From: a bacterium
Lineage (GTDB): Bacteria > Patescibacteriota > Patescibacteriia > Patescibacteriales > GWC2-42-12
Length of the DNA: 64,000 nucleotides
Assembly: GCA_030649205.1 (NCBI GenBank)
Contig: JAUSGE010000014.1
Location: 28,717-92,716, forward strand
Direction of reading: 5' to 3'
Part shown: positions 1 through 64,000 of the stretch, in pieces
Position numbering within the stretch: position 1 is the first letter of the stretch
Layout of the letters: the number at the start of each line of letters is the position of its first letter
Notes under the pieces: generated by a model
Told to the model about the DNA's origin: nothing
What the model saw: the letters and a program-made list of their open reading frames with translations, nothing else
Databases searched by the model: none
Translations under genes and position numbers: made by a program

Positions 1-37
1 CAGGGAAAAATTAAAATTCGCTTCGGCTAATTTTCCT

Positions 38-622
38 TTGGACATAAAAACCAAAATGTATCTGGGGCAATTGATTTTAAATAATTTAGAGGATATAAAA
101 GGGCTGGATGAAGCTGAACTGTTGTTTAAAGAATCAATCAGGCTAAGTCCGACCAGGGTAGAACCGTATTATCTGCTTTATAATTTATACTCCAAAGAAA
201 ACAAGAAGCAAGAAGCGCGCGCCGTACTGCTTGATTTGGAGAATAAACTGCCTTGGTACGGCAGTGTTAAAATTATGCTGATGAACGATTTTGCCAAAGA
301 TGATCCTAAGAAAGCGGAGGAATTTTATCGGCAGGCGGTGAGCCAAAAAGGCTATAGTGATTTCGGCGGCTTAACAAAAATAATCAGCTACTTATTGGCG
401 CAGAAAAGGTACGCTGAAACCGCGCCTTACTACGAGCTGCTGTTTGGCTCTGAACCCAATAGATACGATTACCGGCTGGATCTGGCCCAGGTTTATTATT
501 TGACCGGGCAAATTGACAAAGCGGTTGAGCAGGTTAATCTGATTAATGAGCGGTCGCCGGAGACGCTAAAAGGCTACGAGAAATTTGTTAATATGGTGCT
601 GGCGGCGTATAATAAAAAGTAA
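38..622 (+). CDS. TPR-repeat protein, probably a 5'-partial C-terminal TPR region of a larger protein (frame is open to the window start); alternative standalone start ATG at 56
   Basis: ORF is open from nt 2 in the same frame. TPR-like helical repeats (YYLLYNLY, AEEFYRQAV, LAQVYYLTGQ). The next gene also ends in TPR repeats. Confidence 0.5.
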   Translation: MDIKTKMYLGQLILNNLEDIKGLDEAELLFKESIRLSPTRVEPYYLLYNLYSKENKKQEARAVLLDLENKLPWYGSVKIMLMNDFAKDDPKKAEEFYRQAVSQKGYSDFGGLTKIISYLLAQKRYAETAPYYELLFGSEPNRYDYRLDLAQVYYLTGQIDKAVEQVNLINERSPETLKGYEKFVNMVLAAYNKK

Positions 623-740
623 TATATTTTTCTACCCGGCTTTAGCCGGCCGTTAATCCAAATTATTTTAACTCCGGCTTCACCCCGTTAAATCCCTTCG
701 GGACGCAAAGCGTATTTAACGGGGTAAAGCCGGGCAGAAG

Positions 741-2978
741 ATGAAAAATATGTCTCTAAAAACTTATCTTATAATTTTAAAAACCGGAATTTATTTAAGT
801 TTTGTTTCGGTTTTTCTGGTGTTCAATAATCTGCTGTTTCCTTTTATCACCTCCAAGCAGCTGTTCTTCAATATATTGATGGAAATTTTAATGGTTTTTT
901 GGCTGGCGCTGATTATAAAATATCCCGAGGCGCGCCCCAAGAAGTCGTTTATTACATGGGGCTTGGCGTTTTTTTTCAGCGCGCTGTTGGTTTCTTCCCT
1001 GTTCGGGGTTGATTTTAACATGAGCTTTTGGGGCAATATTGAGAGAATGCTGGGCTGGTTCCATATTATCCATTTCTTTTTGTTCTATTTGATAATTATC
1101 ACGGTTTTCAGAGAGTGGCGGGATTGGCGCAACCTGCTGATAGTTTCGGTCGCCGCCGCCGCCTTGGTCTGCCTGTATGGCCTGTTAAAAATTCCTTACT
1201 CAACTATCGGCAACACGGCCTACGTTTCCGGCTACGCGATTTTTAATATTTACTTCGCTTTGATTTTATTTTTCCGCGATCGGGAAAAAAACGAGCCGGG
1301 CAGCTGGCTGGCCGGAGCGCTTTATCTGGCCGCCGCTTTTATCATGCTATTGGTGATGCGCGTTACTCATACTCGCGGCGCTTACGTCGGACTGGGAGCA
1401 AGTTTCGCGCTATTTTTAATCATGCGCGCCGGCTACAGCCCGAACCGCAAAGTTAAAATTTACAGTTTCGCCGGTTTAGCCGCGATTGTCACGCTGGTAG
1501 TTTTGGCATTTTCATTTCCGCAAAGCGCATTGGTGAGAAATAGTTCCGTCTTAGGCACAATAACGCAGGTTTCGTCCAGCGCGACAACTTTCCAGACCAG
1601 GCTGATTTCCTGGAAGGCGGCCTTAAAAGATTTTCCCAATCATCCGGTCTTGGGCACTGGCTACGGCAATTACGCCATAACTTTTGACAAATATTTTGAT
1701 CCAAAGTTTTACATCTATACTCCGACCGAAACTTATTTTGACCGGGCGCATAATAATCTGGTTGACATTATTTCAACCACCGGTTTGGCCGGCTTGCTGT
1801 CTTATCTTTCAATTCTGGGCGCGGCCGGCTATTATCTGGCCAAAGGCAAAAGGCAGAATAAGATTTCCGGCGTGGAATTTATTTTATTGATCAGCTTGTT
1901 CGCGGCTTATTTTATCCAGAATTTGGCAGTGTTTGATTCGCTGATTACTTATATTTCCTTGATGCTGGCCTTGGCTTATATCTATTGGCTGGCCAATCGG
2001 GAGCCGGAGGCGGCCCAGGAAGAAGCTGGCGCGAATCGCGCTTTGAATAATAAAGAATTAGGCGCGCTGGTTTTTGGCGGTTTGGTTTTATTTTCCATCG
2101 CTTACCAATATAACATCAGGCCGTGGCTGATGCTGGATGGTACGATTAAAGGGCAAATTGAGTTTGCCAAGGGCGATATTGCCGCGGCCGTGAAACAGTA
2201 TAAAAAAACTTTCGCCACTGGCACGGTTTTGGACCGGGACAGCCGCAAGAGCATGATTAATTCATTAAACGGCCAACAGGACAGCCTGTTTAAACTTGAC
2301 CGCGCCCAAGCCGCTGAAATCGCGGATTATGCCATCAGCCTGGCCGAGGCCAATGTCAAATATAACCCCCTGGACAGCATGATGCAGATGCAGCTGGCGC
2401 AAATTTTAAATACCGCTTCGCTGATTAATCAAAATAATTCCAGCAAGTTCTATTTTTATTCCGACCGCGCTTTAAAAGCGATTGACGCGTCCATTAAGGC
2501 CAGCCCGGGCCGAACCACGATTTATTTCACCAAAGCGCAAATTTATCTGATGCGCAATGATAAGGCCAAAGCGCTGGAGACTTTAAAATACGCGGTGAGC
2601 TTAAACGAGCAATACGCTGAAGCCTCATGCTTTTTAGCTAAAGCCGGACTTTATTTAAAGGAAGAAGCCACGGGTTTTGAGGCCATGGGTAAATGCCTTG
2701 ATTTAGGCGGCCGGTCTTATTTAGGCCCCGCGGAGCTCGTAAAAATCGCTTTAAACCATTATCTGGCCAAGAATGATCAGCCGCGAATTTTAGCTTTATA
2801 CCAGCGATGGGTCGAATTGGAGCCCGGCAACGCGAAAATATGGGTAAATTTATCCTTGCTCTATGGACAACAGGGCGATAAAGATAAGGCGGTTGAAGCC
2901 GCGCGAAAAGCCGCCGACTTGGATCCGTCGTTAAAATCAGCGGCCGAGGAGTTTATTAAGAAGCAGCTGGCGAAGTGA
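741..2978 (+). CDS. O-antigen ligase/polymerase-like (Wzy_C) polytopic membrane domain fused to C-terminal TPR repeats
   Basis: N-terminal ~420 aa has more than 10 hydrophobic helices with a Wzy_C-like loop (THTRGAYVGLGASFALFL). C-terminal ~300 aa is TPR-like (AKALETLKYAVSLNEQYAEA, NAKIWVNLSLLYGQQGDKDKAVEAARKAADLDP). Confidence 0.7.
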   Translation: MKNMSLKTYLIILKTGIYLSFVSVFLVFNNLLFPFITSKQLFFNILMEILMVFWLALIIKYPEARPKKSFITWGLAFFFSALLVSSLFGVDFNMSFWGNIERMLGWFHIIHFFLFYLIIITVFREWRDWRNLLIVSVAAAALVCLYGLLKIPYSTIGNTAYVSGYAIFNIYFALILFFRDREKNEPGSWLAGALYLAAAFIMLLVMRVTHTRGAYVGLGASFALFLIMRAGYSPNRKVKIYSFAGLAAIVTLVVLAFSFPQSALVRNSSVLGTITQVSSSATTFQTRLISWKAALKDFPNHPVLGTGYGNYAITFDKYFDPKFYIYTPTETYFDRAHNNLVDIISTTGLAGLLSYLSILGAAGYYLAKGKRQNKISGVEFILLISLFAAYFIQNLAVFDSLITYISLMLALAYIYWLANREPEAAQEEAGANRALNNKELGALVFGGLVLFSIAYQYNIRPWLMLDGTIKGQIEFAKGDIAAAVKQYKKTFATGTVLDRDSRKSMINSLNGQQDSLFKLDRAQAAEIADYAISLAEANVKYNPLDSMMQMQLAQILNTASLINQNNSSKFYFYSDRALKAIDASIKASPGRTTIYFTKAQIYLMRNDKAKALETLKYAVSLNEQYAEASCFLAKAGLYLKEEATGFEAMGKCLDLGGRSYLGPAELVKIALNHYLAKNDQPRILALYQRWVELEPGNAKIWVNLSLLYGQQGDKDKAVEAARKAADLDPSLKSAAEEFIKKQLAK

Positions 2979-2984
2979 GGCCGG

Positions 2985-4178
2985 CTACCGGCAATAAACC
3001 TTTTTGGTTTTTTCAATCATTTTTTCCAGGCCGAACTCCGCGGCGGCTTGGGTTTTAGCGTGCCGACCCAGTTTTTGGGCCAGCGTTTTATTATTTAAAA
3101 GCGTTTTGATTTTTTCCGCCAAATCTTCGGGATCGGCCGGCTTAACCAAGAGACCGGTTTGGCCGTTTTTAATCATTTCCGGAAGGCCGCCGACGGCTGT
3201 GGAAACAATCGGCAGACCGGCAGACATGGCTTCCAGGATGGAGTAAGGCAAGCCTTCTTTAACTGATGAGCAAACATAGATGTCCAGGGCCGGCAGCAAT
3301 TTGGCCGCCTGATTAATTGAGCCGGTTAAAATGAAATTATTTTGCAAATCATAGTTGGCGATTAGATATTCCAGACGGACTCGCTCCGAACCGTCGCCAA
3401 TAATAATAAATGTAATTGGCAATTGGCAATTGGCAATAATTTTATAAGCCGCTTCTATAAAATACTCAAAGCCTTTGGTTTTATAAAGATGGCCGATAGA
3501 GCCGATAAGTAAATTTCCAATTTTTCTGGCTTCGCCAGATCTGGCAAAGCCAGACAATTTCCAATTTCCAATTTTGGAAAGAATTATTTTTTTTGCCTCT
3601 TCTCTGCCGTAAAGATTTGTGGACGCCAGGCCGTTCTGGATAGTAACTAATTTTTCCGCCGGTGCGATGTTGTGTTTTAGGGCGGATTGCCGGTCAAATT
3701 CGGAGACGCAGATGATTTTGTCTTTAAAGCGGGCGGTGAATTTCTCCGCCTGCTTATAAAATAATTTCATGAACCAGGGCAAAGGCTCATTAAAGACCCA
3801 GCCGTGAACAGTGTAAAAAATTTTTGATTTTTGATTTTTGATTTTGGATTTGGCGAATAATGCCGCAATTGAGCCTAAGATGGAAATTTTAGAGCTGTTT
3901 AAATGGATAACGTCAGGTTGATAGTTTTTGATTAATTTTATGATTTCCATTAAAGCCAGAATGTCGTTAAACGGAGAAATATTGCGTTTAAGATGAGGGA
4001 TGATAAAATATTTTAGGTGATTTTTTTGTAAAATTTTAGCTAATTTTACATTATTTTTTCCCTCGCCCATGGCTATGGCAACCTGATATTCTGTTTTTAA
4101 ATTGTTAGCCAAATCAAAAACATAGCGCTGGGCGCCGCCGAATTCTGATTGAGTGATTAAGTAAAGAATCTTTCGCAT
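2985..4178 (-). CDS. glycosyltransferase family 4 (GT-B, retaining)
   Basis: C-terminal E-x7-E region (KEGLPYSILEAMSAGLPIVSTAVGGLPEMIKNGQTGLL). N-terminal GT4 acceptor-domain pattern (FGGAQRYVFDLANNL). Confidence 0.8.
   Translation of the reverse strand: MRKILYLITQSEFGGAQRYVFDLANNLKTEYQVAIAMGEGKNNVKLAKILQKNHLKYFIIPHLKRNISPFNDILALMEIIKLIKNYQPDVIHLNSSKISILGSIAALFAKSKIKNQKSKIFYTVHGWVFNEPLPWFMKLFYKQAEKFTARFKDKIICVSEFDRQSALKHNIAPAEKLVTIQNGLASTNLYGREEAKKIILSKIGNWKLSGFARSGEARKIGNLLIGSIGHLYKTKGFEYFIEAAYKIIANCQLPITFIIIGDGSERVRLEYLIANYDLQNNFILTGSINQAAKLLPALDIYVCSSVKEGLPYSILEAMSAGLPIVSTAVGGLPEMIKNGQTGLLVKPADPEDLAEKIKTLLNNKTLAQKLGRHAKTQAAAEFGLEKMIEKTKKVYCR
3414..3437. repeat. heptanucleotide tandem repeat (AATTGGC)x3 plus partial, inside the GT4 CDS
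   Basis: aattggcaattggcaattggcaat read directly; 21 nt, frame-preserving. Confidence 0.9.
3556..3576. repeat. heptanucleotide tandem repeat (AATTTCC)x2 plus degenerate copy, inside the GT4 CDS
   Basis: aatttccaatttccaattttgg; a similar aatttccaattttt occurs at 3511-3527. Confidence 0.8.
3821..3848. repeat. heptanucleotide tandem repeat (TTTTTGA)x3 plus degenerate TTTTGGA, inside the GT4 CDS
   Basis: tttttgatttttgatttttgattttgga; encodes KSKIKNQKSKI on the minus strand. Confidence 0.9.
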
Positions 4179-4243
4179 AACTGATATTGACTTAAATCAT
4201 ATTTTATTTAATAATAACTAATATAAAAAGATAAAGCAAATTG

Positions 4244-4324
4244 CTCCCACAAATCAACAAATCCGCTACAAATAATACAAATATTATTCGTGATATTCGT
4301 TGCAGATTTGTAGATTTGTGGGAG
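4244..4324. promoter_or_regulatory. imperfect ~22 bp inverted repeat in a divergent intergenic region (candidate operator / divergent promoter)
   Basis: ctcccacaaatcaacaaatcc (4244-4264) versus cagatttgtagatttgtgggag (4303-4324), 20/22 complementary. ACAAATC x2 and AGATTTGT x2 half-sites, AT-rich spacer. Lies between the minus-strand GT4 start (4178) and the plus-strand ugd start (4360). Confidence 0.45.
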
Positions 4325-4359
4325 ATTAAGGTTTTATTTGGTTTAAAGTTTATTTTCTT

Positions 4360-5754
4360 ATGAAAATACTCTATATCGGCGGAGGCTATGTTGGAGCTTG
4401 CTCGGCCGCGGTCAGCGCGGACAGCGGGCATGAAGTATTGGTTTATGACGTTAACTCCGAACTGGTAAAAAACTTTTCCTCCGGCGATAAGGATAAAATA
4501 GAAGCCTGTCTGTTTGAAAAAGGCTTGGGCGATTTGATTATCAGAAATCAAGCGCGCCTTAAATTTACCGATAGTTTAGCCGCGGCGGAAACGTTTGTCA
4601 GCGAGGCCGGGGCGGTTTTCATGTGTCTGCCCACGCCCGAGCGCGACGGTACGGGCGAAACCAACCTGGAAATTTATGAAGCGGCCGCCAAGACATTGGC
4701 TCAAGTGCTGGCTAAGCGAAATAACGGGGCGCAAAATCAGTATGTTCTGTTAGTTAATAAAAGCACGGTGCCGATTGATATGGTGAACCGCACCAAAGAA
4801 ATTATGCTGGCCGGCGGCGTGAAAAATTTTGGCGTGGGCTCAAATCCGGAATTTTTGGTTGAAGGCAAGGCGATTGAAGGCTCAATCAGGCCGCCGCGCG
4901 TGGTGGTCGGAGCCGAGAGCGAAAAAGATTTCGCGATTTTCAGAGATATTTACTCCCGTTTCGCCGAATCTTCCGGCATCGGCTACTTTGAAGTAAGTCC
5001 GGCCGAAGCCGAAGCGAGCAAGCTCTTAGCTAATTACATGCTGTTCAGCCGCTTGGCCAATTGCTTTGACGTGGCCGGGCGGGTGTGCGAAAAGTTTCCG
5101 GGCTTGCGGTTTGAAAACGTCAGAAAAATTTTAATCGCGGACAGCCGCATCGGCGACTGGGGATTTTACGACAGCCTGTTTGCCGGCGGCAGCTGCTTTA
5201 TCAAAGACGCGCGCTCACTGGCGCATCAGCTTAAAGCCAAAGGCGCGGCCGCGGATTTAGTGGATAATATTTTGGCGGCCAATCAGCGCCAGCTGGATAA
5301 TTTTTTAGGCCGGGCCGAAGCCGAATTGAATTTTAACTGGGCCGGAAAAACCGCCGCCCTGCTGGGGCTGGCTTTTAAGCAGGATACCAACGACATTCGC
5401 AATTCCGCGTCTTTGCAAGCGGCGGAATTTTTACTAGGCAAGGGAGTGGCGCAAATCAGAGCGTATGATCCGGCGGCCGGCGCGAATTTTTTAAAATATT
5501 TTTCCAAGAGTGAAGACAGCGGAAAGATCAGCTTGGCCGGCTCGGAAAGCCTGGCCCTGGCCGGCGCCGACGCGTTAATCATTGCCACGGACTGGCCGCA
5601 ATTCAGGGGGCTAACCGGTTTGATTATGGAAGAATTGCCCAAAGGAGCGCTGATCATGGATGGCCGCCGCATGCTGGCGCAAAGCTATGGCGAGCTGGCG
5701 AATGCCGGCTATGATATTATCGCGGTGGGATCGCCGGTGATTAGAAAGGGTTGA
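4360..5754 (+). CDS. UDP-glucose/GDP-mannose dehydrogenase family (probable UDP-glucose 6-dehydrogenase)
   Basis: N-terminal Rossmann motif MKILYIGGGYVGACSA. Catalytic GGSCFIKD motif. Full three-domain length (464 aa). Confidence 0.85.
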   Translation: MKILYIGGGYVGACSAAVSADSGHEVLVYDVNSELVKNFSSGDKDKIEACLFEKGLGDLIIRNQARLKFTDSLAAAETFVSEAGAVFMCLPTPERDGTGETNLEIYEAAAKTLAQVLAKRNNGAQNQYVLLVNKSTVPIDMVNRTKEIMLAGGVKNFGVGSNPEFLVEGKAIEGSIRPPRVVVGAESEKDFAIFRDIYSRFAESSGIGYFEVSPAEAEASKLLANYMLFSRLANCFDVAGRVCEKFPGLRFENVRKILIADSRIGDWGFYDSLFAGGSCFIKDARSLAHQLKAKGAAADLVDNILAANQRQLDNFLGRAEAELNFNWAGKTAALLGLAFKQDTNDIRNSASLQAAEFLLGKGVAQIRAYDPAAGANFLKYFSKSEDSGKISLAGSESLALAGADALIIATDWPQFRGLTGLIMEELPKGALIMDGRRMLAQSYGELANAGYDIIAVGSPVIRKG

Positions 5755-5755
5755 G

Positions 5756-5903
5756 GCCTGACCTAAAGAAATTATTTTTCCCGCTTAGATAAAATCTGTG
5801 TATTTTTTACAAAAAATTACTACGATTTTACCACCGTTTAGTTGTTTCGGCGCCGAGGCATGCACCGAGGAGCCGCGATAAAAATAATTTCTTTAGGTCA
5901 GGC
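5756..5903. repeat. perfect 24 bp inverted repeat flanking ~100 bp (long stem structure or MITE-like element)
   Basis: gcctgacctaaagaaattattttt (5756-5779) is the exact reverse complement of aaaaataatttctttaggtcaggc (5880-5903). Confidence 0.8.
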
Positions 5904-5952
5904 GCATAACATGGATTAACTCCTGAATTTTACGAGCAGACATATGATTTTT

Positions 5953-6024
5953 AGGCTGAATTTGCCGTTAAGAAAATGGCATGTTTAAGCGGAGCGAGTT
6001 TGCCATTTTTAGGCAAATTCAGCC
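5953..6024 (+). promoter_or_regulatory. long imperfect hairpin (~24 bp stem with one bulge, ~19 nt loop) in the 5' leader of the short UGDH-like gene
   Basis: aggctgaatttgcc...aaaatggca (left arm) pairs with tgccatttt...ggcaaattcagcc (right arm). Sits 68 nt upstream of the ATG at 6092. Confidence 0.6.
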
Positions 6025-6091
6025 GTGCCGCAGGCAAAAATCATCCTGGATGCGAGTAAATATTCAGGAATCAATCCGCAATCAAAACATT

Positions 6092-6946
6092 ATGACTATC
6101 GGTTTTATCGGCCAGGGCTGGATCGGAAAAAATTACGCTGATGATTTTGAGCAGCGCGGTTTCACTGTGACGCGCTATAGTTTGGAGGCGGAGTATAGCG
6201 GCAACAAAGATAAAATTAAAGATTGCGATATTGTATTTATCGCCGTGCCTACGCCGACCACGCCGTCCGGCTATGATGCCAGTATTGTTAAATCAGCGGT
6301 CAAGCTGGTTGGCCGAGGCAAGATCGCGGTTATAAAATCAACCATGCTTCCGGGAGCGACCGAAGAAATTCAGGCGGAAAATCCGGAGATTATCATTCTG
6401 CACTCGCCTGAATTTTTGACCCGTTCCACAGCCGATCATGACGTAAAACGGCCGCCGCGAAACATTATCGGACTGCCCAAAGATAACGACGGATACCGGA
6501 AAGCCGCGCGATTGGTTTTGAACTTAATACCTCAAGCGCCATTCAACCTGATCTGCGCCGCCAAAGAAGCGGAGATGATAAAATATGTCAGGAACTGCCA
6601 GGGCTATTTCAGGGTAATTTTCGCTAATTTGGCCTATGATTTGGCCGCGGCCATCGGCGCCGACTGGCAAAAAATTGAATCAGCCATGGCGGCCGACCCG
6701 ATTAACGGCGGTTATTATTTTAAGCCGGTCCACGACCGCGGACGGGGCGCCGGCGGCCCGTGCTACATTAAAGATTTCGCGGCTTTTGCCAGGCTATACC
6801 AAGAAAAAACCGGCGATGAAGCGGGCGGCAAAGTTTTAGCCAGCCTGGAACATAAAAATATTGAATTATTGGCGCAAAGCGGTAAAGATTCTGATTTGCT
6901 TAAAGGCGTTTATGGGGAAGGCGCGGTTAACAAAATAATTACATAA
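6092..6946 (+). CDS. short UDP-glucose/GDP-mannose dehydrogenase-family protein (~284 aa; N-terminal NAD domain plus catalytic Cys, no C-terminal UDP-binding domain)
   Basis: Start chosen at MTIGFIGQGWIGKNYA (Rossmann GxGxxG) rather than the ORF-track start at 5981, which would run through the hairpin. A GGPCYIKD motif parallels the GGSCFIKD of the upstream paralog. Confidence 0.6.
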   Translation: MTIGFIGQGWIGKNYADDFEQRGFTVTRYSLEAEYSGNKDKIKDCDIVFIAVPTPTTPSGYDASIVKSAVKLVGRGKIAVIKSTMLPGATEEIQAENPEIIILHSPEFLTRSTADHDVKRPPRNIIGLPKDNDGYRKAARLVLNLIPQAPFNLICAAKEAEMIKYVRNCQGYFRVIFANLAYDLAAAIGADWQKIESAMAADPINGGYYFKPVHDRGRGAGGPCYIKDFAAFARLYQEKTGDEAGGKVLASLEHKNIELLAQSGKDSDLLKGVYGEGAVNKIIT

Positions 6947-6947
6947 T

Positions 6948-7874
6948 ATGCCAAAATGCTTAGTCACCGGCGGCGCCGGTTTCATCGGATCTAATTTGAC
7001 TGACGAGCTGATTAAACTCGGGCATAAGGTAAGCGTGATTGATAATTTATCCAGCGGCAAAAAAGAATATCTTAATCCGAGAGCCAAGTTTTATAAAATT
7101 GATATTTGCTCGCCGGAAATTAATAAGATTTTTCAGCGGGAAAAGTTTGATTATGTTTTTCATCTGGCCGCGCAGATTGACGTGAGAATTTCCGTGGCGC
7201 GTCCGGAATTTGACAATCAGATGAACGCCATGGGCAGTTTAAACGTCTTTAAGCAATGCGGCGGGAATAAAGTGAAAAAAATTATTTTTGTTTCTACCGG
7301 CGGCGCGCTCTACGGCGACTGCCTGAAGCCGGCCGGGGAGCAAACTTTAATCCAGCCGGTTTCGCCTTACGCCATTCATAAATACGCGGCGGAACGATAT
7401 TTGGAGTTGTGCCGGGAATTGTACGGGCTGGATTATACGGTTTTAAGGCTGGCGAATGTCTACGGTCCGAGGCAATATAAGGGCGGAGAATGCGGCATTA
7501 TCGGCGTATTTACATCCAATCTGGCCGCCGGCAAACCCAGCGTGCTTTACGGCGACGGCTCAAAAACCAGAGATTTCGTTTACGTGTCAGACGCGGTGGG
7601 CGCCTGCGTCAAGGCGATGGCGGCCGGACCGGGAGGCGTATTTAATATCGGCAATGGCCGGGAAATCAGCATGGATGAAATTATTTCAGCCATTAAAAAA
7701 ACCGCGGGCAAAAAATTTATTTTTAAAAAAGAACCGGATCGTCCGGGCGAAGTGCGAAGGAGTTCGCTTAATAGCGCCAAGGCCAAAAAAATATTAGGCT
7801 GGCGGGCGCGGGTGAAGCTGAATGACGGCATCAGCCGGACCATCGCCTGGGCGCTTAATCAGCAGTCAAAATGA
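6948..7874 (+). CDS. NAD-dependent epimerase/dehydratase (extended SDR, GalE-like)
   Basis: [11 protein letters not shown] Rossmann motif; YxxxK context (YAIHKYAAERY); 308 aa. Confidence 0.75.
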   Translation: MPKCLVTGGAGFIGSNLTDELIKLGHKVSVIDNLSSGKKEYLNPRAKFYKIDICSPEINKIFQREKFDYVFHLAAQIDVRISVARPEFDNQMNAMGSLNVFKQCGGNKVKKIIFVSTGGALYGDCLKPAGEQTLIQPVSPYAIHKYAAERYLELCRELYGLDYTVLRLANVYGPRQYKGGECGIIGVFTSNLAAGKPSVLYGDGSKTRDFVYVSDAVGACVKAMAAGPGGVFNIGNGREISMDEIISAIKKTAGKKFIFKKEPDRPGEVRRSSLNSAKAKKILGWRARVKLNDGISRTIAWALNQQSK

Positions 7875-8821
7875 AAATTCTAATCACGGGCGGCGCCGGC
7901 TTCATCGGCGCTCACGCGGCGAAAAAATTAATAGAAGAAAAAAACGAGATTGTGATTGTTGACAATCTTAATGATTATTACGACGTAAAACTTAAAAAAG
8001 ACCGGCTGAAAATATTTTTAGCCGGCCTGAAATTTAAGTTTTTTAAAGCAGACATCGCCAATTACCGGCAATTGGAAAATATTTCAGCCAAACATAAATT
8101 TGACTGCATTTTGCATTTAGCGGCGCAAGCCGGGGTTCGCTATTCATTAACTAACCCCTGGATTTATGAAAAAACAAATGTTGCCGGCACGCTTAATTTA
8201 TTGGAATTAGCCAAGATCCACAAAATAAAAAAATTTGTTTTTGCTTCTTCATCGTCGGTCTACGGCGGCAATGCCAAACTGCCGTTCAGCGAAACCGATT
8301 CGGTTGATAAGCCATTGTCGTTTTACGCCGCGACTAAAAAATCCTGCGAACTTCTGGCTTACGCTTATCATGGCTTGTACGGAATAAAAGCGTGCGGCTT
8401 GAGGTTTTTTACAGTCTACGGGCCTTGGGGCCGGCCGGATATGGCTTGTTTTAAGTTCGCGGATTTAATCAGGAAAAACCAGCCGGTTGAAATTTATAAT
8501 TTCGGCAAGATGAAGCGGGATTTTACTTACATAGACGATATTGTTGCCGGAATAGCCAGCGCCATAAAAAATAATTTTGCTTATGAAATAATAAATTTGG
8601 GCAACAGTAAGCCGGAAAAGCTGGAGCGGTTGATATTTTTGCTGGAAAAGCATTTAGGCAAGTTTAAGAAAAAATATCTGCCGATGCAGGCCGGTGACGT
8701 GGCCGCGACTTGGGCGGATATTGAAAAAGCCGGCAGGCTGTTAAATTTCAATCCGGCCGTTTCTTTGGAAGAAGGCATTAAAAAATTTATCGCTTGGTAT
8801 AAAAATTACTATAATATTTAA
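7871..8821 (+). CDS. NAD-dependent epimerase, UDP-glucuronate 4-epimerase-like
   Basis: [12 protein letters not shown]; YAATKKSCE catalytic YxxxK; [14 protein letters not shown] motif typical of the Cap1J/GlaE-type UDP-GlcA epimerase subgroup. Confidence 0.6.
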
Positions 8822-8822
8822 T

Positions 8823-9764
8823 ATGACAATTTTAATAACCGGCGGAGCCGGCTTTCTAGGCTCGCATTTGTGTGGGCGGCTACTCTTGGCTGGCAATCGG
8901 GTTATTTGCCTGGATAATTTTTTTACCGGCAATAAAAAAAATATTGAGCCATGGCTCGGCAAGGAAAATTTCAGCTTGATTCAACATGATATTATTGAGC
9001 CGTTTTTTATTTCGGAAAAAATTGATCAGATTTATAATCTGGCTTGTCCGGCTTCGCCGGTTCATTATCAGGCTAATCCGATAAGAACGGTTAAGGCTAA
9101 CACCATCGGCGTGATCAATGTTCTGGGGCTGGCCAAAAAGCATAGCGCCAGAATTCTGCAGGCCTCAACTTCCGAAGTCTATGGCGATCCGGCCGAGCAT
9201 CCGCAAACGGAAAGCTATCGGGGCAACGTTAATTGCGCCGGCTCTCGGTCTTGTTACGACGAGGGCAAGCGCGTGGCCGAAACATTATTTTTTGATTATT
9301 GGCGCGAGCATAAAGCGGATATCAGGGTGGCAAGGATTTTTAACACTTACGGCCCGAATATGTCCGCCGATGACGGACGGGTAGTGTCTAATTTTATCAC
9401 GCAAGCGCTGAAAAATGATGACATAACCATTTACGGCGACGGCGGACAAACCAGAAGTTTTCAGTATGTTGACGATTTGATTGACGGTCTGATTAAGATG
9501 ATGGAAAATCAATCGGGCTTTATCGGGCCGGTGAATTTGGGCAATCCGGAAGAATTTACCATTAAGCGGCTGGCGGACGAAATTATAAAGCTAATTCCTG
9601 AAAGCAAAAGCAAAATTGTTTATAGAAGCCTGCCCGAGGATGATCCGCGGCAAAGAAAGCCGGACATCAGCCTGGCTAAGGAAAAATTGGGCTGGCAGCC
9701 GCGGGTTGAGCTGGAAGAAGGATTGAAAAAGACGATTGAATATTTTAGAAAAATAATAAAATGA
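8823..9764 (+). CDS. UDP-glucuronate decarboxylase (UDP-xylose synthase, UXS/ArnA-C-like)
   Basis: [44 protein letters not shown] and [22 protein letters not shown] are hallmark UXS motifs. Confidence 0.75.
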
Positions 9765-10915
9765 TGAATATTATAATTTTTTCCACCGCTTATCTGCCTT
9801 TTTGGGGCGGGGCTGAAATCGCGGTTAAAGAACTGACGGACAGGATCGGCGGCTGTGAATTTGACCTGATTACTGCCCGCTTGGACAGGCGCCTGCCGAA
9901 ATTTGAAAGATTGGGGCGGGTGAATGTTTATAGAGTTGGCCTGGGCTGGAGGCCGGACAAATTTTTACTGCCATTTTTAGGCTTATGGCAGGCGCTCCGC
10001 CTGGATAAATCGTGTCATTATCAGATTATTTTTTCTTTGATGGCCAGTCAGGCGTCAATCGCCGCGGCTTGGTTTAAAATGCTCTGTCCTGAAAAAAAAC
10101 TGCTGCTTAATCTGCAGGAAGGGGACGAGGAGGAGCATCTTAAAAGATACGCGCTGGGCAGTGATTGGCTGTACAATCGGCTGATCAAGCCTTGGCATTT
10201 GCTGGTTTTTAAAAAAGCGGATTTGGTGGTCGCCATCAGCGGCTATTTAAAACAGCGGGCGCAGGCGAGTGGCGTGAAATGTGAAATTGAGGTAGTACCG
10301 AACGGAGTGAACATGGCGAATTACGAATTACGAATTACGAATTACGAATTACGAAAAAAACTAGGGATCGGCGATAAGGAAAAAGTTGTTATTACCGTTT
10401 CCAGGCTGGTGAAAAAAAACGGGGTGGAGTATTTAATTGAAGCTATGCGCTATTTGCCGGAGAATGTTAAATTGATAATTATTGGAAGCGGTGAATTAGA
10501 ATTAAATCTAAAATCTAAAATCGCAAATCTAAAATTAGCTGGTCGGGTGCTAATGCTAGGTGAAATTGGAAATCAATCCATTCCTGAATACTTGTCCGCG
10601 GCCGATGTCTTCGTGCGGCCGTCTTTATCCGAGGGGCAGGGGATTTCTTTTTTGGAAGCCATGGCCGCGGGCGTGCCCATAATCGGCACGCCGGTCGGAG
10701 GCATTCCTGACTTTTTGCGCGATGGCGAGACCGGACTATTCTGTAAGGCAAACAATCCCCAAAGCATTGCTGAACAGGTGAAAGCATTATTGAACAATAA
10801 AGAGCTGGCCGATAAAATAACAGCCAGCGCGCTCCGGCTGGTGAAAGAGAAGTATGATTGGAACTTTATTTCCGAAAAATATGCAAAAATTTTCCATTGT
10901 TATTCCGGTATATAA
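9761..10915 (+). CDS. glycosyltransferase family 4
   Basis: E-x7-E region ([38 protein letters not shown]). Confidence 0.8.
10319..10353. repeat. heptanucleotide tandem repeat (AATTACG)x5 inside the GT4 CDS; 35 nt, so unit length is not a multiple of 3
   Basis: aattacg x5 read directly; encodes [12 protein letters not shown]. Confidence 0.9.
10504..10537. repeat. degenerate heptanucleotide tandem repeat (AAATCTA, ~5 units) inside the same GT4 CDS
   Basis: aaatcta aaatcta aaatcgc aaatcta aaatta; encodes [12 protein letters not shown]. Confidence 0.75.
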
Positions 10916-11579
10916 TGAAAAAAACACTATTTTAGAAATTTTAAAGCGAATTGAAGCGGTTGAATTGCCGCTGGCAAAAGAAATTATCTTTGTAGACGAC
11001 GGTTCGACCGATGGCACGCGGGAAATTTTAAAAAGTTTGCCGCCCGATAAATATAAAATATTTTATCAGCCGGAAAACCGGGGCAAGGGCGCGGCCGTGC
11101 GCCGGGGCTTTAGCCAAGCTACGGGTGATGTAATTATCATGCAGGACGCTGATTTAGAGTATGACCCCGAAGATTACCTTAAACTAATCAAACCAATAAT
11201 GGACGGCAAAGCCGACGTGGTCTACGGTTCCAGATTAACCGGCTCCGAGGCGCATCGGGTTTTATATTTTTGGCATTCAGCCGCCAATAAATTTTTAACC
11301 ACCCTGGCCAATATGTTCAGCGACCTGAATTTAAGCGATATGGAAACCGGCTATAAAGTTTTTTCGCGCGCCGCCTGGGAAAAAATTTCACCGCGTTTAA
11401 TTTCTAATCGCTTCGGCATTGAACCGGAGATTACCGTCTTGGTGGGCAAAAATAAATTGCGAGTTTACGAGGTCGGCATAACTTACGCCGGCCGGACTTA
11501 TGAAGAAGGAAAAAAAATCGGCTGGCGCGACGGCTTGGCCGCGCTTTGGCACATTATTAGATTTGGCGTCAGGAAATAG
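10881..11579 (+). CDS. GT2 polyprenol-phosphate glycosyltransferase (GtrB/DPM1-like)
   Basis: [13 protein letters not shown]...DDGSTDGT...QDADLEYDP are GT2 motifs with a DxD; ~232 aa like GtrB. Start taken at the internal ATG that begins the GT2 core (the ORF-track start at 10854 overlaps the upstream gene more). Confidence 0.8.
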   Translation: MQKFSIVIPVYNEKNTILEILKRIEAVELPLAKEIIFVDDGSTDGTREILKSLPPDKYKIFYQPENRGKGAAVRRGFSQATGDVIIMQDADLEYDPEDYLKLIKPIMDGKADVVYGSRLTGSEAHRVLYFWHSAANKFLTTLANMFSDLNLSDMETGYKVFSRAAWEKISPRLISNRFGIEPEITVLVGKNKLRVYEVGITYAGRTYEEGKKIGWRDGLAALWHIIRFGVRK

Positions 11580-11583
11580 AAAC

Positions 11584-13131
11584 ATGATGAATTTTTTACG
11601 AAAATATAAACAAATAATTAAATATTTTATCGCCGGCGGCGCGGCCGCGGCGGTTGATTTAGGTTTGTTGTATTTTCTGACCGATATTTTAGGAATTTGG
11701 TATTTAATTTCTACCAGTTTGGCTTTTGCCGCCGCGTTTTTCGTCAGTTTCTTTTTGCAGAAGTTTTGGACTTTTAGGGATCCCGATCAAACTGTAATAT
11801 ATAAGCAGCTGGCAACATACTTAGCCGTGGCTTTGGTCAATTTTACCCTAAACGCCGCCTTGATGTATATTCTGGTTGACGGCTTTAAGATTTGGTACCT
11901 GCTGGCGCAGTTTTTGGCAAGCGGTTTAATTGCCGGTGAAAGCTACTTTATTTATAAGTTTGTAATTTTTAATAAAAAGTCAGCCGGAGAAATAACTAAG
12001 CCAAGAGTGTTGATTGCCACCGGCATCTACCCGCCGGATATTGGAGGACCGGCGACTATGCTGGAAGCCTTGGCCAGTTCCTTATCTCGGCTGGGTTTTA
12101 GCGTGCAAACGATCACTTACGCGGAGCAAACTGCGCCGGGACAAGTTTATAGAATTTCCAGGGCGCAAAATAAAGCGTCCCGCTATGCTAAATATTTTTG
12201 GCGGTTGTGGCTTTTGTCGCGCCGGGCGGATATTCTGTATGTTACCGATACTTATAGCGTGGGCTATTTTGCTTATTTGATAAAAAAGCTAACCGGCAAA
12301 AAATATATAATTCGTTTTGCCGGCGATAGCGCTTGGGAGATGGCGGCGGGCGCCGGCTGGATTGAGGATTATATAACGGATTTTCAAAATATTAAATATG
12401 ACAGGCGCATAGAAAGATTAAAGGCGCGCCGAAAAAAAATATTGGTTAAGGCGGATAAAGTTATAGCGGTCAGCGATTTTATGGCCAAGCTGGCGAAAAT
12501 TATCGGTGTCAGAGAAGAAAAAATAACCGTAATTTACAATGCCGTGGATTTTTTCCCCGCTTCGCCAAAGCGCCAAATTCCGTTAAATCCGACCTTGGTT
12601 TATGCCGGCAGGTTAGTTCCTTGGAAGGGCGTGTCCATGCTGATTCGGGCAGTTCAAGAATTAAAAAACCATCGGCCAAATATAATTTTTGAAATAATAG
12701 GCGATGGACCAGAAGAAGTTAAACTTAAAAAATTGGCTTATAATTTCGGGCTGGCTGAAAATGTGATATTTCGCGGCCGGGTAAGAGAGGAAGAGAGTCA
12801 CGAAATTTTTGCCCGTTCTACCATTTTCGTTTTAAATACTAATTACGAAGGCTTGCCGCATTCGGTTTTAAACGCCATGCGCGCCGGTTTGCCCGTGATT
12901 GCGACGCCGATTGACGGTAACCTGGAAGTCGTCGAGGATCAAGTAAATGGATTGCTGGCGCCGTATAATAAACTGGCGGATTGGATAATTGCGATAAATA
13001 AATTGCTGAATAATCAGGGCCTGCAGCAAAAATTTTCTAAAAACGGTCTGGAAACCATAGCCAGATTCAAATGGAGCGAAGTGGTGGAAAAAACTTCGGC
13101 TTTAATCATCCGCAGTTTTGGTGAAAAATAA
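11584..13131 (+). CDS. fusion: N-terminal GtrA-like flippase-family membrane domain plus C-terminal GT4 glycosyltransferase
   Basis: N-terminus has 4 TM helices with a GtrA-like signature (KYFIAGGAAAAVDLGLLYFL, QKFWTFRD). C-terminus has GT4 E-x7-E (YEGLPHSVLNAMRAGLPVIATPIDGNLEVVEDQVNGLL). Start at MMNFLRKY, just after the upstream stop. Confidence 0.7.
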   Translation: MMNFLRKYKQIIKYFIAGGAAAAVDLGLLYFLTDILGIWYLISTSLAFAAAFFVSFFLQKFWTFRDPDQTVIYKQLATYLAVALVNFTLNAALMYILVDGFKIWYLLAQFLASGLIAGESYFIYKFVIFNKKSAGEITKPRVLIATGIYPPDIGGPATMLEALASSLSRLGFSVQTITYAEQTAPGQVYRISRAQNKASRYAKYFWRLWLLSRRADILYVTDTYSVGYFAYLIKKLTGKKYIIRFAGDSAWEMAAGAGWIEDYITDFQNIKYDRRIERLKARRKKILVKADKVIAVSDFMAKLAKIIGVREEKITVIYNAVDFFPASPKRQIPLNPTLVYAGRLVPWKGVSMLIRAVQELKNHRPNIIFEIIGDGPEEVKLKKLAYNFGLAENVIFRGRVREEESHEIFARSTIFVLNTNYEGLPHSVLNAMRAGLPVIATPIDGNLEVVEDQVNGLLAPYNKLADWIIAINKLLNNQGLQQKFSKNGLETIARFKWSEVVEKTSALIIRSFGEK

Positions 13132-13143
13132 ATTATTGGATTT

Positions 13144-14592
13144 ATGAATAATAGATTATTATTAGTCAACCCGCCGTTTAATGTCGCCAAAGACAATTAC
13201 GACAGCTCGGTATCGGTCGGTTTATTAAGCCTGGCCACCTATTTGGACTGGCGCGGCGTGCCGGTAAAACTTATTGATGGCGTCCGGCAGAAAGATTTTT
13301 TAAAAATTTTTCAACAGGCAGCCGCCGCGAGCGACTTAATTTGTTTTTCCGTTATGACCATGCAGATACCGCAAGCGCTGGAATTATCCGAGCTGGCAAA
13401 AGAGATTAATCCGCAAAGCAAAATTATCTGGGGCGGCGCTCATCCGACTTTTTTCCCGGAACAAACAGCCAGGCATAGCCTGATTGACGCGGTGGTAATA
13501 GGCGATGGCGAGTATGTTATTTTTGATTTGTTTAACGAGCCGGACTGGCAAAAAGTTAACGGCATCGCTTATAAAAAGGGCGGGGAAGTCGTAATTAATT
13601 CTCGGCAAAAGCCGCTTGATCCTAAAACCATGCCGCTGTTTAACTGGGAACTTGAGCCCAGAGAAATACTGGAAAATTTGAGTTTAATCCCGACGCTCAC
13701 TTCCCGCGGCTGTCCTCATCGCTGCGCTTTCTGCATCAACGCCATTCTAAAAAATAGCTGGCGCGCCAGAACCGTTGATCAGGTATTGGAAGATTTAAAG
13801 ATCATAAGCGGCAAGGATTATTTCGCGGGCAAGCCTTTAAGATTTTGGGACGAAAATTTTTTTGTTGACATTAGGCGGGCTAAAGCCATAGTTAATGGCA
13901 TGATTGAGCGCGGGCTTGAGCGGCCCTGGGAGACGACCGTGCGGGCTAATTATATCAGCGCGGCCATGGTTGACGATAATTTTATGGGAAAAATGAAGCA
14001 GTCAGGCTGTTATCTTTTATCGTTCGGCGCCGAATCCGGCTCGCAAATTGTTTTGGATAAAATTAAAAAAGACATAACGCCCGAGCAGATTATTTATGCC
14101 GCCAAGCAATGCCTAAAGCACAAGATTATTCCGCAGTTTTCTTTTATGGTGGGGCTTCCCGGAGAATTAAAGCAAGACATGAAATTAACCGTAAAATTGA
14201 TAGATAAATTGATTAAGTTAAGCGACCAGGTGCAGATTTTAGGCCCGCAGGCGTTTCGGCCTTACCCCGGGTCGGAGTTATACCTGGAATGCGTAGCTTC
14301 GGGCTGGAGCGCTCCCGAAACGCTTCCGGCCTGGAGCCATTTGGTAAAAAATCAGCTGAATTATTTGCAAGTGAAGAACTTTAACTGGGTTAAGCACAAG
14401 GATTTTGTTGATTCCATGGAAGCCTACGTGCGCTTCGGCGCGCATAGTATTAAAAGCGCCATGGGGTCGTCGGTTAAAGCGAGAAAGTTTATTAAATTAG
14501 CTTTTGTTTTAATCTGCCAGCTAAGATGGAAATTAAAATTTTTCGCCTGGCCGTTTGAATTCAAACTGGCGAAAAAATTTGTGACGAAATGA
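13144..14592 (+). CDS. B12-binding domain radical SAM protein (class B)
   Basis: N-terminal Rossmann-like B12-binding region (LLLVNPPF..., GGAHPTFFP) followed by the TSRGCPHRCAFC cluster (Cx3Cx2C). Confidence 0.85.
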   Translation: MNNRLLLVNPPFNVAKDNYDSSVSVGLLSLATYLDWRGVPVKLIDGVRQKDFLKIFQQAAAASDLICFSVMTMQIPQALELSELAKEINPQSKIIWGGAHPTFFPEQTARHSLIDAVVIGDGEYVIFDLFNEPDWQKVNGIAYKKGGEVVINSRQKPLDPKTMPLFNWELEPREILENLSLIPTLTSRGCPHRCAFCINAILKNSWRARTVDQVLEDLKIISGKDYFAGKPLRFWDENFFVDIRRAKAIVNGMIERGLERPWETTVRANYISAAMVDDNFMGKMKQSGCYLLSFGAESGSQIVLDKIKKDITPEQIIYAAKQCLKHKIIPQFSFMVGLPGELKQDMKLTVKLIDKLIKLSDQVQILGPQAFRPYPGSELYLECVASGWSAPETLPAWSHLVKNQLNYLQVKNFNWVKHKDFVDSMEAYVRFGAHSIKSAMGSSVKARKFIKLAFVLICQLRWKLKFFAWPFEFKLAKKFVTK

Positions 14593-16031
14593 ATAAAATA
14601 ATTTTGATTCATATCAACCATTCAGAAGACCATTCGGAAAAAATATTGCCGCTTGGCATTTTATCCGTGGGCAGCGCTTTAAAAAAGCATGGCTTCGGTG
14701 CTGAACTTATAAATATTAATGAAACGGAAATAGATCGGACCGTAGATTACGTGGCTGAACAAAATCCATTATACGCGGGTTTTTCCGTGATGACCGGACG
14801 GCAAACAATGCATAGCGCGAAAATGTCAAAAAAATTAAAAGAGCGCGCTAATATTAAAATAATGTGGGGCGGCATCCATCCGTCGCTTTTGCCCGAGCAA
14901 TGCTTGAGCGAAAGCTACATTGATTTTGTCATCTCCGGAGAAGGGGAGGAAACCGCCGTTGAATTTTCCCGCAAACTGCAATCTGGCGAGCCGTTGGCTG
15001 ATATTTTAGGCTTGGGCTATAAAAGCGGCGGCGCGGTTAAAATCAACCCGCCCCGCCCGATGATAAAAAATTTGGATGACTGGCCGCTTGATTTCAGTTT
15101 GCTTGATTTGGAGAAATACATCTTCAGATTGGATAAATTTAAGCGGGTAATCGCTTATAAAGCCAGCCGCGGCTGCCCCTTTAATTGCGCTTTTTGCTAT
15201 AATCGCGCTTTCAATCAAAGCCGCTGGCGTGCTTGGTCGATTGATCTGGTCGTCTCGGATATTGAATATTTAAAGAAAAATTATAAAATTGACGCTGTAA
15301 AATTTTACGATGATAATTTTTTTGTGGATAAAAATCGCGCTTTGGAAATTTTAAGGCGGATTGGCTTGCCGGCGCACCTGGAAGTAAGAATTGATATGAT
15401 TGACGATTCCATAGCCCGGGCGCTTAAAGAATGCCAAGTTTTTGATTTGCTAATCGGCATTGAATCGGGCAGCGACCGGCTGCTAAAATTAATTAATAAA
15501 AATTTTACGGTTGAACGATTGATTGCCGGAGTAAAAATATTGGCCAAATATGACGTGCCGGCCAGCTATTCGGTTATCGTGGGATTGCCGACCGAGACTA
15601 AAGAAGAATTTGAAGCTACGATTGATTTATTGTATAAAATTTATAAAATTCATCCGCGCGCCGCGGCTTTTTCTCTGGGCGCTTATATGCCGTATCCCGG
15701 GTCGCTAATGTACGACTTTGCCATTAATGAGGGCTTTAAGCCGCCGGAGAAAACCGAGAATTGGGGCAGAATCGACAGGTTTAGAAAAGACTTTTCCACG
15801 CCCTGGACGGATGGAGCGCGGGTCTGGCGCATTCGCGAATATTTTAAGCTGTTAAAGTTAAAATTAGGCCCGATGAATAAATGGTTTGAGCTTAGAATTA
15901 AACATAGATGGTTCGCCCTGCCGTTAGACATTTATTTAATAGAATATTTAGCCGGCGCGGCCATTGAAGAAAAAAGCCGGGCAGGTAAAATTATGAGAAA
16001 AATTTATAATTTAATGAAAAATAAATTATGA
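14589..16031 (+). CDS. B12-binding domain radical SAM protein (class B)
   Basis: GGIHPSLLP B12-domain motif; ASRGCPFNCAFCYN (Cx3Cx2C). Confidence 0.85.
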   Translation: MNKIILIHINHSEDHSEKILPLGILSVGSALKKHGFGAELININETEIDRTVDYVAEQNPLYAGFSVMTGRQTMHSAKMSKKLKERANIKIMWGGIHPSLLPEQCLSESYIDFVISGEGEETAVEFSRKLQSGEPLADILGLGYKSGGAVKINPPRPMIKNLDDWPLDFSLLDLEKYIFRLDKFKRVIAYKASRGCPFNCAFCYNRAFNQSRWRAWSIDLVVSDIEYLKKNYKIDAVKFYDDNFFVDKNRALEILRRIGLPAHLEVRIDMIDDSIARALKECQVFDLLIGIESGSDRLLKLINKNFTVERLIAGVKILAKYDVPASYSVIVGLPTETKEEFEATIDLLYKIYKIHPRAAAFSLGAYMPYPGSLMYDFAINEGFKPPEKTENWGRIDRFRKDFSTPWTDGARVWRIREYFKLLKLKLGPMNKWFELRIKHRWFALPLDIYLIEYLAGAAIEEKSRAGKIMRKIYNLMKNKL

Positions 16032-17146
16032 ATTTATTAGTTATAAATTTGGATAAAGCGATTTTTTCTAAAAATTCCGCTAGTCTTGAAAGGCTTAAGG
16101 AGTATAGCGAGCTGACGGATAAGATGTTTGTTATTGTTTGGACAAAAAATAAAGAGCAAATGATAGTTTATAATAATAAATTGTTTATTTATCCCACCAA
16201 CTCTTGCTGCCGGCTGTTCTATTATTTTGCTTCGCTTGGAATCGCCGGAAAAATATTGAAACATGAAAAAATTGATTTAATTTTTACCCAAGATCCTTTT
16301 GAAACCGGCTTGGCCGGCTGGCTGATCGCCAAAATTTATAAGATTAAATTACAACTGCAAATTCACACGGATATTTTTAGCCCTTATTTTGAGCTTGAAT
16401 CTTTAGCCAATAAATTAAGGGTTTTGCTGGGAAAATTTTTAATAAAAAGAGCTGACAGTTTCAGGGTGGTAAGCCGAAGAATAAAAGAATCTTTAGTTAA
16501 ATTAAGCGTACCGGCGGAAAAAATTTTTGTATTTCCGATTTTTACCGATTTTAAAAAAAATGCCGGCCAGCCAATAAGAAGCGATTTAAAAAGTAAATAT
16601 CCGCGCTTTAATTTTATAGTTTTAATGATATGCCGCCTAAGTCCGGAAAAAAATATTCCCCTGGCCATCAGCGCCATGGCTGACATCGTAAGGCTTCGTC
16701 CCGGCGCCGGCCTGGTAATCATCGGTTCCGGCCGAGAGAGCGAGGAAATAATTAAATTTGGAAAAAATAAATTAGGAGGCATGATGGTTTGGGAAAAATG
16801 GACCGATGATCCGGTTTCGTATTATAAAAGCGCCGATTTATTTTTACTGACTTCTAATTATGAAGGCTGGAGTTTGGCCGTAATTGAAGCCGCTAGTTTC
16901 GGCCTGCCGATTATTATGACTGATGTGGGCTGCGCCGGCGAAGCGATTAAAAACGGCGAAAGCGGCATGATAATACCGGTTGGCAATAAAGAAAAATTAG
17001 TTGAAGTCTTGTTAAAAATTATTGAAGATGAAAATTTAAGGAAAAAATTAGGAGCAAACGCTAAATTGGCGGTAAACCGGCTGCCGAACAAAGAGCAGAC
17101 ATTGAATTTATATAAAATTTCTTGGCAAAAAGCCGTTTTAAAATAA
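16028..17146 (+). CDS. glycosyltransferase family 4
   Basis: YEGWSLAVIEAASFGLPIIMTDVGCAGEAIKNGESGMI (E-x7-E). Confidence 0.8.
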   Translation: MNLLVINLDKAIFSKNSASLERLKEYSELTDKMFVIVWTKNKEQMIVYNNKLFIYPTNSCCRLFYYFASLGIAGKILKHEKIDLIFTQDPFETGLAGWLIAKIYKIKLQLQIHTDIFSPYFELESLANKLRVLLGKFLIKRADSFRVVSRRIKESLVKLSVPAEKIFVFPIFTDFKKNAGQPIRSDLKSKYPRFNFIVLMICRLSPEKNIPLAISAMADIVRLRPGAGLVIIGSGRESEEIIKFGKNKLGGMMVWEKWTDDPVSYYKSADLFLLTSNYEGWSLAVIEAASFGLPIIMTDVGCAGEAIKNGESGMIIPVGNKEKLVEVLLKIIEDENLRKKLGANAKLAVNRLPNKEQTLNLYKISWQKAVLK

Positions 17147-17178
17147 CTTTATAAATTAGCCGGATAAATTTTTATAGT

Positions 17179-19620
17179 ATGTTTAAAAAGTATAGGCTGG
17201 AAATTATTATTTTCTTAATAGCGTTGATTTTAAGATTAGCGTTCGCCGGTATCGTTTATGGCCAGAGCGATTTTAATTATAGCCGATTTTTAGGCAAGCT
17301 AAAGGCTGATAGTTGGCATGACATAGCGCGGAATCTGGTTAATAACAAAATTTATTCAGATAATCAGATTTCGCCGGATTCGGTTAGAACCCCCGGCTAT
17401 CCGGCAATGATTGCCGTTTCTTTGTATATTTTTGATTCTGTTTGGCCATTTCTTATTTTCCAGGTTATTATTGGCAGTTTGCTGCCTTTGCTTGGCCGGA
17501 AAATAAGTTTGGAAATTACGCGGAACAATAAGATTTCCAATCCGGTGGCTCTGATTTTAGCGATTGAACCCATGGGGATTTGGCTATCCATAATGTTAAT
17601 GACAGAAACTATTTTTACCTTGTTTTTTCTTTTGTTCGCGTTGTTTTTTCTTAAATTCATAAAGATAAATCAAGAGCCTGAAGCTCGAGTTTATGATAAT
17701 TTCAGTCATATTGTTTTGGCCGGCCTTTTTTTGGGCCTAGCCACTCTGATCAGGCCAACGACATTTTATTTTCCCATAATTTTAATAATCGGCTGGATTA
17801 TCTATTGGTATTTTATAAAGCATAAATTGTTATTAAAATATCTTTTTGCCTTTTTGACAATTTTTAGCATCGCCGTCGCCCCCTGGCTTTACCGGAATTA
17901 TAAAGTTTTCGGCACGGCCGAGCTTTCAGCCAGCCAAGCGGAGGTATCATTTTGCTATTTGGCTCCTTCGGTGCTGGCCATAAAAGATAAACAAAGTTTT
18001 TCACAAGCCCAGAAGAATTTTTTTAAATCTCAAGGATTTGAAAACTGCCCCAGAATAACTTTAGATAAAGCTCATTGGTTTCAGTCGCGCGTCATTGAAG
18101 TGTCTAAAGAAAATCCAAAAGCTCTGGCGCGGATTTTAGAAATTAGCTTACTGACCTTTTTTACTCATGACGGAGTTTTGAACCTGTTGAGTTATGTCAA
18201 TGCTACAGAGCCATCGGGGTTAACCGCAAGGCAAATAGCGGCACAGCCATGGCCTGAAATATTGCGGACAGCCAGAAGTTTGATTTTTAGCCCGGCTCTT
18301 TTAATAATTTTGGCGCGCGCGTTATGGATTTTAATATTTTTTCTGTTTATTTCAGGAGCGGCTTACGGGCTGATTAAAAAAAAGTTCACAGTTTTTTCGG
18401 CTTTTGCCTTGGCTTGTATCGCTTATTTCGCCTTGACGACAAGTATCGGCGGCTTTGGCGTTAACGCCCGTTTTAGATTTCCGGTTAATGTTTTTATTTT
18501 TGTCTTCGCGATTGGTTTTCTGCGCGAGATTATAAATAGCGGGAAAGATAGAATTTCTGGCAGGGCGAGATTATTGATTTTAACCCAAAAAATTGATCTT
18601 GATGACGATGTGCTTGGTTTTATGCACGGCTGGGTCGCTGAATTCGCGAAAAGATGCGAAAAAATAACGGTGATTGCTTTAAGCGCCGGTGAATATAATT
18701 TACCCGGGAATGTTAAAGTTTTGTCATTAGGCAAAGAAGAGGGTGAATCAAAAATAAAATATTTGGCTAATTTTTATAAGTATATTTGGCGCCATAGAAG
18801 CGAATATGACCATATCTTTGTGCACATGAACAAAGAATATATGCTGCTGGGCTGGCCGTTTTGGCGGTTATGGGGTAATAAAACAACGCTTTGGTATAAT
18901 CATCGCTACGGCAATATACCGGGTGAACTCGCGGGCCTGCTGGCGAACCAAATTTTCTTTACTTCGCCTTTCTCCTTTTTTTCTAGAAATAAGAAAGCCA
19001 GGCAAATGCCGGCCGGCGTGGATACTGATAAATTTATTAAGAATATTCAGGCCGAAAAAATAAAAAATTCTATTCTTTTTTTGAGCCGCATTTCACCGGT
19101 TAAAAAGGCTGATGTTCTTTTAAGGGCGGCGAAGATTCTTGACGCCGAAGGAATTGATTTTATTTTGGATTTTGTCGGCGCCCCTGGCCTGAAAGACGCC
19201 GCGTATTTTAAAAATTTAAAAAATGAAGCGCAAGAGCTGGAAAAAACAGGCAAGGTAAAGTTTTTAGGCAATGTGTCCAATAATCAGGCGCCGGCCGTTT
19301 ATAATCAGCATAGGATCTTTGTGAATTTAACCGATTCCGGCTCTTTTGACAAAACTATTTTAGAGGCCATGGCTTGCGAAATAATGCCGCTGGTTTCCAG
19401 CCGGTCATACGAAAAAGTCTTGCCGCCAGAGTTGATTTTTAAAGAAGATGACGAAAAAGATTTGGCCGAAAAATTATTAAAAGTTTTAGCGATGCCGGAG
19501 CCGGAAACAAAAATTCTTGGCCAAAAATTTCGGCAATACGTCCTGGCCAGCCATAGTTTAGATTTATTGGCGGGGAAAATAGCGGAATCTTTCATAAATC
19601 TTAAAGATGTAGTAAAATAA
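17179..19620 (+). CDS. fusion: N-terminal polytopic GT-C-like membrane domain (ArnT/PMT-like) plus C-terminal GT4-like cytoplasmic domain
   Basis: ~450 aa with at least 10 hydrophobic helices and an N-terminal loop resembling GT39/GT83 (RTPGYPAMIAVSLYIFD). C-terminal ~350 aa has a GT-B layout (LSRISPVKKADVLLRAAKIL...FVGAPG). Confidence 0.6.
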   Translation: MFKKYRLEIIIFLIALILRLAFAGIVYGQSDFNYSRFLGKLKADSWHDIARNLVNNKIYSDNQISPDSVRTPGYPAMIAVSLYIFDSVWPFLIFQVIIGSLLPLLGRKISLEITRNNKISNPVALILAIEPMGIWLSIMLMTETIFTLFFLLFALFFLKFIKINQEPEARVYDNFSHIVLAGLFLGLATLIRPTTFYFPIILIIGWIIYWYFIKHKLLLKYLFAFLTIFSIAVAPWLYRNYKVFGTAELSASQAEVSFCYLAPSVLAIKDKQSFSQAQKNFFKSQGFENCPRITLDKAHWFQSRVIEVSKENPKALARILEISLLTFFTHDGVLNLLSYVNATEPSGLTARQIAAQPWPEILRTARSLIFSPALLIILARALWILIFFLFISGAAYGLIKKKFTVFSAFALACIAYFALTTSIGGFGVNARFRFPVNVFIFVFAIGFLREIINSGKDRISGRARLLILTQKIDLDDDVLGFMHGWVAEFAKRCEKITVIALSAGEYNLPGNVKVLSLGKEEGESKIKYLANFYKYIWRHRSEYDHIFVHMNKEYMLLGWPFWRLWGNKTTLWYNHRYGNIPGELAGLLANQIFFTSPFSFFSRNKKARQMPAGVDTDKFIKNIQAEKIKNSILFLSRISPVKKADVLLRAAKILDAEGIDFILDFVGAPGLKDAAYFKNLKNEAQELEKTGKVKFLGNVSNNQAPAVYNQHRIFVNLTDSGSFDKTILEAMACEIMPLVSSRSYEKVLPPELIFKEDDEKDLAEKLLKVLAMPEPETKILGQKFRQYVLASHSLDLLAGKIAESFINLKDVVK

Positions 19621-19644
19621 TAAGCGTGCCGTAATTTTTATCCT

Positions 19645-21000
19645 ATGAAAATTGCTTTAGTCAGGCCAAACTACAAAACTCACTTGATTACCCCGCCGCT
19701 TGGCTTGGGCTATATTTCTTCGTATCTAAAAAGCAAAGGCTGGCGGGTAACAATTATTGACGGATTAAATTTAAATTTAAGCAATGATGAAATAGCTAAT
19801 CTCTGCCAAGATTGCGAGGTTGTGGGAATTACATGCCTTTCTGATTTTTATTTAGAGGCGGTTGATTTAAGTAAAAAACTTAAACAGGCCGGTAAAATTG
19901 TGATTTTAGGCGGAGTCCATCCAAGCGTTTTACCGGCCGAGAGCCAAAAAGAATCCGGCGCCGATTATATTGTGGTCGGAGAAGGGGAAGTAACCTTTGA
20001 AGAATTAATCCGGGCATTGAGCCTTGGCCAAAATCCTTATTCCATTGCCGGCGTCTTCAGTCTAAGCCGTCAAACCGAATTTAAACCAAGGGAATTAATT
20101 GTTGATTTGGATAGTTTGCCGTTTCCTGATTGGGGCCAGCTTGACCCCAGAAAATACCAAAAAGCTCCGCATGGCGCTTTGGTAAAAAATTTTCCGGTGG
20201 CGCCGATAGTTTCAACCAGAGGCTGCCCCTATAGCTGTAAATTTTGCGCCAGCCCGCGTTTTTGGGGCAAGCGATTGAGGTTTCGCTCTCCGGAGAATGT
20301 CATAGCTGAAATTGAGCTGCTGGTTAAAAATTTCGGCGTTAAAGAAATACATTTTGAAGACGATAATTTAACATTAAGGCGGGAACATGCCATGGCTATC
20401 TGCAATTTAATTATTGCCAGAGGCGTTAAAATTTCTTGGGCCACGCCTAATGGCATTAGAGCTGACAAAGTTGACGAAGAATTGCTGAGGCTGATGAAAA
20501 CAGCCGGTTGCTATTATGTTGTTTTCGGAATTGAAAGCGGCAACCAAAAAATATTGGAGAATATCAATAAAAAGGAAACTTTGGCTGATATAGAAAAAGC
20601 TGTAAAGATAGCCAATAAGTTAGGCATGATGACTCAGGGTTTTTTTATTTTAGGGCTTCCCGGAGAAACCGAAGAAACCATTAAAAATTCTATTGACTTT
20701 GCCAAGCGCATACCGCTGGACCGAGCGCAGTTCTTGATTTTAGATCTATTGCCTGGCTCGGCTCTATGGGAAGAACAAAAAAATAATTTTGTGGTGGATT
20801 ACAAAAAAGAAAGTTATCATGAGCCGACTTGGGTGCCGGATACGATATCGCCGGAAACTCTTAAAAAATGGCAGCCCAAAGCGTTTCGCTCTTTCTTTTT
20901 TCGCCCGGGTCCGCTATTCTCCCTGATTAAGTTTTTTCGCCTGTCGCAAATAAAATATATTATTAATCGATTAAAAGATTTTAAGATTTTCAATTCTTAA
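19645..21000 (+). CDS. B12-binding domain radical SAM protein (class B)
   Basis: GGVHPSVLP; [14 protein letters not shown] (Cx3Cx2C). Confidence 0.85.
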
Positions 21001-21004
21001 CTTT

Positions 21005-22531
21005 ATGCCTAAAACCGCGATCATCATCGGCGCCGGTCCGGCCGGCTTAACCGCCGCCTATGAACTTTTAACTAAAACCGACATTAAACCTATCATTTAT
21101 GAGAGTAGCGCCGATATCGGCGGTATTTCCAAAACGCTGAATTATAAAGGCAATAGAATTGATATCGGCGGACATAGATTCTTTTCCAAGTCAGACAGAA
21201 TCATAGAGTGGTGGCAGAATATTTTACCCCTGGAAGCCGTGCCGCCCAAGCCCGGGCCGGATCCGGAGCGGGAAGATAAGCTGATGCTCATGCGCAAACG
21301 CTTATCAAGAATATTCTTTTTGCGCAAATTTTTCGCTTATCCGGTCTCTTTAAGCCTTGAGACTTTGTCCAATTTAGGCATAGCCAGGGCGGTTAATTTT
21401 TTTTTAAGCTATATTAAAGTTCGCCTTATGCCGATCCGAGAGGAAAAGTCTCTTGAGGATTTTTTTGTTAATCGATTTGGCAAAGAGCTTTATGGCACTT
21501 TTTTTAAAGATTATACGGAAAAAGTCTGGGGCCTGCCCTGCAGTAAAATCAAGGCTGAATGGGGAGAGCAGAGAGTAAAAGGGCTGTCCATAGCCAAAAC
21601 AATTTATCACGCTTTTAAAAAGATGCTTATTAAAAGATCTCCTTTGGATCAAAAAAATATAGAAACCAGCCTGATTGAATATTTTTTATATCCTAAATTC
21701 GGACCCGGGCAGATGTGGGAAGAGGCGGCGAAGATTATAAAAGAAAAAGGCGGCGAAATACATTTGAATCATCATGTTGTCGGACTTGATTTGCAAAAAA
21801 ATGAAATAACCGAAGCGGAAATAAAAGTTTTAAATAGCAATGAGATAAAAGTTCAAAAAGCCGATTATTTTTTTTCCACCATGCCGATTAAGGAATTGAT
21901 TCCCGCGCTCGGAGAAAACGCGCCCGGCGGCGTAAAACGAGTCGCTCAAGGGTTAATGTACCGGGATTTTATTACTGTTGGCTTACTGCTTAAGAAACTA
22001 AAGATAAAAAATGATACAAAAATAAAGACCGTTAATGATTTCATTCCGGATAATTGGATTTATATTCAAGAAAGGGACGTAAAGGTGTGCCGGGTGCAAA
22101 TATTCAATAATTGGAGCCCTTATCTGGTTAAAGAAAAAGATAAGGTTTGGATAGGGCTTGAATATGTCTGTAGCTCGGAAGATGAAATATGGGGAAAAAC
22201 GGACAAAGAAGTTTCAGAGTTTGCCATCGGTGAATTATTGAAAATCGGCTTTATAGAAAAAGAAGATATTATTGATTGGGCGGTGATTAGAATGGAAAAA
22301 GTATATCCTACTTATTCCGGAGCTTACGAAGAGTTCGAGACGGTCAAAAATTTTTGCGACCGGATAGAAAATTTATTTTTGATTGGCAGAAACGGCATGC
22401 ACCGGTATAATAATCAAGACCATTCCATGCTGACGGCTATGGTCGCGGTTGAAAATATAATAAATAACCTTAAATCAAAGAAAAATATTTGGGAGGTCAA
22501 TATTGAAAAAAGCTACCATGAAAGCAAATAA
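21005..22531 (+). CDS. FAD/NAD(P)-binding oxidoreductase (amine-oxidase / UDP-galactopyranose-mutase-like superfamily)
   Basis: N-terminal dinucleotide-binding motif [17 protein letters not shown]; C-terminal [25 protein letters not shown] flavoprotein-type tail. Confidence 0.6.
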
Positions 22532-23594
22532 AAAAATCATTATTTTTTTGGGAGCTCTGATAATCGCCAACTTGGCGGCGGCCTATTTTTTCCTCGGGCT
22601 TGGGACGCCCCCGGGAGATGCTCCCAGTTATCATGATGCCATGGAGTTTCTCTTGGGCCAGGGCGAGTCAGGAGCAGTTGAAGCCATTGTTCTGACCAGA
22701 TTGTTAACTTCCCCGCTGATGCTTTATCTATCAATATTTTTTGGTTATTTTGTTAATAGTTTATATTCCGGGATGATGATAATGAATCTGATATTTTATT
22801 TTTTGATTATTAGTATTTTTTATTTTTTGGTTTATGAAATTTATGGACGAAAGAATGTCGCTCTTTTTAGCACGGTTTTAATAGCAACTAATTATTATTT
22901 AGTCAGTCCGGCCAACGCTTTTTTAGTTGATTTAAGCGGTTGGTTTTTCATGCTGGCCGCTTCTTGGTTCGCCGTTAGGTATTATAAAAGAAAAATTAAT
23001 AAAAATTATTATTTGGCCCTGCTCTTTTCCGTTATCGGAGTATTTTTTAAGGAATACGGGGCGCTTGGCTTGCTGACTTTATTTACCTTGATTTTTTTAT
23101 CGGATTTTTCCTTAAAAGAAAAAATAAAAAAAATTTTATTAGGCGGATTTATGTTTGGCGTTTTACCGCTGGCTTACCATATATTTTTCTATTTAAAATT
23201 CGGTTTTTCATATTTTTCCGTGTATGATTTAACTTATTATCAATACAATATTATAGAACCAAACCATAGCTTCGTTATTCTGATAAAAGTTCTGGGCTGG
23301 GTTTTTTCGTTTGGCTGGTTTTTATTTTTTTACGGCGCTTGGCGCGAATATCGCGATTTTGATAAAGTCAGGCTTAAATTTTTGATTTCACTTCTGCCTT
23401 TATCTTTATCTTTTTTGGCTTGGCCTAGTTTCGCTCAAAGAGTGGCTTTTGTTTTAGCTCCATTATTAGCGATTATTTCCGGCCGAGGCTTGGCTGACGC
23501 AAATAAATACTTAGCCGTTTTGCTGGTTATCGCTTATATTTTTTTTAATTATAATATTGGCCGTTTAATAGAAATTATTAATTTGCCATTATAA
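22503..23594 (+). CDS. polytopic integral membrane protein (putative GT-C-type glycosyltransferase or polymerase)
   Basis: ~10 hydrophobic segments over 363 aa; sits in the glycan operon. Confidence 0.45.
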
Positions 23595-23602
23595 TAGACA
23601 AC

Positions 23603-24295
23603 ATGAGATTATCCATAGTAATACCGGTTTTTAATGAAAAGAATACTATTCTGGAAATTTTAAAAAGAATTGAAGCGGTTGATTTAGGCGCGGAAAAAGA
23701 AATTATTATCGTTGATGATTGTTCTACGGATGGAACTCGGGAGTTATTAAAGCCGATAAAAGGAAAATACAAAATTTTTTTTCATGAAAAAAATTACGGC
23801 AAGGGGCGGGCCTTGCGGACTGGTTTGATTGAGGCGACTGGCGAGGCAATAGTCGTTCAGGATGCTGATTTAGAATATGATCCGGCTGATTTTGCCTTAA
23901 TGTTAAAAATAATGCGGGAGCAGAATGCTTTAGCGGTTTATGGTTCTCGGCGCTTGCATCATAATTATTTTGAAGGCCGTTATTCCGGGCATATTTTTGC
24001 TTTAGGCGGTATTTTTTTGACCTGGCTGACTAATCTTTTGTATAAGACCGGAATAACCGATGAACCGACCTGCTATAAAATGTTTAAAACCGGCTTGCTT
24101 AAAAGTTTAGATTTAAAGTGCGAGCGTTTTGAATTTTGTCCCGAGGTTACGGCTAAAATTGCCAAACGCGGAATAAAGATTATTGAAGTGCCGATAAATT
24201 ATTATCCGCGCCATAAGCGTGAAGGCAAAAAAATTAATTGGCAAGACGCGGTGGAGGCTGTCTGGACGTTATTAAAATACCGTTTTAAAAAATGA
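23603..24295 (+). CDS. GT2 polyprenol-phosphate glycosyltransferase (GtrB/DPM1-like), paralog of 10881..11579
   Basis: [43 protein letters not shown] is near-identical in its N-terminal ~50 aa to the gene at 10881. Confidence 0.8.
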   Translation: MRLSIVIPVFNEKNTILEILKRIEAVDLGAEKEIIIVDDCSTDGTRELLKPIKGKYKIFFHEKNYGKGRALRTGLIEATGEAIVVQDADLEYDPADFALMLKIMREQNALAVYGSRRLHHNYFEGRYSGHIFALGGIFLTWLTNLLYKTGITDEPTCYKMFKTGLLKSLDLKCERFEFCPEVTAKIAKRGIKIIEVPINYYPRHKREGKKINWQDAVEAVWTLLKYRFKK

Positions 24296-24299
24296 AAAA

Positions 24300-25703
24300 A
24301 TGAGTAAAATTTTATTAATCAATCCGCCCTGGATAATTGGCGAAGATAAAAATTTATGGAAAGGCGTGGCCAGCTGCTGGCCAAGCCTAGGCTTGGCTTA
24401 TATCGCCGCAGTGCTTGAGAAAGCCGGACATAAAGTATTGTATCTGGATTGTTCGGCCGAACAGTACACGGTTAAGGAGTCGGCGCAAGCGCTTGAAAAA
24501 TATGATAAAAATTTGGATTTTGTTCTTTTGACCGCCACCACGCCTTTAATTAATAACGCGTTAGCGATTGCGGCCGCCGCTAAAAATATTTTTTCTCTGG
24601 CAAAAATTGTTTTAGGCGGAGTGCATCCCTCAATCCTGCCCGACGAAGTTATGGCGTGCGGCAGCGTTGATTTTGTAGTTATTGATGAGGGTGAAATTAC
24701 CATGAAGGAATTGGCCGGAGGAAAAAGTCCGGCTGAAATTTTAGGTTTATGCTATAAAGAAAACGGACTGATAATAAAAAACGCGCCCCGCCCCCTAATT
24801 CAGAACTTAGACGAAATTCCGCCGCCGGCTTATCACTTATTACCAATGGATAAATATTTTCCGGCCGTGGGGAGTTATAAAAGATTGCCCGTGATGATAA
24901 TGTTTGCCACCAGGGGTTGTCCGGGCCGCTGCACTTTTTGCTGCCGCACTTTCGGAGGCAGAGTTCGCCGCCGGTCAGCTCGTAATATTATTGAAGAAAT
25001 AAAGATTTTACAAAGAGATTACGGTATAAGAGAAGTGGCTTTTTACGATGATACTTTTACTTTGTTTAAAGATGTGGTAAAGGAATTTTGCGATATAATT
25101 GAGAGAGAAAAAATTGATCTTACCTGGTCCTGTTTTACCCGGGTTGATTATGCAAGCGAAGAGCTGTTTAAAATAATGAAGCGAGCCGGCTGCCATTTAA
25201 TTTTATTTGGCGTGGAATCCGCCGATGAGGAAATTTTAAAAAATATTAAAAAAAATATTTCTTTGCGGCAAGTTGAAAAAGTGGTAAAATTAGCGCGTCA
25301 GCTCGGCATAGAAACACGCGCTTCTTTTATGTTCGGCAATCAGGGCGAGACGGAAGAAACCATTAAAAAAACTATTGATTTCGCGATTAAGCTGGATCCG
25401 GACGAAGCGCAATTTAATATCGCTATGGCCTACCCGGGGACAGAACTTTTTAACTGGGCCAAAGAGCGGGGTTATATTAAAAGTTTTAACTGGAGCGATT
25501 ACAGTTATTCCAATATCGTTTTTGAAATGCCGAATTTAGACCGGGCCAAGCTGAAATATTATTACGAGCTGGCGCATCGCCGGTTCTATTTCCGGCCAAA
25601 ACTTATTTTACGGCGCTTGGGGCGTATTAGAACCTTTGATCAGCTATGGCAGGAGGTGAAAGGCGGATTATTGCTGCTCGGTTTTGTTTTTGGCAAAAAA
25701 TAA
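24300..25703 (+). CDS. B12-binding domain radical SAM protein (class B)
   Basis: GGVHPSILP; ATRGCPGRCTFCCR (Cx3Cx2C). Confidence 0.85.
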   Translation: MSKILLINPPWIIGEDKNLWKGVASCWPSLGLAYIAAVLEKAGHKVLYLDCSAEQYTVKESAQALEKYDKNLDFVLLTATTPLINNALAIAAAAKNIFSLAKIVLGGVHPSILPDEVMACGSVDFVVIDEGEITMKELAGGKSPAEILGLCYKENGLIIKNAPRPLIQNLDEIPPPAYHLLPMDKYFPAVGSYKRLPVMIMFATRGCPGRCTFCCRTFGGRVRRRSARNIIEEIKILQRDYGIREVAFYDDTFTLFKDVVKEFCDIIEREKIDLTWSCFTRVDYASEELFKIMKRAGCHLILFGVESADEEILKNIKKNISLRQVEKVVKLARQLGIETRASFMFGNQGETEETIKKTIDFAIKLDPDEAQFNIAMAYPGTELFNWAKERGYIKSFNWSDYSYSNIVFEMPNLDRAKLKYYYELAHRRFYFRPKLILRRLGRIRTFDQLWQEVKGGLLLLGFVFGKK

Positions 25704-25752
25704 AATATTAGTTATTTTAAGTTCCGTTTTGGGTTATAAAATAAATAATTAA

Positions 25753-27078
25753 ATGGAAAATTTTTTTAAAAAAAATAAAATATTGATTTTAATTTTAACC
25801 GGCGCCTTTTTAGCCAGCTTGGCATATTCTTTTTATTTTAGAATTGAGCTGGCGGTTGACGCCAGGGCTTATGACAATATTGCTAAAAATATTATAGCTG
25901 GCAACGGTTATCGCGAGGATTTGGGCGGTGATATCGCTCAAGACAATGCGATTACGCGGGTTGGCCCGCTATATGAATTTACGCTAGCCGGCAGCTATAA
26001 AATATTTGGGTACCATTATGAAGCCGTTTGGATTTTGCAGGCGCTGCTCCATGCTTTAACCGCCTGGTTATTGTATTTGACATGTTTGTTAATATTTTCA
26101 GCTAACGAAAAGAGAAAAACAATTGCTTTGCTCGCCGCCGGCATTTTTGCCTTTTATCCCGATCTCATAGAAATTTCAGCCATGCTTATGACTGAAACGT
26201 TGTATTTGTTTTTTGTTTGTCTTTTATTCTATGTGTTTTTCTATTATTTTTCCCGGCCGGATAAATGGCGTCTAGCGCTGGCGCTGGGTTTGATCTTCGG
26301 TTTGGCGGTTTTAGCCCGTCCACCGGTGCTTTTTTTAGCGCCGGTTATAATTTTCCTTTTTTGGAGTAAAAAAAAGTGGCTGCCATTAGCGCTGTGTTTG
26401 ATTGTCTTGTTTTTGGTTTTTGCGCCATGGACCATCAGAAATTATTTAACCTATGGAGAAATAATGCCCTTTGGCGCGGCTGGAAATTATAATTTTTGGA
26501 TTGGCAATTGGCACGGCGGCGATGGCGAGCAGAATCCTCAGCCATTTCATGCCGTTTTCGCGTCAACGCATGCGACTAAAGAAATTAATAGCGAGTCAAT
26601 GCGCCAGTTTAAGTTATTTTTACGCGAGCATCCGTTTGAGTTTTTAAAACTGACCGCGCTTCGCGTTATTAAATATTTCAGTATTGCGAGGCCGATGGGC
26701 TGGTGGTTTTATCAGGCTGGGATTGGGCAGCTGCTTTTTGTTTTTTCTTCGGCCCTGGCTTCAATTATTTTGTTTATTTTTAGCCTTGGCGGAGCGATTA
26801 AGGCTTTTATGCTTCGGGAAGAAAAATTGAATTATTTATTAGCTTTAACAATTTTTACGCCGCTGATTATTTTCGTTACCGTCGTGGAAACGCGCTATCG
26901 GTTCCAGATTTATCCGTTATTGGCAATTTTTGCCGGTTATTATATGGTTGATTTTTATAAAATGAAACATTTGGATAAATATTTTTGGCCGGCGGCGGTC
27001 GTTATATTAACTAACGGTTTTCTTGATTTAATATTAAGCTGGGATAAATTTAAAGAAAGGATATTCAAATTTTTTTAA
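25753..27078 (+). CDS. GT-C-fold membrane glycosyltransferase (ArnT/PMT/GT39-like, polyprenol-phosphate-sugar dependent)
   Basis: 441 aa with ~11 TM helices; N-terminal periplasmic-loop acidic residues (DARAYDNIAKNI); resembles PMT_2-type glycosyltransferases. Confidence 0.55.
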   Translation: MENFFKKNKILILILTGAFLASLAYSFYFRIELAVDARAYDNIAKNIIAGNGYREDLGGDIAQDNAITRVGPLYEFTLAGSYKIFGYHYEAVWILQALLHALTAWLLYLTCLLIFSANEKRKTIALLAAGIFAFYPDLIEISAMLMTETLYLFFVCLLFYVFFYYFSRPDKWRLALALGLIFGLAVLARPPVLFLAPVIIFLFWSKKKWLPLALCLIVLFLVFAPWTIRNYLTYGEIMPFGAAGNYNFWIGNWHGGDGEQNPQPFHAVFASTHATKEINSESMRQFKLFLREHPFEFLKLTALRVIKYFSIARPMGWWFYQAGIGQLLFVFSSALASIILFIFSLGGAIKAFMLREEKLNYLLALTIFTPLIIFVTVVETRYRFQIYPLLAIFAGYYMVDFYKMKHLDKYFWPAAVVILTNGFLDLILSWDKFKERIFKFF

Positions 27079-27079
27079 T

Positions 27080-28432
27080 ATGAAAGTAATATTATTGGAT
27101 ATTAAAGGCGCCTCGGCCAGAAAATGCGTTAATAAGGATTTATCCGGAGGCATGGGAACCGCCACCTGGGTCGGCGACTCATTTTTGGCCCGTGTTTTTG
27201 AGCGCGTCAAAAAAACAAACGTAGTTCTGCCGGAAATCACGATCGCTTATCTGGCCGCAATTTTTAAAAAATTCGGCTGGGAGGCCGAGGTGGCTGAGAT
27301 TAAAATAGGCTTGGAAAATTTTCGGAAAAAAGCGGATTTGGTTTTAGTGTTAAGTTCTATCGTTGATTGCGGCCATGAATTGGCTATCGTAGGCGAGCTT
27401 AAAGAAAAAGGCTATCATGTTGGAGTGTTCGGATCTTTCGCTACGGCTGTTCCGGAATTTTTTTCCAAGGCTGACTTTGTGATTAAAGGCGAGCCGGAAG
27501 CGGGCGCCTGGCAGATCGCTTCGCATAACTTATTGCCAAAAGGAATTATGGAAGTCGCGCCAATTGCCGACCTTAATTCTTTGCCGTATCCGGATTGGAG
27601 TTTTTTTCCGATTAAAAAGTATTCTTATTCTCCGGCTTTAAATAAAAAACCGGTCGTCGCCATGCTGGCTTCGCGGGGCTGTCCATATGGCTGTTCATTC
27701 TATTGCCCTTATTCAATAAATTCCGGCAGAACCTGGCGCGCGCGGAGCGTTGATAACGTGATTGGCGAGATGGAATATTTGAAGAAAAATTATGGCGTTA
27801 AGGCGGTTGATTTTAGAGACCCGGTTTTTACCTTAAACCGCGAGCGAACCGTGAAATTGGCTCAAGCCATGATAAAAAATAATTTAGGCATAATCTGGTC
27901 TTGCGAAACCAGAATTGATTGCTTGGATAAAGAACTTATTTTAATTATGAAACAAGCGGGTTTGCGGCATATCAATGCCGGCGTGGAGTCATTTAATGAA
28001 GAGGTGCTGAAAAAATCCAAGCGCCTGCCGATTCGCGCCGTTCACCAGGAAGAGATAATTTCTTTTTGCCATAAAAATGGTATTTCTGTCGCCGCTTTTT
28101 ATATTATCGGGCTTGAAGGCGACACTAAAGCCAGCGTCAAAGAGACTATTAAATATGCCAAAAAATTAAATACTCTAGTAGCTCAATTTACCATTAGCAC
28201 GCCCTATCCCGGAACGGAATTTTTTAATCAAGCTAAAGCGCAGGGCAGGCTGCTAACGCAGGCTTGGGAGCAATATGATATTTATACTCCGGTCGTAGAG
28301 CATGAAAATTTAAGCTCGGCCGATCAACTGGAGTTAAAAGAAGAAGCTTTTATCGCCTATTATTTTCGACCGCGTTATTTGCTGACCCATATGCCTAAAT
28401 ATTTATTGCAAAAATTTTTATGGCCGTTTTAA
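27080..28432 (+). CDS. B12-binding-domain radical SAM paralog with non-canonical Cys cluster (Cx3Cx3C)
   Basis: ASRGCPYGCSFYCPYS; codons verified at ~27672-27710 (tgt cca tat ggc tgt tca ttc tat tgc). Rest of the core is conserved with the paralogs (RTWRARSVD). Confidence 0.75.
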   Translation: MKVILLDIKGASARKCVNKDLSGGMGTATWVGDSFLARVFERVKKTNVVLPEITIAYLAAIFKKFGWEAEVAEIKIGLENFRKKADLVLVLSSIVDCGHELAIVGELKEKGYHVGVFGSFATAVPEFFSKADFVIKGEPEAGAWQIASHNLLPKGIMEVAPIADLNSLPYPDWSFFPIKKYSYSPALNKKPVVAMLASRGCPYGCSFYCPYSINSGRTWRARSVDNVIGEMEYLKKNYGVKAVDFRDPVFTLNRERTVKLAQAMIKNNLGIIWSCETRIDCLDKELILIMKQAGLRHINAGVESFNEEVLKKSKRLPIRAVHQEEIISFCHKNGISVAAFYIIGLEGDTKASVKETIKYAKKLNTLVAQFTISTPYPGTEFFNQAKAQGRLLTQAWEQYDIYTPVVEHENLSSADQLELKEEAFIAYYFRPRYLLTHMPKYLLQKFLWPF

Positions 28433-29238
28433 TTACCGGCGCCAAAGGATTTATCGGTTCGCGCTTAGTATCTTTTTTAAAAGAGGCGGGTTTTGATTTG
28501 GTAAATTTTGCCGCTGATATTACTGATCGTCAAGCGGTTTTAAGCTGGTCAAGCGATAAGAAAATTGAGGCGGTTATTCATCTGGCCGCGATTATGGGCG
28601 GGCGCAATAAAAGTTTGTTTAAAAAGATAAATATTGACGGGACCGGAAACATAATTGAGCTGTGCAAAAAAATCAGAGCCGGCCGTTTAATTTTTATGTC
28701 AAGTTTAAGGGCGCTTTCGTCCGAGCCAGATGATCCTTATGTTAATTCCAAAAAAGAAGCGGAAAAATTAGTTATTGACTCCGGCCTGCCTTATGTAGTT
28801 TTGCGGCCAAGCATGATTTACGGCCCGGGCGATAAAAAAAATATTGGATTTTTGCTAAAAATCGCCAGAACTTTGCCGCTAGTTCCGGTTTTTAATTTTA
28901 GGCTGCAGCCTTTATTTGTTGACGATGTTGCCAGAGTTATTATGGCTTGTTTTAAGGCCGCGCCAAACCAGACAATCAATCTGGCTGGCCAAGAAACTAT
29001 CAGCTATGCCGATTTGCTGGAATTATTAAAAGTTAAAGGTTATAAAATAAGGAGGCTTAACGCGCCGCGGCTGTTTAATTTTTTACTGAAGATTTTTTCT
29101 TGCCTGCCTTTTTCGCCGCTGCCGTATTGGCAGGTCAAAACTCTGTTGGCGGATGAAATTTTTGCAGGCAGCCAATGGCCCGGGAAGTTCAACATAAAGT
29201 GGACTTCTCTGGAGGAGGGAATGGCAAAAGTGGTTTGA
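28420..29238 (+). CDS. NAD-dependent epimerase/dehydratase-family SDR (short, 272 aa)
   Basis: ITGAKGFIGSRL Rossmann motif; YVNSKKEAE (YxxxK). Confidence 0.7.
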   Translation: MAVLITGAKGFIGSRLVSFLKEAGFDLVNFAADITDRQAVLSWSSDKKIEAVIHLAAIMGGRNKSLFKKINIDGTGNIIELCKKIRAGRLIFMSSLRALSSEPDDPYVNSKKEAEKLVIDSGLPYVVLRPSMIYGPGDKKNIGFLLKIARTLPLVPVFNFRLQPLFVDDVARVIMACFKAAPNQTINLAGQETISYADLLELLKVKGYKIRRLNAPRLFNFLLKIFSCLPFSPLPYWQVKTLLADEIFAGSQWPGKFNIKWTSLEEGMAKVV

Positions 29239-29342
29239 TTTGTATAAATATTAGCCTTTACTTCACCGATTATTTTTGCTACAGTGGTACAAACAATGCC
29301 TAGACCGCAAGTTTATTCATTATTGGCGATTTTAGCGGGTTT

Positions 29343-30665
29343 TTGAATATCGGGTTAATTTTCAGACGTTTTATGGCTGACAAAAAATTAAATATTATTA
29401 TTACCGGAGATAATGGCGAGTCTTTGCCGCCTCCTTACGGCGGGATTATTAAACGCTGTTTATTGCACGCGAAAGAATGGAAAGAAAAAGGCGCCGAAGT
29501 TTATCTTCATGTTTATCATCGCCACGAAAAGGAAAACGATTTGGGAGCCGGCGCGAACTATTTTTACGATTTTAAAAAAGAGCCGTCAAAAATTGATAAA
29601 ATATTTTTCGCGGCAAATAATTTTTTACGAAATCCGTTTTTATTTTTTAGGCTGCTTTTACTGCAAATAAAATTAAATCCTAATTTTATCATCGGCCGGT
29701 TTCTATACTGTGCCGGCAGAGGAATTCTGCTTGATAAAAAGATTAAACAAATTGATCCTGATATTTTAATAACCGAAACCGGTTGTTTGCAAAGCGCCGT
29801 CGCTGTTTTTATCGGTAAGAAAAATAATTTGCCCGTGGTTTTAGAAAATTACGCCGAAATTCAGTATCTGCTTGATATTTCAGGGAATAATCAAGCGGAG
29901 CGTTGCGCCAGACTTTGGGATTATCTGGTAAATCAAGCCGATGCCGTCGTTTCCGCTTCCAAACATTGTTCGCAGGGACCGAAAAAGTATGTCAGAGATG
30001 AATCCAGGATTAAAATTATTTATAGCGGCATCAATTTTAATATTTTTAACGCCCAGGCCGGAAAAGACAAGGCGGCGGCGCGAAAAGAATTCGGGCTGCC
30101 GCATGACAAATTTTTGGTGATGGCGGTCGGCGCGTTAAAGATGCGGAAAGGCCATGACCAACTGCTGGAAGCTTTACTTATAATGCCGGACGATGTTTTG
30201 AACAAGATAAATGTGGTTATTTGCGGTATGGGGTCGGTTGGCGATTTGATAAAAAAAGCCGGAGAAATCGGTTTTCCCCATAAGTCGTTAAAGATTTTTC
30301 AGGGTTTAAGCGAAGAGTCTTTGGCTCAGCTTTATTCTTCGGCTGATTGTTTCTGTTTTCCTTCCATAACCCCGCGAGAATGCATGGGCATGGCGATGAA
30401 AGAGGCGATGGCGGTTGGCTTGCCGATAGTTGCCTATAATGCGGGCGGAATCAAAGAGGCGATTGAGCAAGGGATTAACGGTTTTTTGGCGCCGGTTGGC
30501 GATCAGGAATCTTTGGCGCTGGCGATAAAAAAGATGATGGATCTGGGATTAAGCGGAAGATCTTTTTTAAGCCAAAGTAACATCATTAAGGCCAGGCATT
30601 TTTTTGACATAAAAAAAACGGCGGAGCAATTATATCAAGTGCTATTAAAATTAGTTTTAAAATAA
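29343..30665 (+). CDS. glycosyltransferase family 4 (alternative start at ATG 29373)
   Basis: C-terminal E-x7-E (RECMGMAMKEAMAVGLPIVAYNAGGIKEAIEQGINGFL). Confidence 0.75.
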   Translation: MNIGLIFRRFMADKKLNIIITGDNGESLPPPYGGIIKRCLLHAKEWKEKGAEVYLHVYHRHEKENDLGAGANYFYDFKKEPSKIDKIFFAANNFLRNPFLFFRLLLLQIKLNPNFIIGRFLYCAGRGILLDKKIKQIDPDILITETGCLQSAVAVFIGKKNNLPVVLENYAEIQYLLDISGNNQAERCARLWDYLVNQADAVVSASKHCSQGPKKYVRDESRIKIIYSGINFNIFNAQAGKDKAAARKEFGLPHDKFLVMAVGALKMRKGHDQLLEALLIMPDDVLNKINVVICGMGSVGDLIKKAGEIGFPHKSLKIFQGLSEESLAQLYSSADCFCFPSITPRECMGMAMKEAMAVGLPIVAYNAGGIKEAIEQGINGFLAPVGDQESLALAIKKMMDLGLSGRSFLSQSNIIKARHFFDIKKTAEQLYQVLLKLVLK

Positions 30666-30677
30666 TATTGATTCAAT

Positions 30678-31775
30678 ATGAAAAAAATTCCGTTGGCTAA
30701 ACCAGATCTAAGCGGCAATGAAATTAAATATGTCAATGAGGTTATCGCCAAACAAGGGAGAATTTCTTCCAGCGGCTATTATCTTGATAAATTTGAAGGC
30801 ATGGCCGCCAGAAGATTCAAAAGGAAATTCGCTTTAAGCTGCTCTAACGGAACAACGGCTTTGCATCTCGCTCTCTTAAGTCTGGGCATCGGGCCGGGGG
30901 ACGAGGTGATTGTGCCGACCATGACTTTTGCCGCCTGCGCGGCGGCCATAGTTTATTGCGGTGCCAGGCCGGTTTTTATTGATTCCAATCTTCAAGATTG
31001 GACGATTGATGTTTTGCAGCTGGATGCAAAAAAGACCAGCCGCACCCGCGCGGTGCTGGCGGTGGATCTTTATGGCATGCCGGCCAACTATGATATTTTG
31101 CCGGCTTGGTGCAAAAAAAATAAGATTTATTTAATTGAAGACGCGGCCGAGGCCCATGGCGCGTGCTTTGCCGGGAAGCCGGTTGGCAGTTTTGGCCAAG
31201 TAAGCTGTTTCTCTTTTTATGGCAATAAAGTTTTAACTACCGGCGAAGGCGGCGTTTGCCTGACCGATGATAAAGCACTGTATAATCGGATGAAAGTTTT
31301 AAAAAATCACGGCATGAGATCGGCCGGGCTTTATGATCATGATATAGTCGGTTTTAATTATCGCTTGACTAATTTGCAGGCGGCAATTGGTTGCGCTCAA
31401 TTTGAAAGATTTAATGAATTTTTGGCTAAGCGAGAGCAGCTTGATCGGTGGTATCATGAGTTTTTGGGCGGGACTGAAGAAATAATTTTTCAAAAATATG
31501 ATCAGAAAAAAATCAGTCCGGTTTGCTGGCTTTTCAGTTGTGTGGTTAAAAAAAATAGCCAATTAATCCGCAGCAAATTGACTGGCAAAGGCATTGAAAA
31601 TCGAGCGTTTTTTAAGCCGCTGCATTTGCAAAAACCCTATAAGCGATATTGTCTGAATCAAAAATTCCCCAAGGCCGAATATCTTTATAAGCATGGTTTA
31701 ACCTTGCCGGCTTTTATTGATTTGACCAAAAGAGAAATTAAGCGTATCAGCGATTATTTACTGGCCAGTTTTTAA
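30678..31775 (+). CDS. DegT/DnrJ/EryC1/StrS-family PLP-dependent sugar aminotransferase
   Basis: Region around SFYGNKVLTTGEGG with a Lys in the conserved position; typical 365 aa length. Confidence 0.8.
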   Translation: MKKIPLAKPDLSGNEIKYVNEVIAKQGRISSSGYYLDKFEGMAARRFKRKFALSCSNGTTALHLALLSLGIGPGDEVIVPTMTFAACAAAIVYCGARPVFIDSNLQDWTIDVLQLDAKKTSRTRAVLAVDLYGMPANYDILPAWCKKNKIYLIEDAAEAHGACFAGKPVGSFGQVSCFSFYGNKVLTTGEGGVCLTDDKALYNRMKVLKNHGMRSAGLYDHDIVGFNYRLTNLQAAIGCAQFERFNEFLAKREQLDRWYHEFLGGTEEIIFQKYDQKKISPVCWLFSCVVKKNSQLIRSKLTGKGIENRAFFKPLHLQKPYKRYCLNQKFPKAEYLYKHGLTLPAFIDLTKREIKRISDYLLASF

Positions 31776-31796
31776 CGGAAAAATAAGAATTTTTTT

Positions 31797-32429
31797 ATGA
31801 GTTATTATTCGGAAATTGAATATAAGAAAAAAAAGACGGACGAGCTTTGGTTTGAAAAATTATATTTTGATCGCTGGTTTAAAAATTGTTCCGGTCCAAT
31901 CTTAGACATCGGCTGTTCAGCCGGTAATTTTTTAGCGGTGGCGCCGGAAATAATTGAAGGAATTGACCTTGATGACGAGGCGTTGGAAATTGCTCTTGCC
32001 AGAGGCTTAAAAGTTAAAAAAGTTGACATTGAATCGGGAATGAAAAATATTGAAAATGAATATTACGCGGCGATTTACGCCAAACATGTTTTGGAGCACC
32101 TGGATAAGCCGTTAGAATTTCTACGGGAGATTAAAAGAATCTTAAAGCCCGGCGGCCGGGCGATAATTTCTACCCCAAACTGTCCCTATATGTTAAATAA
32201 GAATTTTTGGGATGATTATACGCATAAAAGGCCGTTTACCCGGCAGAGTTTAAAAATGATTGCTTTTGACGCAGGCTGGTTTAGGATAAAAATTTATGAA
32301 GATTTTCGCTGTTTTCCGGGATTGGGAAAAATAATGAGATGGTTTTCATTATCACCTAAGCTGGTTAGAGATACTCAATCTTTTTTTGGCGTTAACGGAT
32401 TGTCATTAATTTTAGAGTTAAAAAAATAA
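31797..32429 (+). CDS. class I SAM-dependent methyltransferase
   Basis: Motif I ILDIGCSAGNF; post I LKPGGRAIIS. Confidence 0.7.
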   Translation: MSYYSEIEYKKKKTDELWFEKLYFDRWFKNCSGPILDIGCSAGNFLAVAPEIIEGIDLDDEALEIALARGLKVKKVDIESGMKNIENEYYAAIYAKHVLEHLDKPLEFLREIKRILKPGGRAIISTPNCPYMLNKNFWDDYTHKRPFTRQSLKMIAFDAGWFRIKIYEDFRCFPGLGKIMRWFSLSPKLVRDTQSFFGVNGLSLILELKK

Positions 32430-32440
32430 ATAATTTATTT

Positions 32441-33439
32441 ATGAAAAGAGCGTTAATTATAGGCATTACCGGCCAAGACGGTCCGTACTTAGCCAAGTTA
32501 TTAGTCAATAAAGGTTATAAGGTTTATGGCGGTTATCGGCGATCCAGCACTAGGAATTTATGGCGGCTTCATTATTTAGACGTTAAAAAGGACGTAGAAT
32601 TAATTTCTTTGGATTTAATCGATCAGACTTCCATTATGGCGGCGATTAAGCAATCCCGGCCCGATGAAATTTATAATTTAGCGGCTCAAAGTTTTGTCGG
32701 AGTTTCTTTTGAGGAAGCGATAGCGACCGGAGAAATTACCGGGCTCGGCGTAACACGGATTTTGGATTCAATCAGACAGACAAATCCAAGAATTAAGTTT
32801 TATCAGGCCTCGACTTCGGAAATGTTTGGCGATGCTTTGCCGCCGCAAAGCGAAAAGACGCTTTTTGAACCCAACAGTCCTTATGCCGCGGCCAAGCTTT
32901 ATGCCCATTGGGCAACCAAAAGCTATCGCCAAGGCTATGGCTTGTTCGCTTGCTCCGGCATTTTATTTAATCATGAATCGCCGATTCGCGGCATTGAATT
33001 TGTGACCAGAAAAATTACTGATGGGGTGGCGCGGATAAAAATGGGTTACAGCGATAAAATTTATTTAGGCAACCTGGACGCCAAGCGCGACTGGGGGTTT
33101 GCCGGAGATTATGTTGAAGCGATGTGGCTAATGTTACAGCAAAAAAAAGCTGATGATTATGTTATCGCGACCGGCGAAAGCCATACGGTTAAAGAATTTT
33201 GCGAAGAAGCTTTTTCTTGTGTCGGGCTTAATTGGCAAAAATATGTGGAAGTTGATAAAAAGTTTTTGCGTCCTAATGACGTCCATTATCTTTTAGGAGA
33301 TCCAGCTAAAGCGAAAAAAGAACTTAATTGGCAGCCCAAAGTTAATTTTAAAGAGTTGGTCAAAATGATGGTGGAGGCGGATTTGGAAAAATATCAGAAC
33401 CCCCTAAAGCACACCCGGCAGTTTTTAAAGCATATTTAA
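32441..33439 (+). CDS. gmd: GDP-mannose 4,6-dehydratase
   Basis: MKRALIIGITGQDGPYLAKLLVNKGYKVYG and ...YAAAKLYAHW... are canonical Gmd motifs; 332 aa. Confidence 0.85.
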   Translation: MKRALIIGITGQDGPYLAKLLVNKGYKVYGGYRRSSTRNLWRLHYLDVKKDVELISLDLIDQTSIMAAIKQSRPDEIYNLAAQSFVGVSFEEAIATGEITGLGVTRILDSIRQTNPRIKFYQASTSEMFGDALPPQSEKTLFEPNSPYAAAKLYAHWATKSYRQGYGLFACSGILFNHESPIRGIEFVTRKITDGVARIKMGYSDKIYLGNLDAKRDWGFAGDYVEAMWLMLQQKKADDYVIATGESHTVKEFCEEAFSCVGLNWQKYVEVDKKFLRPNDVHYLLGDPAKAKKELNWQPKVNFKELVKMMVEADLEKYQNPLKHTRQFLKHI

Positions 33440-33441
33440 TT

Positions 33442-34554
33442 ATGAAATTAATTTATTTAACCGACTTTGGCTTGCCGACCGAGTGGGCGCATGGGATTCA
33501 AGTAATGAAAATGTGCGAGGCCTTTAGCGGCCAGGGCGTTGAAATAGAGTTGGTGGCGCCTCGACGCCGCAATGAAATAAAAACGGACTCGTTTGCTTAT
33601 TATGGCGTAAAAAAAATTTTTAGGCTGACTAAACTGCCTTGCCTTGATTTTTGTCCCGGCAATACTAATAGTTTTTATTTTTGGCTGCGCATAGTTAGCT
33701 TTTTGCTGGTAGCTAAATTTTATTTTTTAATTAAAGATTTTGATGCGTTATACGCCAGAGATCAAATTGCCGGCTTATTCTTTAATGATTTTATTCTGGA
33801 AATTCATTCGCTGCCTGAATTGATCAAGCCTCGGCATAGAAAAGTATGGAGGAAAGCGGACAAGCTGTTGGTTTTAACAAGTTTTGCAAAAGAGAGATTG
33901 GTAAAAGAGGGGATCGGCGAGGATAAAATTTTGGTAACGCCGGACGCCGTTGATTTAAAAGACTTTGATATCAGCGCGGCTAAAGAGCAACTAAGGCAGG
34001 AGCTGGCCTTGCCCCTTGATAAAAAAATAATTATGTACGCGGGCAGTTTTTATTTGCATGACTGGAAGGGTGTTGACATTTTATTGGCATCAGCGGAATA
34101 TTTTGATCGAGACTGGGTTTTAATGTTAGCGGGCGGCGAGGCGGAAGAAATAGAAATGATTAAAGAAAAATATGGTTCGCCGAATATTCTATTGGTTGGC
34201 CGTAAGCTCCATCAAGAAATACCCCGGTATCTTAAAGCAGCCGATGTTTTGATTTTACCTAATAAAAAAGGCAAAGATATTTCTGAAAAATATACCTCGC
34301 CTTTGAAATTGTTTGAATATATGGCTTCTGACAGGCCGATTGTTGCTTCTGATTTGCCTTCAATCAGGGAAATTCTAAATGATAAAAACTCCGTCTTGGT
34401 AAAACCGAATTCGCCTAAAAATTTAGCCCTCGGCATTAGAAAATTAATTCAAGATGATATTTTTTCAAAACGATTAACCGGGCAGGCTTTGCGTGACGCG
34501 CAAAATTATACCTGGGAAAGAAGAGCGAAAAAAATAATTGAATTTATTAAATAA
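33442..34554 (+). CDS. glycosyltransferase family 4
   Basis: GT-B layout with C-terminal EYMASDRPIVASDLPSIREIL. Confidence 0.7.
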   Translation: MKLIYLTDFGLPTEWAHGIQVMKMCEAFSGQGVEIELVAPRRRNEIKTDSFAYYGVKKIFRLTKLPCLDFCPGNTNSFYFWLRIVSFLLVAKFYFLIKDFDALYARDQIAGLFFNDFILEIHSLPELIKPRHRKVWRKADKLLVLTSFAKERLVKEGIGEDKILVTPDAVDLKDFDISAAKEQLRQELALPLDKKIIMYAGSFYLHDWKGVDILLASAEYFDRDWVLMLAGGEAEEIEMIKEKYGSPNILLVGRKLHQEIPRYLKAADVLILPNKKGKDISEKYTSPLKLFEYMASDRPIVASDLPSIREILNDKNSVLVKPNSPKNLALGIRKLIQDDIFSKRLTGQALRDAQNYTWERRAKKIIEFIK

Positions 34555-34556
34555 AA

Positions 34557-34584
34557 AATTGCCGCGCAAAAAAAAGCGGCAATT
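34557..34584 (+). terminator. 9 bp stem hairpin (aattgccgc / gcggcaatt) with a 10 nt A-rich loop after the GT4 stop; no U-tract
   Basis: Seen directly; a partially overlapping palindrome ggcaattgcc also occurs. Confidence 0.3.
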
Positions 34585-34613
34585 GCCGGTATCTTAAGAT
34601 AAGATAATAATTT

Positions 34614-35336
34614 ATGAAATTGACAATTAACAGCTTAAGCATTTTTTTCCCTTGTTATAACGACAAGGGAACGATCGGGAAAATGATAGCCGAGTCGGCC
34701 AAGACGGCCGAAGCTTTAGGCATTAAAGATTACGAAATTATCGTTACGGATGACGGCAGTACTGACGGTTCGCGCGAATTGTTGGCGGATTTGCAAAAAT
34801 CCGATTCCCGGCTTAAAGTTATTTATCACGAGAAAAATCGCGGCTACGGCGCGGCGCTTAAAAGCGGCTTCGCCCGGGCCGGCAAAGAATGGATTTTTTA
34901 TACTGACGGCGACGCGCAGTATGACGTAAAAGAGCTGGCCTTATTGGTCGGCGCGCTGGAAGAAGGCGTTGATTTGGTTAATGGCTATAAGATGAAGCGC
35001 CAGGACACTTTTGACCGGATTATAATCGGCAAAATTTACCAATGGGTAATGAAAGCGGTTTTTTTGCTTAAAATAAGAGACGTGGATTGCGATTATCGCT
35101 TATTCAGGAAAGCCAAGCTGGATGAAATAATCTTGAAAAGCAACGACGGCAGCATGTGCGTTGAATTATCTCGCCGGCTGCAAAATGCCGGAGCCGTGGC
35201 CCGCCAAGTGCCAGTGCACCATTTCTCCCGCACCTACGGGCATTCGCAGTTTTTTACCTTTAAGAGAGTGTCCAGGACATTATTGACTTTGGCGAAATTA
35301 TGGTGGGAGCTGGTTTTGCTCGGACGGACAAAATAA
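34614..35336 (+). CDS. GT2 glycosyltransferase (polyprenol-phosphate sugar synthase-like, third GtrB/DPM1-like copy)
   Basis: SIFFPCYNDKG...VTDDGSTDGS...YTDGDAQYD. Confidence 0.75.
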   Translation: MKLTINSLSIFFPCYNDKGTIGKMIAESAKTAEALGIKDYEIIVTDDGSTDGSRELLADLQKSDSRLKVIYHEKNRGYGAALKSGFARAGKEWIFYTDGDAQYDVKELALLVGALEEGVDLVNGYKMKRQDTFDRIIIGKIYQWVMKAVFLLKIRDVDCDYRLFRKAKLDEIILKSNDGSMCVELSRRLQNAGAVARQVPVHHFSRTYGHSQFFTFKRVSRTLLTLAKLWWELVLLGRTK

Positions 35337-35344
35337 GATACTAT

Positions 35345-35932
35345 ATGATTAAAGAGATTACAAATTATTTAGAACAGCACCCTGTTATTTTAAATTTTTT
35401 AAGAAAATTTCTTGAGGGCGGCCATAAGGGAGAAATTGAGGTCATAAAGCGTGAACTGCCGGACAGATTGGAGCGGCGCGCTCTTGATTTAGGTTGCGGC
35501 ACCGGGGTGTTTTCACCGTTTTTTGGCAAAGATTATGCCGGCGTTGATATTTCGGAAGCGTATATTAATTATGCCCGCCGCCGCTATAATAAAACTTTTA
35601 AAGCTATGGACGCCCGCCGACTGGCTTTTCCCGGCCAATCATTTGATATCGTCTGGGTGAACGGCGTATTGCATCATCTTGATGATGCCTCGGTCAGGCA
35701 GATATTAAAAGAGATTAAACGAGTTTTGAAGACCGGCGGCCGGGTAATCATTATGGAAGATACACCGGGCGTTAAATTTATTTCTAAAATAGTCAGGAGC
35801 CTGGATGCTGGAGGATATATTCGGCCGGCTGAAGGGTATCGCCGCTTAATCCGGGAGCAGTTTATTATTAGAAAAGAATACCCCTTGCGCACCGGCGTCT
35901 GCGATTATCAGGTTTTTGTAATAAATATATGA
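35345..35932 (+). CDS. class I SAM-dependent methyltransferase
   Basis: Motif I ALDLGCGTGVF; post I LKTGGRVIIME. Confidence 0.7.
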   Translation: MIKEITNYLEQHPVILNFLRKFLEGGHKGEIEVIKRELPDRLERRALDLGCGTGVFSPFFGKDYAGVDISEAYINYARRRYNKTFKAMDARRLAFPGQSFDIVWVNGVLHHLDDASVRQILKEIKRVLKTGGRVIIMEDTPGVKFISKIVRSLDAGGYIRPAEGYRRLIREQFIIRKEYPLRTGVCDYQVFVINI

Positions 35933-36354
35933 TAAATAAAATAAAAGTAAAAAACGCCAAGATTATTAAATTGCAGTTTTTCAATGATTTTCCTGATGGC
36001 AATTTGGTGATTGGCGAAGAAAAAAAGAGCGTGCCTTTCGCCATTAAACGGTTCTATTTTATAAATAATTTATTTAATAAAAAGGCGATCCGCGGCCTGC
36101 ACGCCCATAAAAAATTAAAGCAAATTATTTTGTGCGTTAACGGGTCGTTTGAATTGCATTTAGACGACGGCCGGACTAAGCAAAAAATAATCATGAACGA
36201 TCCTTATACCGGCATTTATTTGGGCTCAAAAGTCTGGCGCGTCATGAAGAAATTTTCCTCGGACTGCGTTATCTTGGTAGTGGCCAGCGATTATTATAAA
36301 GAAAGCGATTATTTCCGCGATTATCAAAAATTTTTAAAGTCCGTGAATGAATAG
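35929..36354 (+). CDS. WxcM/FdtA-like cupin (NDP-4-keto-6-deoxyhexose 3,4-ketoisomerase family)
   Basis: 141 aa; FAIKRFYFINN...IRGLHAHKKLKQIILCVNGSF matches the FdtA His-pair region. Confidence 0.7.
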   Translation: MINKIKVKNAKIIKLQFFNDFPDGNLVIGEEKKSVPFAIKRFYFINNLFNKKAIRGLHAHKKLKQIILCVNGSFELHLDDGRTKQKIIMNDPYTGIYLGSKVWRVMKKFSSDCVILVVASDYYKESDYFRDYQKFLKSVNE

Positions 36355-36368
36355 CCGGTATTTTTTTT

Positions 36369-37457
36369 ATGATAAAATTTATTGATTTAACCAGGGAATA
36401 CAATTTTATAAAAACTGAAGTTAATCAGGCAATTGGGCGAGTTTTAAAAAGCGGGCGGTTTATTTTGGGCCGCGAAGTAGAAAGTTTTGAAAAAGAATTT
36501 GCGGCTTATTGCGGAGTCAAATATTGCGTCGGCGTGGCTTCGGGAACCGATGCCCTGTTTTTGTCGTTAAAAGCGCTTGGCATCGGTGTTGGCGATGAGG
36601 TGATTACGGCGGCGAATTCCTTTGTCGCTACGGCTCTGGCGGTTGAACTGGCCGGCGCCAAGCCGGTTTTTGCTGATGTAAATCCGTTGACTTATAATCT
36701 TGACCTTGATAAAATTGAAAAGAAAATCAGTTTCCGCGCCAAAGCGATTATTCCGGTTCATCTTTATGGGCAATTGACTGAGATGGAAGAGATAAAAAAA
36801 ATAGCGCGCCGGCGCGGTCTTAAAATTATTGAAGATGCCTGCCAGGCGCACGGCGCGAGCTTATTCGGCAAAAAAGCCGGAGCCTGGGGCGACGCCGCGG
36901 CTTTCAGTTTTTATCCCAGCAAAAATTTAGGCGCTTACGGCGACGGGGGAGCGATTATTACCAATGATAAAAATATTTACGAGAAATTGCTCTTTTTAAG
37001 ATTTTACGGCCAGACCGAGCCTTATCGGTCAGATTTTTTTGGCATTAACAGCCGCCTGGATGAACTGCAGGCGGCGGCGCTGCGCGTAAAATTAAAATAT
37101 CTGGATAAATGGAATCAACGCCGCCGGGAAATCGCGGCTATATATCGTCAGTATATCACTAATCCGGCCGTGATATTGCCCGAGGGCAAGAATCAGGCCG
37201 GCCACGTTTTTCATTTATTCGTTGTCAGGACAAAACAGCGCGACGCTTTAAGGAAGTTTTTGAAAAAAAACGGAGTTGAAACTTTAATCCATTACCCTAT
37301 CGCTTTGACGCGTCAGCCGGTTTTTAAAAAACTGGCCGGCGCTAAATGCCCCATAGCTGAACAAATGGCCGGCGAAATTTTTTCTTTGCCCATGTATCCG
37401 TTTTTAAAAAATGAGGAAATCAAGAAAATCGCAATGGTTATAAATAGGTTTATATAA
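36369..37457 (+). CDS. DegT/DnrJ/EryC1-family sugar aminotransferase (FdtB-like position)
   Basis: AASGTDALFLSLKALGIGVGDEVI...SFYPSKNLGAYGDGGAI. Confidence 0.8.
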   Translation: MIKFIDLTREYNFIKTEVNQAIGRVLKSGRFILGREVESFEKEFAAYCGVKYCVGVASGTDALFLSLKALGIGVGDEVITAANSFVATALAVELAGAKPVFADVNPLTYNLDLDKIEKKISFRAKAIIPVHLYGQLTEMEEIKKIARRRGLKIIEDACQAHGASLFGKKAGAWGDAAAFSFYPSKNLGAYGDGGAIITNDKNIYEKLLFLRFYGQTEPYRSDFFGINSRLDELQAAALRVKLKYLDKWNQRRREIAAIYRQYITNPAVILPEGKNQAGHVFHLFVVRTKQRDALRKFLKKNGVETLIHYPIALTRQPVFKKLAGAKCPIAEQMAGEIFSLPMYPFLKNEEIKKIAMVINRFI

Positions 37458-37463
37458 ATTTTT

Positions 37464-37724
37464 ATGCGGCATTTAAGAAGAATGTTTTTAGCCTATTTCC
37501 GGACAGAGTACGTAAAAAAACAGATTTTATCAAGAAAAGGCGAGTGCGGGCATCACGGTTGCTGCGGCGACTCGCCGTGGTCATGGTTTTTTACCAGAAA
37601 ATGCCTTAAGGGAAAAGATTGTTTAAAATGGAGTAATTTGCCATATTATTGCAAATTATATCCGATAGATGAAAAAGATAAAGCGCCTAAAACAAAAAAA
37701 TATTGTAATTTTTATTGGGATTGA
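37464..37724 (+). CDS. small Cys/His-rich hypothetical protein (86 aa, 8 Cys)
   Basis: Fills an otherwise unexplained 270 bp gap in a tightly packed operon; stop 4 nt before the next start; CGHHGCCGD...C-x5-C...C...C pattern; no homolog recognised. Confidence 0.4.
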   Translation: MRHLRRMFLAYFRTEYVKKQILSRKGECGHHGCCGDSPWSWFFTRKCLKGKDCLKWSNLPYYCKLYPIDEKDKAPKTKKYCNFYWD

Positions 37725-37728
37725 TTAT

Positions 37729-39564
37729 ATGAATAAAATAAAATCCTTTTTTAATTATCTAAGACTGGCGGTTTTAAACCATAAATTGGCGTTGGTTGGC
37801 GCCATACTCGTCGGTTTGATTTATATCTTGCCGAATATTTTTTTCATAGCGTCTTTGGGTAAAAATTATCATGGCATTCCCATGATGCAGACCGCTAATG
37901 AAGATTTTTATTTAGCCAGAATTCAAAAAGTCATTGATGGGCATTCTTTGCTCGGCCCGGCGGTTTTTTATGAAAACCGGCATCAGGGATCATTGACGCC
38001 CGCCGGCGGAGAGATTTTTTATGCCCTGCCCAGCCGGCTGTTGCGTCTGTCGCCTGTCAATCTAGTGATTGCCAGCAGGTTTGTTCTGCCGTTTATTCTA
38101 TTCTTCCTGGTTTATTTTTTAATTAGCCGGCTGACGGCAAATAGCTTTTCAGCCTTAAATAAAATTAACGCCATTGCCGGAGCTTTATTGGTAACCTTGG
38201 GTTATGATTTGGTGGATTACCGATCTACCTGGCTTTTTTTGACCGGAAAAATAAGCGGCGGTAATTTTTTAATCTGGGCCAGGCTGGTTAATCCGGTAAT
38301 GGGCGCGTTTTTTTTATTTTCTTTTTTGCTCTGTTTATGGGTAATTATCAGGCAAGAGCGGTATCGCAAAACTTTAATTGCCGCGGCCGGCGGATTTTTG
38401 GCGCTGGCGATTTATACTTATTTTTTTAGCTGGGGCATCGCGGTTTCGGTTTTGGCGATTTTGGGGCTGGTTTATCTGTTGGAAAAAAGATATGGCTTAA
38501 TTAAAAGCTTGGCGGCGATCGGGTTGGTGGCGGCCGTTTTATCCTCGCCCTATTGGTTTTTTTCCTGGCAGTTAAGCCGAGCGCAGGGGTATAAAGAAGC
38601 TTTATTGCGCAATGGCCTTTTTTATACCCATTATCCATTAGGGAATAAAATTTTACTGGCAGCGCTGGCGTTTTACGCGATAGCCACTATTTTTTTATTC
38701 ATAAAAAGAAAAACTTTACCTTTATGGAAGGAGCGGATAATGGACGGCGGACTAAAAAATAGGCCGCAAGATTGGTATATCTTCTCTTTGGCTTTGCTGT
38801 TAGGCGGCCTGTGGGCGCTAAATCAGCAAATTATTACCGGACGAACCATTTATCCGTATCATTTTGTCCAATATACCATTCCCTTGGCCATGATTGCCGC
38901 TATGGTTCTATTTTATAATCTTCTAACAGTTAAACGGACGGTAATTTGGCGCTTGGCGCTTTTTTTTATTATAATGGTTTCTTTAGGCTGGGGTATATTT
39001 ACCCAAGTTAAAGCATATCGAGTTTCTTTTGATTATTTCGCCGGACTGCAAGTTTATGGGCCGCTGTTTGATTGGCTGAATCTTCAGCCGAAAGATAACG
39101 TGGTTTTTGTTAATAACTCTGACTTTTTAAATGGCCTAGTTCCGGCCTTTACCCATAGTAATGTTTATTCTTCAACCTTTGCCTATAATTTAATTGATCC
39201 TAATCGCAGACATGACAGTTATTTGGCGCGGATTCGCCTGAAAGGCGTAACCGCTGAAGAATTTGATGAATATCTAAAGCAAAACAGGCATGAGGCGGTT
39301 GGTTATTTGTTTTCCAACTGGAAGGTTTTATACGGGATTAAGCAATTTCCCGATTTTTCCGACCCATTGTTTGAAGAAAAAATAAAAAAATTACCCGAGG
39401 ACTATCGGAAATTTTATGCTAAAGATTTTCGCCAAGCTTTAAGCAAATATAGGCTGGATTATATTTTATCTGTTGGACCGTTATCGGATAAGGTTCAGGC
39501 AGATTTAGGCGGAGTAACTGAAGTTTTCCGGTCTGGAGATATATTAATATATAATTTTAAATAG
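37729..39564 (+). CDS. large polytopic membrane protein with a C-terminal soluble domain (putative GT-C glycosyltransferase/polymerase)
   Basis: ~12 hydrophobic helices in the first ~430 aa, then a ~180 aa hydrophilic tail; start at MNKIKSFF just after the upstream stop. Confidence 0.45.
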   Translation: MNKIKSFFNYLRLAVLNHKLALVGAILVGLIYILPNIFFIASLGKNYHGIPMMQTANEDFYLARIQKVIDGHSLLGPAVFYENRHQGSLTPAGGEIFYALPSRLLRLSPVNLVIASRFVLPFILFFLVYFLISRLTANSFSALNKINAIAGALLVTLGYDLVDYRSTWLFLTGKISGGNFLIWARLVNPVMGAFFLFSFLLCLWVIIRQERYRKTLIAAAGGFLALAIYTYFFSWGIAVSVLAILGLVYLLEKRYGLIKSLAAIGLVAAVLSSPYWFFSWQLSRAQGYKEALLRNGLFYTHYPLGNKILLAALAFYAIATIFLFIKRKTLPLWKERIMDGGLKNRPQDWYIFSLALLLGGLWALNQQIITGRTIYPYHFVQYTIPLAMIAAMVLFYNLLTVKRTVIWRLALFFIIMVSLGWGIFTQVKAYRVSFDYFAGLQVYGPLFDWLNLQPKDNVVFVNNSDFLNGLVPAFTHSNVYSSTFAYNLIDPNRRHDSYLARIRLKGVTAEEFDEYLKQNRHEAVGYLFSNWKVLYGIKQFPDFSDPLFEEKIKKLPEDYRKFYAKDFRQALSKYRLDYILSVGPLSDKVQADLGGVTEVFRSGDILIYNFK

Positions 39565-39565
39565 T

Positions 39566-40660
39566 ATGAAAAACAGAACTATAAAATGGTGGGCGCCGAA
39601 GATTGGAGAAGAGGAATTTCGTTTAGTCAGGGATGTTTTGGCCAGCAATTATTTAAATGATGGTGATATCACCAGGCAATTTGAGGCTAAAATTGCGAAT
39701 TTGCTGAAAGTAAAACATGCGGTAGCTGTGACCAGCGGCACAATCGCGATATTTTTATCCTTAAAGAGTTTAGACGTCGGTTATGGCGATGAAGTGATAA
39801 TCCCTGATATGACTTTTATAGCAACCGCAAATGCCGCTGAAATGTGCGGGGCAAAAGTAATTTTAGTTGATATTGACCCAAAGACTTTAAATATTGATAT
39901 TGAAGCCATCAATGGAGCAATTACAAAAAAAACAAAAGCCATAATACCTGTTCATGTTACCGGCCGAGGAGCTCAAATGGAAGCTATTTTAAAAATAGCG
40001 AAAGAAAATAATATTCATATAGTTGAAGATGCGGCCGAAGCGCTGCTTTCGAAGCAAAACGGTAAATATCTCGGCGCCTTTGGCGACATAGGCTGTTTTT
40101 CTTTATCGCCGAACAAAACAATTACCACCGGACAAGGCGGATTTATAGTGACTAATAATGATAAATTAGCCGTGAGATTAAGGGAATTAAAGGATCAAGG
40201 CAGGTCAAAAACCGGCTCGGGCGGTGATGATTTTCATAATTCCATCGGTTATAATTTTAAATTTACTAACTTGCAAGCCGCAGTCGGTTTAGGCCAATTA
40301 AGTTATTTGCCCGACAGAACCGAGAAGATGAAAAAAATAAATAAGCTATATGTCAATAATCTGAAAAATATAGAGGGGTTAAAATTATTTGAATTCAAAG
40401 AAGAAGAGGTGCCGCAATGGACCGATGCTTTAATAGAAAAACGCAGTGAGTTAGAAGCGTATTTAAAAAGTAAAAATATAAATTATAGAAATTATTGGTT
40501 TCCCTTGCATACCCAACTGCCTTATAAGCTGGCGGACGATAATTTTATTAACAGCACAAAGTTAAGCCCGAAAGCTTTATGGCTGCCTTCCTGTTTTGAT
40601 ATGTCTGATGAAGACGTGATGTATGTAGTGGAAAATATAAAGAATTTTTATTCGCGATAA
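39566..40660 (+). CDS. DegT/DnrJ/EryC1-family sugar aminotransferase
   Basis: VTSGTIAIFLSLKSLDVGYGDEVI...SLSPNKTITTGQGG. Confidence 0.8.
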   Translation: MKNRTIKWWAPKIGEEEFRLVRDVLASNYLNDGDITRQFEAKIANLLKVKHAVAVTSGTIAIFLSLKSLDVGYGDEVIIPDMTFIATANAAEMCGAKVILVDIDPKTLNIDIEAINGAITKKTKAIIPVHVTGRGAQMEAILKIAKENNIHIVEDAAEALLSKQNGKYLGAFGDIGCFSLSPNKTITTGQGGFIVTNNDKLAVRLRELKDQGRSKTGSGGDDFHNSIGYNFKFTNLQAAVGLGQLSYLPDRTEKMKKINKLYVNNLKNIEGLKLFEFKEEEVPQWTDALIEKRSELEAYLKSKNINYRNYWFPLHTQLPYKLADDNFINSTKLSPKALWLPSCFDMSDEDVMYVVENIKNFYSR

Positions 40661-40662
40661 AA

Positions 40663-41916
40663 CTAAATGTTAATAACAATTTTTGGAGTGGGCAAGGGCA
40701 TTATAAATTTGCCTTTATAGCCCATTTTTCTCATTATTTTTATAAGCTCTTCGCCGATATGCCAAGATAAAACCAAGGCATATTCAGGCTGATCTTCAAA
40801 TAATTTTTTTTCATCAACCACCGGGATATGTGTTCCAGGAGTAAATAATCCGATTTTAGGCGAACCGGATTTTTCGCAAGCATAATCAATCAAATGGCTA
40901 TCAATATGAGTAAAGCCCAGCAAGGTGTTGGAGCGTGCCGGACTGCCAATAGCGGCGATGCGCGTTCCTTTTTGCTTGCAATTTGTCAGTAGAGCCATCA
41001 GCTCTTGTTTGGCGTTAATCATCCGCTGCCCGTATTGTTTTAATTTTTTAACATCATATAGCCCGGCGGTTTCTTCGGCCTTAATTAATTTATTTACTCT
41101 GCTGCTCGCCGGGTGTTTGCCTTTTTTAGCGTAAATTCTAATTGAACCGCCGGCGGCGGAGATTGTTTCGGCATCTACCAGGCTAAAGCCGGTAAGAGAA
41201 AAAAGTTTGATTAATGGTTTTAATGAATAAAATCTAAGATGTTCATGGTAGATAGTATCAAGCTCCAGACCTTGCATCATATCGGATAAATACTGCGATT
41301 CCGAAACAAAAATTCCATCATCATCAAGCATTATGTTTATGCCTTTTATAATTTCAAAAAGATTGTTAATATGGGCGAAAGCGTTGGTCATGGTAATTAT
41401 TTTTGCTTTGCCATATCGTTTTACCGCTTGGCTAGCGATTTTTTCATTGAAATATCCCTGAATTGTTCGGATGCCTTTATTATTGGCTTCTTCGGCCGCG
41501 TTAGTCGGCTCTATGCCCAGTATTTTTATGCCTTTATCTTTAAAGGCTTTTAAGAGAGATCCATCGTTTGAGCCGATATCAACGATCAAATCTTTTGCGG
41601 TTAAATGATATTTTTTTTCTAAAGTATCGGCTAGAGAACAAAAATTTCTAATTAGCATTTTAGTCAGCCCGGTGCGATAGGGGTAATTTAGGGGAAAAAC
41701 TAATTTCGGGTCAATAATATAATCAAGCTGCGCCAGCCCGCAATTAGGGCAATAGCAAAAATTAAGCGGATAAGTAATTTCCGGCTCGTTAAGCCGTTCT
41801 TCGGTCAAATAGTTTTGGACTATCGGCTGATGGCCGAAAGACAAAATTGTTTCTAGATTTTTTCCTGAACAAATTTGGCATTTATCAATGTGGCCGACGG
41901 GAATTTTTTTTGTCAT
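40663..41916 (-). CDS. SAM-dependent NDP-hexose C-methyltransferase (TylCIII/NovU-like: N-terminal Zn-ribbon, class I MT, C-methyltransferase C-terminal domain)
   Basis: N-terminal CQICSGKN...CPNCGLAQL zinc ribbon; motif I VDIGSNDGSLL; 417 aa like C3-methyltransferases of branched-sugar pathways. Confidence 0.7.
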   Translation of the reverse strand: MTKKIPVGHIDKCQICSGKNLETILSFGHQPIVQNYLTEERLNEPEITYPLNFCYCPNCGLAQLDYIIDPKLVFPLNYPYRTGLTKMLIRNFCSLADTLEKKYHLTAKDLIVDIGSNDGSLLKAFKDKGIKILGIEPTNAAEEANNKGIRTIQGYFNEKIASQAVKRYGKAKIITMTNAFAHINNLFEIIKGINIMLDDDGIFVSESQYLSDMMQGLELDTIYHEHLRFYSLKPLIKLFSLTGFSLVDAETISAAGGSIRIYAKKGKHPASSRVNKLIKAEETAGLYDVKKLKQYGQRMINAKQELMALLTNCKQKGTRIAAIGSPARSNTLLGFTHIDSHLIDYACEKSGSPKIGLFTPGTHIPVVDEKKLFEDQPEYALVLSWHIGEELIKIMRKMGYKGKFIMPLPTPKIVINI

Positions 41917-42016
41917 ATTGGCTGTTTATTTTTTTAATTATTCACTCTATAGTTGACTCAATTTTTTTATTAATATAATATTATTATATAGTAATATAAG
42001 CCAATGTCAAATAATC

Positions 42017-42595
42017 ATGAATTTAACTGCCAACAAATTAAATTCGCCGCAATACGACAAATTTTTGCTTAAATCAGCGGGCGAAGATGTTTTTATCAGC
42101 GCGCAAGTTGAAATCAGACGGCCGGCTATGGTTTCTATCGGCAGCCATGTCGCCATAGACAGCGGCCTTTATTTGACCACGCGAGCCGAGATCGGCGATT
42201 ATATTCATATCGGCCCGGGCGTCCATATCATCGGCGGCCCTAAAGGATTCATAAAAATGGGACATTTTACGAATATCGCTTTGGGCGGTAAAATTTTATG
42301 CGCCTCTGATGAATTTTCAGGAAACAGTTTGATTACCGCGCCGGGCATACCGGCGAAATATACCAAAGTAATAATTAGGCCGGTGATTTTTGAACGATTT
42401 GCCAATATTTGCGCCAACGCTGTTATTTTGCCCGGGGTTACTTTAGGCGAGGGTTCAGTGGTTGGGGCCTGCTCTTTAGTGACAAAGGATACTGAGCCTT
42501 GGACAATTAATACTGGCGTTCCGGCTCGCCCCGTTAAAATAAGAAAAAAAGGCAAGATGCTTGAATACGCTAAAAAATTAGGCTACTTTAATTAA
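42017..42595 (+). CDS. hexapeptide-repeat (left-handed beta-helix) sugar acetyltransferase
   Basis: IGSHVAIDSGLYL / IGPGVHIIGG / ICANAVILPGVTLGEGSVVGACSLV hexapeptide repeats. Confidence 0.75.
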   Translation: MNLTANKLNSPQYDKFLLKSAGEDVFISAQVEIRRPAMVSIGSHVAIDSGLYLTTRAEIGDYIHIGPGVHIIGGPKGFIKMGHFTNIALGGKILCASDEFSGNSLITAPGIPAKYTKVIIRPVIFERFANICANAVILPGVTLGEGSVVGACSLVTKDTEPWTINTGVPARPVKIRKKGKMLEYAKKLGYFN

Positions 42596-42622
42596 ATAAT
42601 CGTGAAATTTTTATAAAAAATC

Positions 42623-43813
42623 ATGAAGATTGTTTTTGTTACTTCTAAATTAAATTTTTTAACCGCCGGCGGATCGGTTGAAGAGATAGATTTGATTATT
42701 AGAACCTTGGCTAATTTAGGAAATGAAGTTACGGCAGTGACGGCCTTTTCTTTAAATAATAAGATAACCGGCCCTTTGCCTTACCGGGTTTGCGAAGAGA
42801 TGATTAAATCTTATAGATTATTAAGCATTCAGGCGGGAGTGCTAAAAATTTTGAGAAAGTATTCTTCTTGGGCCGATATTTTTATCGTTGATGCCCATCT
42901 TTTTATGTATGGCGCCGGGTTTTATCGAAAAATGGGAGGCAAGGTGCCGGTAGTTGGTTTTTTTAATCAATTTTTAACTTGCTGGCCGCAGTGTGTTTCC
43001 AGCCTTTTTAAACAGCCGAAACAAAATTTTTTTCATAAGATTAAAGGAAAAATTAGATGGTGGATAGAGAAATATGTCGGCATGTCGTTAGTCGGCAATC
43101 TTGATCTCTTTGCTTTTGTCAGCCCGGCTCTGATGGCTATGTATAAAGAATTCGGCATCCGCGACAACAATAAATGTTTAGTGGTGGGAGACCCGGTGGA
43201 TATTAAAAAAATAATGGCGAAAAATAATATTACTCCCGATTCTTATCGGCTAAGAAATAAAAGAAACGGCCCCATTAATCTATTTTTTTCCAGCCGTATG
43301 TCCCCCGGCAAGGGCTTTGATATTTTAATCGCCGGCTTTTCAAAAATTAAGAATAAGAAAAATTTCCGTTTAATTTTAGGCGGTTCCGGCCATGAAGAAA
43401 AACAGGTTAAGCGGATGGTGCAAGATTTGGGATTGCAGAAGCATGTAATTTTGCCCGGCTGGGTGACTAAAGAGCAGCTTTATCGTTATTATAGCGAGGC
43501 GGATATTTTTATTCAGGCTGACTGGTGGCCGGCCGGAACTTCAATCTCTTTATATTATGCCATGGCTTTCGGCGTACCATCAATTTTGCCTGGCGGCGGC
43601 GGGCTAGAGTGGCAGGCAAAAAATTCAGCCTTGTACTTTAAATATCGCCAGCTTGACGATTTAGCGCGTAAAATTGAACAATTGGGCGCGGACTATAAGT
43701 TAAGAGAAGAAATTTCACAACAATGCTATGTTAGATTGTCTGAAGATGAAATGAATTATGAAAATAATATAAAAAAATTATATGAGAAAATGAAATTAAT
43801 TAGCGGTATATAA
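42623..43813 (+). CDS. GT-B glycosyltransferase (GT4/GT1-like)
   Basis: GT-B layout; C-terminal LPGWVTKEQLYRYYSEADIFIQ...GVPSILPGGGG. Confidence 0.55.
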   Translation: MKIVFVTSKLNFLTAGGSVEEIDLIIRTLANLGNEVTAVTAFSLNNKITGPLPYRVCEEMIKSYRLLSIQAGVLKILRKYSSWADIFIVDAHLFMYGAGFYRKMGGKVPVVGFFNQFLTCWPQCVSSLFKQPKQNFFHKIKGKIRWWIEKYVGMSLVGNLDLFAFVSPALMAMYKEFGIRDNNKCLVVGDPVDIKKIMAKNNITPDSYRLRNKRNGPINLFFSSRMSPGKGFDILIAGFSKIKNKKNFRLILGGSGHEEKQVKRMVQDLGLQKHVILPGWVTKEQLYRYYSEADIFIQADWWPAGTSISLYYAMAFGVPSILPGGGGLEWQAKNSALYFKYRQLDDLARKIEQLGADYKLREEISQQCYVRLSEDEMNYENNIKKLYEKMKLISGI

Positions 43814-45487
43814 TTGTTTTATAAAATAATAAATTTTTTATATATGCCATTGGGAGAAAAATCAGAAAAAATCGTTATTGTGGGCTTTGGCTGGGTCGGT
43901 CAGGCCAACGCGCTGGCGCTTATTAGAATGGGCTTTGAAGTTTTTTATTATGACGTCCTGGCGCCGAAATACCACTATGCGGATAAATACCTAGGGTTTT
44001 ACGAAAAAATAAAACCGCTGGATAATCTCCTGCAAGCCGACAGCCCCGACACTTGGTATGTAATATGCATTGGCGACCGGGTGAATGAAAACGGACATCA
44101 GGATATCTCTTTGATTGAGAGGGCTTTAGAATTATTGCGGCCGGCGCGGGGAAATATTATTCTGCGCTCAACGGTTTTACCGAAATATCTGAAGGGCTTG
44201 CCTTTTGATATTTATTTGCCGGAATTTCTCCATGAAATAAACGCGGTTGAAGATTGCTTAAACCCTTTTATCTTCGCTTTAGGCAGCTGGAAAAAAATTA
44301 TTTATCCGAGTTTTATTGAACAATGGGAAAAACGGGCTTACAAAGTTTTTAAAGGCGCGCCCGAAGAGGCCTCATATATTAAATATTTATCCAATATTTG
44401 GAACTCCCTGCGCGTTGCTTTTGTTAATGAGTTCGGCGACAGCATTTCCCTCCCGCAGAATAAAGAACGGCAGAAAAAAATTGCCAATATCATTGATTTC
44501 CTGTTTGATAAAAAAAGTTATCTGCGCTACGGCCAAGCCTACGGCGGCCATTGCCTGCCGAAAGATACCCAGGCTTTCTTAACCTGGAAAGAAGAAGCTG
44601 GCCCGTCGCCGATTCTGCGAGCGATCCATGAATCAAACATTTTACATCAGCAAATTACCGATGCTTACGCTCTGCCGCAATGGTTTTCTTCGTGGGATTA
44701 TGATAATTACCGCCGCGCGACCGCTTTAATCACGCGCTGGTGGCATAATTTTAATTCTTTAAAAATAATTAAGTCTACCCGGCAAATTTTAAAACCAGCC
44801 GTCAAGCTGTTTTCTCTGCGCGCCGCCAATAAATCTTTGCCCGAGATTAAAAACAACTGGGAAAAATTAGCCAAAAAAAATCCGTACTATTATGCAAACT
44901 CCGAGACTAAATCACGGCAAAAAGTAGATGAATTTGAGCTTCGCCAAAGCGGCGAAAATGATTACTTAAAATATATTTCTGGCGATGATTTGCTTCATAA
45001 ATTCTTGGGTGATTTTAAGGATAAAATCGCGCTGGACATTGGCGTTGGAGTCGGACGCATGACTGAATTTTTTAGCCAAGACTTTAAAATAATTTATGGC
45101 ATTGATATTTCGCCCAACATGCTAACTATTGCCGGCAAACGTTTATCTGCCCTCAATAACATTGAGCTAGCCGCCAGCGCGGGCGATGACATTCCCTTTA
45201 GCGATGCCGAATTTGATTTAATTTTTTCACATTTAACCTTTAAGCATTTGCCGAATACAGCCATAACGCAAAATTATTTTAAGGAAATTTTCCGGACATT
45301 AAAACCCGGCGGCTTAGCCAAAATACAGCTGCGCACCGGCGCCACGCCGCATTTTTGGCAATGGTTTTACGGCGTGTCGCTGACGCCGGAGCAAGCGTTA
45401 TCTTTGGCCGATAAAGCTGGATTACAAATAGCTAAAACAGAAATAGAAAATAGCAAGAGCTTATGGGTTTGGGTTAAAAAAATATAA
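43814..45487 (+). CDS. fusion: UDP-glucose/GDP-mannose-dehydrogenase-like N-terminal region plus C-terminal class I SAM methyltransferase
   Basis: IVIVGFGWVGQANALAL (Rossmann) ... YGGHCLPKD (the UGDH-family GGxCxxKD catalytic motif) ... C-terminal LDIGVGVGRMTEFF with LKPGGLAKIQ (MT motifs I and post I). Alternative start M at 43844. Confidence 0.6.
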   Translation: MFYKIINFLYMPLGEKSEKIVIVGFGWVGQANALALIRMGFEVFYYDVLAPKYHYADKYLGFYEKIKPLDNLLQADSPDTWYVICIGDRVNENGHQDISLIERALELLRPARGNIILRSTVLPKYLKGLPFDIYLPEFLHEINAVEDCLNPFIFALGSWKKIIYPSFIEQWEKRAYKVFKGAPEEASYIKYLSNIWNSLRVAFVNEFGDSISLPQNKERQKKIANIIDFLFDKKSYLRYGQAYGGHCLPKDTQAFLTWKEEAGPSPILRAIHESNILHQQITDAYALPQWFSSWDYDNYRRATALITRWWHNFNSLKIIKSTRQILKPAVKLFSLRAANKSLPEIKNNWEKLAKKNPYYYANSETKSRQKVDEFELRQSGENDYLKYISGDDLLHKFLGDFKDKIALDIGVGVGRMTEFFSQDFKIIYGIDISPNMLTIAGKRLSALNNIELAASAGDDIPFSDAEFDLIFSHLTFKHLPNTAITQNYFKEIFRTLKPGGLAKIQLRTGATPHFWQWFYGVSLTPEQALSLADKAGLQIAKTEIENSKSLWVWVKKI

Positions 45488-45496
45488 ATTAAAAAT

Positions 45497-45527
45497 AAAA
45501 AAAGAGCCTTCGTTTTCACGAAGGCTC
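45497..45527 (-). terminator. rho-independent terminator for the minus-strand NUDIX gene (9 bp GC-rich stem plus U-tract on the minus strand)
   Basis: gagccttcg-ttttca-cgaaggctc (45504-45527), followed on the minus strand by uuuuuuuauuuuu; lies between convergent genes. Confidence 0.75.
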
Positions 45528-45543
45528 AATTGATGAAAAGTTC

Positions 45544-46308
45544 TTAAAATCCAAATAATTCAGGATGGCGAGCGAAGAACATCATTAAAGGAGCAAGGCT
45601 TATCCCCATATGATGGATCACTCCATCCGCCGTTTTTCCGGCCGCGATTCGCCGCCGTATTTCTTTGACGGAAAGAAACTCTATTTTTCTGATATCCTCT
45701 CCGTCGCCAGCCGTTAAACCGGACGGATCATCGCTGACTGGCAACACCACTTGCGCAAATGCCACTAAGGTGCCGTTGCGTATCAATGTGGGATCTTGCC
45801 AGCAAGTTGCTGGTTCGGGGATTTCTATTTCTATTACTTCCCTTATACCGGCTTCCTCTCTCAGTTCCCTGTGAACGGCCCGTTCAACTCCTTCCTTAAG
45901 GGGAAGTTCGCGGTCAGCAGCGGTTAAAAATCCCATCGGGATCTGTCCAAAGACCAATAAACCTGGTTCTGGATGTTCCGGATCATCGGCAAACGGCCGC
46001 GCTTGCTCCAGATACGCCAGTTTAGTTGTGCCGCCCGCATCGCGCCCCCAGGCGACAATCGCTACTCCCGACTTCTGGGAATACAATAATTTGTCGTAAA
46101 TGGGTTCGCCTTTGCCGTCAAGCGCCACAACCAACTGCGCGAAACCTGAAAATCCTTCCAATTTCAGATCGCAGCCCGGAGGCAGGGTAAGCACGCTTCC
46201 GTCAGGAAGTGTAACCCTCGCCTTCCACGCGCTGGGTTGGCTAGCGATTTTTTCCGTTTGTTTGAAATCAATTCTCCGAGCTTCCGCAAACGTTACGAAT
46301 GTTTTCAA
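45544..46308 (-). CDS. NUDIX-family hydrolase (degenerate Nudix box), GC-rich relative to neighbours
   Basis: E-x7-RELREEAGI matches REUxEExGU of the Nudix box; visibly higher GC (e.g. ccgcccgcatcgcgcccccaggcgac) than the flanking AT-rich genes. Confidence 0.55.
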   Translation of the reverse strand: MKTFVTFAEARRIDFKQTEKIASQPSAWKARVTLPDGSVLTLPPGCDLKLEGFSGFAQLVVALDGKGEPIYDKLLYSQKSGVAIVAWGRDAGGTTKLAYLEQARPFADDPEHPEPGLLVFGQIPMGFLTAADRELPLKEGVERAVHRELREEAGIREVIEIEIPEPATCWQDPTLIRNGTLVAFAQVVLPVSDDPSGLTAGDGEDIRKIEFLSVKEIRRRIAAGKTADGVIHHMGISLAPLMMFFARHPELFGF

Positions 46309-46388
46309 TGTCCATCTCCTTTCTTTATGTTTTTTTTATGTTGTTTTTTTACAACACACTATCTTATTATAATAACTAATTTTTGTCA

Positions 46389-46403
46389 ACTTCCTATGAA
46401 AAA
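46389..46403. repeat. left copy of a 14-15 bp direct repeat (target-site duplication) flanking the IS
   Basis: acttcctatgaaaaa, identical to 47848-47862. Confidence 0.7.
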
Positions 46404-47847
46404 TGTAAAAATTTTATGATAATGTCCTACTAGCGTCAAATAGAAATGTCCTAACTGATGTGATAAGGTGTTTAGTTGTTTTTAATCAACTAAACATAAA
46501 ATCACATGGCTACGAACATAACTATGTCTTTACCCGAGGTAAAAAAGTATGACATTATCAAGCAAGTAATTAACAAAGAATTGAACGGCAGCCAAGCTGC
46601 CGGACTGCTGAATCTGACAACGCGCCAGATCAGGCGGCTAAAGAAAAAAGTAGATAAGCGCGGAATCAAAGCCTTGATCCACGGCAACCGAGGCAAGCCG
46701 GGCAACCGCCGCCTGCCGGCTAAAGAAAGGAAAAGAATAGCCGGCCTGATAAAACAGAAGTATCCGGATTTCGGCCCGACTCTGGCCGCGGAGAAATTAA
46801 CTGAATTGGACAAGATTGAGCGCAGCCGCGGCGCCGTTCGTTCCATCATGATCGCGGAAAAAATCTGGCAGCCCAAGTCCAAGAAAAAAGAAACCCACCG
46901 GGAATGGCGGCAGAGAAAAGCCTCTAAGGGCGAGCTGATCCAATACGATGGCTCTTACGAACATTGGTTTGAGGATCGGGGCGGAGAAATCTGCCTCTTG
47001 GCCTCGATTGATGACGCTAACAGCGAAGTCCGAGCCAGATTTGATGAACACGAGGGCGTTGAGCCGACATTCAGCTTCTGGCGGGACTACATTGAGCGTT
47101 TCGGCAAGCCCAATGCGATTTATGTGGATAAATTCAGCACTTATTCGATGAACCACAAACTGGCCAAAGAGAACCCTGATACCCTGACCCAGTTCGAACG
47201 AGCCATGACAGAACTGAATGTCGGCATCATCCACGCCCACAGCCCGCAAGCCAAAGGCCGGGTAGAAAAACTGTTCGGAACATTGCAGGACAGGCTGATT
47301 AAAGAATTAAGGCTGGCTGGCATTTCCACCATCAAAGAGGCAAATGAGTTCCTTGAAAGAGTATTCCTGCCGAAGTTCAACGCCAGGTTCATGGTTGAAC
47401 CCAGAAGCCGGGCTAATCTGCATAAGAAATTAAATGAGCAGGAAAAGAAAAAATTAGATTCCATTTTCTCGCGGCAGTACCGGAAAGTCGTGATGAACGA
47501 TTTCACCGTCAGCCACAAGAAACATTGCTATCAGCTGGAAAAAATCCAGCCGGTAACAATCTGCAAGCAAGATAGGGTTACCGTGGAAGAGCGGCTGGAC
47601 CGAACGATCCAATTCCGCCTCCGAGGCAAATATCTTAATTACAGGCTGTTGCCGGAAAAACCCAAAAAGATCAGCGACGCCAAAAACAGCTTGCAATGGG
47701 TCATCCCTAAGTCAACCGCCCACATACCGCCGGTCAACCATCCCTGGCGCCAAACAGCCAATTTAGAATATCTTAAAAAACTAACCAAAGTGTCAAAGTA
47801 GGACATTTCTAAAAAACGCCAAATAGGACATTTCTAAAAGACCTTTA
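46404..47847 (+). mobile_element. insertion sequence, IS481/ISNCY-like (single rve/DDE transposase, TGT...ACA termini, ~50 bp imperfect terminal inverted repeats)
   Basis: IR-L tgtaaaaattttatgataatgtcctactagcgtcaaatagaaatgtcctaa versus the reverse complement of IR-R gtaaaggtcttttagaaatgtcctatttggcgttttttagaaatgtcctac. Flanking 15 bp direct repeat; GC higher than the host locus. Confidence 0.8.
46506..47801 (+). CDS. DDE transposase (HTH plus rve integrase core), IS481/ISNCY-like
   Basis: N-terminal HTH (LNLTTRQIRRLKK). D (IQYDGSYEHWFE), D (AIYVDKFSTY), E (HSPQAKGRVEKLFGTLQD) are characteristic of rve-type transposases. Confidence 0.8.
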   Translation: MATNITMSLPEVKKYDIIKQVINKELNGSQAAGLLNLTTRQIRRLKKKVDKRGIKALIHGNRGKPGNRRLPAKERKRIAGLIKQKYPDFGPTLAAEKLTELDKIERSRGAVRSIMIAEKIWQPKSKKKETHREWRQRKASKGELIQYDGSYEHWFEDRGGEICLLASIDDANSEVRARFDEHEGVEPTFSFWRDYIERFGKPNAIYVDKFSTYSMNHKLAKENPDTLTQFERAMTELNVGIIHAHSPQAKGRVEKLFGTLQDRLIKELRLAGISTIKEANEFLERVFLPKFNARFMVEPRSRANLHKKLNEQEKKKLDSIFSRQYRKVVMNDFTVSHKKHCYQLEKIQPVTICKQDRVTVEERLDRTIQFRLRGKYLNYRLLPEKPKKISDAKNSLQWVIPKSTAHIPPVNHPWRQTANLEYLKKLTKVSK

Positions 47848-47862
47848 CACTTCCTATGAAAA
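47848..47862. repeat. right copy of the target-site duplication; includes the ATG of the downstream epimerase gene
   Basis: acttcctatgaaaaa identical to 46389-46403; the atg at 47856 is the start codon of the 47856..48860 CDS. Confidence 0.7.
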
Positions 47863-48860
47863 AAATATTAATTACCGGCGGCGCCGGTTTCATCGGCTAT
47901 CATCTCGCCAATGAACTTCTAAAAAACCCCGCCAATCATCTGACCCTAGTTGATAATCTTCAGCGCGGCCGGATAGATGAAGATTTTAAGGCGCTTTTAA
48001 AAAATAAGCGGGTGCAATTCATTAAAGCAGACTTAACCGACCAAAAATTTTACAAAAAATTAGACAAAAATTTTGACCAAGTCTATCATCTGGCCGCCGT
48101 CAACGGCACCAAGTGGTTTTACAAAATGCCGCAGGAAGTGTTGCGCATTAACACTTTATCTTTAATTTATATCCTTGAATGGATAAAAAGTCTTAAGAAA
48201 AAAACAAAACTCTGTTTTACCTCTTCCAACGAGGCCTACGCCGGCGCGCTCGCGTCGTTTAATAAATTGCCTATCCCAACGCCGGAAAAAGTCCCTTTAG
48301 TTATCAGTGACACTTATAATCCGCGCTGGACTTATGGCGCCACAAAATTAGTCGGAGAGCTTTTCGTTATCTTTTACGCTAAAGTATATAATTTTCCGGC
48401 GATTATTGTCCGGCCGCATAATTTTTACGGCCCGCGCGCCGGCTATGATCATGTGTTGCCCGAATGGTCGCAAAAAATTATCGCTCGCCAGGACCCGTTT
48501 ACTATTTGCAGCCCGAAAGAAACCAGAACCTTCTGCTATATCACCGACGCGGTCAAAGCCATGCGAATGCTTATGGATTCATCAATAACCGATAACCAGC
48601 CGATTGAAACCGTCCATATCGGCGCCAGCGATGAAATTACCATGGAAAAATTGGCGGAGAAGATGTTTGAAGCGGCCGGCTGGAAGCCAAAAAAAATAAT
48701 CAGCCAGCCCTCGCCGGCAGGCAGCGTTAAGCGCCGCTTGGCTGATATAACAAAAATAAAAAAATTAATCGGCTGGCGGCCGGAAACAAAATTGGCGGAC
48801 GGGCTGAAAAAAACTTTTGAGTGGTACACGGTTCATTCTAAAAAATATGGTAAAGCTTAA
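47856..48860 (+). CDS. NAD-dependent epimerase/dehydratase (extended SDR)
   Basis: [16 protein letters not shown]; YGATKLVGE (YxxxK). Confidence 0.75.
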   Translation: MKKILITGGAGFIGYHLANELLKNPANHLTLVDNLQRGRIDEDFKALLKNKRVQFIKADLTDQKFYKKLDKNFDQVYHLAAVNGTKWFYKMPQEVLRINTLSLIYILEWIKSLKKKTKLCFTSSNEAYAGALASFNKLPIPTPEKVPLVISDTYNPRWTYGATKLVGELFVIFYAKVYNFPAIIVRPHNFYGPRAGYDHVLPEWSQKIIARQDPFTICSPKETRTFCYITDAVKAMRMLMDSSITDNQPIETVHIGASDEITMEKLAEKMFEAAGWKPKKIISQPSPAGSVKRRLADITKIKKLIGWRPETKLADGLKKTFEWYTVHSKKYGKA

Positions 48861-48971
48861 AATCGCCCCTGGAGACTTAAGGCATAAAATCATAAGCCGG
48901 CATTCTGTTTAAAAAAGTGGTACTTGGCATGCGATATAGAAAATTATTAAATTTTATTAATTGTTAATATT

Positions 48972-50927
48972 ATGTTAAAAATATACCTAGCTGATCTCGT
49001 GTACGATACTATCAAAACAAACTACACGGTTCCTCTTAATATTGCCTATATCGCGGCATTGCTTGAAAAAAGATTCAGCAAACAAGTCAAGATTATTCTT
49101 TTTAAGTATCCAAAGGAACTTGAAAAAGCCATATCTAAGGATCCTCCGGACATTATCGGGCTTAGCCATTATAGTTGGAATTCTAGGCTTAGCCTTCTTT
49201 TTGTTAATATGGTTAAAAGGTTGAACCCAAAGGTAATAACAGTAATGGGCGGACCAAATATAAGAACTGAACCATCTGGCATAAAGGCGTTCTTGAAAGC
49301 AAACCCGAATCTTGATTACTACATTATGTTTGAGGGGGAAGAGTCTTTTGCGGACTTGGTAGGAGGCATCCTCAACGGAAAAGTAAGACCAACCCCAAAT
49401 AGTTGCGCGACAATTATTGGCGGAAAACTGATTTATTCTCCCGTTGATTTTATCAAGAAACCAAAAGAGATTGACCTGCCAAGCCCATATCTTACAGGCT
49501 GGCTTAACAAATTTCTTAAGGACCCGAATATGATCCCCTTGCTTGAAACAAACAGAGGTTGCCCGTTTGGTTGTTTATATTGCGCCTGGGGAGTTACTAC
49601 ATTGTCAAAGGTAAGATTGAGGGATCTAAGCGTGATCAAAAAAGAGATCGAATATGTTGCTGAAAATTCCGCGGGTCAGGTAAAATGGATTTTTTGCGAC
49701 GCTAACTTTGGATTATTTGATCGTGATGTTGAAATTGCCAAGATTATAAGAAATGTCATGGACAAAAAAGGATTTCCAGTATTATTGGATCTTTACCATT
49801 CTAAAAATACGAGTGAAAGAAATATTGAGATAGCCAAGATAATAAAAACCCAATCGGGATATATTGCAATCCAGTCTTCTGACCCCTGCGTTCTTAAGTG
49901 TTGCGGCAGAGGCGGTATTAACATGGATCATATAAAAGCTCAGATTAAGTATTATAAAGATAATAACATGGAAGTTGGCACGGACATTCTTATCGGGCTT
50001 CCCGGAGAAAGCGTAAAAAACCACCTGACTTCCTTAAAGGACTCATTTGATATCGGATTTGATGATATTCGCCCGTATAATATCCGGCTTTTGCCTGGGT
50101 CAAAATATGAAGACGATACGCGCAGAAAGGAATATGCAATAAAGACAAAATTCAGGCCAATTTTTGGCGCATATGGCATCTATGATGAAAAGATTGTTTT
50201 TGAGATTGAGGAATCGGTCAGAGCTACAAAAGACATGTCCGAAAAAGAGCTTAACAATTTTAAGATTCATCATTGGCTGATCTATTTTGCCTGGAATGTA
50301 GGAATGTTTAAACCCATTCTCAAATTTGCTCAAAAAAGAGGCGCCAACCCCGGAGAAGTATTGGATAAACTCGCACATTCCAAGGATCCATCGATAAAGA
50401 GAATATTTGATTATATGAAGAATAAATCAATGGAAGAATGGTTTAATACAAAAGAGGATATGATCAAATTCTATAAGAGCCGGAGGAACTACGATAAACT
50501 CGTAAACGAATTTGTAAAACTAAACTTTTTGTACATCGCGCTGGTTTATAAAGATGCCGGTATATTAACATCAATCCAAAATGAACTAGTCAGAATCCTA
50601 AGAGAAGAATACCGTATTGGAGGTATATTATTTGACAAAACGCTAGACTTGACAGAAAAATTGGCCTGCAAGGACTTATTGCAAGGGGATACCAGTAAGA
50701 GAGTGAAATATCCCGGAGAGGTTGTCTCTTTAATAATAAATAATCCCGAGCTTTTAAAAAAACAAAGTGTTGAAGTTGAGATTTACAGGCCTAAGAAGTA
50801 TGATTCTTTATGCCGGTTTTATTTAATGCCTAATGGCAAAAAGGACATTTCTTTAAAAAATTTCACAAGGTTTTTGGAGAATGACGGAATGTTTACATTG
50901 AGGAACAAGATTAGATTGGTTAGTTAG
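48972..50927 (+). CDS. B12-binding-domain radical SAM protein with ~200 aa C-terminal extension (651 aa)
   Basis: MGGPNIRTEP region; TNRGCPFGCLYCAWG (Cx3Cx2C); longer than the ~450-480 aa paralogs. Confidence 0.8.
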   Translation: MLKIYLADLVYDTIKTNYTVPLNIAYIAALLEKRFSKQVKIILFKYPKELEKAISKDPPDIIGLSHYSWNSRLSLLFVNMVKRLNPKVITVMGGPNIRTEPSGIKAFLKANPNLDYYIMFEGEESFADLVGGILNGKVRPTPNSCATIIGGKLIYSPVDFIKKPKEIDLPSPYLTGWLNKFLKDPNMIPLLETNRGCPFGCLYCAWGVTTLSKVRLRDLSVIKKEIEYVAENSAGQVKWIFCDANFGLFDRDVEIAKIIRNVMDKKGFPVLLDLYHSKNTSERNIEIAKIIKTQSGYIAIQSSDPCVLKCCGRGGINMDHIKAQIKYYKDNNMEVGTDILIGLPGESVKNHLTSLKDSFDIGFDDIRPYNIRLLPGSKYEDDTRRKEYAIKTKFRPIFGAYGIYDEKIVFEIEESVRATKDMSEKELNNFKIHHWLIYFAWNVGMFKPILKFAQKRGANPGEVLDKLAHSKDPSIKRIFDYMKNKSMEEWFNTKEDMIKFYKSRRNYDKLVNEFVKLNFLYIALVYKDAGILTSIQNELVRILREEYRIGGILFDKTLDLTEKLACKDLLQGDTSKRVKYPGEVVSLIINNPELLKKQSVEVEIYRPKKYDSLCRFYLMPNGKKDISLKNFTRFLENDGMFTLRNKIRLVS

Positions 50928-52419
50928 ATAGTCTGAGTTTTAAATCTAATTTTTTAGCGATTAAATCAACCAGCAGAGTTAATTTTTCTTTTTCAATTTC
51001 CGGCGCTTCTCCCTGTTCCCAGATTTTTGTTAAATCAATCGGCGCCGATTCTTCTAAGATAGCGCCGATAAAATTTTCCAGCTCGGTTTCGTCATGGCGG
51101 AAATTTTCCAATTGTTTTTTTATTAAGAATGGCAGCTGTTCAATTTCGTGGCAATGTTTTACCGTTGACAAGGCGTTATAAAAAACATCGCCGAAAGTAA
51201 TTATCGGTTTTTTGAATAATATGCCTTCCCAGCCGGTGGTGCCGGTAATGGTAGTTATTAATTTAGCGTTTTTGAGAAGGTCAAAAGAACCGGTACGGGG
51301 ATTTACTAATTTAACATTGGGAATTTTTTTCAGCTTTTTATAATAATCATGCGTCCGATAGCCGACCATAGTCGGGTGTTCTTTGACATAAAGTTTAAAG
51401 TGAAGCGGCAAGGATTTGGCAATTTGTTTAATTAAGTTGATTTGGTCGGTCCAGAAAGGCGCCATCAGCATAGTGGCAACCTCCGGCTCTAAATGGAGAG
51501 GAAAAAAAGCGAAATCTTCTTTTAAATCAATCTCATCATACAAATGCTTAAAACCGATTAACGACCGGACTTTTCGGCGCAGGCGGTCAAAGAAGTAAGT
51601 TAGCGGCTGCTCATCGCAGTAATCGCGGAATTGCTTTTTAAAAAAATAGCGCCAGCAGATAATCAGAAACCAGCTTAATGATTGGAAAAATTTTTTTGAA
51701 AATAGCCAGTTAATTTGCCGGCCTCGTTCAACGTCAATTTCGCTTTTTAAGTCATAATAAAAAGCGGCCGGGTGTTCACGAAATTCCAGGAGATATTTTT
51801 TAGCTTCGGCTAATTTTTGGCCTGAAACCTTGTTTTTGATGAAAAAAAGCTTGGCATAACTGAAATTTTTATAATTTTCCGTCAAAGTATAGCCATTATT
51901 TATCCGCGTTTCAGCGCCGATAAAAATTTTGATATTTTTCTTTTTAGCTATTTCATATAGCAATAGGCTGCTGATGCTGCCGACGATCGTCATAAAAATA
52001 AAATCAGGTTTTTCGCTTTCTAAAAAATATAAAATCGCCTTGGCCTTAACTTGAAAAATTTTCATCATTTCTTCGTGAGTGTATTTAGGAGTATCGTAGG
52101 GATATTCTCGCGCCAGCATATTGAACATCACTACTCGATCCAGGGTGACATAAGGCCAAAGATTGGGGATGCCATATTCTTGCTCAAAGTTATTAAGGAA
52201 GGCCAAATCTAATTTTTCATTATGGTAGCGCTCATGCAGATCTTCATCTAATATGAGGGAAGTATAATTGATTTCTTTTTGATTTTTAAGAAATTCAAAA
52301 CTGGAGCGGAGATAGACATAACCGCAAAAGTTTTCAACGCCGTATTTTTCTTTTAAAATAACGGCTACTTTATGGCCGACATAAGCGAAGCGCCGCTGGA
52401 GCAGAAAGCAAGCTTTCAT
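50920..52419 (-). CDS. GT-B-like putative glycosyl/ulosonic-acid transferase, Capsule_synth (KpsC/KpsS)-like
   Basis: LYVKEHPTMVG and KLITTITGTTGWEGILFKKPIITFGDVFY resemble the HP...(I/V)TxNSxxGxEALxxGKPVITxG core of KpsC/KpsS/LpsZ proteins; tentative. Confidence 0.4.
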   Translation of the reverse strand: MKACFLLQRRFAYVGHKVAVILKEKYGVENFCGYVYLRSSFEFLKNQKEINYTSLILDEDLHERYHNEKLDLAFLNNFEQEYGIPNLWPYVTLDRVVMFNMLAREYPYDTPKYTHEEMMKIFQVKAKAILYFLESEKPDFIFMTIVGSISSLLLYEIAKKKNIKIFIGAETRINNGYTLTENYKNFSYAKLFFIKNKVSGQKLAEAKKYLLEFREHPAAFYYDLKSEIDVERGRQINWLFSKKFFQSLSWFLIICWRYFFKKQFRDYCDEQPLTYFFDRLRRKVRSLIGFKHLYDEIDLKEDFAFFPLHLEPEVATMLMAPFWTDQINLIKQIAKSLPLHFKLYVKEHPTMVGYRTHDYYKKLKKIPNVKLVNPRTGSFDLLKNAKLITTITGTTGWEGILFKKPIITFGDVFYNALSTVKHCHEIEQLPFLIKKQLENFRHDETELENFIGAILEESAPIDLTKIWEQGEAPEIEKEKLTLLVDLIAKKLDLKLRLSN

Positions 52420-52502
52420 TTTTTATGGAGTTATTATTAAATTAACGGTATATTGAAATAATAGCACTATTCTAAAAAGTGTCAATAACCTAATGACCCC
52501 TG

Positions 52503-52531
52503 TTGACACCTTTTGACATATACGGTAAAAT
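52503..52531 (+). promoter_or_regulatory. near-consensus sigma70-type promoter (TTGACA-17 nt-TAAAAT) with an overlapping palindrome GTGTCAA...TTGACAC
   Basis: ttgaca at 52503-52508, taaaat at 52526-52531; the ATG at 52540 follows ~8 nt later (leaderless-type). Inverted repeat gtgtcaa (52479-52485) / ttgacac (52503-52509). Confidence 0.55.
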
Positions 52532-52539
52532 GGTCATAT

Positions 52540-52788
52540 ATGGCTCAAGAAATAAAATCCAACGAAGTTTATACTACGGCCGAAACGCAGCAATTGCTGA
52601 AAATAAGCTCCAGTACGATTAAGCGCATGCTTAAAAAAAAGCTGATTAGAGCCAATAAGGTTGGCGGGCAGTATCGTATTTTAGGCAAGGAAATTTTGCG
52701 CTTGGTTTCTCCGGAGGTTGAAAAACAAGCGATTAAATCGTATTTAAAATTGAAGCAAAAAGTTGTGGATAAAATAAATAAATGGTAA
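52540..52788 (+). CDS. small helix-turn-helix DNA-binding protein (excisionase/MerR-like HTH_17 type)
   Basis: YTTAETQQLLKISSSTIKRMLKKKLIRANKVGGQYRI is the classic excisionase-family HTH; start set at the ATG downstream of the promoter rather than 52513. Confidence 0.6.
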   Translation: MAQEIKSNEVYTTAETQQLLKISSSTIKRMLKKKLIRANKVGGQYRILGKEILRLVSPEVEKQAIKSYLKLKQKVVDKINKW

Positions 52789-52806
52789 TTTTTATTAGTA
52801 TCATTT

Positions 52807-54594
52807 ATGATTTTGCCAAATAATAAATTAGTAAATTTTTCAAAAATTTTTTATAAAGCCTATTGGGGATATAAAAAGCAGATTTTAGCGTTAACGGCGC
52901 TTGGTTTTTTAAGCAGTTTGCTTGAGGGCATAGGCATTAATGTCGCCATTCCTATTTTTTCTTTTCTTTCAGGCACTAATAGCCAGGCCAATGATTTTAT
53001 TTCCGAAATAATTAAAAAATCTTTTGGCTTTTTTAGCATAAATTACAGTTTGAAATATCTGTTTATTTTTGTTTGCGGCTTGCTTATCTTCCGGGTTTTG
53101 GTTTTGCTCTTGTCTAATTACATTAAAATAAAAATTGCCGCCGTCTATGAAGAAAAAACCAGAGGCGAATTATTTAAGCTTACCGCTGAAGCTAATTGGC
53201 AATATTTATTAAAACAAAAATTAGGCCACTTGGAAACTATCTTGGTAACCAACGTTAGATATGGCAGCGTGCTCTTGCAATATATCAGCGACTGCTTGAT
53301 GATGGCGACGAGCTTGCTGGTTTTTCTTCTGGTGGCGATTAATATTTCCTGGCTAGTCACTTTAATTACCGTAGCGCTGGGCGGATTGATATTTTTCGCC
53401 TTTAAGCCGTTTTTACATAAAACCAGAACTTTGTCGCGGGAAAACGAAAAAATTAACCGCCAGACGTCTCACCATATCAATGAAAATATTTTAGGCATGA
53501 AAACCATAAAAGTAATGTCGGCCGGCGATAAGATAGTTGATAAGGCCAAGGAATATTTTAAAACTTTAAGGGAGTTGATTGTTAAAACTTCATTTTTAAG
53601 CATAGCGACCAACGCATTGATTCAGCCAATCGGCCTGATTTTTGTTTTTATTATTTTTGCCATTTCCTATAAAACCGGCATATTTAATTTCGCCGCCCTG
53701 GCCGCTATAATTTACTTGATCCAAAGAATATTCACTTACGGCCAGCAGCTGCAGACGACTTTTTACGTCATGACCAATTCCGCCTCTTACGTTGATAAAA
53801 TGCTTGAATATCGGGATGAGATAATAAAAAATAAAGAAATTGACAGCGGCACGGACAGCTTTAAATTTGATAATTTTTTAGAATTTAAAAATGTTAGTTT
53901 TTATTATGACCAGGCTAAACAGATATTGAATGAAGTCAATTTTACCGTTAACAAGGGGGAGATGATCGGCTTAATCGGCCCGTCCGGAGCCGGTAAAACT
54001 ACGATCGTTGATATAATTTTGCGCCTGTTTAATCCGGTCAAAGGCGAAATTTTATTAGACGGTAAAAATATAAATAAGATTGATATTAATGAATGGCGTA
54101 AAAATATCGGCTATGTTTCCCAAGATATTTTTCTTAAAAACGATACTATCGCCAATAATATAAAATTTTATAATGACGCGATTTCCGATAAAGAAATGGA
54201 AGTCGCGGCTAAAATGTCCAATATTTATGATTTTATACAGAGTTGCCCGGATAAATTTGCCAGCGTTATCGGAGAAAGGGGAATTTTATTATCGGCCGGG
54301 CAAAGACAGAGAATCGTTATCGCCAGAATTTTAGCCAGGCGTCCGGAAATTTTAATTTTGGATGAGGCCACCAGCGCTTTAGATAATGAGTCCGAAGTGC
54401 AGATTCAAAAGGTTATAGAAAATTTAAAAAATAAAGTAACGGTTTTATTAATCGCCCATCGCTTATCTACGGTAATGAATTGCACCAAGCTGTTAGTCCT
54501 GCAAGACGGAGAAATCAAAGAGCAGGGTTCGCCGGAAGAATTATTAGCGGATGAAAAATCTTATTTTTATAAAGTGAATAACATTAGAAAATAA
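52807..54594 (+). CDS. ABC transporter, fused permease-ATPase exporter (type I exporter, MsbA-like)
   Basis: Six N-terminal TM helices; Walker A GPSGAGKTT; signature LSAGQRQRIVIAR; Walker B ILILDEATSALD; H-loop IAHRLST. Confidence 0.9.
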   Translation: MILPNNKLVNFSKIFYKAYWGYKKQILALTALGFLSSLLEGIGINVAIPIFSFLSGTNSQANDFISEIIKKSFGFFSINYSLKYLFIFVCGLLIFRVLVLLLSNYIKIKIAAVYEEKTRGELFKLTAEANWQYLLKQKLGHLETILVTNVRYGSVLLQYISDCLMMATSLLVFLLVAINISWLVTLITVALGGLIFFAFKPFLHKTRTLSRENEKINRQTSHHINENILGMKTIKVMSAGDKIVDKAKEYFKTLRELIVKTSFLSIATNALIQPIGLIFVFIIFAISYKTGIFNFAALAAIIYLIQRIFTYGQQLQTTFYVMTNSASYVDKMLEYRDEIIKNKEIDSGTDSFKFDNFLEFKNVSFYYDQAKQILNEVNFTVNKGEMIGLIGPSGAGKTTIVDIILRLFNPVKGEILLDGKNINKIDINEWRKNIGYVSQDIFLKNDTIANNIKFYNDAISDKEMEVAAKMSNIYDFIQSCPDKFASVIGERGILLSAGQRQRIVIARILARRPEILILDEATSALDNESEVQIQKVIENLKNKVTVLLIAHRLSTVMNCTKLLVLQDGEIKEQGSPEELLADEKSYFYKVNNIRK

Positions 54595-54608
54595 TTATTT
54601 TTTATATT

Positions 54609-56042
54609 ATGTTTAGCAAAAAAAATAAAATTTTATTCATAATTCACGATGTCTATCAAGAAGATAATCAATTGCCTCTGGGGTCGGCTTATTTAGCGGC
54701 AGCTTTAAATCAAAATGGAGCTTCCATTGAGGCTTACTGTATGGATGTTTTTCATTATACTAATAAAGAATTGGCCAAGCATTTAGAGGAAAACGAATAC
54801 GATTTAATCGGTTTGGGATTTTTGGCGGCCAGGTTTAATGAAACTGTTGTTGATTTGTGTAAAACCGTGAACGCCCATAAAAAAACCGCTTGGTTTATAT
54901 TAGGCGGGCAAGGGCCTTCCCCGATCCCCGAATATATTTTAAGAACGACCGGGGCCGATATAGTGGCGATCGGCGAAGCTGAAAATACCATCGTTGATTT
55001 GTTAAATTGTAAAATTAACAATGGCGATTTATCCCAGGTGAAAGGCATTGCTTATTTAAACAATGGCGAATTCCAATACACCGGACAGAACAAACTAATT
55101 ATCAAATTAGACGAAATTCCTTTTCCGCTTTGGGAGATATTTCCCATGCATAAATACACAAGCTGTTTCAATTTATTTAATCAGTTGCCCGAGGAAAAAA
55201 GTTTTTTGATTGCCACCAGCCGTGGTTGCACAAATCGCTGTAATTTTTGCTATCGCATGGAAAAAGGGATAAGGTTAAGAAGTATTGATAATATTATTGC
55301 GGAAATAAAGATTTTATTTTCACGATATGGCGTTAATTGCCATGCTTTTATCGACGATTTATTTGTTTTTAGCAAACAGCGTCTGCGGGAATTTGAACAA
55401 GCCCTGGCTCAGTCCGGGTTAAAAATAAAATTTAATTGTAATGCGCGAGTAGATATTATTGATAAAGAAATGGTAGAAATATTAAAAAGATGCGGTTGCC
55501 AATTTATTAATTTTGGCTTTGAATCATCCAGCAATGAAGTGCTTAAATTGATGCATAAAAATGCTACCGCCGAACAAAATATCAGAGCCTTGGAACTTGT
55601 TAAAGCAGACGGCGGCATCGGCATGGGTCTTAATTTTCTTTGGAATAATTTAGGCGACAATGAGGCGACTTTAAGGAAAAATGTTGAACTTATAAAAAAA
55701 TATAATACTTATTATCAATTGCGCACTATCCGGCCCGTAACTCCTTACCCCGGTTCTGACTTATATTATCAATTAATCAAGATGGGAAAACTAAAGGGGC
55801 CGGATGATTTTTTTAAAAAATTTAAGAATTCGGATTTAATGCTGGTAAATTTAATGGATATTCCGGATCATAAAGTTTACGAATTATTGCTGGAAGTAAA
55901 TTCTGATTTAATTTTAGACCATTATTCGCATACGGATGGCGATAGGGAAGAGGCGAAGCGTTTGATTCAGCAATTTTCAGATTTATATGCCGGCAAAACC
56001 GTTAAATTCCGCGGCGCCAGGCATTATGTAAAGAAAAATTAA
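54609..56042 (+). CDS. B12-binding domain radical SAM protein (class B)
   Basis: ATSRGCTNRCNFCYR (Cx3Cx2C); N-terminal B12-like domain. Confidence 0.85.
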   Translation: MFSKKNKILFIIHDVYQEDNQLPLGSAYLAAALNQNGASIEAYCMDVFHYTNKELAKHLEENEYDLIGLGFLAARFNETVVDLCKTVNAHKKTAWFILGGQGPSPIPEYILRTTGADIVAIGEAENTIVDLLNCKINNGDLSQVKGIAYLNNGEFQYTGQNKLIIKLDEIPFPLWEIFPMHKYTSCFNLFNQLPEEKSFLIATSRGCTNRCNFCYRMEKGIRLRSIDNIIAEIKILFSRYGVNCHAFIDDLFVFSKQRLREFEQALAQSGLKIKFNCNARVDIIDKEMVEILKRCGCQFINFGFESSSNEVLKLMHKNATAEQNIRALELVKADGGIGMGLNFLWNNLGDNEATLRKNVELIKKYNTYYQLRTIRPVTPYPGSDLYYQLIKMGKLKGPDDFFKKFKNSDLMLVNLMDIPDHKVYELLLEVNSDLILDHYSHTDGDREEAKRLIQQFSDLYAGKTVKFRGARHYVKKN

Positions 56043-56153
56043 TTAAAAATCTATTTGTTAAAATAATGAAAAATATCAGATGGCAAAAGCAAGCCGGCGA
56101 GTGGAAAATGAAATATCAAGCCGTTTAAAGTTAATAAATTAAGTTAATAAAAT

Positions 56154-56879
56154 ATGGGGAATGTTTGTCTTATTCCGGCCAGAAGCGGTTCAAAAAGAAT
56201 TCCTAAAAAAAATATTAAATTATTAAACGGCAAGCCTTTAATTGCTTATGCAATCAGTGCCGCCTTAAAATCAAAATTAGTTGACAGGGTTATTGTTTCA
56301 ACCGACAGCGAAGAAATTGCCGAAATCGCTAAACATTATAAGGCAGAGGTGCCTTTTATAAGGCCAGCGGAATTAGCTCAAGATGATACGCCGACATTAC
56401 CCGTTTTACAGCATGCAGTAACATATTTAGAAAAAAATGAAAAGTATAAAGCGGATTTAATAATTGTGCTTCAACCAACCGCTCCCTTGGCGCTAGCCGA
56501 AGATATAGATGATGCGATAACAAAAATAACACAGATGAAAACAAATTCCTGCGTCAGTACATGTGAAATCAGCGAAAGGCCGGAATGGATGTATGTTTTT
56601 AATAATGACGAATTAAAACCGTTTCTAGACAAAATACCTCAAGAAAAACGTTTTCGGCGCAGTCAAACTTTGTCTAAAATTTTCAGATTAAATGGTGCGG
56701 TGTGCGTTGTCAGGGGAAATACCTTAATGAAACATAATAAAATAATAGACGAAAATAGTTTATCGGCGATAATTATGCCGCAGGAACGCTCCGTTGACAT
56801 AGATAAATTAATAGACTTTAAGTTAGCGGAATTCTTGTTAAAAGAATTTTATGGAAAGAACAATCAAAATAGAAAATAA
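56154..56879 (+). CDS. acylneuraminate (nonulosonic acid) cytidylyltransferase, NeuA/LegF/PseF-like
   Basis: CLIPARSGSKRIPKKNIKLLNGKPLIAYAI is the CTP_transf_3 signature of CMP-sialic-acid-type synthetases. Confidence 0.8.
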   Translation: MGNVCLIPARSGSKRIPKKNIKLLNGKPLIAYAISAALKSKLVDRVIVSTDSEEIAEIAKHYKAEVPFIRPAELAQDDTPTLPVLQHAVTYLEKNEKYKADLIIVLQPTAPLALAEDIDDAITKITQMKTNSCVSTCEISERPEWMYVFNNDELKPFLDKIPQEKRFRRSQTLSKIFRLNGAVCVVRGNTLMKHNKIIDENSLSAIIMPQERSVDIDKLIDFKLAEFLLKEFYGKNNQNRK

Positions 56880-57963
56880 GTTATCCGGCCTTGAGCAACC
56901 GGTATTTATTATTGCCGAAGCCGGGGTTAATCATAATGGCCGTTTAGCTTTGGCGCTTAAACTGGTTGACGTGGCCGCTGACGCCGGAGCTGATGCCGTA
57001 AAATTTCAAACTTTTCGCGCGGAACAAGTTACCATAGCTTCTGGAAAAATGGCGGAGTATCAGAAAAGAAATCTCGGTAAAACAGAAAGTCAACTAGCGA
57101 TGCTTAAGAGACTGGAATTAAAAGAAAAATATTACCCAGCGCTTATTAAAAGAGCCAAGGAGCGAAAAATTATTTTTCTTTCATCGCCACACGGCGGTTT
57201 TGAATCAGTTGATTTTTTAAAGAAACTGAAAATTTCGGCATTTAAATTCGGTTCAGGGGATTTAACTAATTTGCCATTATTGGGATATGCGGCCAAATTT
57301 AAAAAACCAATGATCATTAGTACCGGTATGGGTAATTTACAGGAGATAAAAGAGGCGGTAGCGGCTATTAAAAAGGCCGGTAATAATAAGATTGCGATTT
57401 TACATTGTACCACAAATTATCCAACCGCCTTGAATAAGGTTAATTTATTGGCGATGAAAACAATAGAAAAAGAGTTTGGTTTGCCGGTAGGTTATTCCGA
57501 TCATACTATAGGCATAAAAGTTTCCGTAGCGGCTGTGGCTTTAGGCGCGCGGATCATTGAAAAACATTTTACTTTAGATAAAACTCTTACGGGGCCAGAC
57601 CACAAAGCTTCTTTGGATCCAGCAGAGTTAAAAGAATTAATTAAACAGATAAGAATAACGGAAAAAAGATTAGCCAGCGGCGAAAACTCAAAAAATTTAA
57701 TAAAAGAATTGAATGTTCAAAAAGCGCTGGGCGACGGCATTAAAAAACCAGTTTCCAGTGAATTAATAGCGGCGAAAATTGGCAGGAAAAGCCTAGTGGC
57801 GAGGTTCAATATTCCTAAAGAAACTAAAATTACCGGCGAAATGTTAGATATAAAAAGGCCGGGAACCGGGATTGAGCCTAAATATTTTAAAATGGTTATT
57901 GGTAAAATAGCCAGCAAAGATATAGCCAGAGATGCTTTAATTACATTTAAAGATTTAAAATGA
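56851..57963 (+). CDS. N-acetylneuraminate-type synthase (NeuB/LegI/PseI family) with C-terminal SAF domain
   Basis: PVFIIAEAGVNHNGRLALALKLVDVAADAGADAVKFQTF is the near-canonical NeuB N-terminus; HCTTNYP...SDHT; antifreeze-like SAF C-terminal domain. Confidence 0.85.
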   Translation: MERTIKIENKLSGLEQPVFIIAEAGVNHNGRLALALKLVDVAADAGADAVKFQTFRAEQVTIASGKMAEYQKRNLGKTESQLAMLKRLELKEKYYPALIKRAKERKIIFLSSPHGGFESVDFLKKLKISAFKFGSGDLTNLPLLGYAAKFKKPMIISTGMGNLQEIKEAVAAIKKAGNNKIAILHCTTNYPTALNKVNLLAMKTIEKEFGLPVGYSDHTIGIKVSVAAVALGARIIEKHFTLDKTLTGPDHKASLDPAELKELIKQIRITEKRLASGENSKNLIKELNVQKALGDGIKKPVSSELIAAKIGRKSLVARFNIPKETKITGEMLDIKRPGTGIEPKYFKMVIGKIASKDIARDALITFKDLK

Positions 57964-58928
57964 AAATTAAAGATGAAAAAATGAAATATATAAAAGAGAA
58001 AGTTTTAGTGACTGGCGCCGCCGGTTTCGTCGGCTCCCATCTTTGCGAGGCATTAATTAACGACGGATATGAAGTTATCGCGTTAGTCCATAATAAAAAA
58101 GAAATTGGCCGGCTGAAGAATGTCCAGAGATTAAGAGCAATCAAAGGAGATATAGAAAATTTTATTGAAATTTTTAAAATTTTAAAAAAGAATAAGCCAT
58201 CAGGTGTATTTCATCTAGCCGCCATTCAACCATCCAAGCTAAATAATGATCCAGCTGCTTTTTTTGAAGCAAATGTCGGAGGAACTTTTAATATTTTGGA
58301 TGCCAGCCGTCGTCTAAATATTAAGAAAATAATTTACAGTTCCTCAATGAGTGTTTACGGGAGCGTTTATGAAAGAAAAATAAATAATCTTCCGGTAGGA
58401 GAGGATTGCCCGACAGATCCTTATGACTTTTATAGTTTAACCAAGCTAATGGGCGAGGAATTTTGCCGATTTTATGCCAGACAATTTAATTTAAATATTA
58501 TTGTTTTAAGATATTCGGGTATTTTTGGCCCAAGAAAAAAGGGCGGGGCAGTAACCGGTTTTATTAAAAATGCTTTTGCTGGCCAGCCTATAAAAATTTT
58601 AAATAATATAAATTGGGACATTATTCATGTTAAAGACGTTGTAAAGGCTAATATGGCAGCTTTTAAAAAATCGGCTCAAATGCGATTTGAAATAATAAAC
58701 ATCGGAAGCGGCCAAGAGATAAATATAAAAGAGTTGGCTAAAAGTATTTTAGAAATTAGCGGGTCAAAGTCAAAAATTGAATTGGATAAAAATTTATTTT
58801 TATCAAAACCATTGCGTTTTTATTATAATATTACCAAAGCTAAAAAATTGTTGAAATTCAAGCCGATGTCGGCGAAACAAGGCGTGCGGCAATATATTAA
58901 GGAAATTAATAATAATTTTAAAAAATGA
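57960..58928 (+). CDS. NAD-dependent epimerase/dehydratase (SDR)
   Basis: VTGAAGFVGSHLCEAL; YSLTKLMGE (YxxxK). Confidence 0.75.
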   Translation: MKIKDEKMKYIKEKVLVTGAAGFVGSHLCEALINDGYEVIALVHNKKEIGRLKNVQRLRAIKGDIENFIEIFKILKKNKPSGVFHLAAIQPSKLNNDPAAFFEANVGGTFNILDASRRLNIKKIIYSSSMSVYGSVYERKINNLPVGEDCPTDPYDFYSLTKLMGEEFCRFYARQFNLNIIVLRYSGIFGPRKKGGAVTGFIKNAFAGQPIKILNNINWDIIHVKDVVKANMAAFKKSAQMRFEIINIGSGQEINIKELAKSILEISGSKSKIELDKNLFLSKPLRFYYNITKAKKLLKFKPMSAKQGVRQYIKEINNNFKK

Positions 58929-59623
58929 TTTTATCCGGGCATCAGCCAGAGTATCTGCCTTATCTTGGGTTTATTCATAAGATCGCCAAAGCCGGCCAAT
59001 TTATTTTAGTCGACCATGTTCAATATCTTGAAAAAAGTTTTCAAAACAGCAATAGAATCAGAACGGCTCCGGGTCAGGAGGGCTTTACCTGGCTGATAGT
59101 GCCGGTTAAGAGCCATGGCAGAAGATATCAGAAAATAAATGAAGTGGAAATAGATAACTCCGTCGCTTGGGGGAAAAAGCATTGGAAAACTATTTATTTA
59201 AATTATAAGAAAGCCCCCTTTTTTGATAATTACCAAGAATTTTTTGAAAAATTATATTTAAAAAAATGGGACAAGCTAGTTGATTTAAATGAAACAATCA
59301 TTTATTATTTAGTGGAAAAGCTGGGCGTTAAAACGCCGATTGTCAGAAGCTCCGATTATGATTTTAAAGAGAAAAAAAATGATTTGCTGATAGAAATGTG
59401 TAAAAAATTAAAAGCTGGCGCCTATTTGTCCGGCCAGGGAGCAAAATGCTACGTTGATGAAGAAAAGTTTAAAAAAAATGGTTTAAATCATATATTTTCC
59501 GATTTTAAACATCCGACTTATCTCCAAAGATTTAAGCCTTTTGCAGCCAATCTTTCCGTGATTGATTTATTATTCAATTGCGGCCCGGAAAGTTTAAATA
59601 TAATTCTAAATAATAAACACTAA
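58925..59623 (+). CDS. WbqC-like family protein
   Basis: N-terminal ILSGHQPEYLPYLGFIHKIAKA matches the conserved WbqC-like (PF08889) start; 232 aa. Confidence 0.6.
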   Translation: MILSGHQPEYLPYLGFIHKIAKAGQFILVDHVQYLEKSFQNSNRIRTAPGQEGFTWLIVPVKSHGRRYQKINEVEIDNSVAWGKKHWKTIYLNYKKAPFFDNYQEFFEKLYLKKWDKLVDLNETIIYYLVEKLGVKTPIVRSSDYDFKEKKNDLLIEMCKKLKAGAYLSGQGAKCYVDEEKFKKNGLNHIFSDFKHPTYLQRFKPFAANLSVIDLLFNCGPESLNIILNNKH

Positions 59624-59624
59624 T

Positions 59625-60725
59625 ATGATTCCTTTAGCTAGGCCGACTTTACCAAAGTTTAGTTCCATTGAAAAAAAATTAAAGGGAATTTTTAAAAGCG
59701 GCATGCTCACTGACTCAAAGTATGTTGGTGAATTTGAACAGAGATGCGCTGATTTTTTAGGGGTGGAAAATGTCGCGGCCGTGTCTAGCGGAACGGCGGC
59801 GCTAACTTTAATATTAAAATGTCTGAAGTTAAAAGGCGAAGTTATTCTGCCGAGTTTTACTTTTACTTCCGGAGTTAATGCTTTATTTTGGTGTGGTTTG
59901 ACCCCGGTTTTCGCGGATATTAACCCTAAAACTTTTAATATTGATCCGGCCTCAATTCAAAAAAAAATAACTAAAAAAACCGCGGCTATTTTGGCGACGC
60001 ATGTTTTTGGCAATCCATGCGAGATAGAAAAAATTGAGAAAATCGCTAAAAAAAATAATTTAAAAGTTATTTATGACGCCGCCCATGCTTTCGGGTCAAC
60101 CTACAAAGGGAAATCGGTATTTTGTTTTGGCGACGCTTCTATTGTTAGCTTTACTCCAACTAAAGTAATTACTACGGCCGAGGGCGGATTAGCGGTGGTA
60201 AAAGATAAAAATTTTTCCAGAATTTTAAAATTAGGCAGGAATAATGGCGACAGTTTCAACAGGGCGGAAGAGTTTTTGGGAATTACCGCCAGAATGAACG
60301 AATTTAGCGCTATTTTAGGAATTGAAGGATTGAAAATATTTAATATAAATTTAAAAAGAAGGCTAAGAATAATAAATTTATATAAAAAAGAATTGGCCCA
60401 GGTTAACGGCGTATCTTTACAAAAACTAGAGCATGATTCCTTCTCGGTATATAAAGATTTTACTATTTTGGTGGATGAAAAAAAATTCGGCATGTCCAGA
60501 GATGATTTATTACAGAAGTTATTAAAGGATAAAATTCAGACCAAAACATATTTTTATCCCCCGCTTCACCAAAAGATAACCTGTTCAAAATTGCGTAAAT
60601 CACTTTTGCCAGAGACTGAGAACATCAGTTCGCGCATTATGAGTCTGCCGCTTTATTCCCATATGCCGGAAAAATACGTTCAGCAAGTTTGCACGTTGAT
60701 TAAAAAATCTTATGTCAAAAAATAA
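59625..60725 (+). CDS. DegT/DnrJ/EryC1-family sugar aminotransferase
   Basis: VSSGTAALTLILKCL...SFTPTKVITTAEGG. Confidence 0.8.
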   Translation: MIPLARPTLPKFSSIEKKLKGIFKSGMLTDSKYVGEFEQRCADFLGVENVAAVSSGTAALTLILKCLKLKGEVILPSFTFTSGVNALFWCGLTPVFADINPKTFNIDPASIQKKITKKTAAILATHVFGNPCEIEKIEKIAKKNNLKVIYDAAHAFGSTYKGKSVFCFGDASIVSFTPTKVITTAEGGLAVVKDKNFSRILKLGRNNGDSFNRAEEFLGITARMNEFSAILGIEGLKIFNINLKRRLRIINLYKKELAQVNGVSLQKLEHDSFSVYKDFTILVDEKKFGMSRDDLLQKLLKDKIQTKTYFYPPLHQKITCSKLRKSLLPETENISSRIMSLPLYSHMPEKYVQQVCTLIKKSYVKK

Positions 60726-61890
60726 ACCAAAAAAAATAATGAAAGTAGCGGTTGTAACCGGCACCAGGGCGGAATACGGAATTTTAAAGCCATTATTAAA
60801 AAAAATTAAAAATTTTTCTGGTTTTAAATTAGAGTTAATGATTACGGGTATACATTTATTAAAGCGATATGGTCTGACGATCGGAGAAATTAAAAAAGAT
60901 GGTTTTAAAACGGATGAGAGAGTTGTTATGTATGAAAAAAACGAGGAAGCAAGTTGTTACTACGGAGAGGCATTGGGAAAGGGAATAAAAAATTTTACGA
61001 AGATGTTTTTAAAAATTAAGCCCGATCTTTTAATAGTGCTCGGCGATCGACTGGAGCCTTTGGCTGCGACCCTGTCTGCGGCGAATTTAATAATTCCCAT
61101 CATCCATATTCATGGCGGAGAAAAAACCAACAGCGGCTGTATTGATGAAAGTATCAGGCACGCCATCACCAGATTTGCTCATATTCATCTGGTATCAACA
61201 GAACAGAGTAAACAAAGGCTCATAAAAATGGGCGAAGAGCCGTGGCGGATATTCAGGGTGGGCGCGCTGGGACAAGAAAGCTTTTTGAATTCCCCTAAGA
61301 TAAAGAGGGAGGTTCTTTTTGGTAAATTTCGGCTGGACAGCAAGCAGAAGCTTATTCTTTGCCTGTTTAATCCGGTTATTTTTGAAGCGGATAAAATGGG
61401 AAGGCATATGCGGGAAATATTGAAAGCGCTTGAAGAGTTAAAAATTCAAAGCATTATTATTTATCCGAACAACGACATTGGCGGCAAGGATATCATAAAA
61501 GAAATAGATAAGCACAAGAATTCGCCGTTTATAAAAATTTACCCCAACCTGAACCATGAAGATTATGTTAGTTTATTAAAACAGGCCAATGTTTTAATAG
61601 GAAATTCCAGTTCCGGCATCATTGAGGCGCCATCTATTAAATTACCAGTGGTGAATATCGGTTTAAGAAATACCGGGCGGGAGCACGCGGAGAATATTAT
61701 ATTCGCGGATCCGGCTAAAAATGATATTATAGAGGCGATTAAAAAAACGCTTTATGACAAAAAATTCAGGAAAAAATTGAAGACATGCAAAAATCCTTAC
61801 GGAGATACAAAAACAGTTGAAAAAATTATTAATATTTTAAATAAAATAAAAATTAATAAAAAGCTGCTTACCAAGTATCTTACTTATTGA
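60712..61890 (+). CDS. UDP-N-acetylglucosamine 2-epimerase, hydrolysing type (NeuC/LegG-like); alternative start ATG 60739
   Basis: MKVAVVTGTRAEYGILKPLL...DRLEPLAATLSAANLIIPIIHIHGGEKT are canonical NeuC motifs. Confidence 0.8.
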   Translation: MSKNKPKKIMKVAVVTGTRAEYGILKPLLKKIKNFSGFKLELMITGIHLLKRYGLTIGEIKKDGFKTDERVVMYEKNEEASCYYGEALGKGIKNFTKMFLKIKPDLLIVLGDRLEPLAATLSAANLIIPIIHIHGGEKTNSGCIDESIRHAITRFAHIHLVSTEQSKQRLIKMGEEPWRIFRVGALGQESFLNSPKIKREVLFGKFRLDSKQKLILCLFNPVIFEADKMGRHMREILKALEELKIQSIIIYPNNDIGGKDIIKEIDKHKNSPFIKIYPNLNHEDYVSLLKQANVLIGNSSSGIIEAPSIKLPVVNIGLRNTGREHAENIIFADPAKNDIIEAIKKTLYDKKFRKKLKTCKNPYGDTKTVEKIINILNKIKINKKLLTKYLTY

Positions 61891-63326
61891 TAAATTTTAT
61901 GAATGATTGTATACTAGCTTATCCAATTCCGACGGCTGATAGTCCGGTTAAAGGTTCGGCTCTTTCTATTTTTTATCCGGGAGCTATGCTGGAACAAAAC
62001 GGCCTTAAGGTTGAGTATTTCGACGAACGATTTGACAAGTTTGATGACCTTCTGTTTTTATTAAAGGAAAATCCGGTTTGCGTCGGCGTGTCTTCAATGA
62101 CTGGTTATCAATTGATTAGAAGCAAGCGAATATTGGAAACGGTGAAGAAAGTAAATCCGAACATTTATACGATCTTCGGCGGCGCCCATCCTTCATTGCT
62201 TCCCGCGCAGTGCATTAAAGAAGATTTTGTGGATTTTGTGGTTGTTGGAGAAGGCGAAAAAACACTGCTGGAATTGGTAATGGCTTTAAAGAACGGAGGC
62301 AATTTAAGCAAAGTGGACGGTATTTTTTGGAAAAACAAAGGAAAAATTATCGCTAATAAGCATAGAGAGTTCATGGATCCCACGGAGTGGCCGTTCCCCC
62401 TGACCCCAAAAAATAGAAAATATTTTAAGATCGCCGCTAACAGGGGGGAGCTGATGTTCCCGGCAAGTCGAGGTTGTCCGTATAATTGCAATTTTTGTTA
62501 TAATCAAACATTTAACCGCCGCAGTTGGCGGCCGATGCCGCTTGATAAATTTGAAAAAGAGTTGGGGATTTTTTTGCGGGAATTCAAAATTAAAAACGCG
62601 TATATAAACGACGACAATATTGGTTCAAATAAGGCCAGAATAAAGAAAATAGCCGAAATTATAAAAAGATTCGGAATCACCTGGAGCACGAGTATAAGAT
62701 GCAGCGATATGGACGAAGAAACCGCGAGAGTGTTTGAGGAAAGCGGCTGCCACGAGCTGCTCCTGGGCGTTGAATCCGGCTCGGACAGAGTTCTTAACGA
62801 AGTGGTCAACAAAATGTATCCTAAAGGCAGTGAAGATATCCGCAACTGCGCCAGAATTTTAAGTAAGACAAAGATCCGCGGGAGATATAACTTTATAGCA
62901 GGCCTGCCCAGCGAAACAGCGGAAGAAACACATAAAAGCATGGATTTAGCCGATTGGATCTGGCGAACCGATCAGAACGCTAAAATTGCTTTTGCCGCCT
63001 TTTCTCCTTACCCCGGCAGCAAACTTTATCAAGAAGCGCTGAAAGCCGGTTTTAAAGAGCCCCAGGATTTTTCAGGTTGGAGCAAAATGTCCTTAAGCAA
63101 TGAAGTCAATCCCATAGCCAGTAATCTTTATTATATAGCTGGATTGAAATTCAGGGAGAAAAAAGGGGATTCAACCAATAGAAATTTTTCCGGGTTGAAA
63201 AGATTGATAATTTATCCTTTTGAAATTTCAGCGCGGCTTCGCTGGAAATACAGATTTTTAAAATATTACGAATTAGAAAAATTCATAATAAAGATGTTGT
63301 TTATTTGGGCTAGTAAAAGAACTTGA
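61887..63326 (+). CDS. B12-binding domain radical SAM protein (class B)
   Basis: GGAHPSLLP; ASRGCPYNCNFCYNQ (Cx3Cx2C). Confidence 0.85.
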   Translation: MINFMNDCILAYPIPTADSPVKGSALSIFYPGAMLEQNGLKVEYFDERFDKFDDLLFLLKENPVCVGVSSMTGYQLIRSKRILETVKKVNPNIYTIFGGAHPSLLPAQCIKEDFVDFVVVGEGEKTLLELVMALKNGGNLSKVDGIFWKNKGKIIANKHREFMDPTEWPFPLTPKNRKYFKIAANRGELMFPASRGCPYNCNFCYNQTFNRRSWRPMPLDKFEKELGIFLREFKIKNAYINDDNIGSNKARIKKIAEIIKRFGITWSTSIRCSDMDEETARVFEESGCHELLLGVESGSDRVLNEVVNKMYPKGSEDIRNCARILSKTKIRGRYNFIAGLPSETAEETHKSMDLADWIWRTDQNAKIAFAAFSPYPGSKLYQEALKAGFKEPQDFSGWSKMSLSNEVNPIASNLYYIAGLKFREKKGDSTNRNFSGLKRLIIYPFEISARLRWKYRFLKYYELEKFIIKMLFIWASKRT

Positions 63327-63383
63327 TCAAAAGCACATAATTTTAAATTAATTTATTATGGTTATAAAAATTAGTATGGAAGT

Positions 63384-63412
63384 TTGAAAATTGGCGAAAA
63401 AATTGTTAGAAT
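63384..63412 (+). promoter_or_regulatory. near-consensus sigma70-type promoter (TTGAAA-17 nt-TAGAAT) upstream of the terminal radical SAM gene
   Basis: ttgaaa 63384-63389, 17 nt spacer, tagaat 63407-63412; AT-rich 150 bp intergenic region. Confidence 0.45.
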
Positions 63413-63476
63413 ATTAAATAGAGTAAAAATAGATAAAAAATTATTACAAAAAAGATAATTTATTATAATAAAATTT

Positions 63477-64000
63477 ATGAAAAAAGAGTTTAAAGGCATT
63501 TCTTTAAGAAAACATGAGTTGGAAGAATTTATGGGAAATTTTAAGGACATGCCGGATAGGTTATTAAAATATTGTGAAATATTATTAGAGGGCAAGGACG
63601 CCTCTCCTTATTGTTTCCAAGATACTATGTCATTTAGACATATAGGCGTTGGTCTTACTTCCAAATGCAACAAGCACTGTGTTTGGTGCTATCGGTTTGA
63701 TCCGATGTATAAAAATGTTTTAAATAAAGAACTTCCTTTTGAAAAATTGGAAAAAATAGTTAATAACACTAAAGGAAAATTCAGGATGGTAAAATTGGGC
63801 GGGCTAGGAGAGCCGATTCTTTATCCTCGTCTTTTGGATGCGATTGCATTAGTGAGAAAATTGTCGGATAGAGTTAGAATTACCAGTAACGCCAGTTTAT
63901 TGAACAAAAATTTAATTAATAAAATGATTGAGAGCGGATTAACTGATATAGAAGTCAGTATTCTCACATTTGACGAAAAAGAAGAGATGAAATTAAGAGG
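63477..64000 (+). CDS. radical SAM protein, 3'-partial (no N-terminal B12 domain; Cys cluster near the N-terminus)
   Basis: ATG at 63477, frame open to the window end. GVGLTSKCNKHCVWCYRFD (Cx3Cx2C) ~60 aa from the start, G-rich SAM motif GGLGEPILYP. Not in the supplied ORF track because it is truncated. Confidence 0.7.
   Translation, partial: MKKEFKGISLRKHELEEFMGNFKDMPDRLLKYCEILLEGKDASPYCFQDTMSFRHIGVGLTSKCNKHCVWCYRFDPMYKNVLNKELPFEKLEKIVNNTKGKFRMVKLGGLGEPILYPRLLDAIALVRKLSDRVRITSNASLLNKNLINKMIESGLTDIEVSILTFDEKEEMKLR

Follow-up and report, generated by a model that had tools for sequence, protein, structure and literature searches.

AprD4 is a diol dehydratase that works with the reductase partner AprD3 (PMC5461906) and operates without cobalamin (PMC12931638). 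HpnJ has been proposed to act on lipid-linked glucosamine put on by the glycosyltransferase HpnI (PMC13459092). Both enzymes act on sugars already joined to an aglycone (PMC13459092; PMC5461906).

Here, we describe a locus of more than 70 kb for the synthesis of what is probably a cell-envelope glycan; most of it lies in the window, the 64 kb stretch of DNA that was analysed. It carries seven class-B (B12-domain) radical SAM genes together with one AprD4-type, probably cobalamin-independent, and one MoaA/SPASM-like radical SAM gene. The host is an uncultivated bacterium, probably ultra-small and most probably a member of Patescibacteria (CPR). No description of such radical glycan tailoring was found in literature searches.

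Extent and layout of the locus

A sequence-only reading had placed the glycan locus from 13144 onwards in one plus-strand operon-like array. The locus is under way by 741 (Wzy_C/TPR, GT4, UDP-Glc dehydrogenase and SDR genes) and runs on for at least about 9.3 kb past base 64000, as read from L165, a contig of the same organism (100% identical DNA over 11.1 kb). L165 and L001 (an exact rSAM4 match) are independent Logan contigs from SRR13727527 and support the assembly. NCBI proteins MDO8592371/373/405 match the window, which shows long synteny with Patescibacteria MAG contigs. The array is not uniform: four genes are read from the minus strand (2985-4178, 40663-41916, 45544-46308 and 50920-52419), and an ISNCY-family insertion sequence (about 46401-47852, plus strand) interrupts the locus. 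Its transposase (46506-47801) scores 392 bits on NF033594 (cutoff 250), imperfect 29-nt inverted repeats lie at 46401-46429 and at 47824-47852, and the local GC content is 0.49, whereas the flanking DNA has about 0.40. Several transcription units make up the locus; the longest unbroken stretches of genes in one direction extend over 5981-35932, where no gap exceeds 104 nt, and over 52807-63326, where none exceeds 111 nt.

The glycan context that had been described was confirmed with Pfam and NCBIfam, the tally being a Wzy_C gene, eight GT4, three GT2, a GT-C, an ABC flippase-like exporter, four DegT, seven SDR, a GMD and NeuB/NeuC. Neither an initiating phosphoglycosyltransferase nor housekeeping genes were recognized in the window, and no cobalamin uptake or salvage genes were found in the window or the 9.3 kb read downstream.

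The upstream end holds a polytopic Wzy_C protein (O-antigen ligase/polymerase-like; 741-2978, plus strand; PF04932, 71.9 bits, and TPR families) with about ten hydrophobic segments and C-terminal TPR repeats. Patescibacteria loci L005, L006 and L103 carry a homolog in the corresponding place, and the protein probably performs the last glycan transfer or polymerization step. By their Pfam families, the genes of 2985-11579 are assigned to precursor supply and assembly: a GT4 (2985-4178, minus strand), a UDP-Glc/GDP-Man dehydrogenase (4360-5754), a truncated UGDH-like gene (5981-6946), three SDR epimerases/dehydratases (6948-9764), a second GT4 (9761-10915) and the short GT2 GT2_a (10854-11579), whose top NCBIfam matches, all below cutoff, are polyprenyl/dolichyl-phosphate sugar synthases (AglJ, PgfS, ArnC and PpgS).

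In the middle block (29343-45487), Pfam recognized GT4s (starts 29343, 33442 and 42623), a GT2 (34614), DegT aminotransferases (30678, 36369 and 39566), a GDP-mannose 4,6-dehydratase (32441), methyltransferases (31797 and 35300), a TylC3-type sugar C-methyltransferase (40663-41916, minus strand), a hexapeptide acyltransferase (42017) and a UGDH-like/methyltransferase fusion (43814-45487). A 9-TM protein identified by hydropathy (37669-39564) had no family match in Pfam or NCBIfam.

The radical SAM proteins

Eight class-B genes sharing an N-terminal B12 domain and a Cx3Cx2C motif had been claimed. All eight ORFs are intact plus-strand radical SAM genes with no internal stops, and their coordinates were confirmed apart from one start: for the eighth gene, ATG 61899 is more likely than TTG 61887. 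Profile HMMs placed Radical_SAM (PF04055) above cutoff in all eight (E 2.6e-11 to 3e-31) and B12-binding (PF02310) above the 32.1-bit cutoff in seven (45-83 bits). The same number carry CX3CX2C, at residues 190-207. The exception in both respects is rSAM5 (27080-28432), with a PF02310 score of only 16.4 bits and CX3CX3C (CPYGCSFYC at residue 201). The ninth, different radical SAM gene that had been noticed at 63477 is real.

The eight proteins are paralogs in a distant sense only. Their pairwise identity of 22-35% indicates old, distinct subfamilies and not recent duplicates, and all five that were checked (rSAM1, rSAM2, rSAM4, rSAM5 and rSAM8) have their own orthologs elsewhere at 60-85%. The seven class-B proteins are strongly conserved. 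None of the eight reaches a curated NCBIfam cutoff, so the reaction types proposed here are extrapolations, drawn from relatives with 17-24% identity in structural alignments. Chance cannot account for eight such domain architectures within 51 kb; among 80 related loci, each about 21 kb long, only five hold four or more such genes.

Gene neighbourhoods and proposed reactions

By comparison of loci, the 11.5-29 kb block is conserved in Patescibacteria. It opens with GtrA_GT4 (11500-13131, plus strand), a GtrA-like TM domain (PF04138, 78 bits; three N-terminal TM segments) fused to a GT4 glycosyltransferase (PF00534, 139 bits). rSAM1 (13144-14592, plus strand; CPHRCAFC at residue 190; PF04055 65 bits, PF02310 64 bits) follows it, an order conserved in L005, L006, L083, L088 and L091. 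Orthologs of rSAM1 in Patescibacteria loci share 61-69%; its top NCBIfam match is HpnJ (138 bits, cutoff 578) and its top PDB match is QCMT (9CCB, E 2e-15). rSAM2 (14589-16031, plus strand; CPFNCAFC at residue 196; PF04055 89.5 bits, PF02310 65 bits) shares 4 nt with rSAM1 at one end and 4 nt with the following GT4 at the other. It matches BchE (137 bits) and HpnJ (136 bits) below their cutoffs and has 63-72% orthologs in L088, L093, L094, L095 and L128. The GT4 (16028-17146, plus strand) and an 813-aa protein with an N-terminal domain of about ten TM segments and a C-terminal GT4 domain (17179-19620, plus strand; Pfam and hydropathy) stand in the same order relative to rSAM1/2 and GT2_b-rSAM4 in loci of Patescibacteria.

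rSAM3 (19645-21000, plus strand; motif at residue 194; PF04055 104 bits, PF02310 68 bits) scores below cutoff against BchE (192 bits), Sden_1168 (183 bits) and HpnJ (180 bits). Its neighbours are a PRK07208-family FAD-dependent oxidoreductase (21005-22531, plus strand; NF005546, 798.6 bits, cutoff 418) and TM363, a 10-TM membrane protein (22503-23594, plus strand; hydropathy) with weak PMT_2 similarity (PF13231, 20.7 bits, below cutoff). The three-gene block recurs at 68-78% identity in L096 and L098, and a 75% ortholog of rSAM3 with the same oxidoreductase neighbour was found in one locus, L098. rSAM1, rSAM2 and rSAM3 may tailor the sugars handled by the adjoining GtrA-GT4, GT4 and FAD-oxidoreductase genes.

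Module A (23603-27078) begins with GT2_b, a short GT2 of 230 aa (23603-24295, plus strand; PF00535, 110.7 bits). Its top PDB matches are dolichol-P-mannose synthase (5MLZ, E 8.5e-16), ArnC and GtrB, and it is probably a polyprenyl-phosphate sugar synthase. rSAM4 follows (24300-25703, plus strand; CPGRCTFC at residue 207; PF04055 109 bits, PF02310 83 bits), with HpnJ as its highest NCBIfam score (277.7 bits, cutoff 577.6). The predicted fold (pLDDT 86.8) also places it in class B, with PDB matches to AprD4 (top solved structure, TM 0.77), QCMT, TsrM, CysS, OxsB and TokK. More than 120 clusters of rSAM4 homologs were found at 58-85% identity; the named sources of the best 120 are all Patescibacteria or unclassified 'bacterium'. 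The module ends with a GT-C fold glycosyltransferase (PMT_2/ArnT-like; 25753-27078, plus strand; PF13231 47.4 bits, cutoff 26.1; PF02366 40.4 bits) with at least eight TM segments by hydropathy. Of 81 loci with rSAM4 orthologs, at least 62 have a short GT2 directly beside the ortholog, and 32 have a GT-C within three genes of it (24 of 45 at 55% identity or above). In the proposed scheme GT2_b would load a sugar onto polyprenyl phosphate, rSAM4 would edit the polyprenyl-P-sugar by C-methylation or an HpnJ-like rearrangement, and GT-C would then transfer the modified sugar on the outer side of the membrane.

Module B (27080-29238) consists of rSAM5 (plus strand) and SDR272, a short NAD(P)-dependent SDR (28420-29238, plus strand; PF01370, 74.9 bits) that overlaps it by 13 nt. 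rSAM5 is homologous to the rSAM4 family over its full length (hhalign E 1e-68). Its N-domain is degenerate, the 'GGxHPS' stretch of the other set members reading 'G.FAS', and is probably cobalamin-free. rSAM5 scores 162.8 bits against the AprD4 family (cutoff 500), matches AprD4 itself (PDB 6FD2) with E 2e-37 and shares its GCPYxCxFYCPY motif. The model (pLDDT 94) matches 6FD2 in Foldseek with E 2e-29 and TM 0.81, the runner-up being 13 orders of magnitude weaker. Across 80 loci, the next recognizable gene after the rSAM5 homolog is an SDR in 29, which come from both bacteria and archaea, and a DegT aminotransferase in 20, mostly annotated as Acidobacteria; this switching of partners suggests a keto product. 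By analogy with AprD4 and AprD3, rSAM5 is proposed to be a sugar 1,2-diol dehydratase and SDR272 its ketoreductase partner. rSAM5 would dehydrate a vicinal diol to a deoxy-keto sugar, whose keto group SDR272 would reduce, so that the sugar would end up deoxygenated; in Acidobacteria a transamination would take the place of this reduction.

Module C (48972-50927) is rSAM6, a 651-aa TokK/CysS/KedN5-type class-B protein whose C terminus carries a long extension (plus strand; PF02310 50.8 bits, PF04055 44.4 bits). Upstream of it lies an NDP-sugar 4,6-dehydratase/epimerase-like SDR (47856-48860, plus strand; PF16363 and PF01370) with dTDP-glucose dehydratase and LegB-like scores below cutoffs. rSAM6 matches TokK (7KDX, E 7.9e-42) and CysS (9N1B, E 2.2e-27), scores 150 bits against the KedN5 subfamily (cutoff 700) and has a 35% homolog adjoining NulO genes in L166. 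It is probably a cobalamin-dependent C-methyltransferase and would act as a methylcobalamin enzyme of the TokK/GenK type. Beyond it are a Capsule_synth-family protein (50920-52419, minus strand; Pfam), a small HTH_17 ORF (about 52513-52788, from the gene call in L165) and a fused TMD-NBD ABC exporter (52807-54594; Pfam), HepA/MsbA/PglK-like with all scores below cutoffs (345.6, 312 and 221 bits, respectively).

Module D (54609-64000 and beyond) starts with rSAM7 (54609-56042, plus strand; CTNRCNFC at residue 207; PF04055 70.5 bits, PF02310 45.2 bits), which sits between the exporter and the nonulosonic-acid genes and scores below cutoffs against BchE (109 bits), PhpK (108 bits) and TIGR04295 (105 bits). 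The legionaminic/neuraminic-type cassette (56154-61890, plus strand; Pfam and NCBIfam) encodes a cytidylyltransferase, NeuB synthase (TIGR03569, 438 bits, cutoff 400), a LegB-like SDR, a WbqC-family protein, a LegC/PseC-like aminotransferase and NeuC hydrolysing 2-epimerase (TIGR03568, 429 bits, cutoff 236); PseF scores 192 bits against a cutoff of 205.7. rSAM8 (61899-63326, plus strand; CPYNCNFC; PF02310 and PF04055 66 bits each), read from ATG 61899, has 475 aa and is identical to MDO8592405.1. It directly follows NeuC in L165 also, and its 70-74% orthologs stand directly after Epimerase_2 (NeuC) in two independent contigs, L166 and L167, with NeuB, WbqC and PIG-L nearby; it is better conserved than its neighbours (43-52%). 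rSAM9 (63477-64000, plus strand; CNKHCVWC at residue 64; PF04055 46 bits) is MoaA/SPASM-like and lacks a B12 domain. Its N-terminal 174 aa lie in the window and the full length is 364 aa (L165 11579-12673); its top NCBIfam matches are far below cutoffs, and the NulO locus L166 holds an analogous rSAM/SPASM gene. rSAM8 and rSAM9, and perhaps rSAM7, would modify a legionaminic-type nonulosonic acid intermediate.

Interpretation and comparison with known systems

Glycan genes are the genomic partners of these radical SAMs in many independent genomes, which makes glycan tailoring, as had been suggested, the best reading. The set brings together old subfamilies, each associated with particular glycan genes, and is not a lineage-specific burst of paralogs. 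A BchE-like tetrapyrrole role was also rejected: BchE scores across the set are 23-208 bits against a cutoff of 481, and tetrapyrrole genes are absent. Linkage inside Patescibacteria could partly come from shared ancestry and not from functional coupling; however, rSAM4-GT2 pairing, often with GT-C, spans Patescibacteria and DPANN archaea, and the linkage occurs in both gene orders and down to 46% identity, including on an archaeal contig.

The set thus points to uncharacterized radical chemistry on cell-surface sugars. The analysis establishes domain architectures, motifs, predicted folds, orthology and conserved gene linkage; from these we infer substrates, reaction types, cobalamin binding and the cell-surface destination, and lipid-linked are told from nucleotide-linked substrates by gene adjacency only. 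A corrinoid requirement of the host may reasonably be expected from the B12-type domains; since AprD4, the top structural match of rSAM4, binds no cobalamin, such a domain is not proof of cobalamin use. We consider it likely that a cell-envelope glycan undergoes modular radical tailoring by modules A-D, which would act on its lipid-linked and nonulosonate sugars.

C-methylation, which the earlier reading named beside other radical chemistry, is specifically indicated only for rSAM6 (TokK, CysS). Among characterized enzymes, rSAM3-5 come nearest to HpnJ, putatively a ring-contraction enzyme, and to the dehydratase AprD4. Module B would achieve net deoxygenation as AprD4/AprD3 do. Module A would be of the same three-component type as the Gtr and Arn systems, with a radical editing step inserted.

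The radical SAM genes and their glycan locus

An ORF map confirmed eight radical SAM genes (rSAM1–rSAM8) on the plus strand, starting at 13144, 14589, 19645, 24300, 27080, 48972, 54609 and, probably, 61899, and free of internal stops. In a profile-HMM check, all eight products exceeded the Pfam cutoff for Radical_SAM (PF04055), with E values between 2.6e-11 and 3e-31. The common layout ascribed to them in the sequence-only reading, a B12 domain with Cx3Cx2C, was found in seven (rSAM1–4 and rSAM6–8). These score 45–83 bits on PF02310 (gathering cutoff 32.1), carry CX3CX2C at residues 190–207 and share a GGxHPS stretch; rSAM5 departs from the layout and the GGxHPS stretch is replaced in it. Cobalamin binding by the seven B12-domain proteins is predicted from sequence; to our knowledge, no conserved cobalamin-ligand motif exists in base-off class-B enzymes. 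The corrinoid requirement proposed for the organism is plausible, and as far as we know Patescibacteria are generally without cobalamin synthesis.

The eight proteins, previously described as paralogs, do belong to one superfamily. They are not the outcome of a recent duplication burst, their pairwise identities being 22–35% with rSAM6 (651 aa) as the outlier. Orthologs of their own were found elsewhere at 60–85% identity for rSAM1, rSAM2, rSAM4, rSAM5 and rSAM8, and at 75% for rSAM3 in a single related locus (L098). Because these values lie so far above those within the set, the eight are old, separately maintained subfamilies that were brought together. The concern that they might be pseudogenes was dispelled: all eight are full length relative to their orthologs and the cluster cysteines are invariant.

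None of the eight reached a curated NCBIfam cutoff. The top partial scores were obtained with HpnJ, BchE and PhpK for most of them, with AprD4 and HpnJ for rSAM5 and with KedN5 for rSAM6. A tetrapyrrole role of the BchE type (TIGR02026) was rejected, the scores being 23–208 bits against a cutoff of 481 and tetrapyrrole genes being absent from the window. A RiPP-maturase role was likewise rejected; matches to ApyD and rSAM_ocin lie far under their cutoffs and no peptide-related genes were seen. JGI homologs are often automatically labelled 'anaerobic magnesium-protoporphyrin IX monomethyl ester cyclase' or 'YgiQ'. These labels are over-annotations, curated cutoffs and genomic context both being against them. 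The amphipathic, basic C-termini of the radical SAM proteins were tested as membrane anchors and contain no clear TM segment.

By profile matches, all recognizable genes of the window belong to glycan biosynthesis except one insertion sequence and one NUDIX gene. They comprise a Wzy_C/TPR membrane protein (Pfam), eight GT4 genes, one fused to a GtrA domain (PF04138, 78 bits; 11500–13131) and one to a 10-TM domain, three short GT2 genes, a PMT_2-type GT-C gene (47 bits; 25753–27078) and a second, weaker GT-C. The sugar-nucleotide enzymes are UDP-sugar dehydrogenases, seven SDR epimerases/dehydratases and a GDP-mannose 4,6-dehydratase. Tailoring is represented by four DegT aminotransferases, three or four class-I methyltransferases, a TylC3-type sugar C-methyltransferase and a hexapeptide acyltransferase. 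A Capsule_synth protein, a fused ABC exporter (HepA/MsbA/PglK-like) and a nonulosonic-acid cassette (56154–61890) with NeuB and NeuC over curated cutoffs complete the set. No tRNA or marker genes were found in the 64 kb window, and the GT-C protein had no match when its sequence was searched against the PDB.

The locus had been taken to begin at 13144; glycan genes are indeed present throughout, and they start already by base 741. Past base 64000 the locus runs on for at least 9.3 kb in an overlapping contig of the same organism (L165, 12103–21428), which encodes PIG-L, an acyltransferase, SDRs, a second Capsule_synth-like gene, DegT, a methyltransferase, a 593-aa NeuB–cytidylyltransferase fusion and full-length rSAM9. 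The latter, the ninth and different radical SAM gene starting at 63477, is real; its 364-aa product is MoaA/SPASM-like and has no B12 domain. This gene content, downstream of the window, implies a putative second pathway for a nonulosonic or ulosonic acid.

The description of the genes as one plus-strand operon-like array was narrowed, four minus-strand genes and an insertion sequence being present. It applies to two long co-directional runs (5981–35932 and 52807–63326) in which genes overlap or nearly abut. A scan gave consensus-level promoter- and terminator-like sites at several gene junctions, which hint at several transcription units. The insertion sequence (about 46401–47852) is of the ISNCY family, with a transposase at 46506–47801 (392 bits, cutoff 250) and imperfect 29-nt inverted repeats. 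Together with the minus-strand NUDIX gene (45544–46308) it forms a GC-rich island of 0.49–0.51 in surroundings of about 0.40. Along the window the GC content drops from about 0.45 (1–16 kb) to about 0.36 (50–64 kb); an arrangement conserved in Patescibacteria falls in the first half, the nonulosonic-acid genes in the second. This pattern suggests a mosaic of modules that differ in history.

Several further genes are of unusual structure. A UGDH-like gene without the C-terminal UDP-binding domain adjoins an SDR gene with a 1-nt gap (5981–7874). The two may be a split, or misread, fusion, since in a Portnoybacteria contig (L083, 868–2853) they form a single 661-aa fusion protein. At 43814–45487 a partial UDP-glucose/GDP-mannose dehydrogenase-like N-terminal part is fused to a class-I SAM methyltransferase domain. 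The 631-aa protein encoded at 37669–39564 has about nine transmembrane segments and no match in Pfam or NCBIfam, and that at 17179–19620 (813 aa) has an N-terminal domain of about ten transmembrane segments, outside recognized families, fused to a GT4 domain. Each is a candidate for an unrecognized polymerase, flippase or GT-C-like enzyme.

Conserved gene modules

For rSAM4, 81 anchored loci, metagenomic and genomic, with orthologs 46–81% identical were compared. A short GT2 gene, corresponding to GT2_b of the window (23603–24295), directly adjoins the rSAM4 ortholog in at least 62 of the 81 loci, a contig end cutting six more, and the pairing is kept when the gene order is inverted. A PMT_2 GT-C gene lies no more than three genes away in 32/81 loci, and in 24 of the 45 with the closest orthologs. 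The best solved relatives of GT2_b in the PDB are dolichol-phosphate mannose synthase (DPMS), ArnC and GtrB, all of which load sugar onto polyprenyl phosphate. The top NCBIfam score of rSAM4 is 277.7 bits with HpnJ (TIGR03471), under the cutoff of 577.6, and no hopanoid (hpn/shc) genes were found in the window or the related loci. HpnJ is a putative ring-contracting enzyme; its proposed substrate is a glucosamine that the glycosyltransferase HpnI attaches to a lipid (PMC13459092).

The predicted model of rSAM4 (pLDDT 86.8) matched AprD4 best (TM 0.77), followed by the cobalamin-bound structures of QCMT, TsrM, CysS, OxsB and TokK (TM 0.66–0.72). The class-B architecture of rSAM4 is confirmed at the level of this predicted fold, from which cobalamin binding is not provable. 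The simplest model for the GT2_b–rSAM4–GT-C module (23603–27078), by analogy, is a Gtr/Arn-type three-component decoration system with a radical editing step: the lipid-linked sugar would be edited by rSAM4 and then transferred by the GT-C protein.

The GT2_b–rSAM4 pair (52% and 63% identity) and the rSAM5 family were also seen on the archaeal contigs L084/L117 (JGI Ga0315280_10000013) and L008 (Nanoarchaeota AAA011-G17). The archaeal contig with the pairing at 63% identity has the housekeeping genes RpoN and Rpr2 as neighbours. The presence of these genes beside archaeal housekeeping genes on DPANN-type contigs indicates cross-domain transfer of modules between ultra-small bacteria and archaea.

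rSAM5 (27080–28432) has the cluster motif CPYGCSFYC (CX3CX3C) and PF04055, with only 16.4 bits on PF02310. Its core aligned with AprD4 (PDB 6FD2) with an E value of 2e-37, GCPYxCxFYCPY occurring in both. The predicted model (pLDDT 94) was matched by Foldseek to 6FD2 over the full length (E = 2e-29, TM 0.81), the runner-up being 13 orders of magnitude weaker. On the AprD4 family NF033070 it scores 162.8 bits, under the cutoff of 500; rSAM5 is a distant AprD4 relative and not an equivalog. AprD4 is a radical SAM 1,2-diol dehydratase with the NADPH reductase AprD3 as its partner (PMC5461906); AprD4 and ArsL fall into the same similarity network as B12-radical SAM enzymes, yet neither binds cobalamin (PMC12931638). 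The assumption that all eight enzymes are of the cobalamin type thus fails for rSAM5, whose motif and fold are those of the cobalamin-independent dehydratase.

The SDR gene SDR272 (28420–29238; 272 aa) shares 13 nt with the 3' end of rSAM5; sequence searches with its product returned generic SDRs only. Among 80 rSAM5-anchored loci drawn from species-representative genomes, its homolog is the next recognizable gene after the rSAM5 homolog in 29, from Patescibacteria, DPANN archaea, Omnitrophota, Elusimicrobia and Planctomycetota. A DegT aminotransferase takes this position in another 20, mostly annotated as Acidobacteria and including the cultured Pyrinomonas methylaliphatogenes. A ketoreductase or aminotransferase would be the expected partner if the radical SAM product were a deoxy-keto sugar, and on account of this partner choice we assign rSAM5 and SDR272 to sugar deoxygenation, a reaction inferred from fold and linkage.

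A search of the PDB with rSAM6 gave TokK (E = 7.9e-42) and CysS (E = 2.2e-27), with only residues 56–398 aligned. Its sequence is clearly related to these cobalamin-dependent C-methylases. KedN5 (NF033712) is its top NCBIfam match with 150 bits, under the cutoff of 700. A homolog of rSAM6 at 35% identity adjoins nonulosonic-acid genes in another locus (L166).

For rSAM8, placed at 61887 in the sequence-only reading, the probable start is the ATG at 61899, which gives a product of 475 aa exactly matching NCBI MDO8592405.1. Orthologs 70–74% identical directly follow a NeuC-type epimerase gene, with NeuB, WbqC and PIG-L genes near, on two independent contigs (L166 and L167), and the NeuC–rSAM8 order is also present in L165 from the same organism. 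This conserved placement ties rSAM8 to nonulosonic-acid metabolism. When the two independent contigs are compared with the window at 56851–63326, the NeuB, NeuC and WbqC orthologs are just 43–52% identical, so that rSAM8 is the most constrained member of the cassette. NeuB scores 438 bits on TIGR03569 (cutoff 400) and NeuC 429 bits on TIGR03568 (cutoff 236), which places both in the nonulosonic-acid families; the cytidylyltransferase scores 192 bits on PseF, just under the cutoff of 205.7. No paper linking nonulosonic acids and radical SAM enzymes was found in the literature searched.

Of the remaining genes, rSAM1 is always preceded by the GtrA–GT4 fusion in the loci compared, and in Patescibacteria loci it is followed by rSAM2, and rSAM3 by a PRK07208 FAD-oxidoreductase. 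rSAM7 is flanked by the ABC exporter gene on one side and the nonulosonate genes on the other. The FAD-oxidoreductase (21005–22531; 798 bits on the PRK07208 'hypothetical protein' family) is weakly similar at its C-terminus to UDP-galactopyranose mutase. It is kept beside rSAM3 at 78% identity in two related loci (L096 and L098).

Distribution and interpretation

Every named source of the 120 best rSAM4 homologs (58–85% identity) was Patescibacteria (Portnoybacteria, Staskawiczbacteria, 'Patescibacteria group') or an unclassified 'bacterium', and long stretches of gene order are common to the window and several Patescibacteria MAG contigs. On these two grounds a Patescibacteria (CPR) origin of the contig is likely. 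The proteins have identical counterparts in NCBI, labelled 'radical SAM protein', on a 144-kb MAG contig, and in Logan assemblies of SRR13727527. The best match among GTDB species representatives is 74% identical, and the source genome is not among them. Gene order in the block at 11.5–29 kb is conserved among Patescibacteria.

Three or more class-B-like genes within about 21 kb were counted in 11 of the 80 rSAM5-anchored loci, with six in one Omnitrophota locus. Loci with five or six such genes in about 15–21 kb of glycan genes were observed in L053 (Omnitrophota), L008, L009 and L015, with Nanoarchaeota and Planctomycetia among the lineages. Radical-SAM-rich glycan loci are therefore a recurrent, uncharacterized theme. 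This recurrence and the conserved 11.5–29 kb block make the feature real and widespread in uncultivated lineages, the window being an extreme example. In the literature searched, no description was found of B12-radical SAM enzymes in Patescibacteria or DPANN, or in O-antigen, polysaccharide or nonulosonic-acid loci.

Judged by fold and by the conservation of gene linkage, the evidence best supports radical tailoring of a surface glycan, with lipid-linked or pathway-intermediate sugars probably serving as substrates in discrete modules. The leading idea of the sequence-only reading was that all seven B12-type enzymes are simple cobalamin-dependent C-methyltransferases (GenK/GenD1/MoeK5-like) that produce a heavily C-methylated glycan. 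C-methyltransferases are by far the best represented class-B radical SAM group (PMC12931638), rSAM6 is like TokK and CysS, and among cobalamin-binding PDB structures rSAM1 and rSAM4 are best matched by the methylase QCMT. We nevertheless consider the idea unlikely for the set: rSAM3, rSAM4, rSAM5 and rSAM8 have their top scores on HpnJ or BchE, neither of which is a methylase, rSAM5 is AprD4-like, and the locus already has its TylC3-type sugar C-methyltransferase and class-I methyltransferases. C-methylation is specifically indicated for rSAM6 and not for the others. It is distinctly improbable that the enzymes act instead on membrane lipids or head groups, in the manner of HpnJ, archaeal Cds or ladderane/GDGT enzymes, and equally so that lipid-scavenging organisms make an unusual glycolipid or cyclitol lipid with them. 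Such a role would accord with HpnJ as the top family for rSAM4, rSAM5, rSAM8 and rSAM1, with 138–149 bits for rSAM3 and rSAM4 on the lipid-biosynthesis family TIGR04072, with the parallel between the GT2–rSAM pair and HpnI–HpnJ (PMC13459092) and with families common to CPR bacteria and DPANN archaea. Every one of these scores is, however, far under its cutoff, hopanoid and isoprenoid-lipid genes are absent from the window and the neighbouring loci listed, and the partners (GT-C, GT4, Wzy_C, the ABC flippase-like exporter and nonulosonic-acid genes) are those usually seen with glycans that are polymeric or linked to protein.

Envelope-glycan hallmarks (Wzy_C, GT-C/PMT_2, GtrA, the polyprenyl-P sugar synthase-like GT2 genes, NeuB/NeuC and the CMP-transferase) make it very improbable that the locus is a secondary-metabolite cluster of the aminoglycoside- or oligosaccharide-antibiotic type, even though antibiotic pathways are the source of all the nearest characterized relatives (AprD4, TokK, CysS, KedN5 and GenK-type enzymes) and aminotransferases and methyltransferases are numerous. 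Genes for 2-deoxy-scyllo-inosose synthase, PKS and NRPS are absent from the window, and the core block is 60–85% identical over many Patescibacteria-type contigs, unlike a sporadic antibiotic cluster. Least credible, and already largely refuted, is that the array arose by chimeric assembly or consists of decaying genes without current function. The GC drift from 0.45 to 0.36 and the IS element might suggest this; against it stand the eight full-length ORFs with their invariant cysteines, the recurrence of the gene order in other MAGs and metagenomes, and independent Logan contigs from SRR13727527, of which L001 encodes the same rSAM4 protein and L165 has 100% DNA identity over 11.1 kb.

Beyond radical tailoring as such, a broader proposal is offered tentatively, as one we hold possible but doubtful. 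CPR bacteria and DPANN archaea would share, by cross-domain transfer, a corrinoid-dependent pathway in which a B12-radical SAM enzyme rewrites a polyprenyl-phosphate-borne sugar (for example by carbocyclization/ring contraction, as proposed for HpnJ, or by C-branching), a GT-C protein installs it on the cell surface and further radical SAM enzymes remodel nonulosonic acids. If true, lipid-linked sugars would be edited in a new way, leading to sugar types not yet described, and these episymbionts would need corrinoids scavenged from their community to synthesize surface glycans.

The difficult reactions for which class-B radical SAM enzymes are known involve antibiotics, cofactors and lipids; a role in ordinary cell-envelope glycan assembly was not described in the literature searched. 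Here they are built into fixed glycan modules (GT2–rSAM–GT-C, rSAM–reductase and NeuC–rSAM), which were seen repeatedly in DPANN archaea and on many metagenomic contigs of the Patescibacteria type. Both groups are ultra-small and host-dependent, their surface structures probably mediate host attachment and their biochemistry has hardly been explored. Should the proposed functions prove right, one would expect new sugars (deoxy, C-branched or carbocyclic) as well as modified nonulosonic acids, the corrinoid dependence of genome-reduced symbionts would have a concrete, testable reason, and compact, co-transferable enzyme pairs would become available for glyco-engineering. The automatic 'BchE' and 'YgiQ' labels are corrected for a large set of homologs.

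Comparison with known systems

The cassette upstream of rSAM8 resembles the legionaminic/neuraminic-type pathway (NeuC/LegG, NeuB/LegI, LegB, LegC and CMP-transferase) in that its NeuB and NeuC pass the family cutoffs and a LegB-like SDR, a LegC/PseC-like aminotransferase and a cytidylyltransferase lie in one co-directional run. It differs in the insertion of a class-B enzyme right after NeuC, kept in two other lineages, and in the WbqC, PIG-L and second radical SAM genes that accompany it. rSAM6 shares with the C-methylases TokK, CysS and KedN5 the B12 domain, the radical SAM core, a long C-terminal extension and a similar total length; unlike theirs, its gene lies in a glycan locus, adjoining an NDP-sugar SDR.

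With the AprD4/AprD3 pair of apramycin C3' deoxygenation, rSAM5 has in common the CX3CX3C motif, the core and fold, a degenerate B12-like N-domain and an adjoining, translationally overlapping NAD(P) reductase gene. The identity in the structural alignment is only about 22%, and the setting is an envelope-glycan locus of CPR bacteria and DPANN archaea rather than an actinomycete aminoglycoside cluster. The substrate cannot be paromamine, and the homologs with an aminotransferase partner, in loci mostly annotated as Acidobacteria, are a further difference.

The constant glycosyltransferase neighbour of rSAM4 is paralleled in HpnI/HpnK/HpnJ (hopanoid BHT-glucosamine to cyclitol ether) and archaeal Cds (calditol synthase). 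As for HpnI–HpnJ, the proposed substrate is a sugar already on a lipid (PMC13459092), and the PIG-L deacetylase genes near rSAM8 and rSAM9 recall the HpnK deacetylation step. The HpnJ reaction itself was genetically inferred and not reconstituted. In contrast to the hopanoid system, the rSAM4 locus lacks squalene–hopene cyclase and the other hpn genes, polyprenyl phosphate is the presumed lipid partner and a GT-C transferase comes next.

The Gtr (GtrA/GtrB/Gtr*) and Arn (ArnC/ArnD/ArnE-F/ArnT) systems use monosaccharides linked to polyprenyl phosphate for the decoration of envelope glycans. All three of their component types are present in the window: a polyprenyl-P sugar synthase-like GT2, a GtrA-family protein and a GT-C (PMT_2/ArnT-like) are encoded together. 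ArnD is a precedent for the editing of a lipid-linked sugar prior to transfer; a B12-type radical SAM editor in such systems was not described in the literature searched. The locus differs from the Gtr/Arn systems in the fusion of GtrA to GT4, and in that the editing enzyme would be a B12-type radical SAM protein.

Follow-up and report, generated by a model that had tools for sequence, protein, structure and literature searches.

The radical SAM gene at positions 27080 to 28432 of the window (the whole stretch of DNA analyzed here, 64,000 nucleotides long) encodes a protein whose three cluster-loop cysteines are spaced CX3CX3C, and this spacing is almost certainly a functional trait of the family to which the protein belongs. 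That family is separate and unnamed, is found mostly in Patescibacteria (CPR), and is AprD4-like both in its cluster site and in its architecture; the CX3CX3C variant itself is already known, and has been structurally characterized, in AprD4 (PDB 6FD2, CPYPCRFYC). The best explanation of the gene, to which we would give a probability of about 0.6, is that it encodes an intact and functional AprD4-like radical SAM enzyme, probably a dehydratase, that together with an SDR would form a route to a deoxygenated sugar of a surface glycan.

The cysteine loop

The translation of the open reading frame contains MLASRGCPYGCSFYCPYSINSGRTWRARSVD, and its cluster loop reads ASRGCPYGCSFYCPYS, with the cysteines at residues 201, 205 and 209. 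The spacing that the sequence-only reading had attributed to this gene is thus found both in the translation and in the codons of nt 27680-27706, which are TGT CCA TAT GGC TGT TCA TTC TAT TGC. The two features concerned are:

27080..28432, + strand: AprD4-like radical SAM gene, 450 aa, with an N-terminal Rossmann-like domain and a radical SAM core (Pfam, AF2 model, Foldseek)
27680..27706, + strand: putative CX3CX3C cluster-binding loop CPYGCSFYC, with C201, C205 and C209, and with Y208 as the aromatic residue before the third Cys

Membership of the radical SAM superfamily follows from the Pfam profile PF04055, which scores 63.8 bits over residues 198-359 against a cutoff of 29.5, and the three-Cys loop of the superfamily, in which the third Cys is preceded by an aromatic residue, is present in the protein (C201, C205, C209 and Y208) with the spacing CX3CX3C. 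A regular-expression scan of all 51 long ORFs of the window detected, besides the target, exactly seven radical SAM paralogs (13144, 14589, 19645, 24300, 48972, 54609 and 61887), and all seven carry the canonical CX3CX2C, as had been claimed from the letters of the sequence; the loop of 13144, for example, reads SRGCPHRCAFC. When these sisters are aligned with the target, its additional residue is placed after the second Cys and ahead of the aromatic that precedes the third, that is, one position before Y208, a residue that is kept in the target family. The seven share only 22-31% identity with the target, and so are old paralogs rather than recent copies. The description of the gene as a paralog copy among seven sisters gives way to a better one, that of a gene belonging to another family, one that is AprD4-like, as indicated by the NCBIfam scores, Foldseek, the shared motifs and hhalign.

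The spacing as a family trait

Three origins had been proposed for the additional residue, a functional variant of the cluster site, a degenerate copy or a sequencing indel, and it is the first that stands, the second being contradicted by the conserved columns and full-length orthologs and the third by an identical independent assembly and by the homologs. It had also been foreseen that the same spacing in orthologs across the sub-clade would make it a family trait, and this is what the homologs reveal. A search of 5.8 billion proteins yielded 120 close homologs, 119 of them with a readable motif, and CX3CX3C occurs in 89 of these, coming from many independent assemblies and including every homolog with at least 49% identity to the target; since orthologs across the sub-clade carry CX3CX3C, the spacing is a trait of the family. 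The other state, CX3CX2C in the form C[NS]YCPY, is found in 30 of the 119, all with at most 48% identity to the target. Relatives with E below 1e-30 number roughly 3400. When the top 150 representatives at 50% identity are considered, CX3CX3C is found in 37 and CX3CX2C in 108, and many of those with the canonical spacing retain the PY, FRDP and CET signatures.

That a spurious insertion of 3 nt created the additional residue has next to no chance of being true, and its single point of support is that a 3-nt change preserves the reading frame. The window agrees letter for letter over 3353 nt with an independent Logan assembly of run SRR13727527, the codons TGT TCA TTC TAT TGC hold neither a homopolymer nor a repeat, and in the 89 homologs, drawn from separate metagenomes, an identical spacing is encoded by different codons, the loop codons varying among loci while the spacing is kept. 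An indel or assembly error was therefore rejected on the identical assembly and the shared spacing.

A degenerate or inactive paralog that had lost proper cluster binding is also very improbable. It would account for a motif that differs from the superfamily consensus and for an N-terminal B12-binding domain that is hardly recognizable, with 16.4 bits for PF02310, under the cutoff of 32.1; against this, orthologs with a full-length ORF extend down to 44% identity, and C201, C205, Y208, C209 and Y211 are invariant in an alignment of 76 family members, in which 35 columns are invariant and 66 nearly so, all three cysteines and the aromatic Tyr among them. A pseudogene was rejected on this conservation. 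The same reading is further opposed by the confident structure model (pLDDT 95.3), by the translational coupling of the gene to a conserved partner, and by the presence of the same motif in AprD4, which has been crystallized and is catalytically active (PMC5461906). In practical terms, the annotation of 27080-28432 should carry no pseudogene or frameshift flag.

Relationship to AprD4

AprD4 acts in apramycin biosynthesis, where it dehydrates the 1,2-diol of an aminoglycoside pseudodisaccharide. The best sequence match of the protein in the PDB is AprD4 itself (6FD2, E 2e-37), whose aligned chain reads GCPYPCRFYCPYP, and in CPYGCSFYCPY of the target and CPYPCRFYCPY of AprD4 a CX3CX3C loop is followed in both cases by PY. 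This spacing of AprD4 was reportedly described as non-canonical in work of 2016. By analogy with 6FD2, C201, C205 and C209 would be the ligands of a [4Fe-4S] cluster. Outside the loop, three further elements of the target bear on the comparison:

27131..27160, + strand: N-terminal signature NKDLSGGMGT (AGGLGT in the AprD4 clade; absent from the seven sister paralogs)
27812..27829, + strand: FRDPVF motif (FxDDxF in the sisters and in other B12-type radical SAM proteins)
27902..27919, + strand: CETRID motif, shared with the AprD4 clade (WWCETRID)

In the first of these, N18, K19, D20, G23, G24 and G26 show little or no variation in the family alignment, and an element of the form D[LM]xGGxG(T) is common to the target family and the AprD4 clade, a similar GGAG being present in one HpnJ-like protein (P0136). 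FRD[PA]xF, WxCETRxD and a PY directly after the third Cys are derived features that unite the target family with the AprD4 clade and are found neither in the seven sisters nor in HpnJ-like proteins. For these comparisons the full-length AprD4 was retrieved from the genome of Streptoalloteichus tenebrarius, and the AprD4 clade from GTDB genomes of Streptoalloteichus, Streptomyces, Actinosynnema, Tumebacillus, a member of the Clostridiaceae, Melioribacteraceae, Calditrichaceae, Planctomycetota and Spirochaetia; every member examined has CX3CX3C followed by PYP, save two in which PNP (L020) or PYV (L018) follows.

At the level of structure, an AlphaFold2 model of the target built on the family alignment (pLDDT 95.3, pTM 0.92) has AprD4 as its top Foldseek match in the PDB (6FD2, E 1e-29, TM 0.81/0.80, 474 aligned columns, full length), the runner-up entry being TsrM (E 2e-16, TM 0.62). 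The model thus matches the full-length AprD4 fold, including its N-terminal non-cobalamin Rossmann-like domain, and hhalign likewise aligns the target family with the AprD4 clade over residues 3-415, with the N-terminal element included (E 1e-78). With the generic B12-type (class-B) relatives the hhalign match has almost the same strength (E 2e-74), but it begins only at residue 46 and leaves the N-terminal stretch unaligned.

The likeness has its limits. The NCBIfam AprD4 model (NF033070) scores 162.8 bits on the target, over residues 162-416, under its equivalog cutoff of 500, and full-length AprD4 is 32% identical to the target across a core of 257 residues only; as the equivalog threshold is missed, the protein should not be filed as AprD4. 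The same model gives 31-115 bits on six of the sisters and, for the seventh (48972), no match that passes the 1e-5 limit. In a neighbor-joining tree calculated with 200 bootstraps and with the columns of the Cys loop removed, the target family is supported at 68% and the AprD4 clade at 58%, and the two appear as sisters in only 11 of the 200 replicates (5.5%), so that a common origin of the motif is to be argued from the shared motifs and fold rather than from a resolved tree; on those grounds, common descent of CX3CX3C in the two groups is plausible. Within the target family each spacing state is monophyletic in none of the 200 replicates, which suggests at least two switches between CX3CX3C and CX3CX2C.

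A different explanation of the same architecture is that the protein is a true class B radical SAM methyltransferase that depends on cobalamin and whose cluster loop is simply unusual. It shares the sequence neighborhood of B12-dependent enzymes, both in the NCBIfam scores and in the hhalign match to class-B relatives, a few of its orthologs carry a precomputed PF02310 match, and seven B12-type paralogs lie close by in the window. However, the PF02310 score of the target lies under the cutoff, most orthologs have no PF02310 match, the GG(V/I)HPS of five of the seven sisters (loose in 48972 and 54609) is replaced in the target by GSFATA, the N-terminus has an AprD4-type GGxGT insert, and the closest structure is that of AprD4, which does not bind cobalamin, though it clusters with B12-dependent enzymes (PMC12931638). 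We consider this explanation improbable, and it is likely that the enzyme is AprD4-like in its architecture and independent of cobalamin.

Gene neighborhood

The gene lies in a module of five genes, of which the four others are:

28420..29238, + strand: partner extended-SDR NAD(P)-dependent oxidoreductase, 272 aa (Pfam Epimerase, PF01370, 74.9 bits; TGAKGFIG and YVNSK motifs)
25753..27078, + strand: PMT_2 / GT-C membrane glycosyltransferase, 441 aa (conserved module; syntenic in L001, L003, L005 and L032)
24300..25703, + strand: B12-type radical SAM paralog with CX3CX2C (conserved module; best NCBIfam match HpnJ, 277.7 bits, under cutoff)
23603..24295, + strand: small GT2 glycosyltransferase, 230 aa (conserved module; syntenic in L001, L004, L031 and L032)

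The SDR overlaps the stop of the radical SAM gene by 13 nt, and an SDR of the NAD-dependent epimerase/dehydratase family stands immediately downstream of the radical SAM gene, often overlapping it, in 9 of 11 family loci (the window, L001, L002, L003, L005, L006, L031, L032 and L033), the adjacent SDR being missing in L004 and L030. In one of the nine, L002, the pair of radical SAM gene and SDR is isolated, beside a recombinase. An ortholog of the 24300-type gene is adjacent in L001 (795.6 bits) and in L004, and the same type of gene is present in L031 and L032. The recurring set, which consists of the GT2 gene (about 230 aa), the 24300-type B12-type radical SAM gene, the PMT_2 (GT-C) gene, the target and the SDR, is complete, with varying order, in the window, in L001 and in L032, and partial in L031 and L004.

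In several Streptomyces, in Actinosynnema and in Tumebacillus the aprD4 homologs have an adh_short SDR immediately downstream, which in the Tumebacillus locus is fused to an APH domain, and from this conserved adjacency the adh_short gene of the S. tenebrarius locus would be AprD3; a Planctomycete relative has an aldo/keto reductase downstream instead, and others are fused to a GT2 domain.

The wider surroundings of the target are those of a glycan-biosynthesis island, with a Wzy_C ligase-like gene, many GT4 and GT2 genes, UDP-sugar dehydrogenases, several epimerases and dehydratases, three DegT aminotransferases, a sugar C-methyltransferase, an acetyltransferase, NeuB with a cytidylyltransferase, and an ABC exporter. 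The window contains no aminoglycoside cluster; its context is that of a surface-glycan island.

Proposed function

The radical SAM enzyme AprD4 dehydrates a diol and has as its partner AprD3, a reductase that depends on NADPH (PMC5461906, PMC7941887). If the target follows the same logic, its CX3CX3C loop (C201, C205 and C209) would be the normal [4Fe-4S]/SAM-binding site of the lineage, and the reduced cluster would cleave SAM to give a 5'-deoxyadenosyl radical, which would take a hydrogen from a sugar carbon; elimination of the vicinal hydroxyl would then leave a keto-sugar, and the translationally coupled SDR (28420-29238), with NAD(P)H, could reduce it, the net result being a deoxygenation. 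The substrate would probably be a sugar on which the conserved module (GT2, B12-type radical SAM, GT-C (PMT_2), target and SDR) acts in building a cell-surface glycan or glycolipid, and the deoxy-sugar would be used by the GT2 and GT-C members. We infer this chemistry, the substrate and the independence from cobalamin from the likeness to AprD4 and from the neighboring genes, and for dehydratase-plus-reductase chemistry in particular the odds would be near even or somewhat under.

The main rival retains the AprD4-like architecture and gives it another radical chemistry on a sugar or lipid, such as an HpnJ-type ring contraction, a BtrN-type dehydrogenation or an epimerization completed by the SDR. 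In its favor, the best NCBIfam score on the target is that of the HpnJ model (TIGR03471, 171.7 bits, with a cutoff of 577.6 that is not reached), hhalign puts the family at about the same distance from the AprD4 profile and the HpnJ-like one, HpnA is weakly matched by the SDR (47.9 bits), and the partner is of an SDR family unlike the one that stands beside aprD4. Yet the signature motifs and the best structural match favor AprD4 over HpnJ, and the presence of a reductase gene directly downstream fits a keto intermediate, so that such a chemistry is, in our judgment, unlikely, and the dehydratase and SDR route is preferred.

Implications

As the family is associated with a partner SDR and with a glycosylation module that is itself conserved, its hosts may make deoxy-sugars for their surface glycans by a radical route. 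In its broadest form, which is tentative and which we would hold to be somewhat doubtful, the proposal would be that of a widespread unnamed family of radical SAM sugar dehydratases, similar to AprD4 and independent of cobalamin, which would each be coupled to an extended SDR and would deoxygenate a carrier- or nucleotide-linked sugar within the GT2, B12-type radical SAM and GT-C module in the cell-surface glycosylation of Patescibacteria, and in which the loop spacing would have switched more than once. If this is true, the repeated switching of the loop in one orthologous family would be a natural experiment on the tolerance of the SAM cluster to spacing. Orthologs that differ by one loop residue, among them the canonical P0112, offer radical SAM enzymology ready pairs for spacing tests.

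With regard to annotation, the defensible name is "AprD4-like radical SAM protein", and not B12-dependent methyltransferase or BchE/YgiQ, as found in some sources. The CX3CX3C/AprD4 architecture is hereby extended from the producers of aminoglycosides to a large family centered on Patescibacteria.

Comparison with known systems

The literature searched offered for CX3CX3C or CxxxCxxxC in connection with radical SAM only a probable misprint of the NifB motif and an unrelated peptide motif; the motif of NifB is CX3CX2C. Other non-canonical spacings are those of ThiC (CX2CX4C), HmdB (CX5CX2C) and QueE (CX14CX2C), which illustrate that ligation of a SAM-binding cluster by three cysteines tolerates an altered spacing; they are, however, unrelated families with other spacings, and none of them is the source of CX3CX3C.

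The class B enzymes TsrM, MgmA, CysS, TokK and OxsB resemble the target in that a Rossmann-like domain at the N-terminus precedes a radical SAM barrel, and they provide the next-best structural matches, but with TM values of 0.58-0.70 in comparison with 0.81 for AprD4; they have the canonical motif, and the signature of the B12 domain is not detected by Pfam in the target. HpnJ, which is hopanoid-associated and acts on an amino-sugar moiety, is a radical SAM protein with a B12-like domain and the top NCBIfam score for the target, and the HpnJ-like P0136 has the GGAG element at its N-terminus; in contrast, HpnJ-like sequences have the canonical CX3CX2C and FxDDxF and lack CET, and the score of the target is far under that of the HpnJ cutoff.

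With AprD4 (PDB 6FD2; NF033070) the target shares the cluster loop, in both cases CX3C-x-aromatic-Y-C-P-Y, the N-terminal GGxGT, FRDPxF and CETRxD, an adjoining gene for a putative NAD(P)H-dependent reductase and a sugar-modifying setting, and its model predicts the same two-domain fold over the full length (TM 0.81). It differs from AprD4 in the low identity of the core (32%) and in a score of 163 bits where 500 are required, in its partner, which is an extended SDR of the Epimerase family where that of aprD4 is an adh_short, and in its host and setting, a Patescibacteria-type MAG and a cell-surface glycan island rather than an aminoglycoside cluster.

Loop length and the neighbouring SDR

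In the family alignment, the orthologs with canonical CX3CX2C spacing also have a loop after the CPY that is 1-2 residues shorter, and the SDRs encoded beside them (two loci, L005 and L006) are longer, with 334-355 aa, than those beside the CX3CX3C members (271-304 aa; the window, L001, L002, L003 and L031-L033), to which they are only weakly similar.

Further cysteines occur in or next to the cluster motif. In 11 orthologs of the window's CX3CX3C protein, among those recovered in the searches (P0010-P0013, P0016, P0019, P0020, P0022, P0023, P0074 and P0096; for example, that encoded at L001 6001-7368), the motif reads CPY[GS]CCFYC, where the additional Cys, immediately after the second one, would permit an alternative CX4CX2C ligation register. 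The sister paralog at window 24300-25703 carries CPGRCTFCC, that is, the canonical spacing with a fourth Cys directly after it.

The five-gene module

A module of five genes, encoding a small GT2, an HpnJ-like B12-type radical SAM protein, a PMT_2 protein (GT-C), the AprD4-like radical SAM protein and the SDR, is conserved across genomes with permuted gene order, at these positions:
Window, 23603-29238
L001, 2502-8291
L032, 3501-8356
L031, 3501-8353 (partial set)
This layout suggests that a carrier-linked sugar is modified and then transferred by the GT-C enzyme.

Radical SAM genes and other reading frames of the island

Eight B12-domain-type radical SAM genes lie together in this 64-kb glycan island:
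13144-16031, two genes, starting at 13144 and 14589
19645-21000
24300-25703
27080-28432, the AprD4-like gene (+ strand)
48972-50927
54609-56042
61887-63326
The source genome looks like a Patescibacteria/CPR MAG; cobalamin synthesis is usually absent from such genomes.

Elsewhere in the window, a 321-aa UDP-glucose/GDP-mannose dehydrogenase-like ORF (5981-6946), which lacks the C-terminal UDP-binding domain, adjoins its full-length counterpart (4360-5754), and a 557-aa ORF (43814-45487) joins a dehydrogenase central domain to a class I methyltransferase domain. For the 631-aa ORF at 37669-39564, flanked on both sides by DegT-type aminotransferase genes, no Pfam match was found at E <=1e-5.

AprD4-like proteins in larger contexts and other phyla

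A radical SAM core with 31-36% identity to the window's CX3CX3C protein is embedded in very long multidomain proteins (P0191, 2633 aa; P0203, 1826 aa; P0237, 1879 aa; P0229, 1696 aa; P0289, 1416 aa). In Planctomycetota, AprD4-like proteins occur within ORFs of 877-917 aa (L021 3803-6433, L023 4001-6751 and L024 7458-10118), and that of L021 has a GT2 glycosyltransferase domain as its C-terminal half, being a radical SAM-glycosyltransferase fusion. As for AprD4 itself, the apramycin 1,2-diol dehydratase, Tumebacillus avium encodes a homolog with 48% identity and, after it, an adh_short SDR that is joined in one protein with a domain of the aminoglycoside-phosphotransferase type (APH), at L017 7437-10664. 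This arrangement is a hint that the genome, from the Bacillota, carries an aminoglycoside-like cluster.

Follow-up and report, generated by a model that had tools for sequence, protein, structure and literature searches.

Promoter-Edge Insertion by an IS1202-Family Clade of Patescibacteria and a Copy Placed in Front of an Epimerase Gene

Insertion sequences of the IS1202 family are characterized by TGT tips, an HTH plus DDE transposase with a DD pair between the first two catalytic aspartates, a glutamine seven residues past the catalytic glutamate, and extra binding sites near the ends, and their target duplications fall into classes of 5–6, 15–17, and 27–28 bp (10.1101/2022.12.17.520857; PMC10132070). 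TGT tips are common to IS481 and IS3 as well (10.1101/2022.12.17.520857), and IS481 and IS3 carry K/R at the position seven residues past the glutamate (PMC10132070). For the published long-duplication members no conserved target is described, a lack of independent copies being noted, and what, if anything, they target is left open in both family papers.

Here we describe a related element in a window of 64 kb (the whole stretch of DNA that was analyzed). Taken by itself, the window offers nothing out of the ordinary, an insertion sequence that landed ahead of a gene; what matters is the clade-level pattern, a strict targeting of promoter edges that sets the relatives of this element apart from the published long-duplication members and, if true, would answer the question left open for them. 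The locus is a polysaccharide cluster containing a glycosyltransferase, a UDP-glucose dehydrogenase/methyltransferase fusion, the SDR epimerase, a radical SAM gene, and a Capsule_synth gene. The element lies in the divergent NUDIX/epimerase intergenic region of 87 bp (Table 1); no Rfam match was found in 45400–48000.

Table 1. Features of the locus in window coordinates
Feature	Position	Strand	Remarks
NUDIX-domain gene	45544..46308	-	divergent from epimerase gene; core promoter intact after insertion
Predicted sigma-70-type NUDIX promoter	46361..46389	-	-35 TTGACA 46389-46384, 17-nt spacer, -10 TAAGAT 46366-46361; consensus match
Promoter-like sites, left junction, pointing into element	46383..46423	+	TTGTCA-18-AAAAAT; ATGAAA-16-GATAAT; consensus matches only
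Target-site duplication, left copy CTTCCTATGAAAAA	46390..46403	.	14 bp; 15 bp counting 46389
Mini-ORF remnant MKNVKIL*	46396..46419	+	left copy of epimerase start codon reading into IRL
IS1202-family insertion sequence, complete	46404..47849	+	1,446 bp, TGT...ACA tips; relatives 1,445-1,448 bp with identical tips
Left inverted repeat IRL	46404..46455	+	TGTAAA tip; outer block AATGTCCTA 46421-46429; inner block TAGAAATGTCCTA 46441-46453
Transposase gene	46506..47801	+	431 aa; N-terminal HTH domains; DDE core D148, D169-D170, D208, E254, Q261
Right inverted repeat IRR	47799..47849	-	TAGGACATTTCTA at 47799-47811 and 47824-47836; tip TTTACA 47844-47849
Target-site duplication, right copy CTTCCTATGAAAAA	47850..47863	.	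includes epimerase ATG 47856-47858
SDR NAD-dependent epimerase/dehydratase gene	47856..48860	+	intact, 334 aa, start 6 nt past element tip

Boundaries, Ends, and Family of the Element

The 15-mer ACTTCCTATGAAAAA occurs in the 64-kb window in two exact copies (46389–46403 and 47849–47863), and allowing up to two mismatches adds no further match there (mean in shuffles, 0.37). The A at 47849 both closes the conserved ACA tip and opens this 15-mer. Since the element keeps this A in every relative, we assign A47849 to the element, which makes the duplication 14 bp, CTTCCTATGAAAAA; otherwise it would be 15 bp. The element thus reads TGTAAA from 46404 and TTTACA to 47849. An earlier note on this DNA had described an insertion sequence that ends in TGT/ACA tips, has imperfect inverted repeats (about 50 bp), and is flanked by a target duplication of 14–15 bp in which the epimerase ATG lies. 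The sequence bears out each of these points, with an intact element and perfect duplication copies at both tips; its left boundary at 46404 also stands, and the right boundary moves from 47847 to 47849.

In an ungapped comparison, 21 of the first 30 nt of the terminal inverted repeats are identical. Both ends share the TGTAAA tip and two AATGTCCTA blocks, and TAGAAATGTCCTA is perfect at 46441–46453 (+), 47799–47811 (−), and 47824–47836 (−). These blocks, which are conserved in both IRL and IRR of all relatives, are presumably transposase-binding repeats, two per end. Over 42277–48434, both junctions included, the Logan assembly of run SRR13727527 independently gives the same sequence at every base. 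The GC content of the element (46.9%) is higher than that of the remaining window (40.5%), as had been pointed out, but it is a weak sign of recent acquisition, 46.9% being no outlier: 7% of equal-sized windows reach it. The adjacent NUDIX gene has a GC content of 51%.

The single ORF of the element encodes a transposase that passes the NCBIfam model NF033594, common to ISKpn21 and ISRel26, with 392 bits (cut-off 250). The transposases of ISKpn21 and ISRel26 (488–497 bits) and of an Acinetobacter ISNCY element match the same model with 479–497 bits overall, and they are 34–37% identical to ours over the full length; the catalytic residues listed in Table 1 are invariant in the alignments, Q261 standing seven residues past E254. 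These sequence grounds place the element in the IS1202 family (formerly ISNCY). It resembles IS481 in its HTH-DDE transposase, its TGT tips, which occur in IS3 too, and a weak profile similarity (85.8 bits, E = 3.6e-24, with the IS481 model NF033577), and an IS481 element flanked by a genomic motif instead of a target duplication would be the alternative reading. We regard it as extremely improbable. The IS481 score lies far below its cut-off of 224, whereas NF033594 was passed; Q261 takes the place of K/R; and two subterminal binding repeats are present, unlike in IS481. Against a common genomic motif, an objection that the earlier note had itself raised, the 15-mer occurs just twice in the window, exactly at the tips, and the relatives show differing 15-bp duplications at the same tips. 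The model scores, Q261, the 15-mer count, and the relatives' duplications together refute this reading. Of the label "IS481/ISNCY-like" first given to the element, the IS481 part needs correcting.

The description of a single DDE (rve) transposase is likewise right in part: the DDE triad is supported by alignment, and the Pfam rve domain is not, the Pfam matches being HTH_29, HTH_28, and rve_3 at E = 0.043 only. An AlphaFold model, for which the alignment was shallow (19 sequences sharing at least 74% identity), averages a pLDDT of 49.6 and is confident at residues about 10–120 only, where it predicts two helical bundles. A profile search of solved structures returned TnsB only (E about 2e-4, over the N-terminal HTH region), and a single-sequence search of solved structures returned nothing meaningful. 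Searched with tblastn against plasmids, the transposase gave E-values of 1e-56 to 1e-77. The closest plasmid-borne relative, found on Bradyrhizobium p195_2 with 40% identity, carries a frameshift, has an ill-defined right end, and is uninformative on target choice.

Within the family, the element would fit the long-duplication, ISTde1-like group, as judged from duplication length and identity level. Like the members of the ISTde1 subgroup (ISTde1 and ISCARN53/62/63), it has one transposase (about 394–432 aa in the subgroup), TGT/ACA tips, imperfect inverted repeats of 24–29 bp, an internal binding site, and a long duplication, a likeness drawn from the subgroup description. The window element is slightly larger (1.45 kb versus 1.33–1.40 kb), and the duplication in its clade is 14–15 bp (15 in seven paired relatives) versus 16–17 bp in the subgroup, the class range being 15–17 bp. 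Furthermore, the element comes from Patescibacteria, which are absent from the phyla listed for the ISTde1 subgroup (10.1101/2022.12.17.520857).

Relatives Insert at the Upstream Edge of Promoters

The insertion preference of the clade was evaluated from 29 distinct independent right flanks of related elements in Patescibacteria metagenomes. TTGAC stands at a fixed offset from the right tip in 19 of the 29, at 15 nt in 15 flanks and at 16 nt in 4, and just one other TTGAC occurs in the first 60 nt of all the flanks (binomial P about 2e-37). Every TTGAC flank of sufficient length (16 of 16) also carries a TAnnnT −10 box, with a spacer of 17 nt in 15 and of 18 nt in one; by way of control, TAnnnT is in register at 14 of the 136 TTGAC sites of the window. 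The extended −10 TG is present in 9–10 of 14. In five flanks the −35 is degenerate (TTGATA, TTGCCT, TTTACA, TTCAAT, TTTTCT), and TAnnnT still follows exactly 17 nt on. No promoter was seen at the right flanks L027, L034, and L047.

Many of the relatives' contigs are short and chimeric across the multi-copy repeat, so that left and right flanks often do not derive from one site; the seven duplications that could be paired are all exactly 15 bp. No base is conserved within the duplicated 15 nt. In two tandem arrays, the 15-bp spacer has the same sequence as a promoter-adjacent duplication, which fits the repeated use of one site. Where the targeted promoters had no co-directional called gene downstream, no tRNA or Rfam gene was found there either. 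The idea that TTGACA is part of the element was rejected, since the 15 nt between it and the right tip come from the target and recur as a duplication at the left end. The right-tip pattern of the clade is TAGGACATTTCT-N5-9-CTTKACA; viral contigs scanned with a right-end pattern yielded no matches.

Taken together, the TTGAC offsets, the −10 boxes, and the 15-bp duplications therefore demonstrate that this Patescibacteria clade inserts non-randomly, the duplication bordering directly on the upstream side of the −35 hexamer in sigma-70-type promoters. We found no literature report of such a landing preference. The right end is normally promoter-proximal and the transposase gene co-oriented with the promoter, and in this arrangement the core promoter survives. 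The uniform −10 box could, however, stem from purifying selection against intragenic insertions and not from recognition of a promoter complex.

A single-protein transposon placed at a fixed distance and orientation from −35 boxes, with the core promoter left intact, would represent a natural strategy by which mobile DNA reaches safe sites where genomes are very small and densely packed with genes. The flanks of the clade also give a sequence-only map of promoters in uncultivated Patescibacteria (TTGACA-17-TGnTAnnnT), and such an element could become a compact tool for placing cargo directly upstream of promoters.

The Window Copy and Its Neighboring Genes

The window copy follows the promoter-edge rule at the predicted promoter of the divergent NUDIX gene: its left duplication copy abuts the upstream edge of TTGACA-17-TAAGAT on the − strand (46389–46361), with the left end proximal and an offset of 14 nt. 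Only six TTGACA-(16–18)-TAnnnT motifs occur on both strands of the 64 kb, so that a random insertion would fall 14–16 nt from one of them with a chance of about 3e-4; once insertion into a short divergent intergenic region, which must contain promoters, is taken as given, the chance of such adjacency rises to a few per cent. The copy departs from its clade in having the left end proximal (one of 23 distinct left flanks), a 14-nt offset, and a 14-bp duplication. The preference of the clade could thus be real and the window copy nonetheless off target or nearly random, its position beside the NUDIX −35 being a coincidence that the compact 87-bp region makes likely. Its orientation is opposite to that of all 19 promoter-adjacent relatives, TTGAC lies at offset 14–16 in none of the 22 other distinct left flanks, offset and duplication are 14 and not 15, and the three relatives' flanks that lack a promoter indicate that off-target events do occur. 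We nevertheless consider a coincidence rather unlikely, in view of the scarcity of the motif and of a duplication that exactly abuts the hexamer edge, as the rule demands. Moreover, the element has almost the same tip (TGTAAA) at either end, which makes an occasional reversed capture plausible.

Because the NUDIX −35 lies just 6 nt upstream of the epimerase ATG, the duplicated 14 nt take in the start codon. The hit at the epimerase start is therefore probably a side effect of promoter-edge targeting, the gene itself not being the target. The whole account, in which an IS1202 element of a promoter-edge-targeting clade landed at the NUDIX promoter with the epimerase gene as collateral, is in our judgment quite probable.

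The predicted empty site of the locus reads ...TTTTTGTCAACTTCCTATGAAAAAAATATTAATTACC...; TTTTTGTCAACTTCCTATGAAAAAAATATTAATTACCGG. Protein-guided scans of genome and metagenome contigs found no empty-site allele; the epimerase is 71–75% identical over its full length to L011–L013, and other relatives are far weaker. Exact-protein look-ups of the epimerase, NUDIX, and radical-SAM proteins returned the same sample, SRR13727527, only. A search for further copies, as the earlier note had proposed, found none in the 64-kb window, and the exact transposase is on record at this locus alone.

The NUDIX core promoter would stay intact after the insertion. With 6 nt between the element tip and the ATG, the epimerase gene is severed from any upstream promoter and would rely on transcripts that traverse the element or start within it, as had been supposed. 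No + strand promoter-like or terminator-like site is predicted within the element beyond the left junction, however, which leaves the proposed outward promoter without a candidate, and the gene would be transcribed by read-through over the co-directional transposase gene. A −35 at the right tip forming an outward hybrid promoter was also rejected, as the matching −10 would fall downstream of the ATG. Candidate start points for transcripts that would cross the transposase gene and reach the epimerase gene are TATAAT at 46368–46373 and the left-junction sites that resemble promoters. The translation start of the epimerase would be kept, as the duplication supplies positions −6 to +8 anew. The radical-SAM gene after the epimerase probably shares the dependence on read-through; for this genome, both glycan genes are thus predicted to be co-transcribed with the transposase.

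Such a change could have been retained as adaptive, the insertion rewiring or switching the expression of a surface-glycan operon (epimerase plus radical-SAM gene). Insertion sequences act in this way in capsule and O-antigen loci, and IS1202 itself was discovered next to a capsule locus of pneumococcus. The polysaccharide-cluster setting, the intact epimerase ORF, and the preserved translation start would agree with this possibility, as would the effects on the survival of streptococci in blood, and the colistin dependence, with which family members have been linked (Siguier preprint discussion, 10.1101/2022.12.17.520857). It nonetheless appears decidedly unlikely, as the locus is known from one sample only and intactness is equally expected of a very recent neutral or mildly harmful insertion.

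Promoter Recognition and Comparison with Known Systems

We propose that the transposase would bind the two AATGTCCTA repeats at each end, cleave at the TGT/ACA tips, and join them to the target across a stagger of 14 bp here and 15 bp in the relatives. The target it captures would most likely be promoter DNA that RNA polymerase holoenzyme, once bound, has marked or bent, a suggestion that draws on the analogy with XerCD-site capture by the ISAba32 subgroup and that we hold with nearly even confidence. As the main alternative, the transposase may read the DNA directly, binding a TTGACA-like hexamer and inserting one and a half helical turns away. The hexamer would then resemble the right tip TT(T/G)ACA of the element (TTTACA, but TTGACA in the P0002 lineage, L029–L033) and the GGACA core of the binding repeats, and the −10 box would reflect only the survival of intergenic insertions in small, gene-dense genomes, about 90% of the TTGAC sites of the window lacking a −10 box and being mostly sites where insertion would be intragenic. 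IS30 and IS911, which are known to insert beside sequences like their own inverted repeats, provide a precedent. This direct reading is a real but tentative possibility. The five flanks with poor −35 hexamers (TTCAAT, TTTTCT, TTGCCT, and others) keep the −10 box in exact register, which is hard to square with reading of the hexamer only, and the −10 box in 16 of 16 flanks leaves no surviving insertion at a non-promoter intergenic TTGAC site. Published work on the sister ISAba32 subgroup, moreover, concludes that it is not the nucleotide sequence by itself that is recognized (10.1101/2022.12.17.520857). Whether a widespread Patescibacteria IS1202 clade lands on active sigma-70 promoters by reading polymerase- or sigma-bound or bent DNA is a proposal that we consider possible, if somewhat doubtful.

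The ISAba32/ISAjo2 subgroup offers an instructive comparison. The window transposase is about 35% identical to ISAjo2/ISAba32-type transposases and has the identical DDE-Q signature. In that subgroup, as in the window clade, insertion is oriented and at a fixed distance, the duplication abuts a functional protein-binding site, and repeated and tandem insertions occur at one site. The target there is the XerCD site (dif/pdif), with the left end proximal and a 5–6 bp duplication, unlike the −35 edge, the normally proximal right end, and the 15-bp duplication of the window clade. The window element itself has a duplication of 14–15 bp, and the flanks carry promoter hexamers and no dif-like sites, whereas members of the ISAba32 subgroup are defined by a 5–6 bp duplication placed 5–6 bp from the XerC arm. 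If recognition of a polymerase- or sigma-bound promoter proves true, it would be the second case in the IS1202 family, capture of XerCD sites being the first, in which a transposase on its own reads a complex of host protein and DNA.

The TnsB of Tn7/CAST systems shares with the window element the TGT/ACA tips, several binding repeats per end, and a DDE core. In contrast to these systems, the element has no TnsA, TnsC, TnsD, or guide RNA and only its single ORF; any target selector must be the transposase itself or a host factor. The Ty3 and Tf1 retrotransposons of yeast direct their integration to promoters through contacts with the transcription machinery. Their outcome is like that of the window clade, integration at a constant position shortly before the regions where transcription starts, with the coding sequence spared, but they are unrelated LTR retrotransposons that use eukaryotic factors, and the likeness would be functional only. 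If recognition of a polymerase complex proves true, the clade would stand as the bacterial parallel to Ty3 and Tf1 and their promoter-targeted integration.

Boundaries of the Element and Its Duplication

The 64-kb window contains just two copies of the 15-mer ACTTCCTATGAAAAA and no further match at up to two mismatches, which dismisses the alternative of a common genomic motif considered in the earlier note. The segment between the copies starts with TGTAAA (46404) and ends with TTTACA (47849), whose terminal A is also the first base of the 15-mer. Because every relative retains the ACA tip, this A is better assigned to the element. The duplication, previously given as 14–15 bp, is real, and its length is therefore best read as 14 bp, CTTCCTATGAAAAA. 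The predicted empty site, ...TTTTTGTCAACTTCCTATGAAAAAAATATTAATTACC..., is identical under either reading. The tip and two AATGTCCTA blocks recur at both ends, and the transposase gene is the sole ORF, filling the interior. The right duplication copy contains the ATG (47856) of the 334-aa SDR epimerase/dehydratase. The window agrees with an independent Logan assembly of run SRR13727527 at every base of 42277–48434, which excludes a binning or scaffolding artifact at the junctions; with two exact copies at the tips, an insertion sequence flanked by a duplication that includes the epimerase start codon is confirmed. In the same assembly, one contig ends within the epimerase gene at 48434 and the next begins at 48676, otherwise identical to the window; the break at 48435–48675 could stem from heterogeneous strains or problematic coverage.

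Features of the insertion locus (window positions)
Feature	Position	Strand	Remark
Dehydrogenase/methyltransferase fusion gene	43814–45487		
GC-rich hairpin	45497–45531		GAGCCTTCG-loop-CGAAGGCTC
NUDIX gene	45544–46308	−	TTG start at 46308, AAAGGAG ahead
Predicted NUDIX promoter	46389–46361	−	TTGACA-17-TAAGAT, points at NUDIX gene
Old upstream TATAAT	46368–46373		candidate source
Promoter-like sites, left junction	46383–46423		candidate source
TGTCAA	46384–46389		abuts left duplication copy
15-mer copies	46389–46403; 47849–47863		ACTTCCTATGAAAAA
14-bp duplication copies	46390–46403; 47850–47863		CTTCCTATGAAAAA
Short ORF	46396–46419		7 codons
Element	46404–47849		1,446 bp
Perfect TAGAAATGTCCTA	46441; 47799; 47824	+; −; −	
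Transposase ORF	46506–47801		431 aa
Epimerase gene	47856–48860	+	
Radical-SAM gene	48972–50927		

History of the Locus and Effects on Neighboring Genes

Scans of genomes and metagenomes found no empty-site allele, only distant orthologues at 71–75% identity. In the closest relatives (L011, L012, L013), the syntenic glycan cluster lacks the NUDIX gene and has the epimerase gene directly after the homologue of the dehydrogenase/methyltransferase fusion gene, with 20–35 bp between them. This direct adjacency indicates that the NUDIX gene and the element are both additions in this lineage. The NUDIX gene looks to be a lineage-specific insertion of earlier date, separating two genes that were once co-transcribed. 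The hairpin between the convergent fusion and NUDIX genes has A and T runs on either side and looks like a bidirectional terminator. The element is indeed richer in GC than the rest of the window (46.9% vs 40.5%), the NUDIX gene having 51%. The recent arrival proposed on this basis is hinted at only weakly: windows of the same size reach this GC content in 7% of cases, and the gap here is larger than in three relatives, where the element lies within ~2 points of its host.

The core promoter of the NUDIX gene appears to have stayed intact upon insertion, and the duplication would have preserved positions −6 to +8 of the epimerase gene. Only 6 nt separate the element tip from the epimerase ATG, prediction yielded neither a promoter-like site nor a terminator within the element on the + strand, and the transposase gene is codirectional with the epimerase gene, its stop lying 54 nt before the ATG. 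We therefore infer that epimerase transcription must come through the element, as probably does that of the radical-SAM gene; of the two sources proposed earlier, read-through is retained, and no IS-borne outward promoter is predicted. The old TATAAT and the sites at the left junction are candidate sources. The left start-codon copy opens a short ORF reading into the left end. The epimerase ORF is intact and full-length compared with its relatives, which fits either recent insertion or continued expression.

Target Sites across the Clade

A homology search with the transposase returned ~8,000 relatives. Those named belong to Patescibacteria/CPR genomes (Falkowbacteria, Yonathbacteria, Parcubacteria), and many lie on ~1.45 kb contigs, as is typical for a multicopy repeat. 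DNA was fetched around eight lineages whose transposases are 78–92% identical to that of the window. Their elements measure 1,445–1,448 bp, with the same tips and binding blocks, and seven left/right flank pairs have exactly 15 bp in common. Three loci (L021, L022, L023) lack the outer left end: TGT...GATAATGTCCTA is missing ahead of the inner TAGAAATGTCCTA block, and the replacement sequence is the same in all three; they may represent a 5′-truncated or recombined variant. Two others, L034 (JGI 3300005645) with MULE/Transposase_mut and rve_3 genes nearby and L049 with ISL3, lie amid further transposase genes in apparent local clusters of several insertion sequences.

The right tip is followed by TTGAC at 15 nt in 15 of 29 distinct right flanks and at 16 nt in four (binomial P ~2e-37), and only one other TTGAC occurs in their first 60 nt. 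All 16 sufficiently long TTGAC flanks carry TAnnnT, after a spacer of 17 nt (15 cases) or 18 nt (one case), compared with 14 of the 136 TTGAC sites that the window contains. Of 14 flanks, 9–10 also have an extended −10 TG. In five more flanks the hexamer at offset 15 is degenerate (TTGATA, TTGCCT, TTTACA, TTCAAT, TTTTCT), with TAnnnT exactly 17 nt on; three relatives' right flanks contain no promoter. No base is conserved within the relatives' duplicated 15 nt. The next called gene mostly runs in the same direction (e.g., rpsT in L010). We conclude from this pattern that the clade inserts at the upstream edge of predicted sigma-70-type promoters. The right end faces the promoter, with the transposase gene pointing the same way, and insertion duplicates approximately −51 to −37, leaving the core promoter intact. 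Two flanks are tandem arrays (element-15 bp-element) whose spacers equal a duplication seen elsewhere, which fits repeated insertion at one promoter-edge site, regenerated each time.

These arrays are L019/L020 (ERZ17912254 NODE_85765) and L049/L050; one spacer is the duplication adjoining a TTGACA promoter in L026, and another is the left flank of L050. In the P0002 lineage (L029–L033; transposase 92% identical), the right tip CCTTGACA is a perfect −35 hexamer that lies 15 nt from the target's TTGACA after insertion. The right flanks of L005–L053 also provide a sequence-only picture of Patescibacteria promoters: TTGACA, 17 nt, frequently an extended −10 TG, and TAnnnT.

The transposase may recognize the promoter as a unit, for example as DNA that RNA polymerase holoenzyme has bound or bent. 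We consider this slightly short of an even chance, favored by the in-register −10 boxes beside degenerate −35 hexamers and, as a precedent, by the ISAba32 subgroup, which targets XerCD sites of varying sequence (10.1101/2022.12.17.520857). Only a little less probable is that the transposase directly reads a TTGACA-like word similar to TT(T/G)ACA, the right tip of the element itself; the −10 boxes would then result from selection against intragenic insertions.

The right flank of the window copy contains no promoter; its left duplication copy abuts the −35 box of the predicted NUDIX promoter. Only six TTGACA-(16–18)-TAnnnT motifs occur in the window on both strands. The chance of a random insertion 14–16 nt from one is ~3e-4, or a few per cent given landing in a short divergent intergenic region. 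This copy is atypical in three linked ways (left end proximal, an arrangement found in 1 of 23 distinct left flanks; offset 14 nt; duplication 14 bp) and follows the clade rule in that its duplication adjoins the edge of the hexamer. We read this copy as an insertion aimed at the NUDIX promoter, with the element in reverse orientation. The start codon lies inside the duplicated segment because the epimerase ATG is just 6 nt beyond the NUDIX −35 box.

Relationship to the IS1202 Family

Of the earlier IS481/ISNCY-like assignment, the ISNCY part stands: the transposase passes NCBIfam NF033594 ("ISNCY_2"; 392 bits, cutoff 250) and fails the IS481 model (86 bits, cutoff 224). Pfam finds only N-terminal HTH domains, with rve_3 at E = 0.043. 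The proposed DDE character is upheld by full-length alignment of this transposase with three plasmid ISNCY transposases, in which D148, D169–D170, D208, E254, and Q261 are invariant; the plasmid proteins match NF033594 at 479–497 bits. A tblastn search of plasmids returned thousands of ISNCY transposases at 35–40% identity, with annotations including ISKpn21, ISRel26, and ISLad2. These named elements are members of the IS1202 family, defined in 2022–23 by TGT/ACA tips, HTH and DDE domains, two adjacent D residues within the triad, a Q seven positions past the catalytic E, additional binding sites close to the ends, and duplications of 5–6, 15–17, or 27–28 bp (10.1101/2022.12.17.520857; PMC10132070). 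The window element shows every such signature that could be tested and is a previously undescribed member of this family.

By description only, it resembles the ISTde1/ISCARN group (Table 7, PMC10132070) in size, transposase length, long duplication, and a transposase identity of ~35% to ISAjo2-type proteins. The AlphaFold model was too poor for use. A profile search of solved structures matched only TnsB, across the HTH region, consistent with the published link to Tn7. Harmer and Hall reported finding no conserved target for long-duplication members and lacked independent copies. Promoter-edge targeting is reported in neither IS1202-family paper, nor was another report found in the literature searched, whose coverage was incomplete. 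It merits a large-scale test in this clade and looks like a new variant of the site-specific behavior of the IS1202 family.
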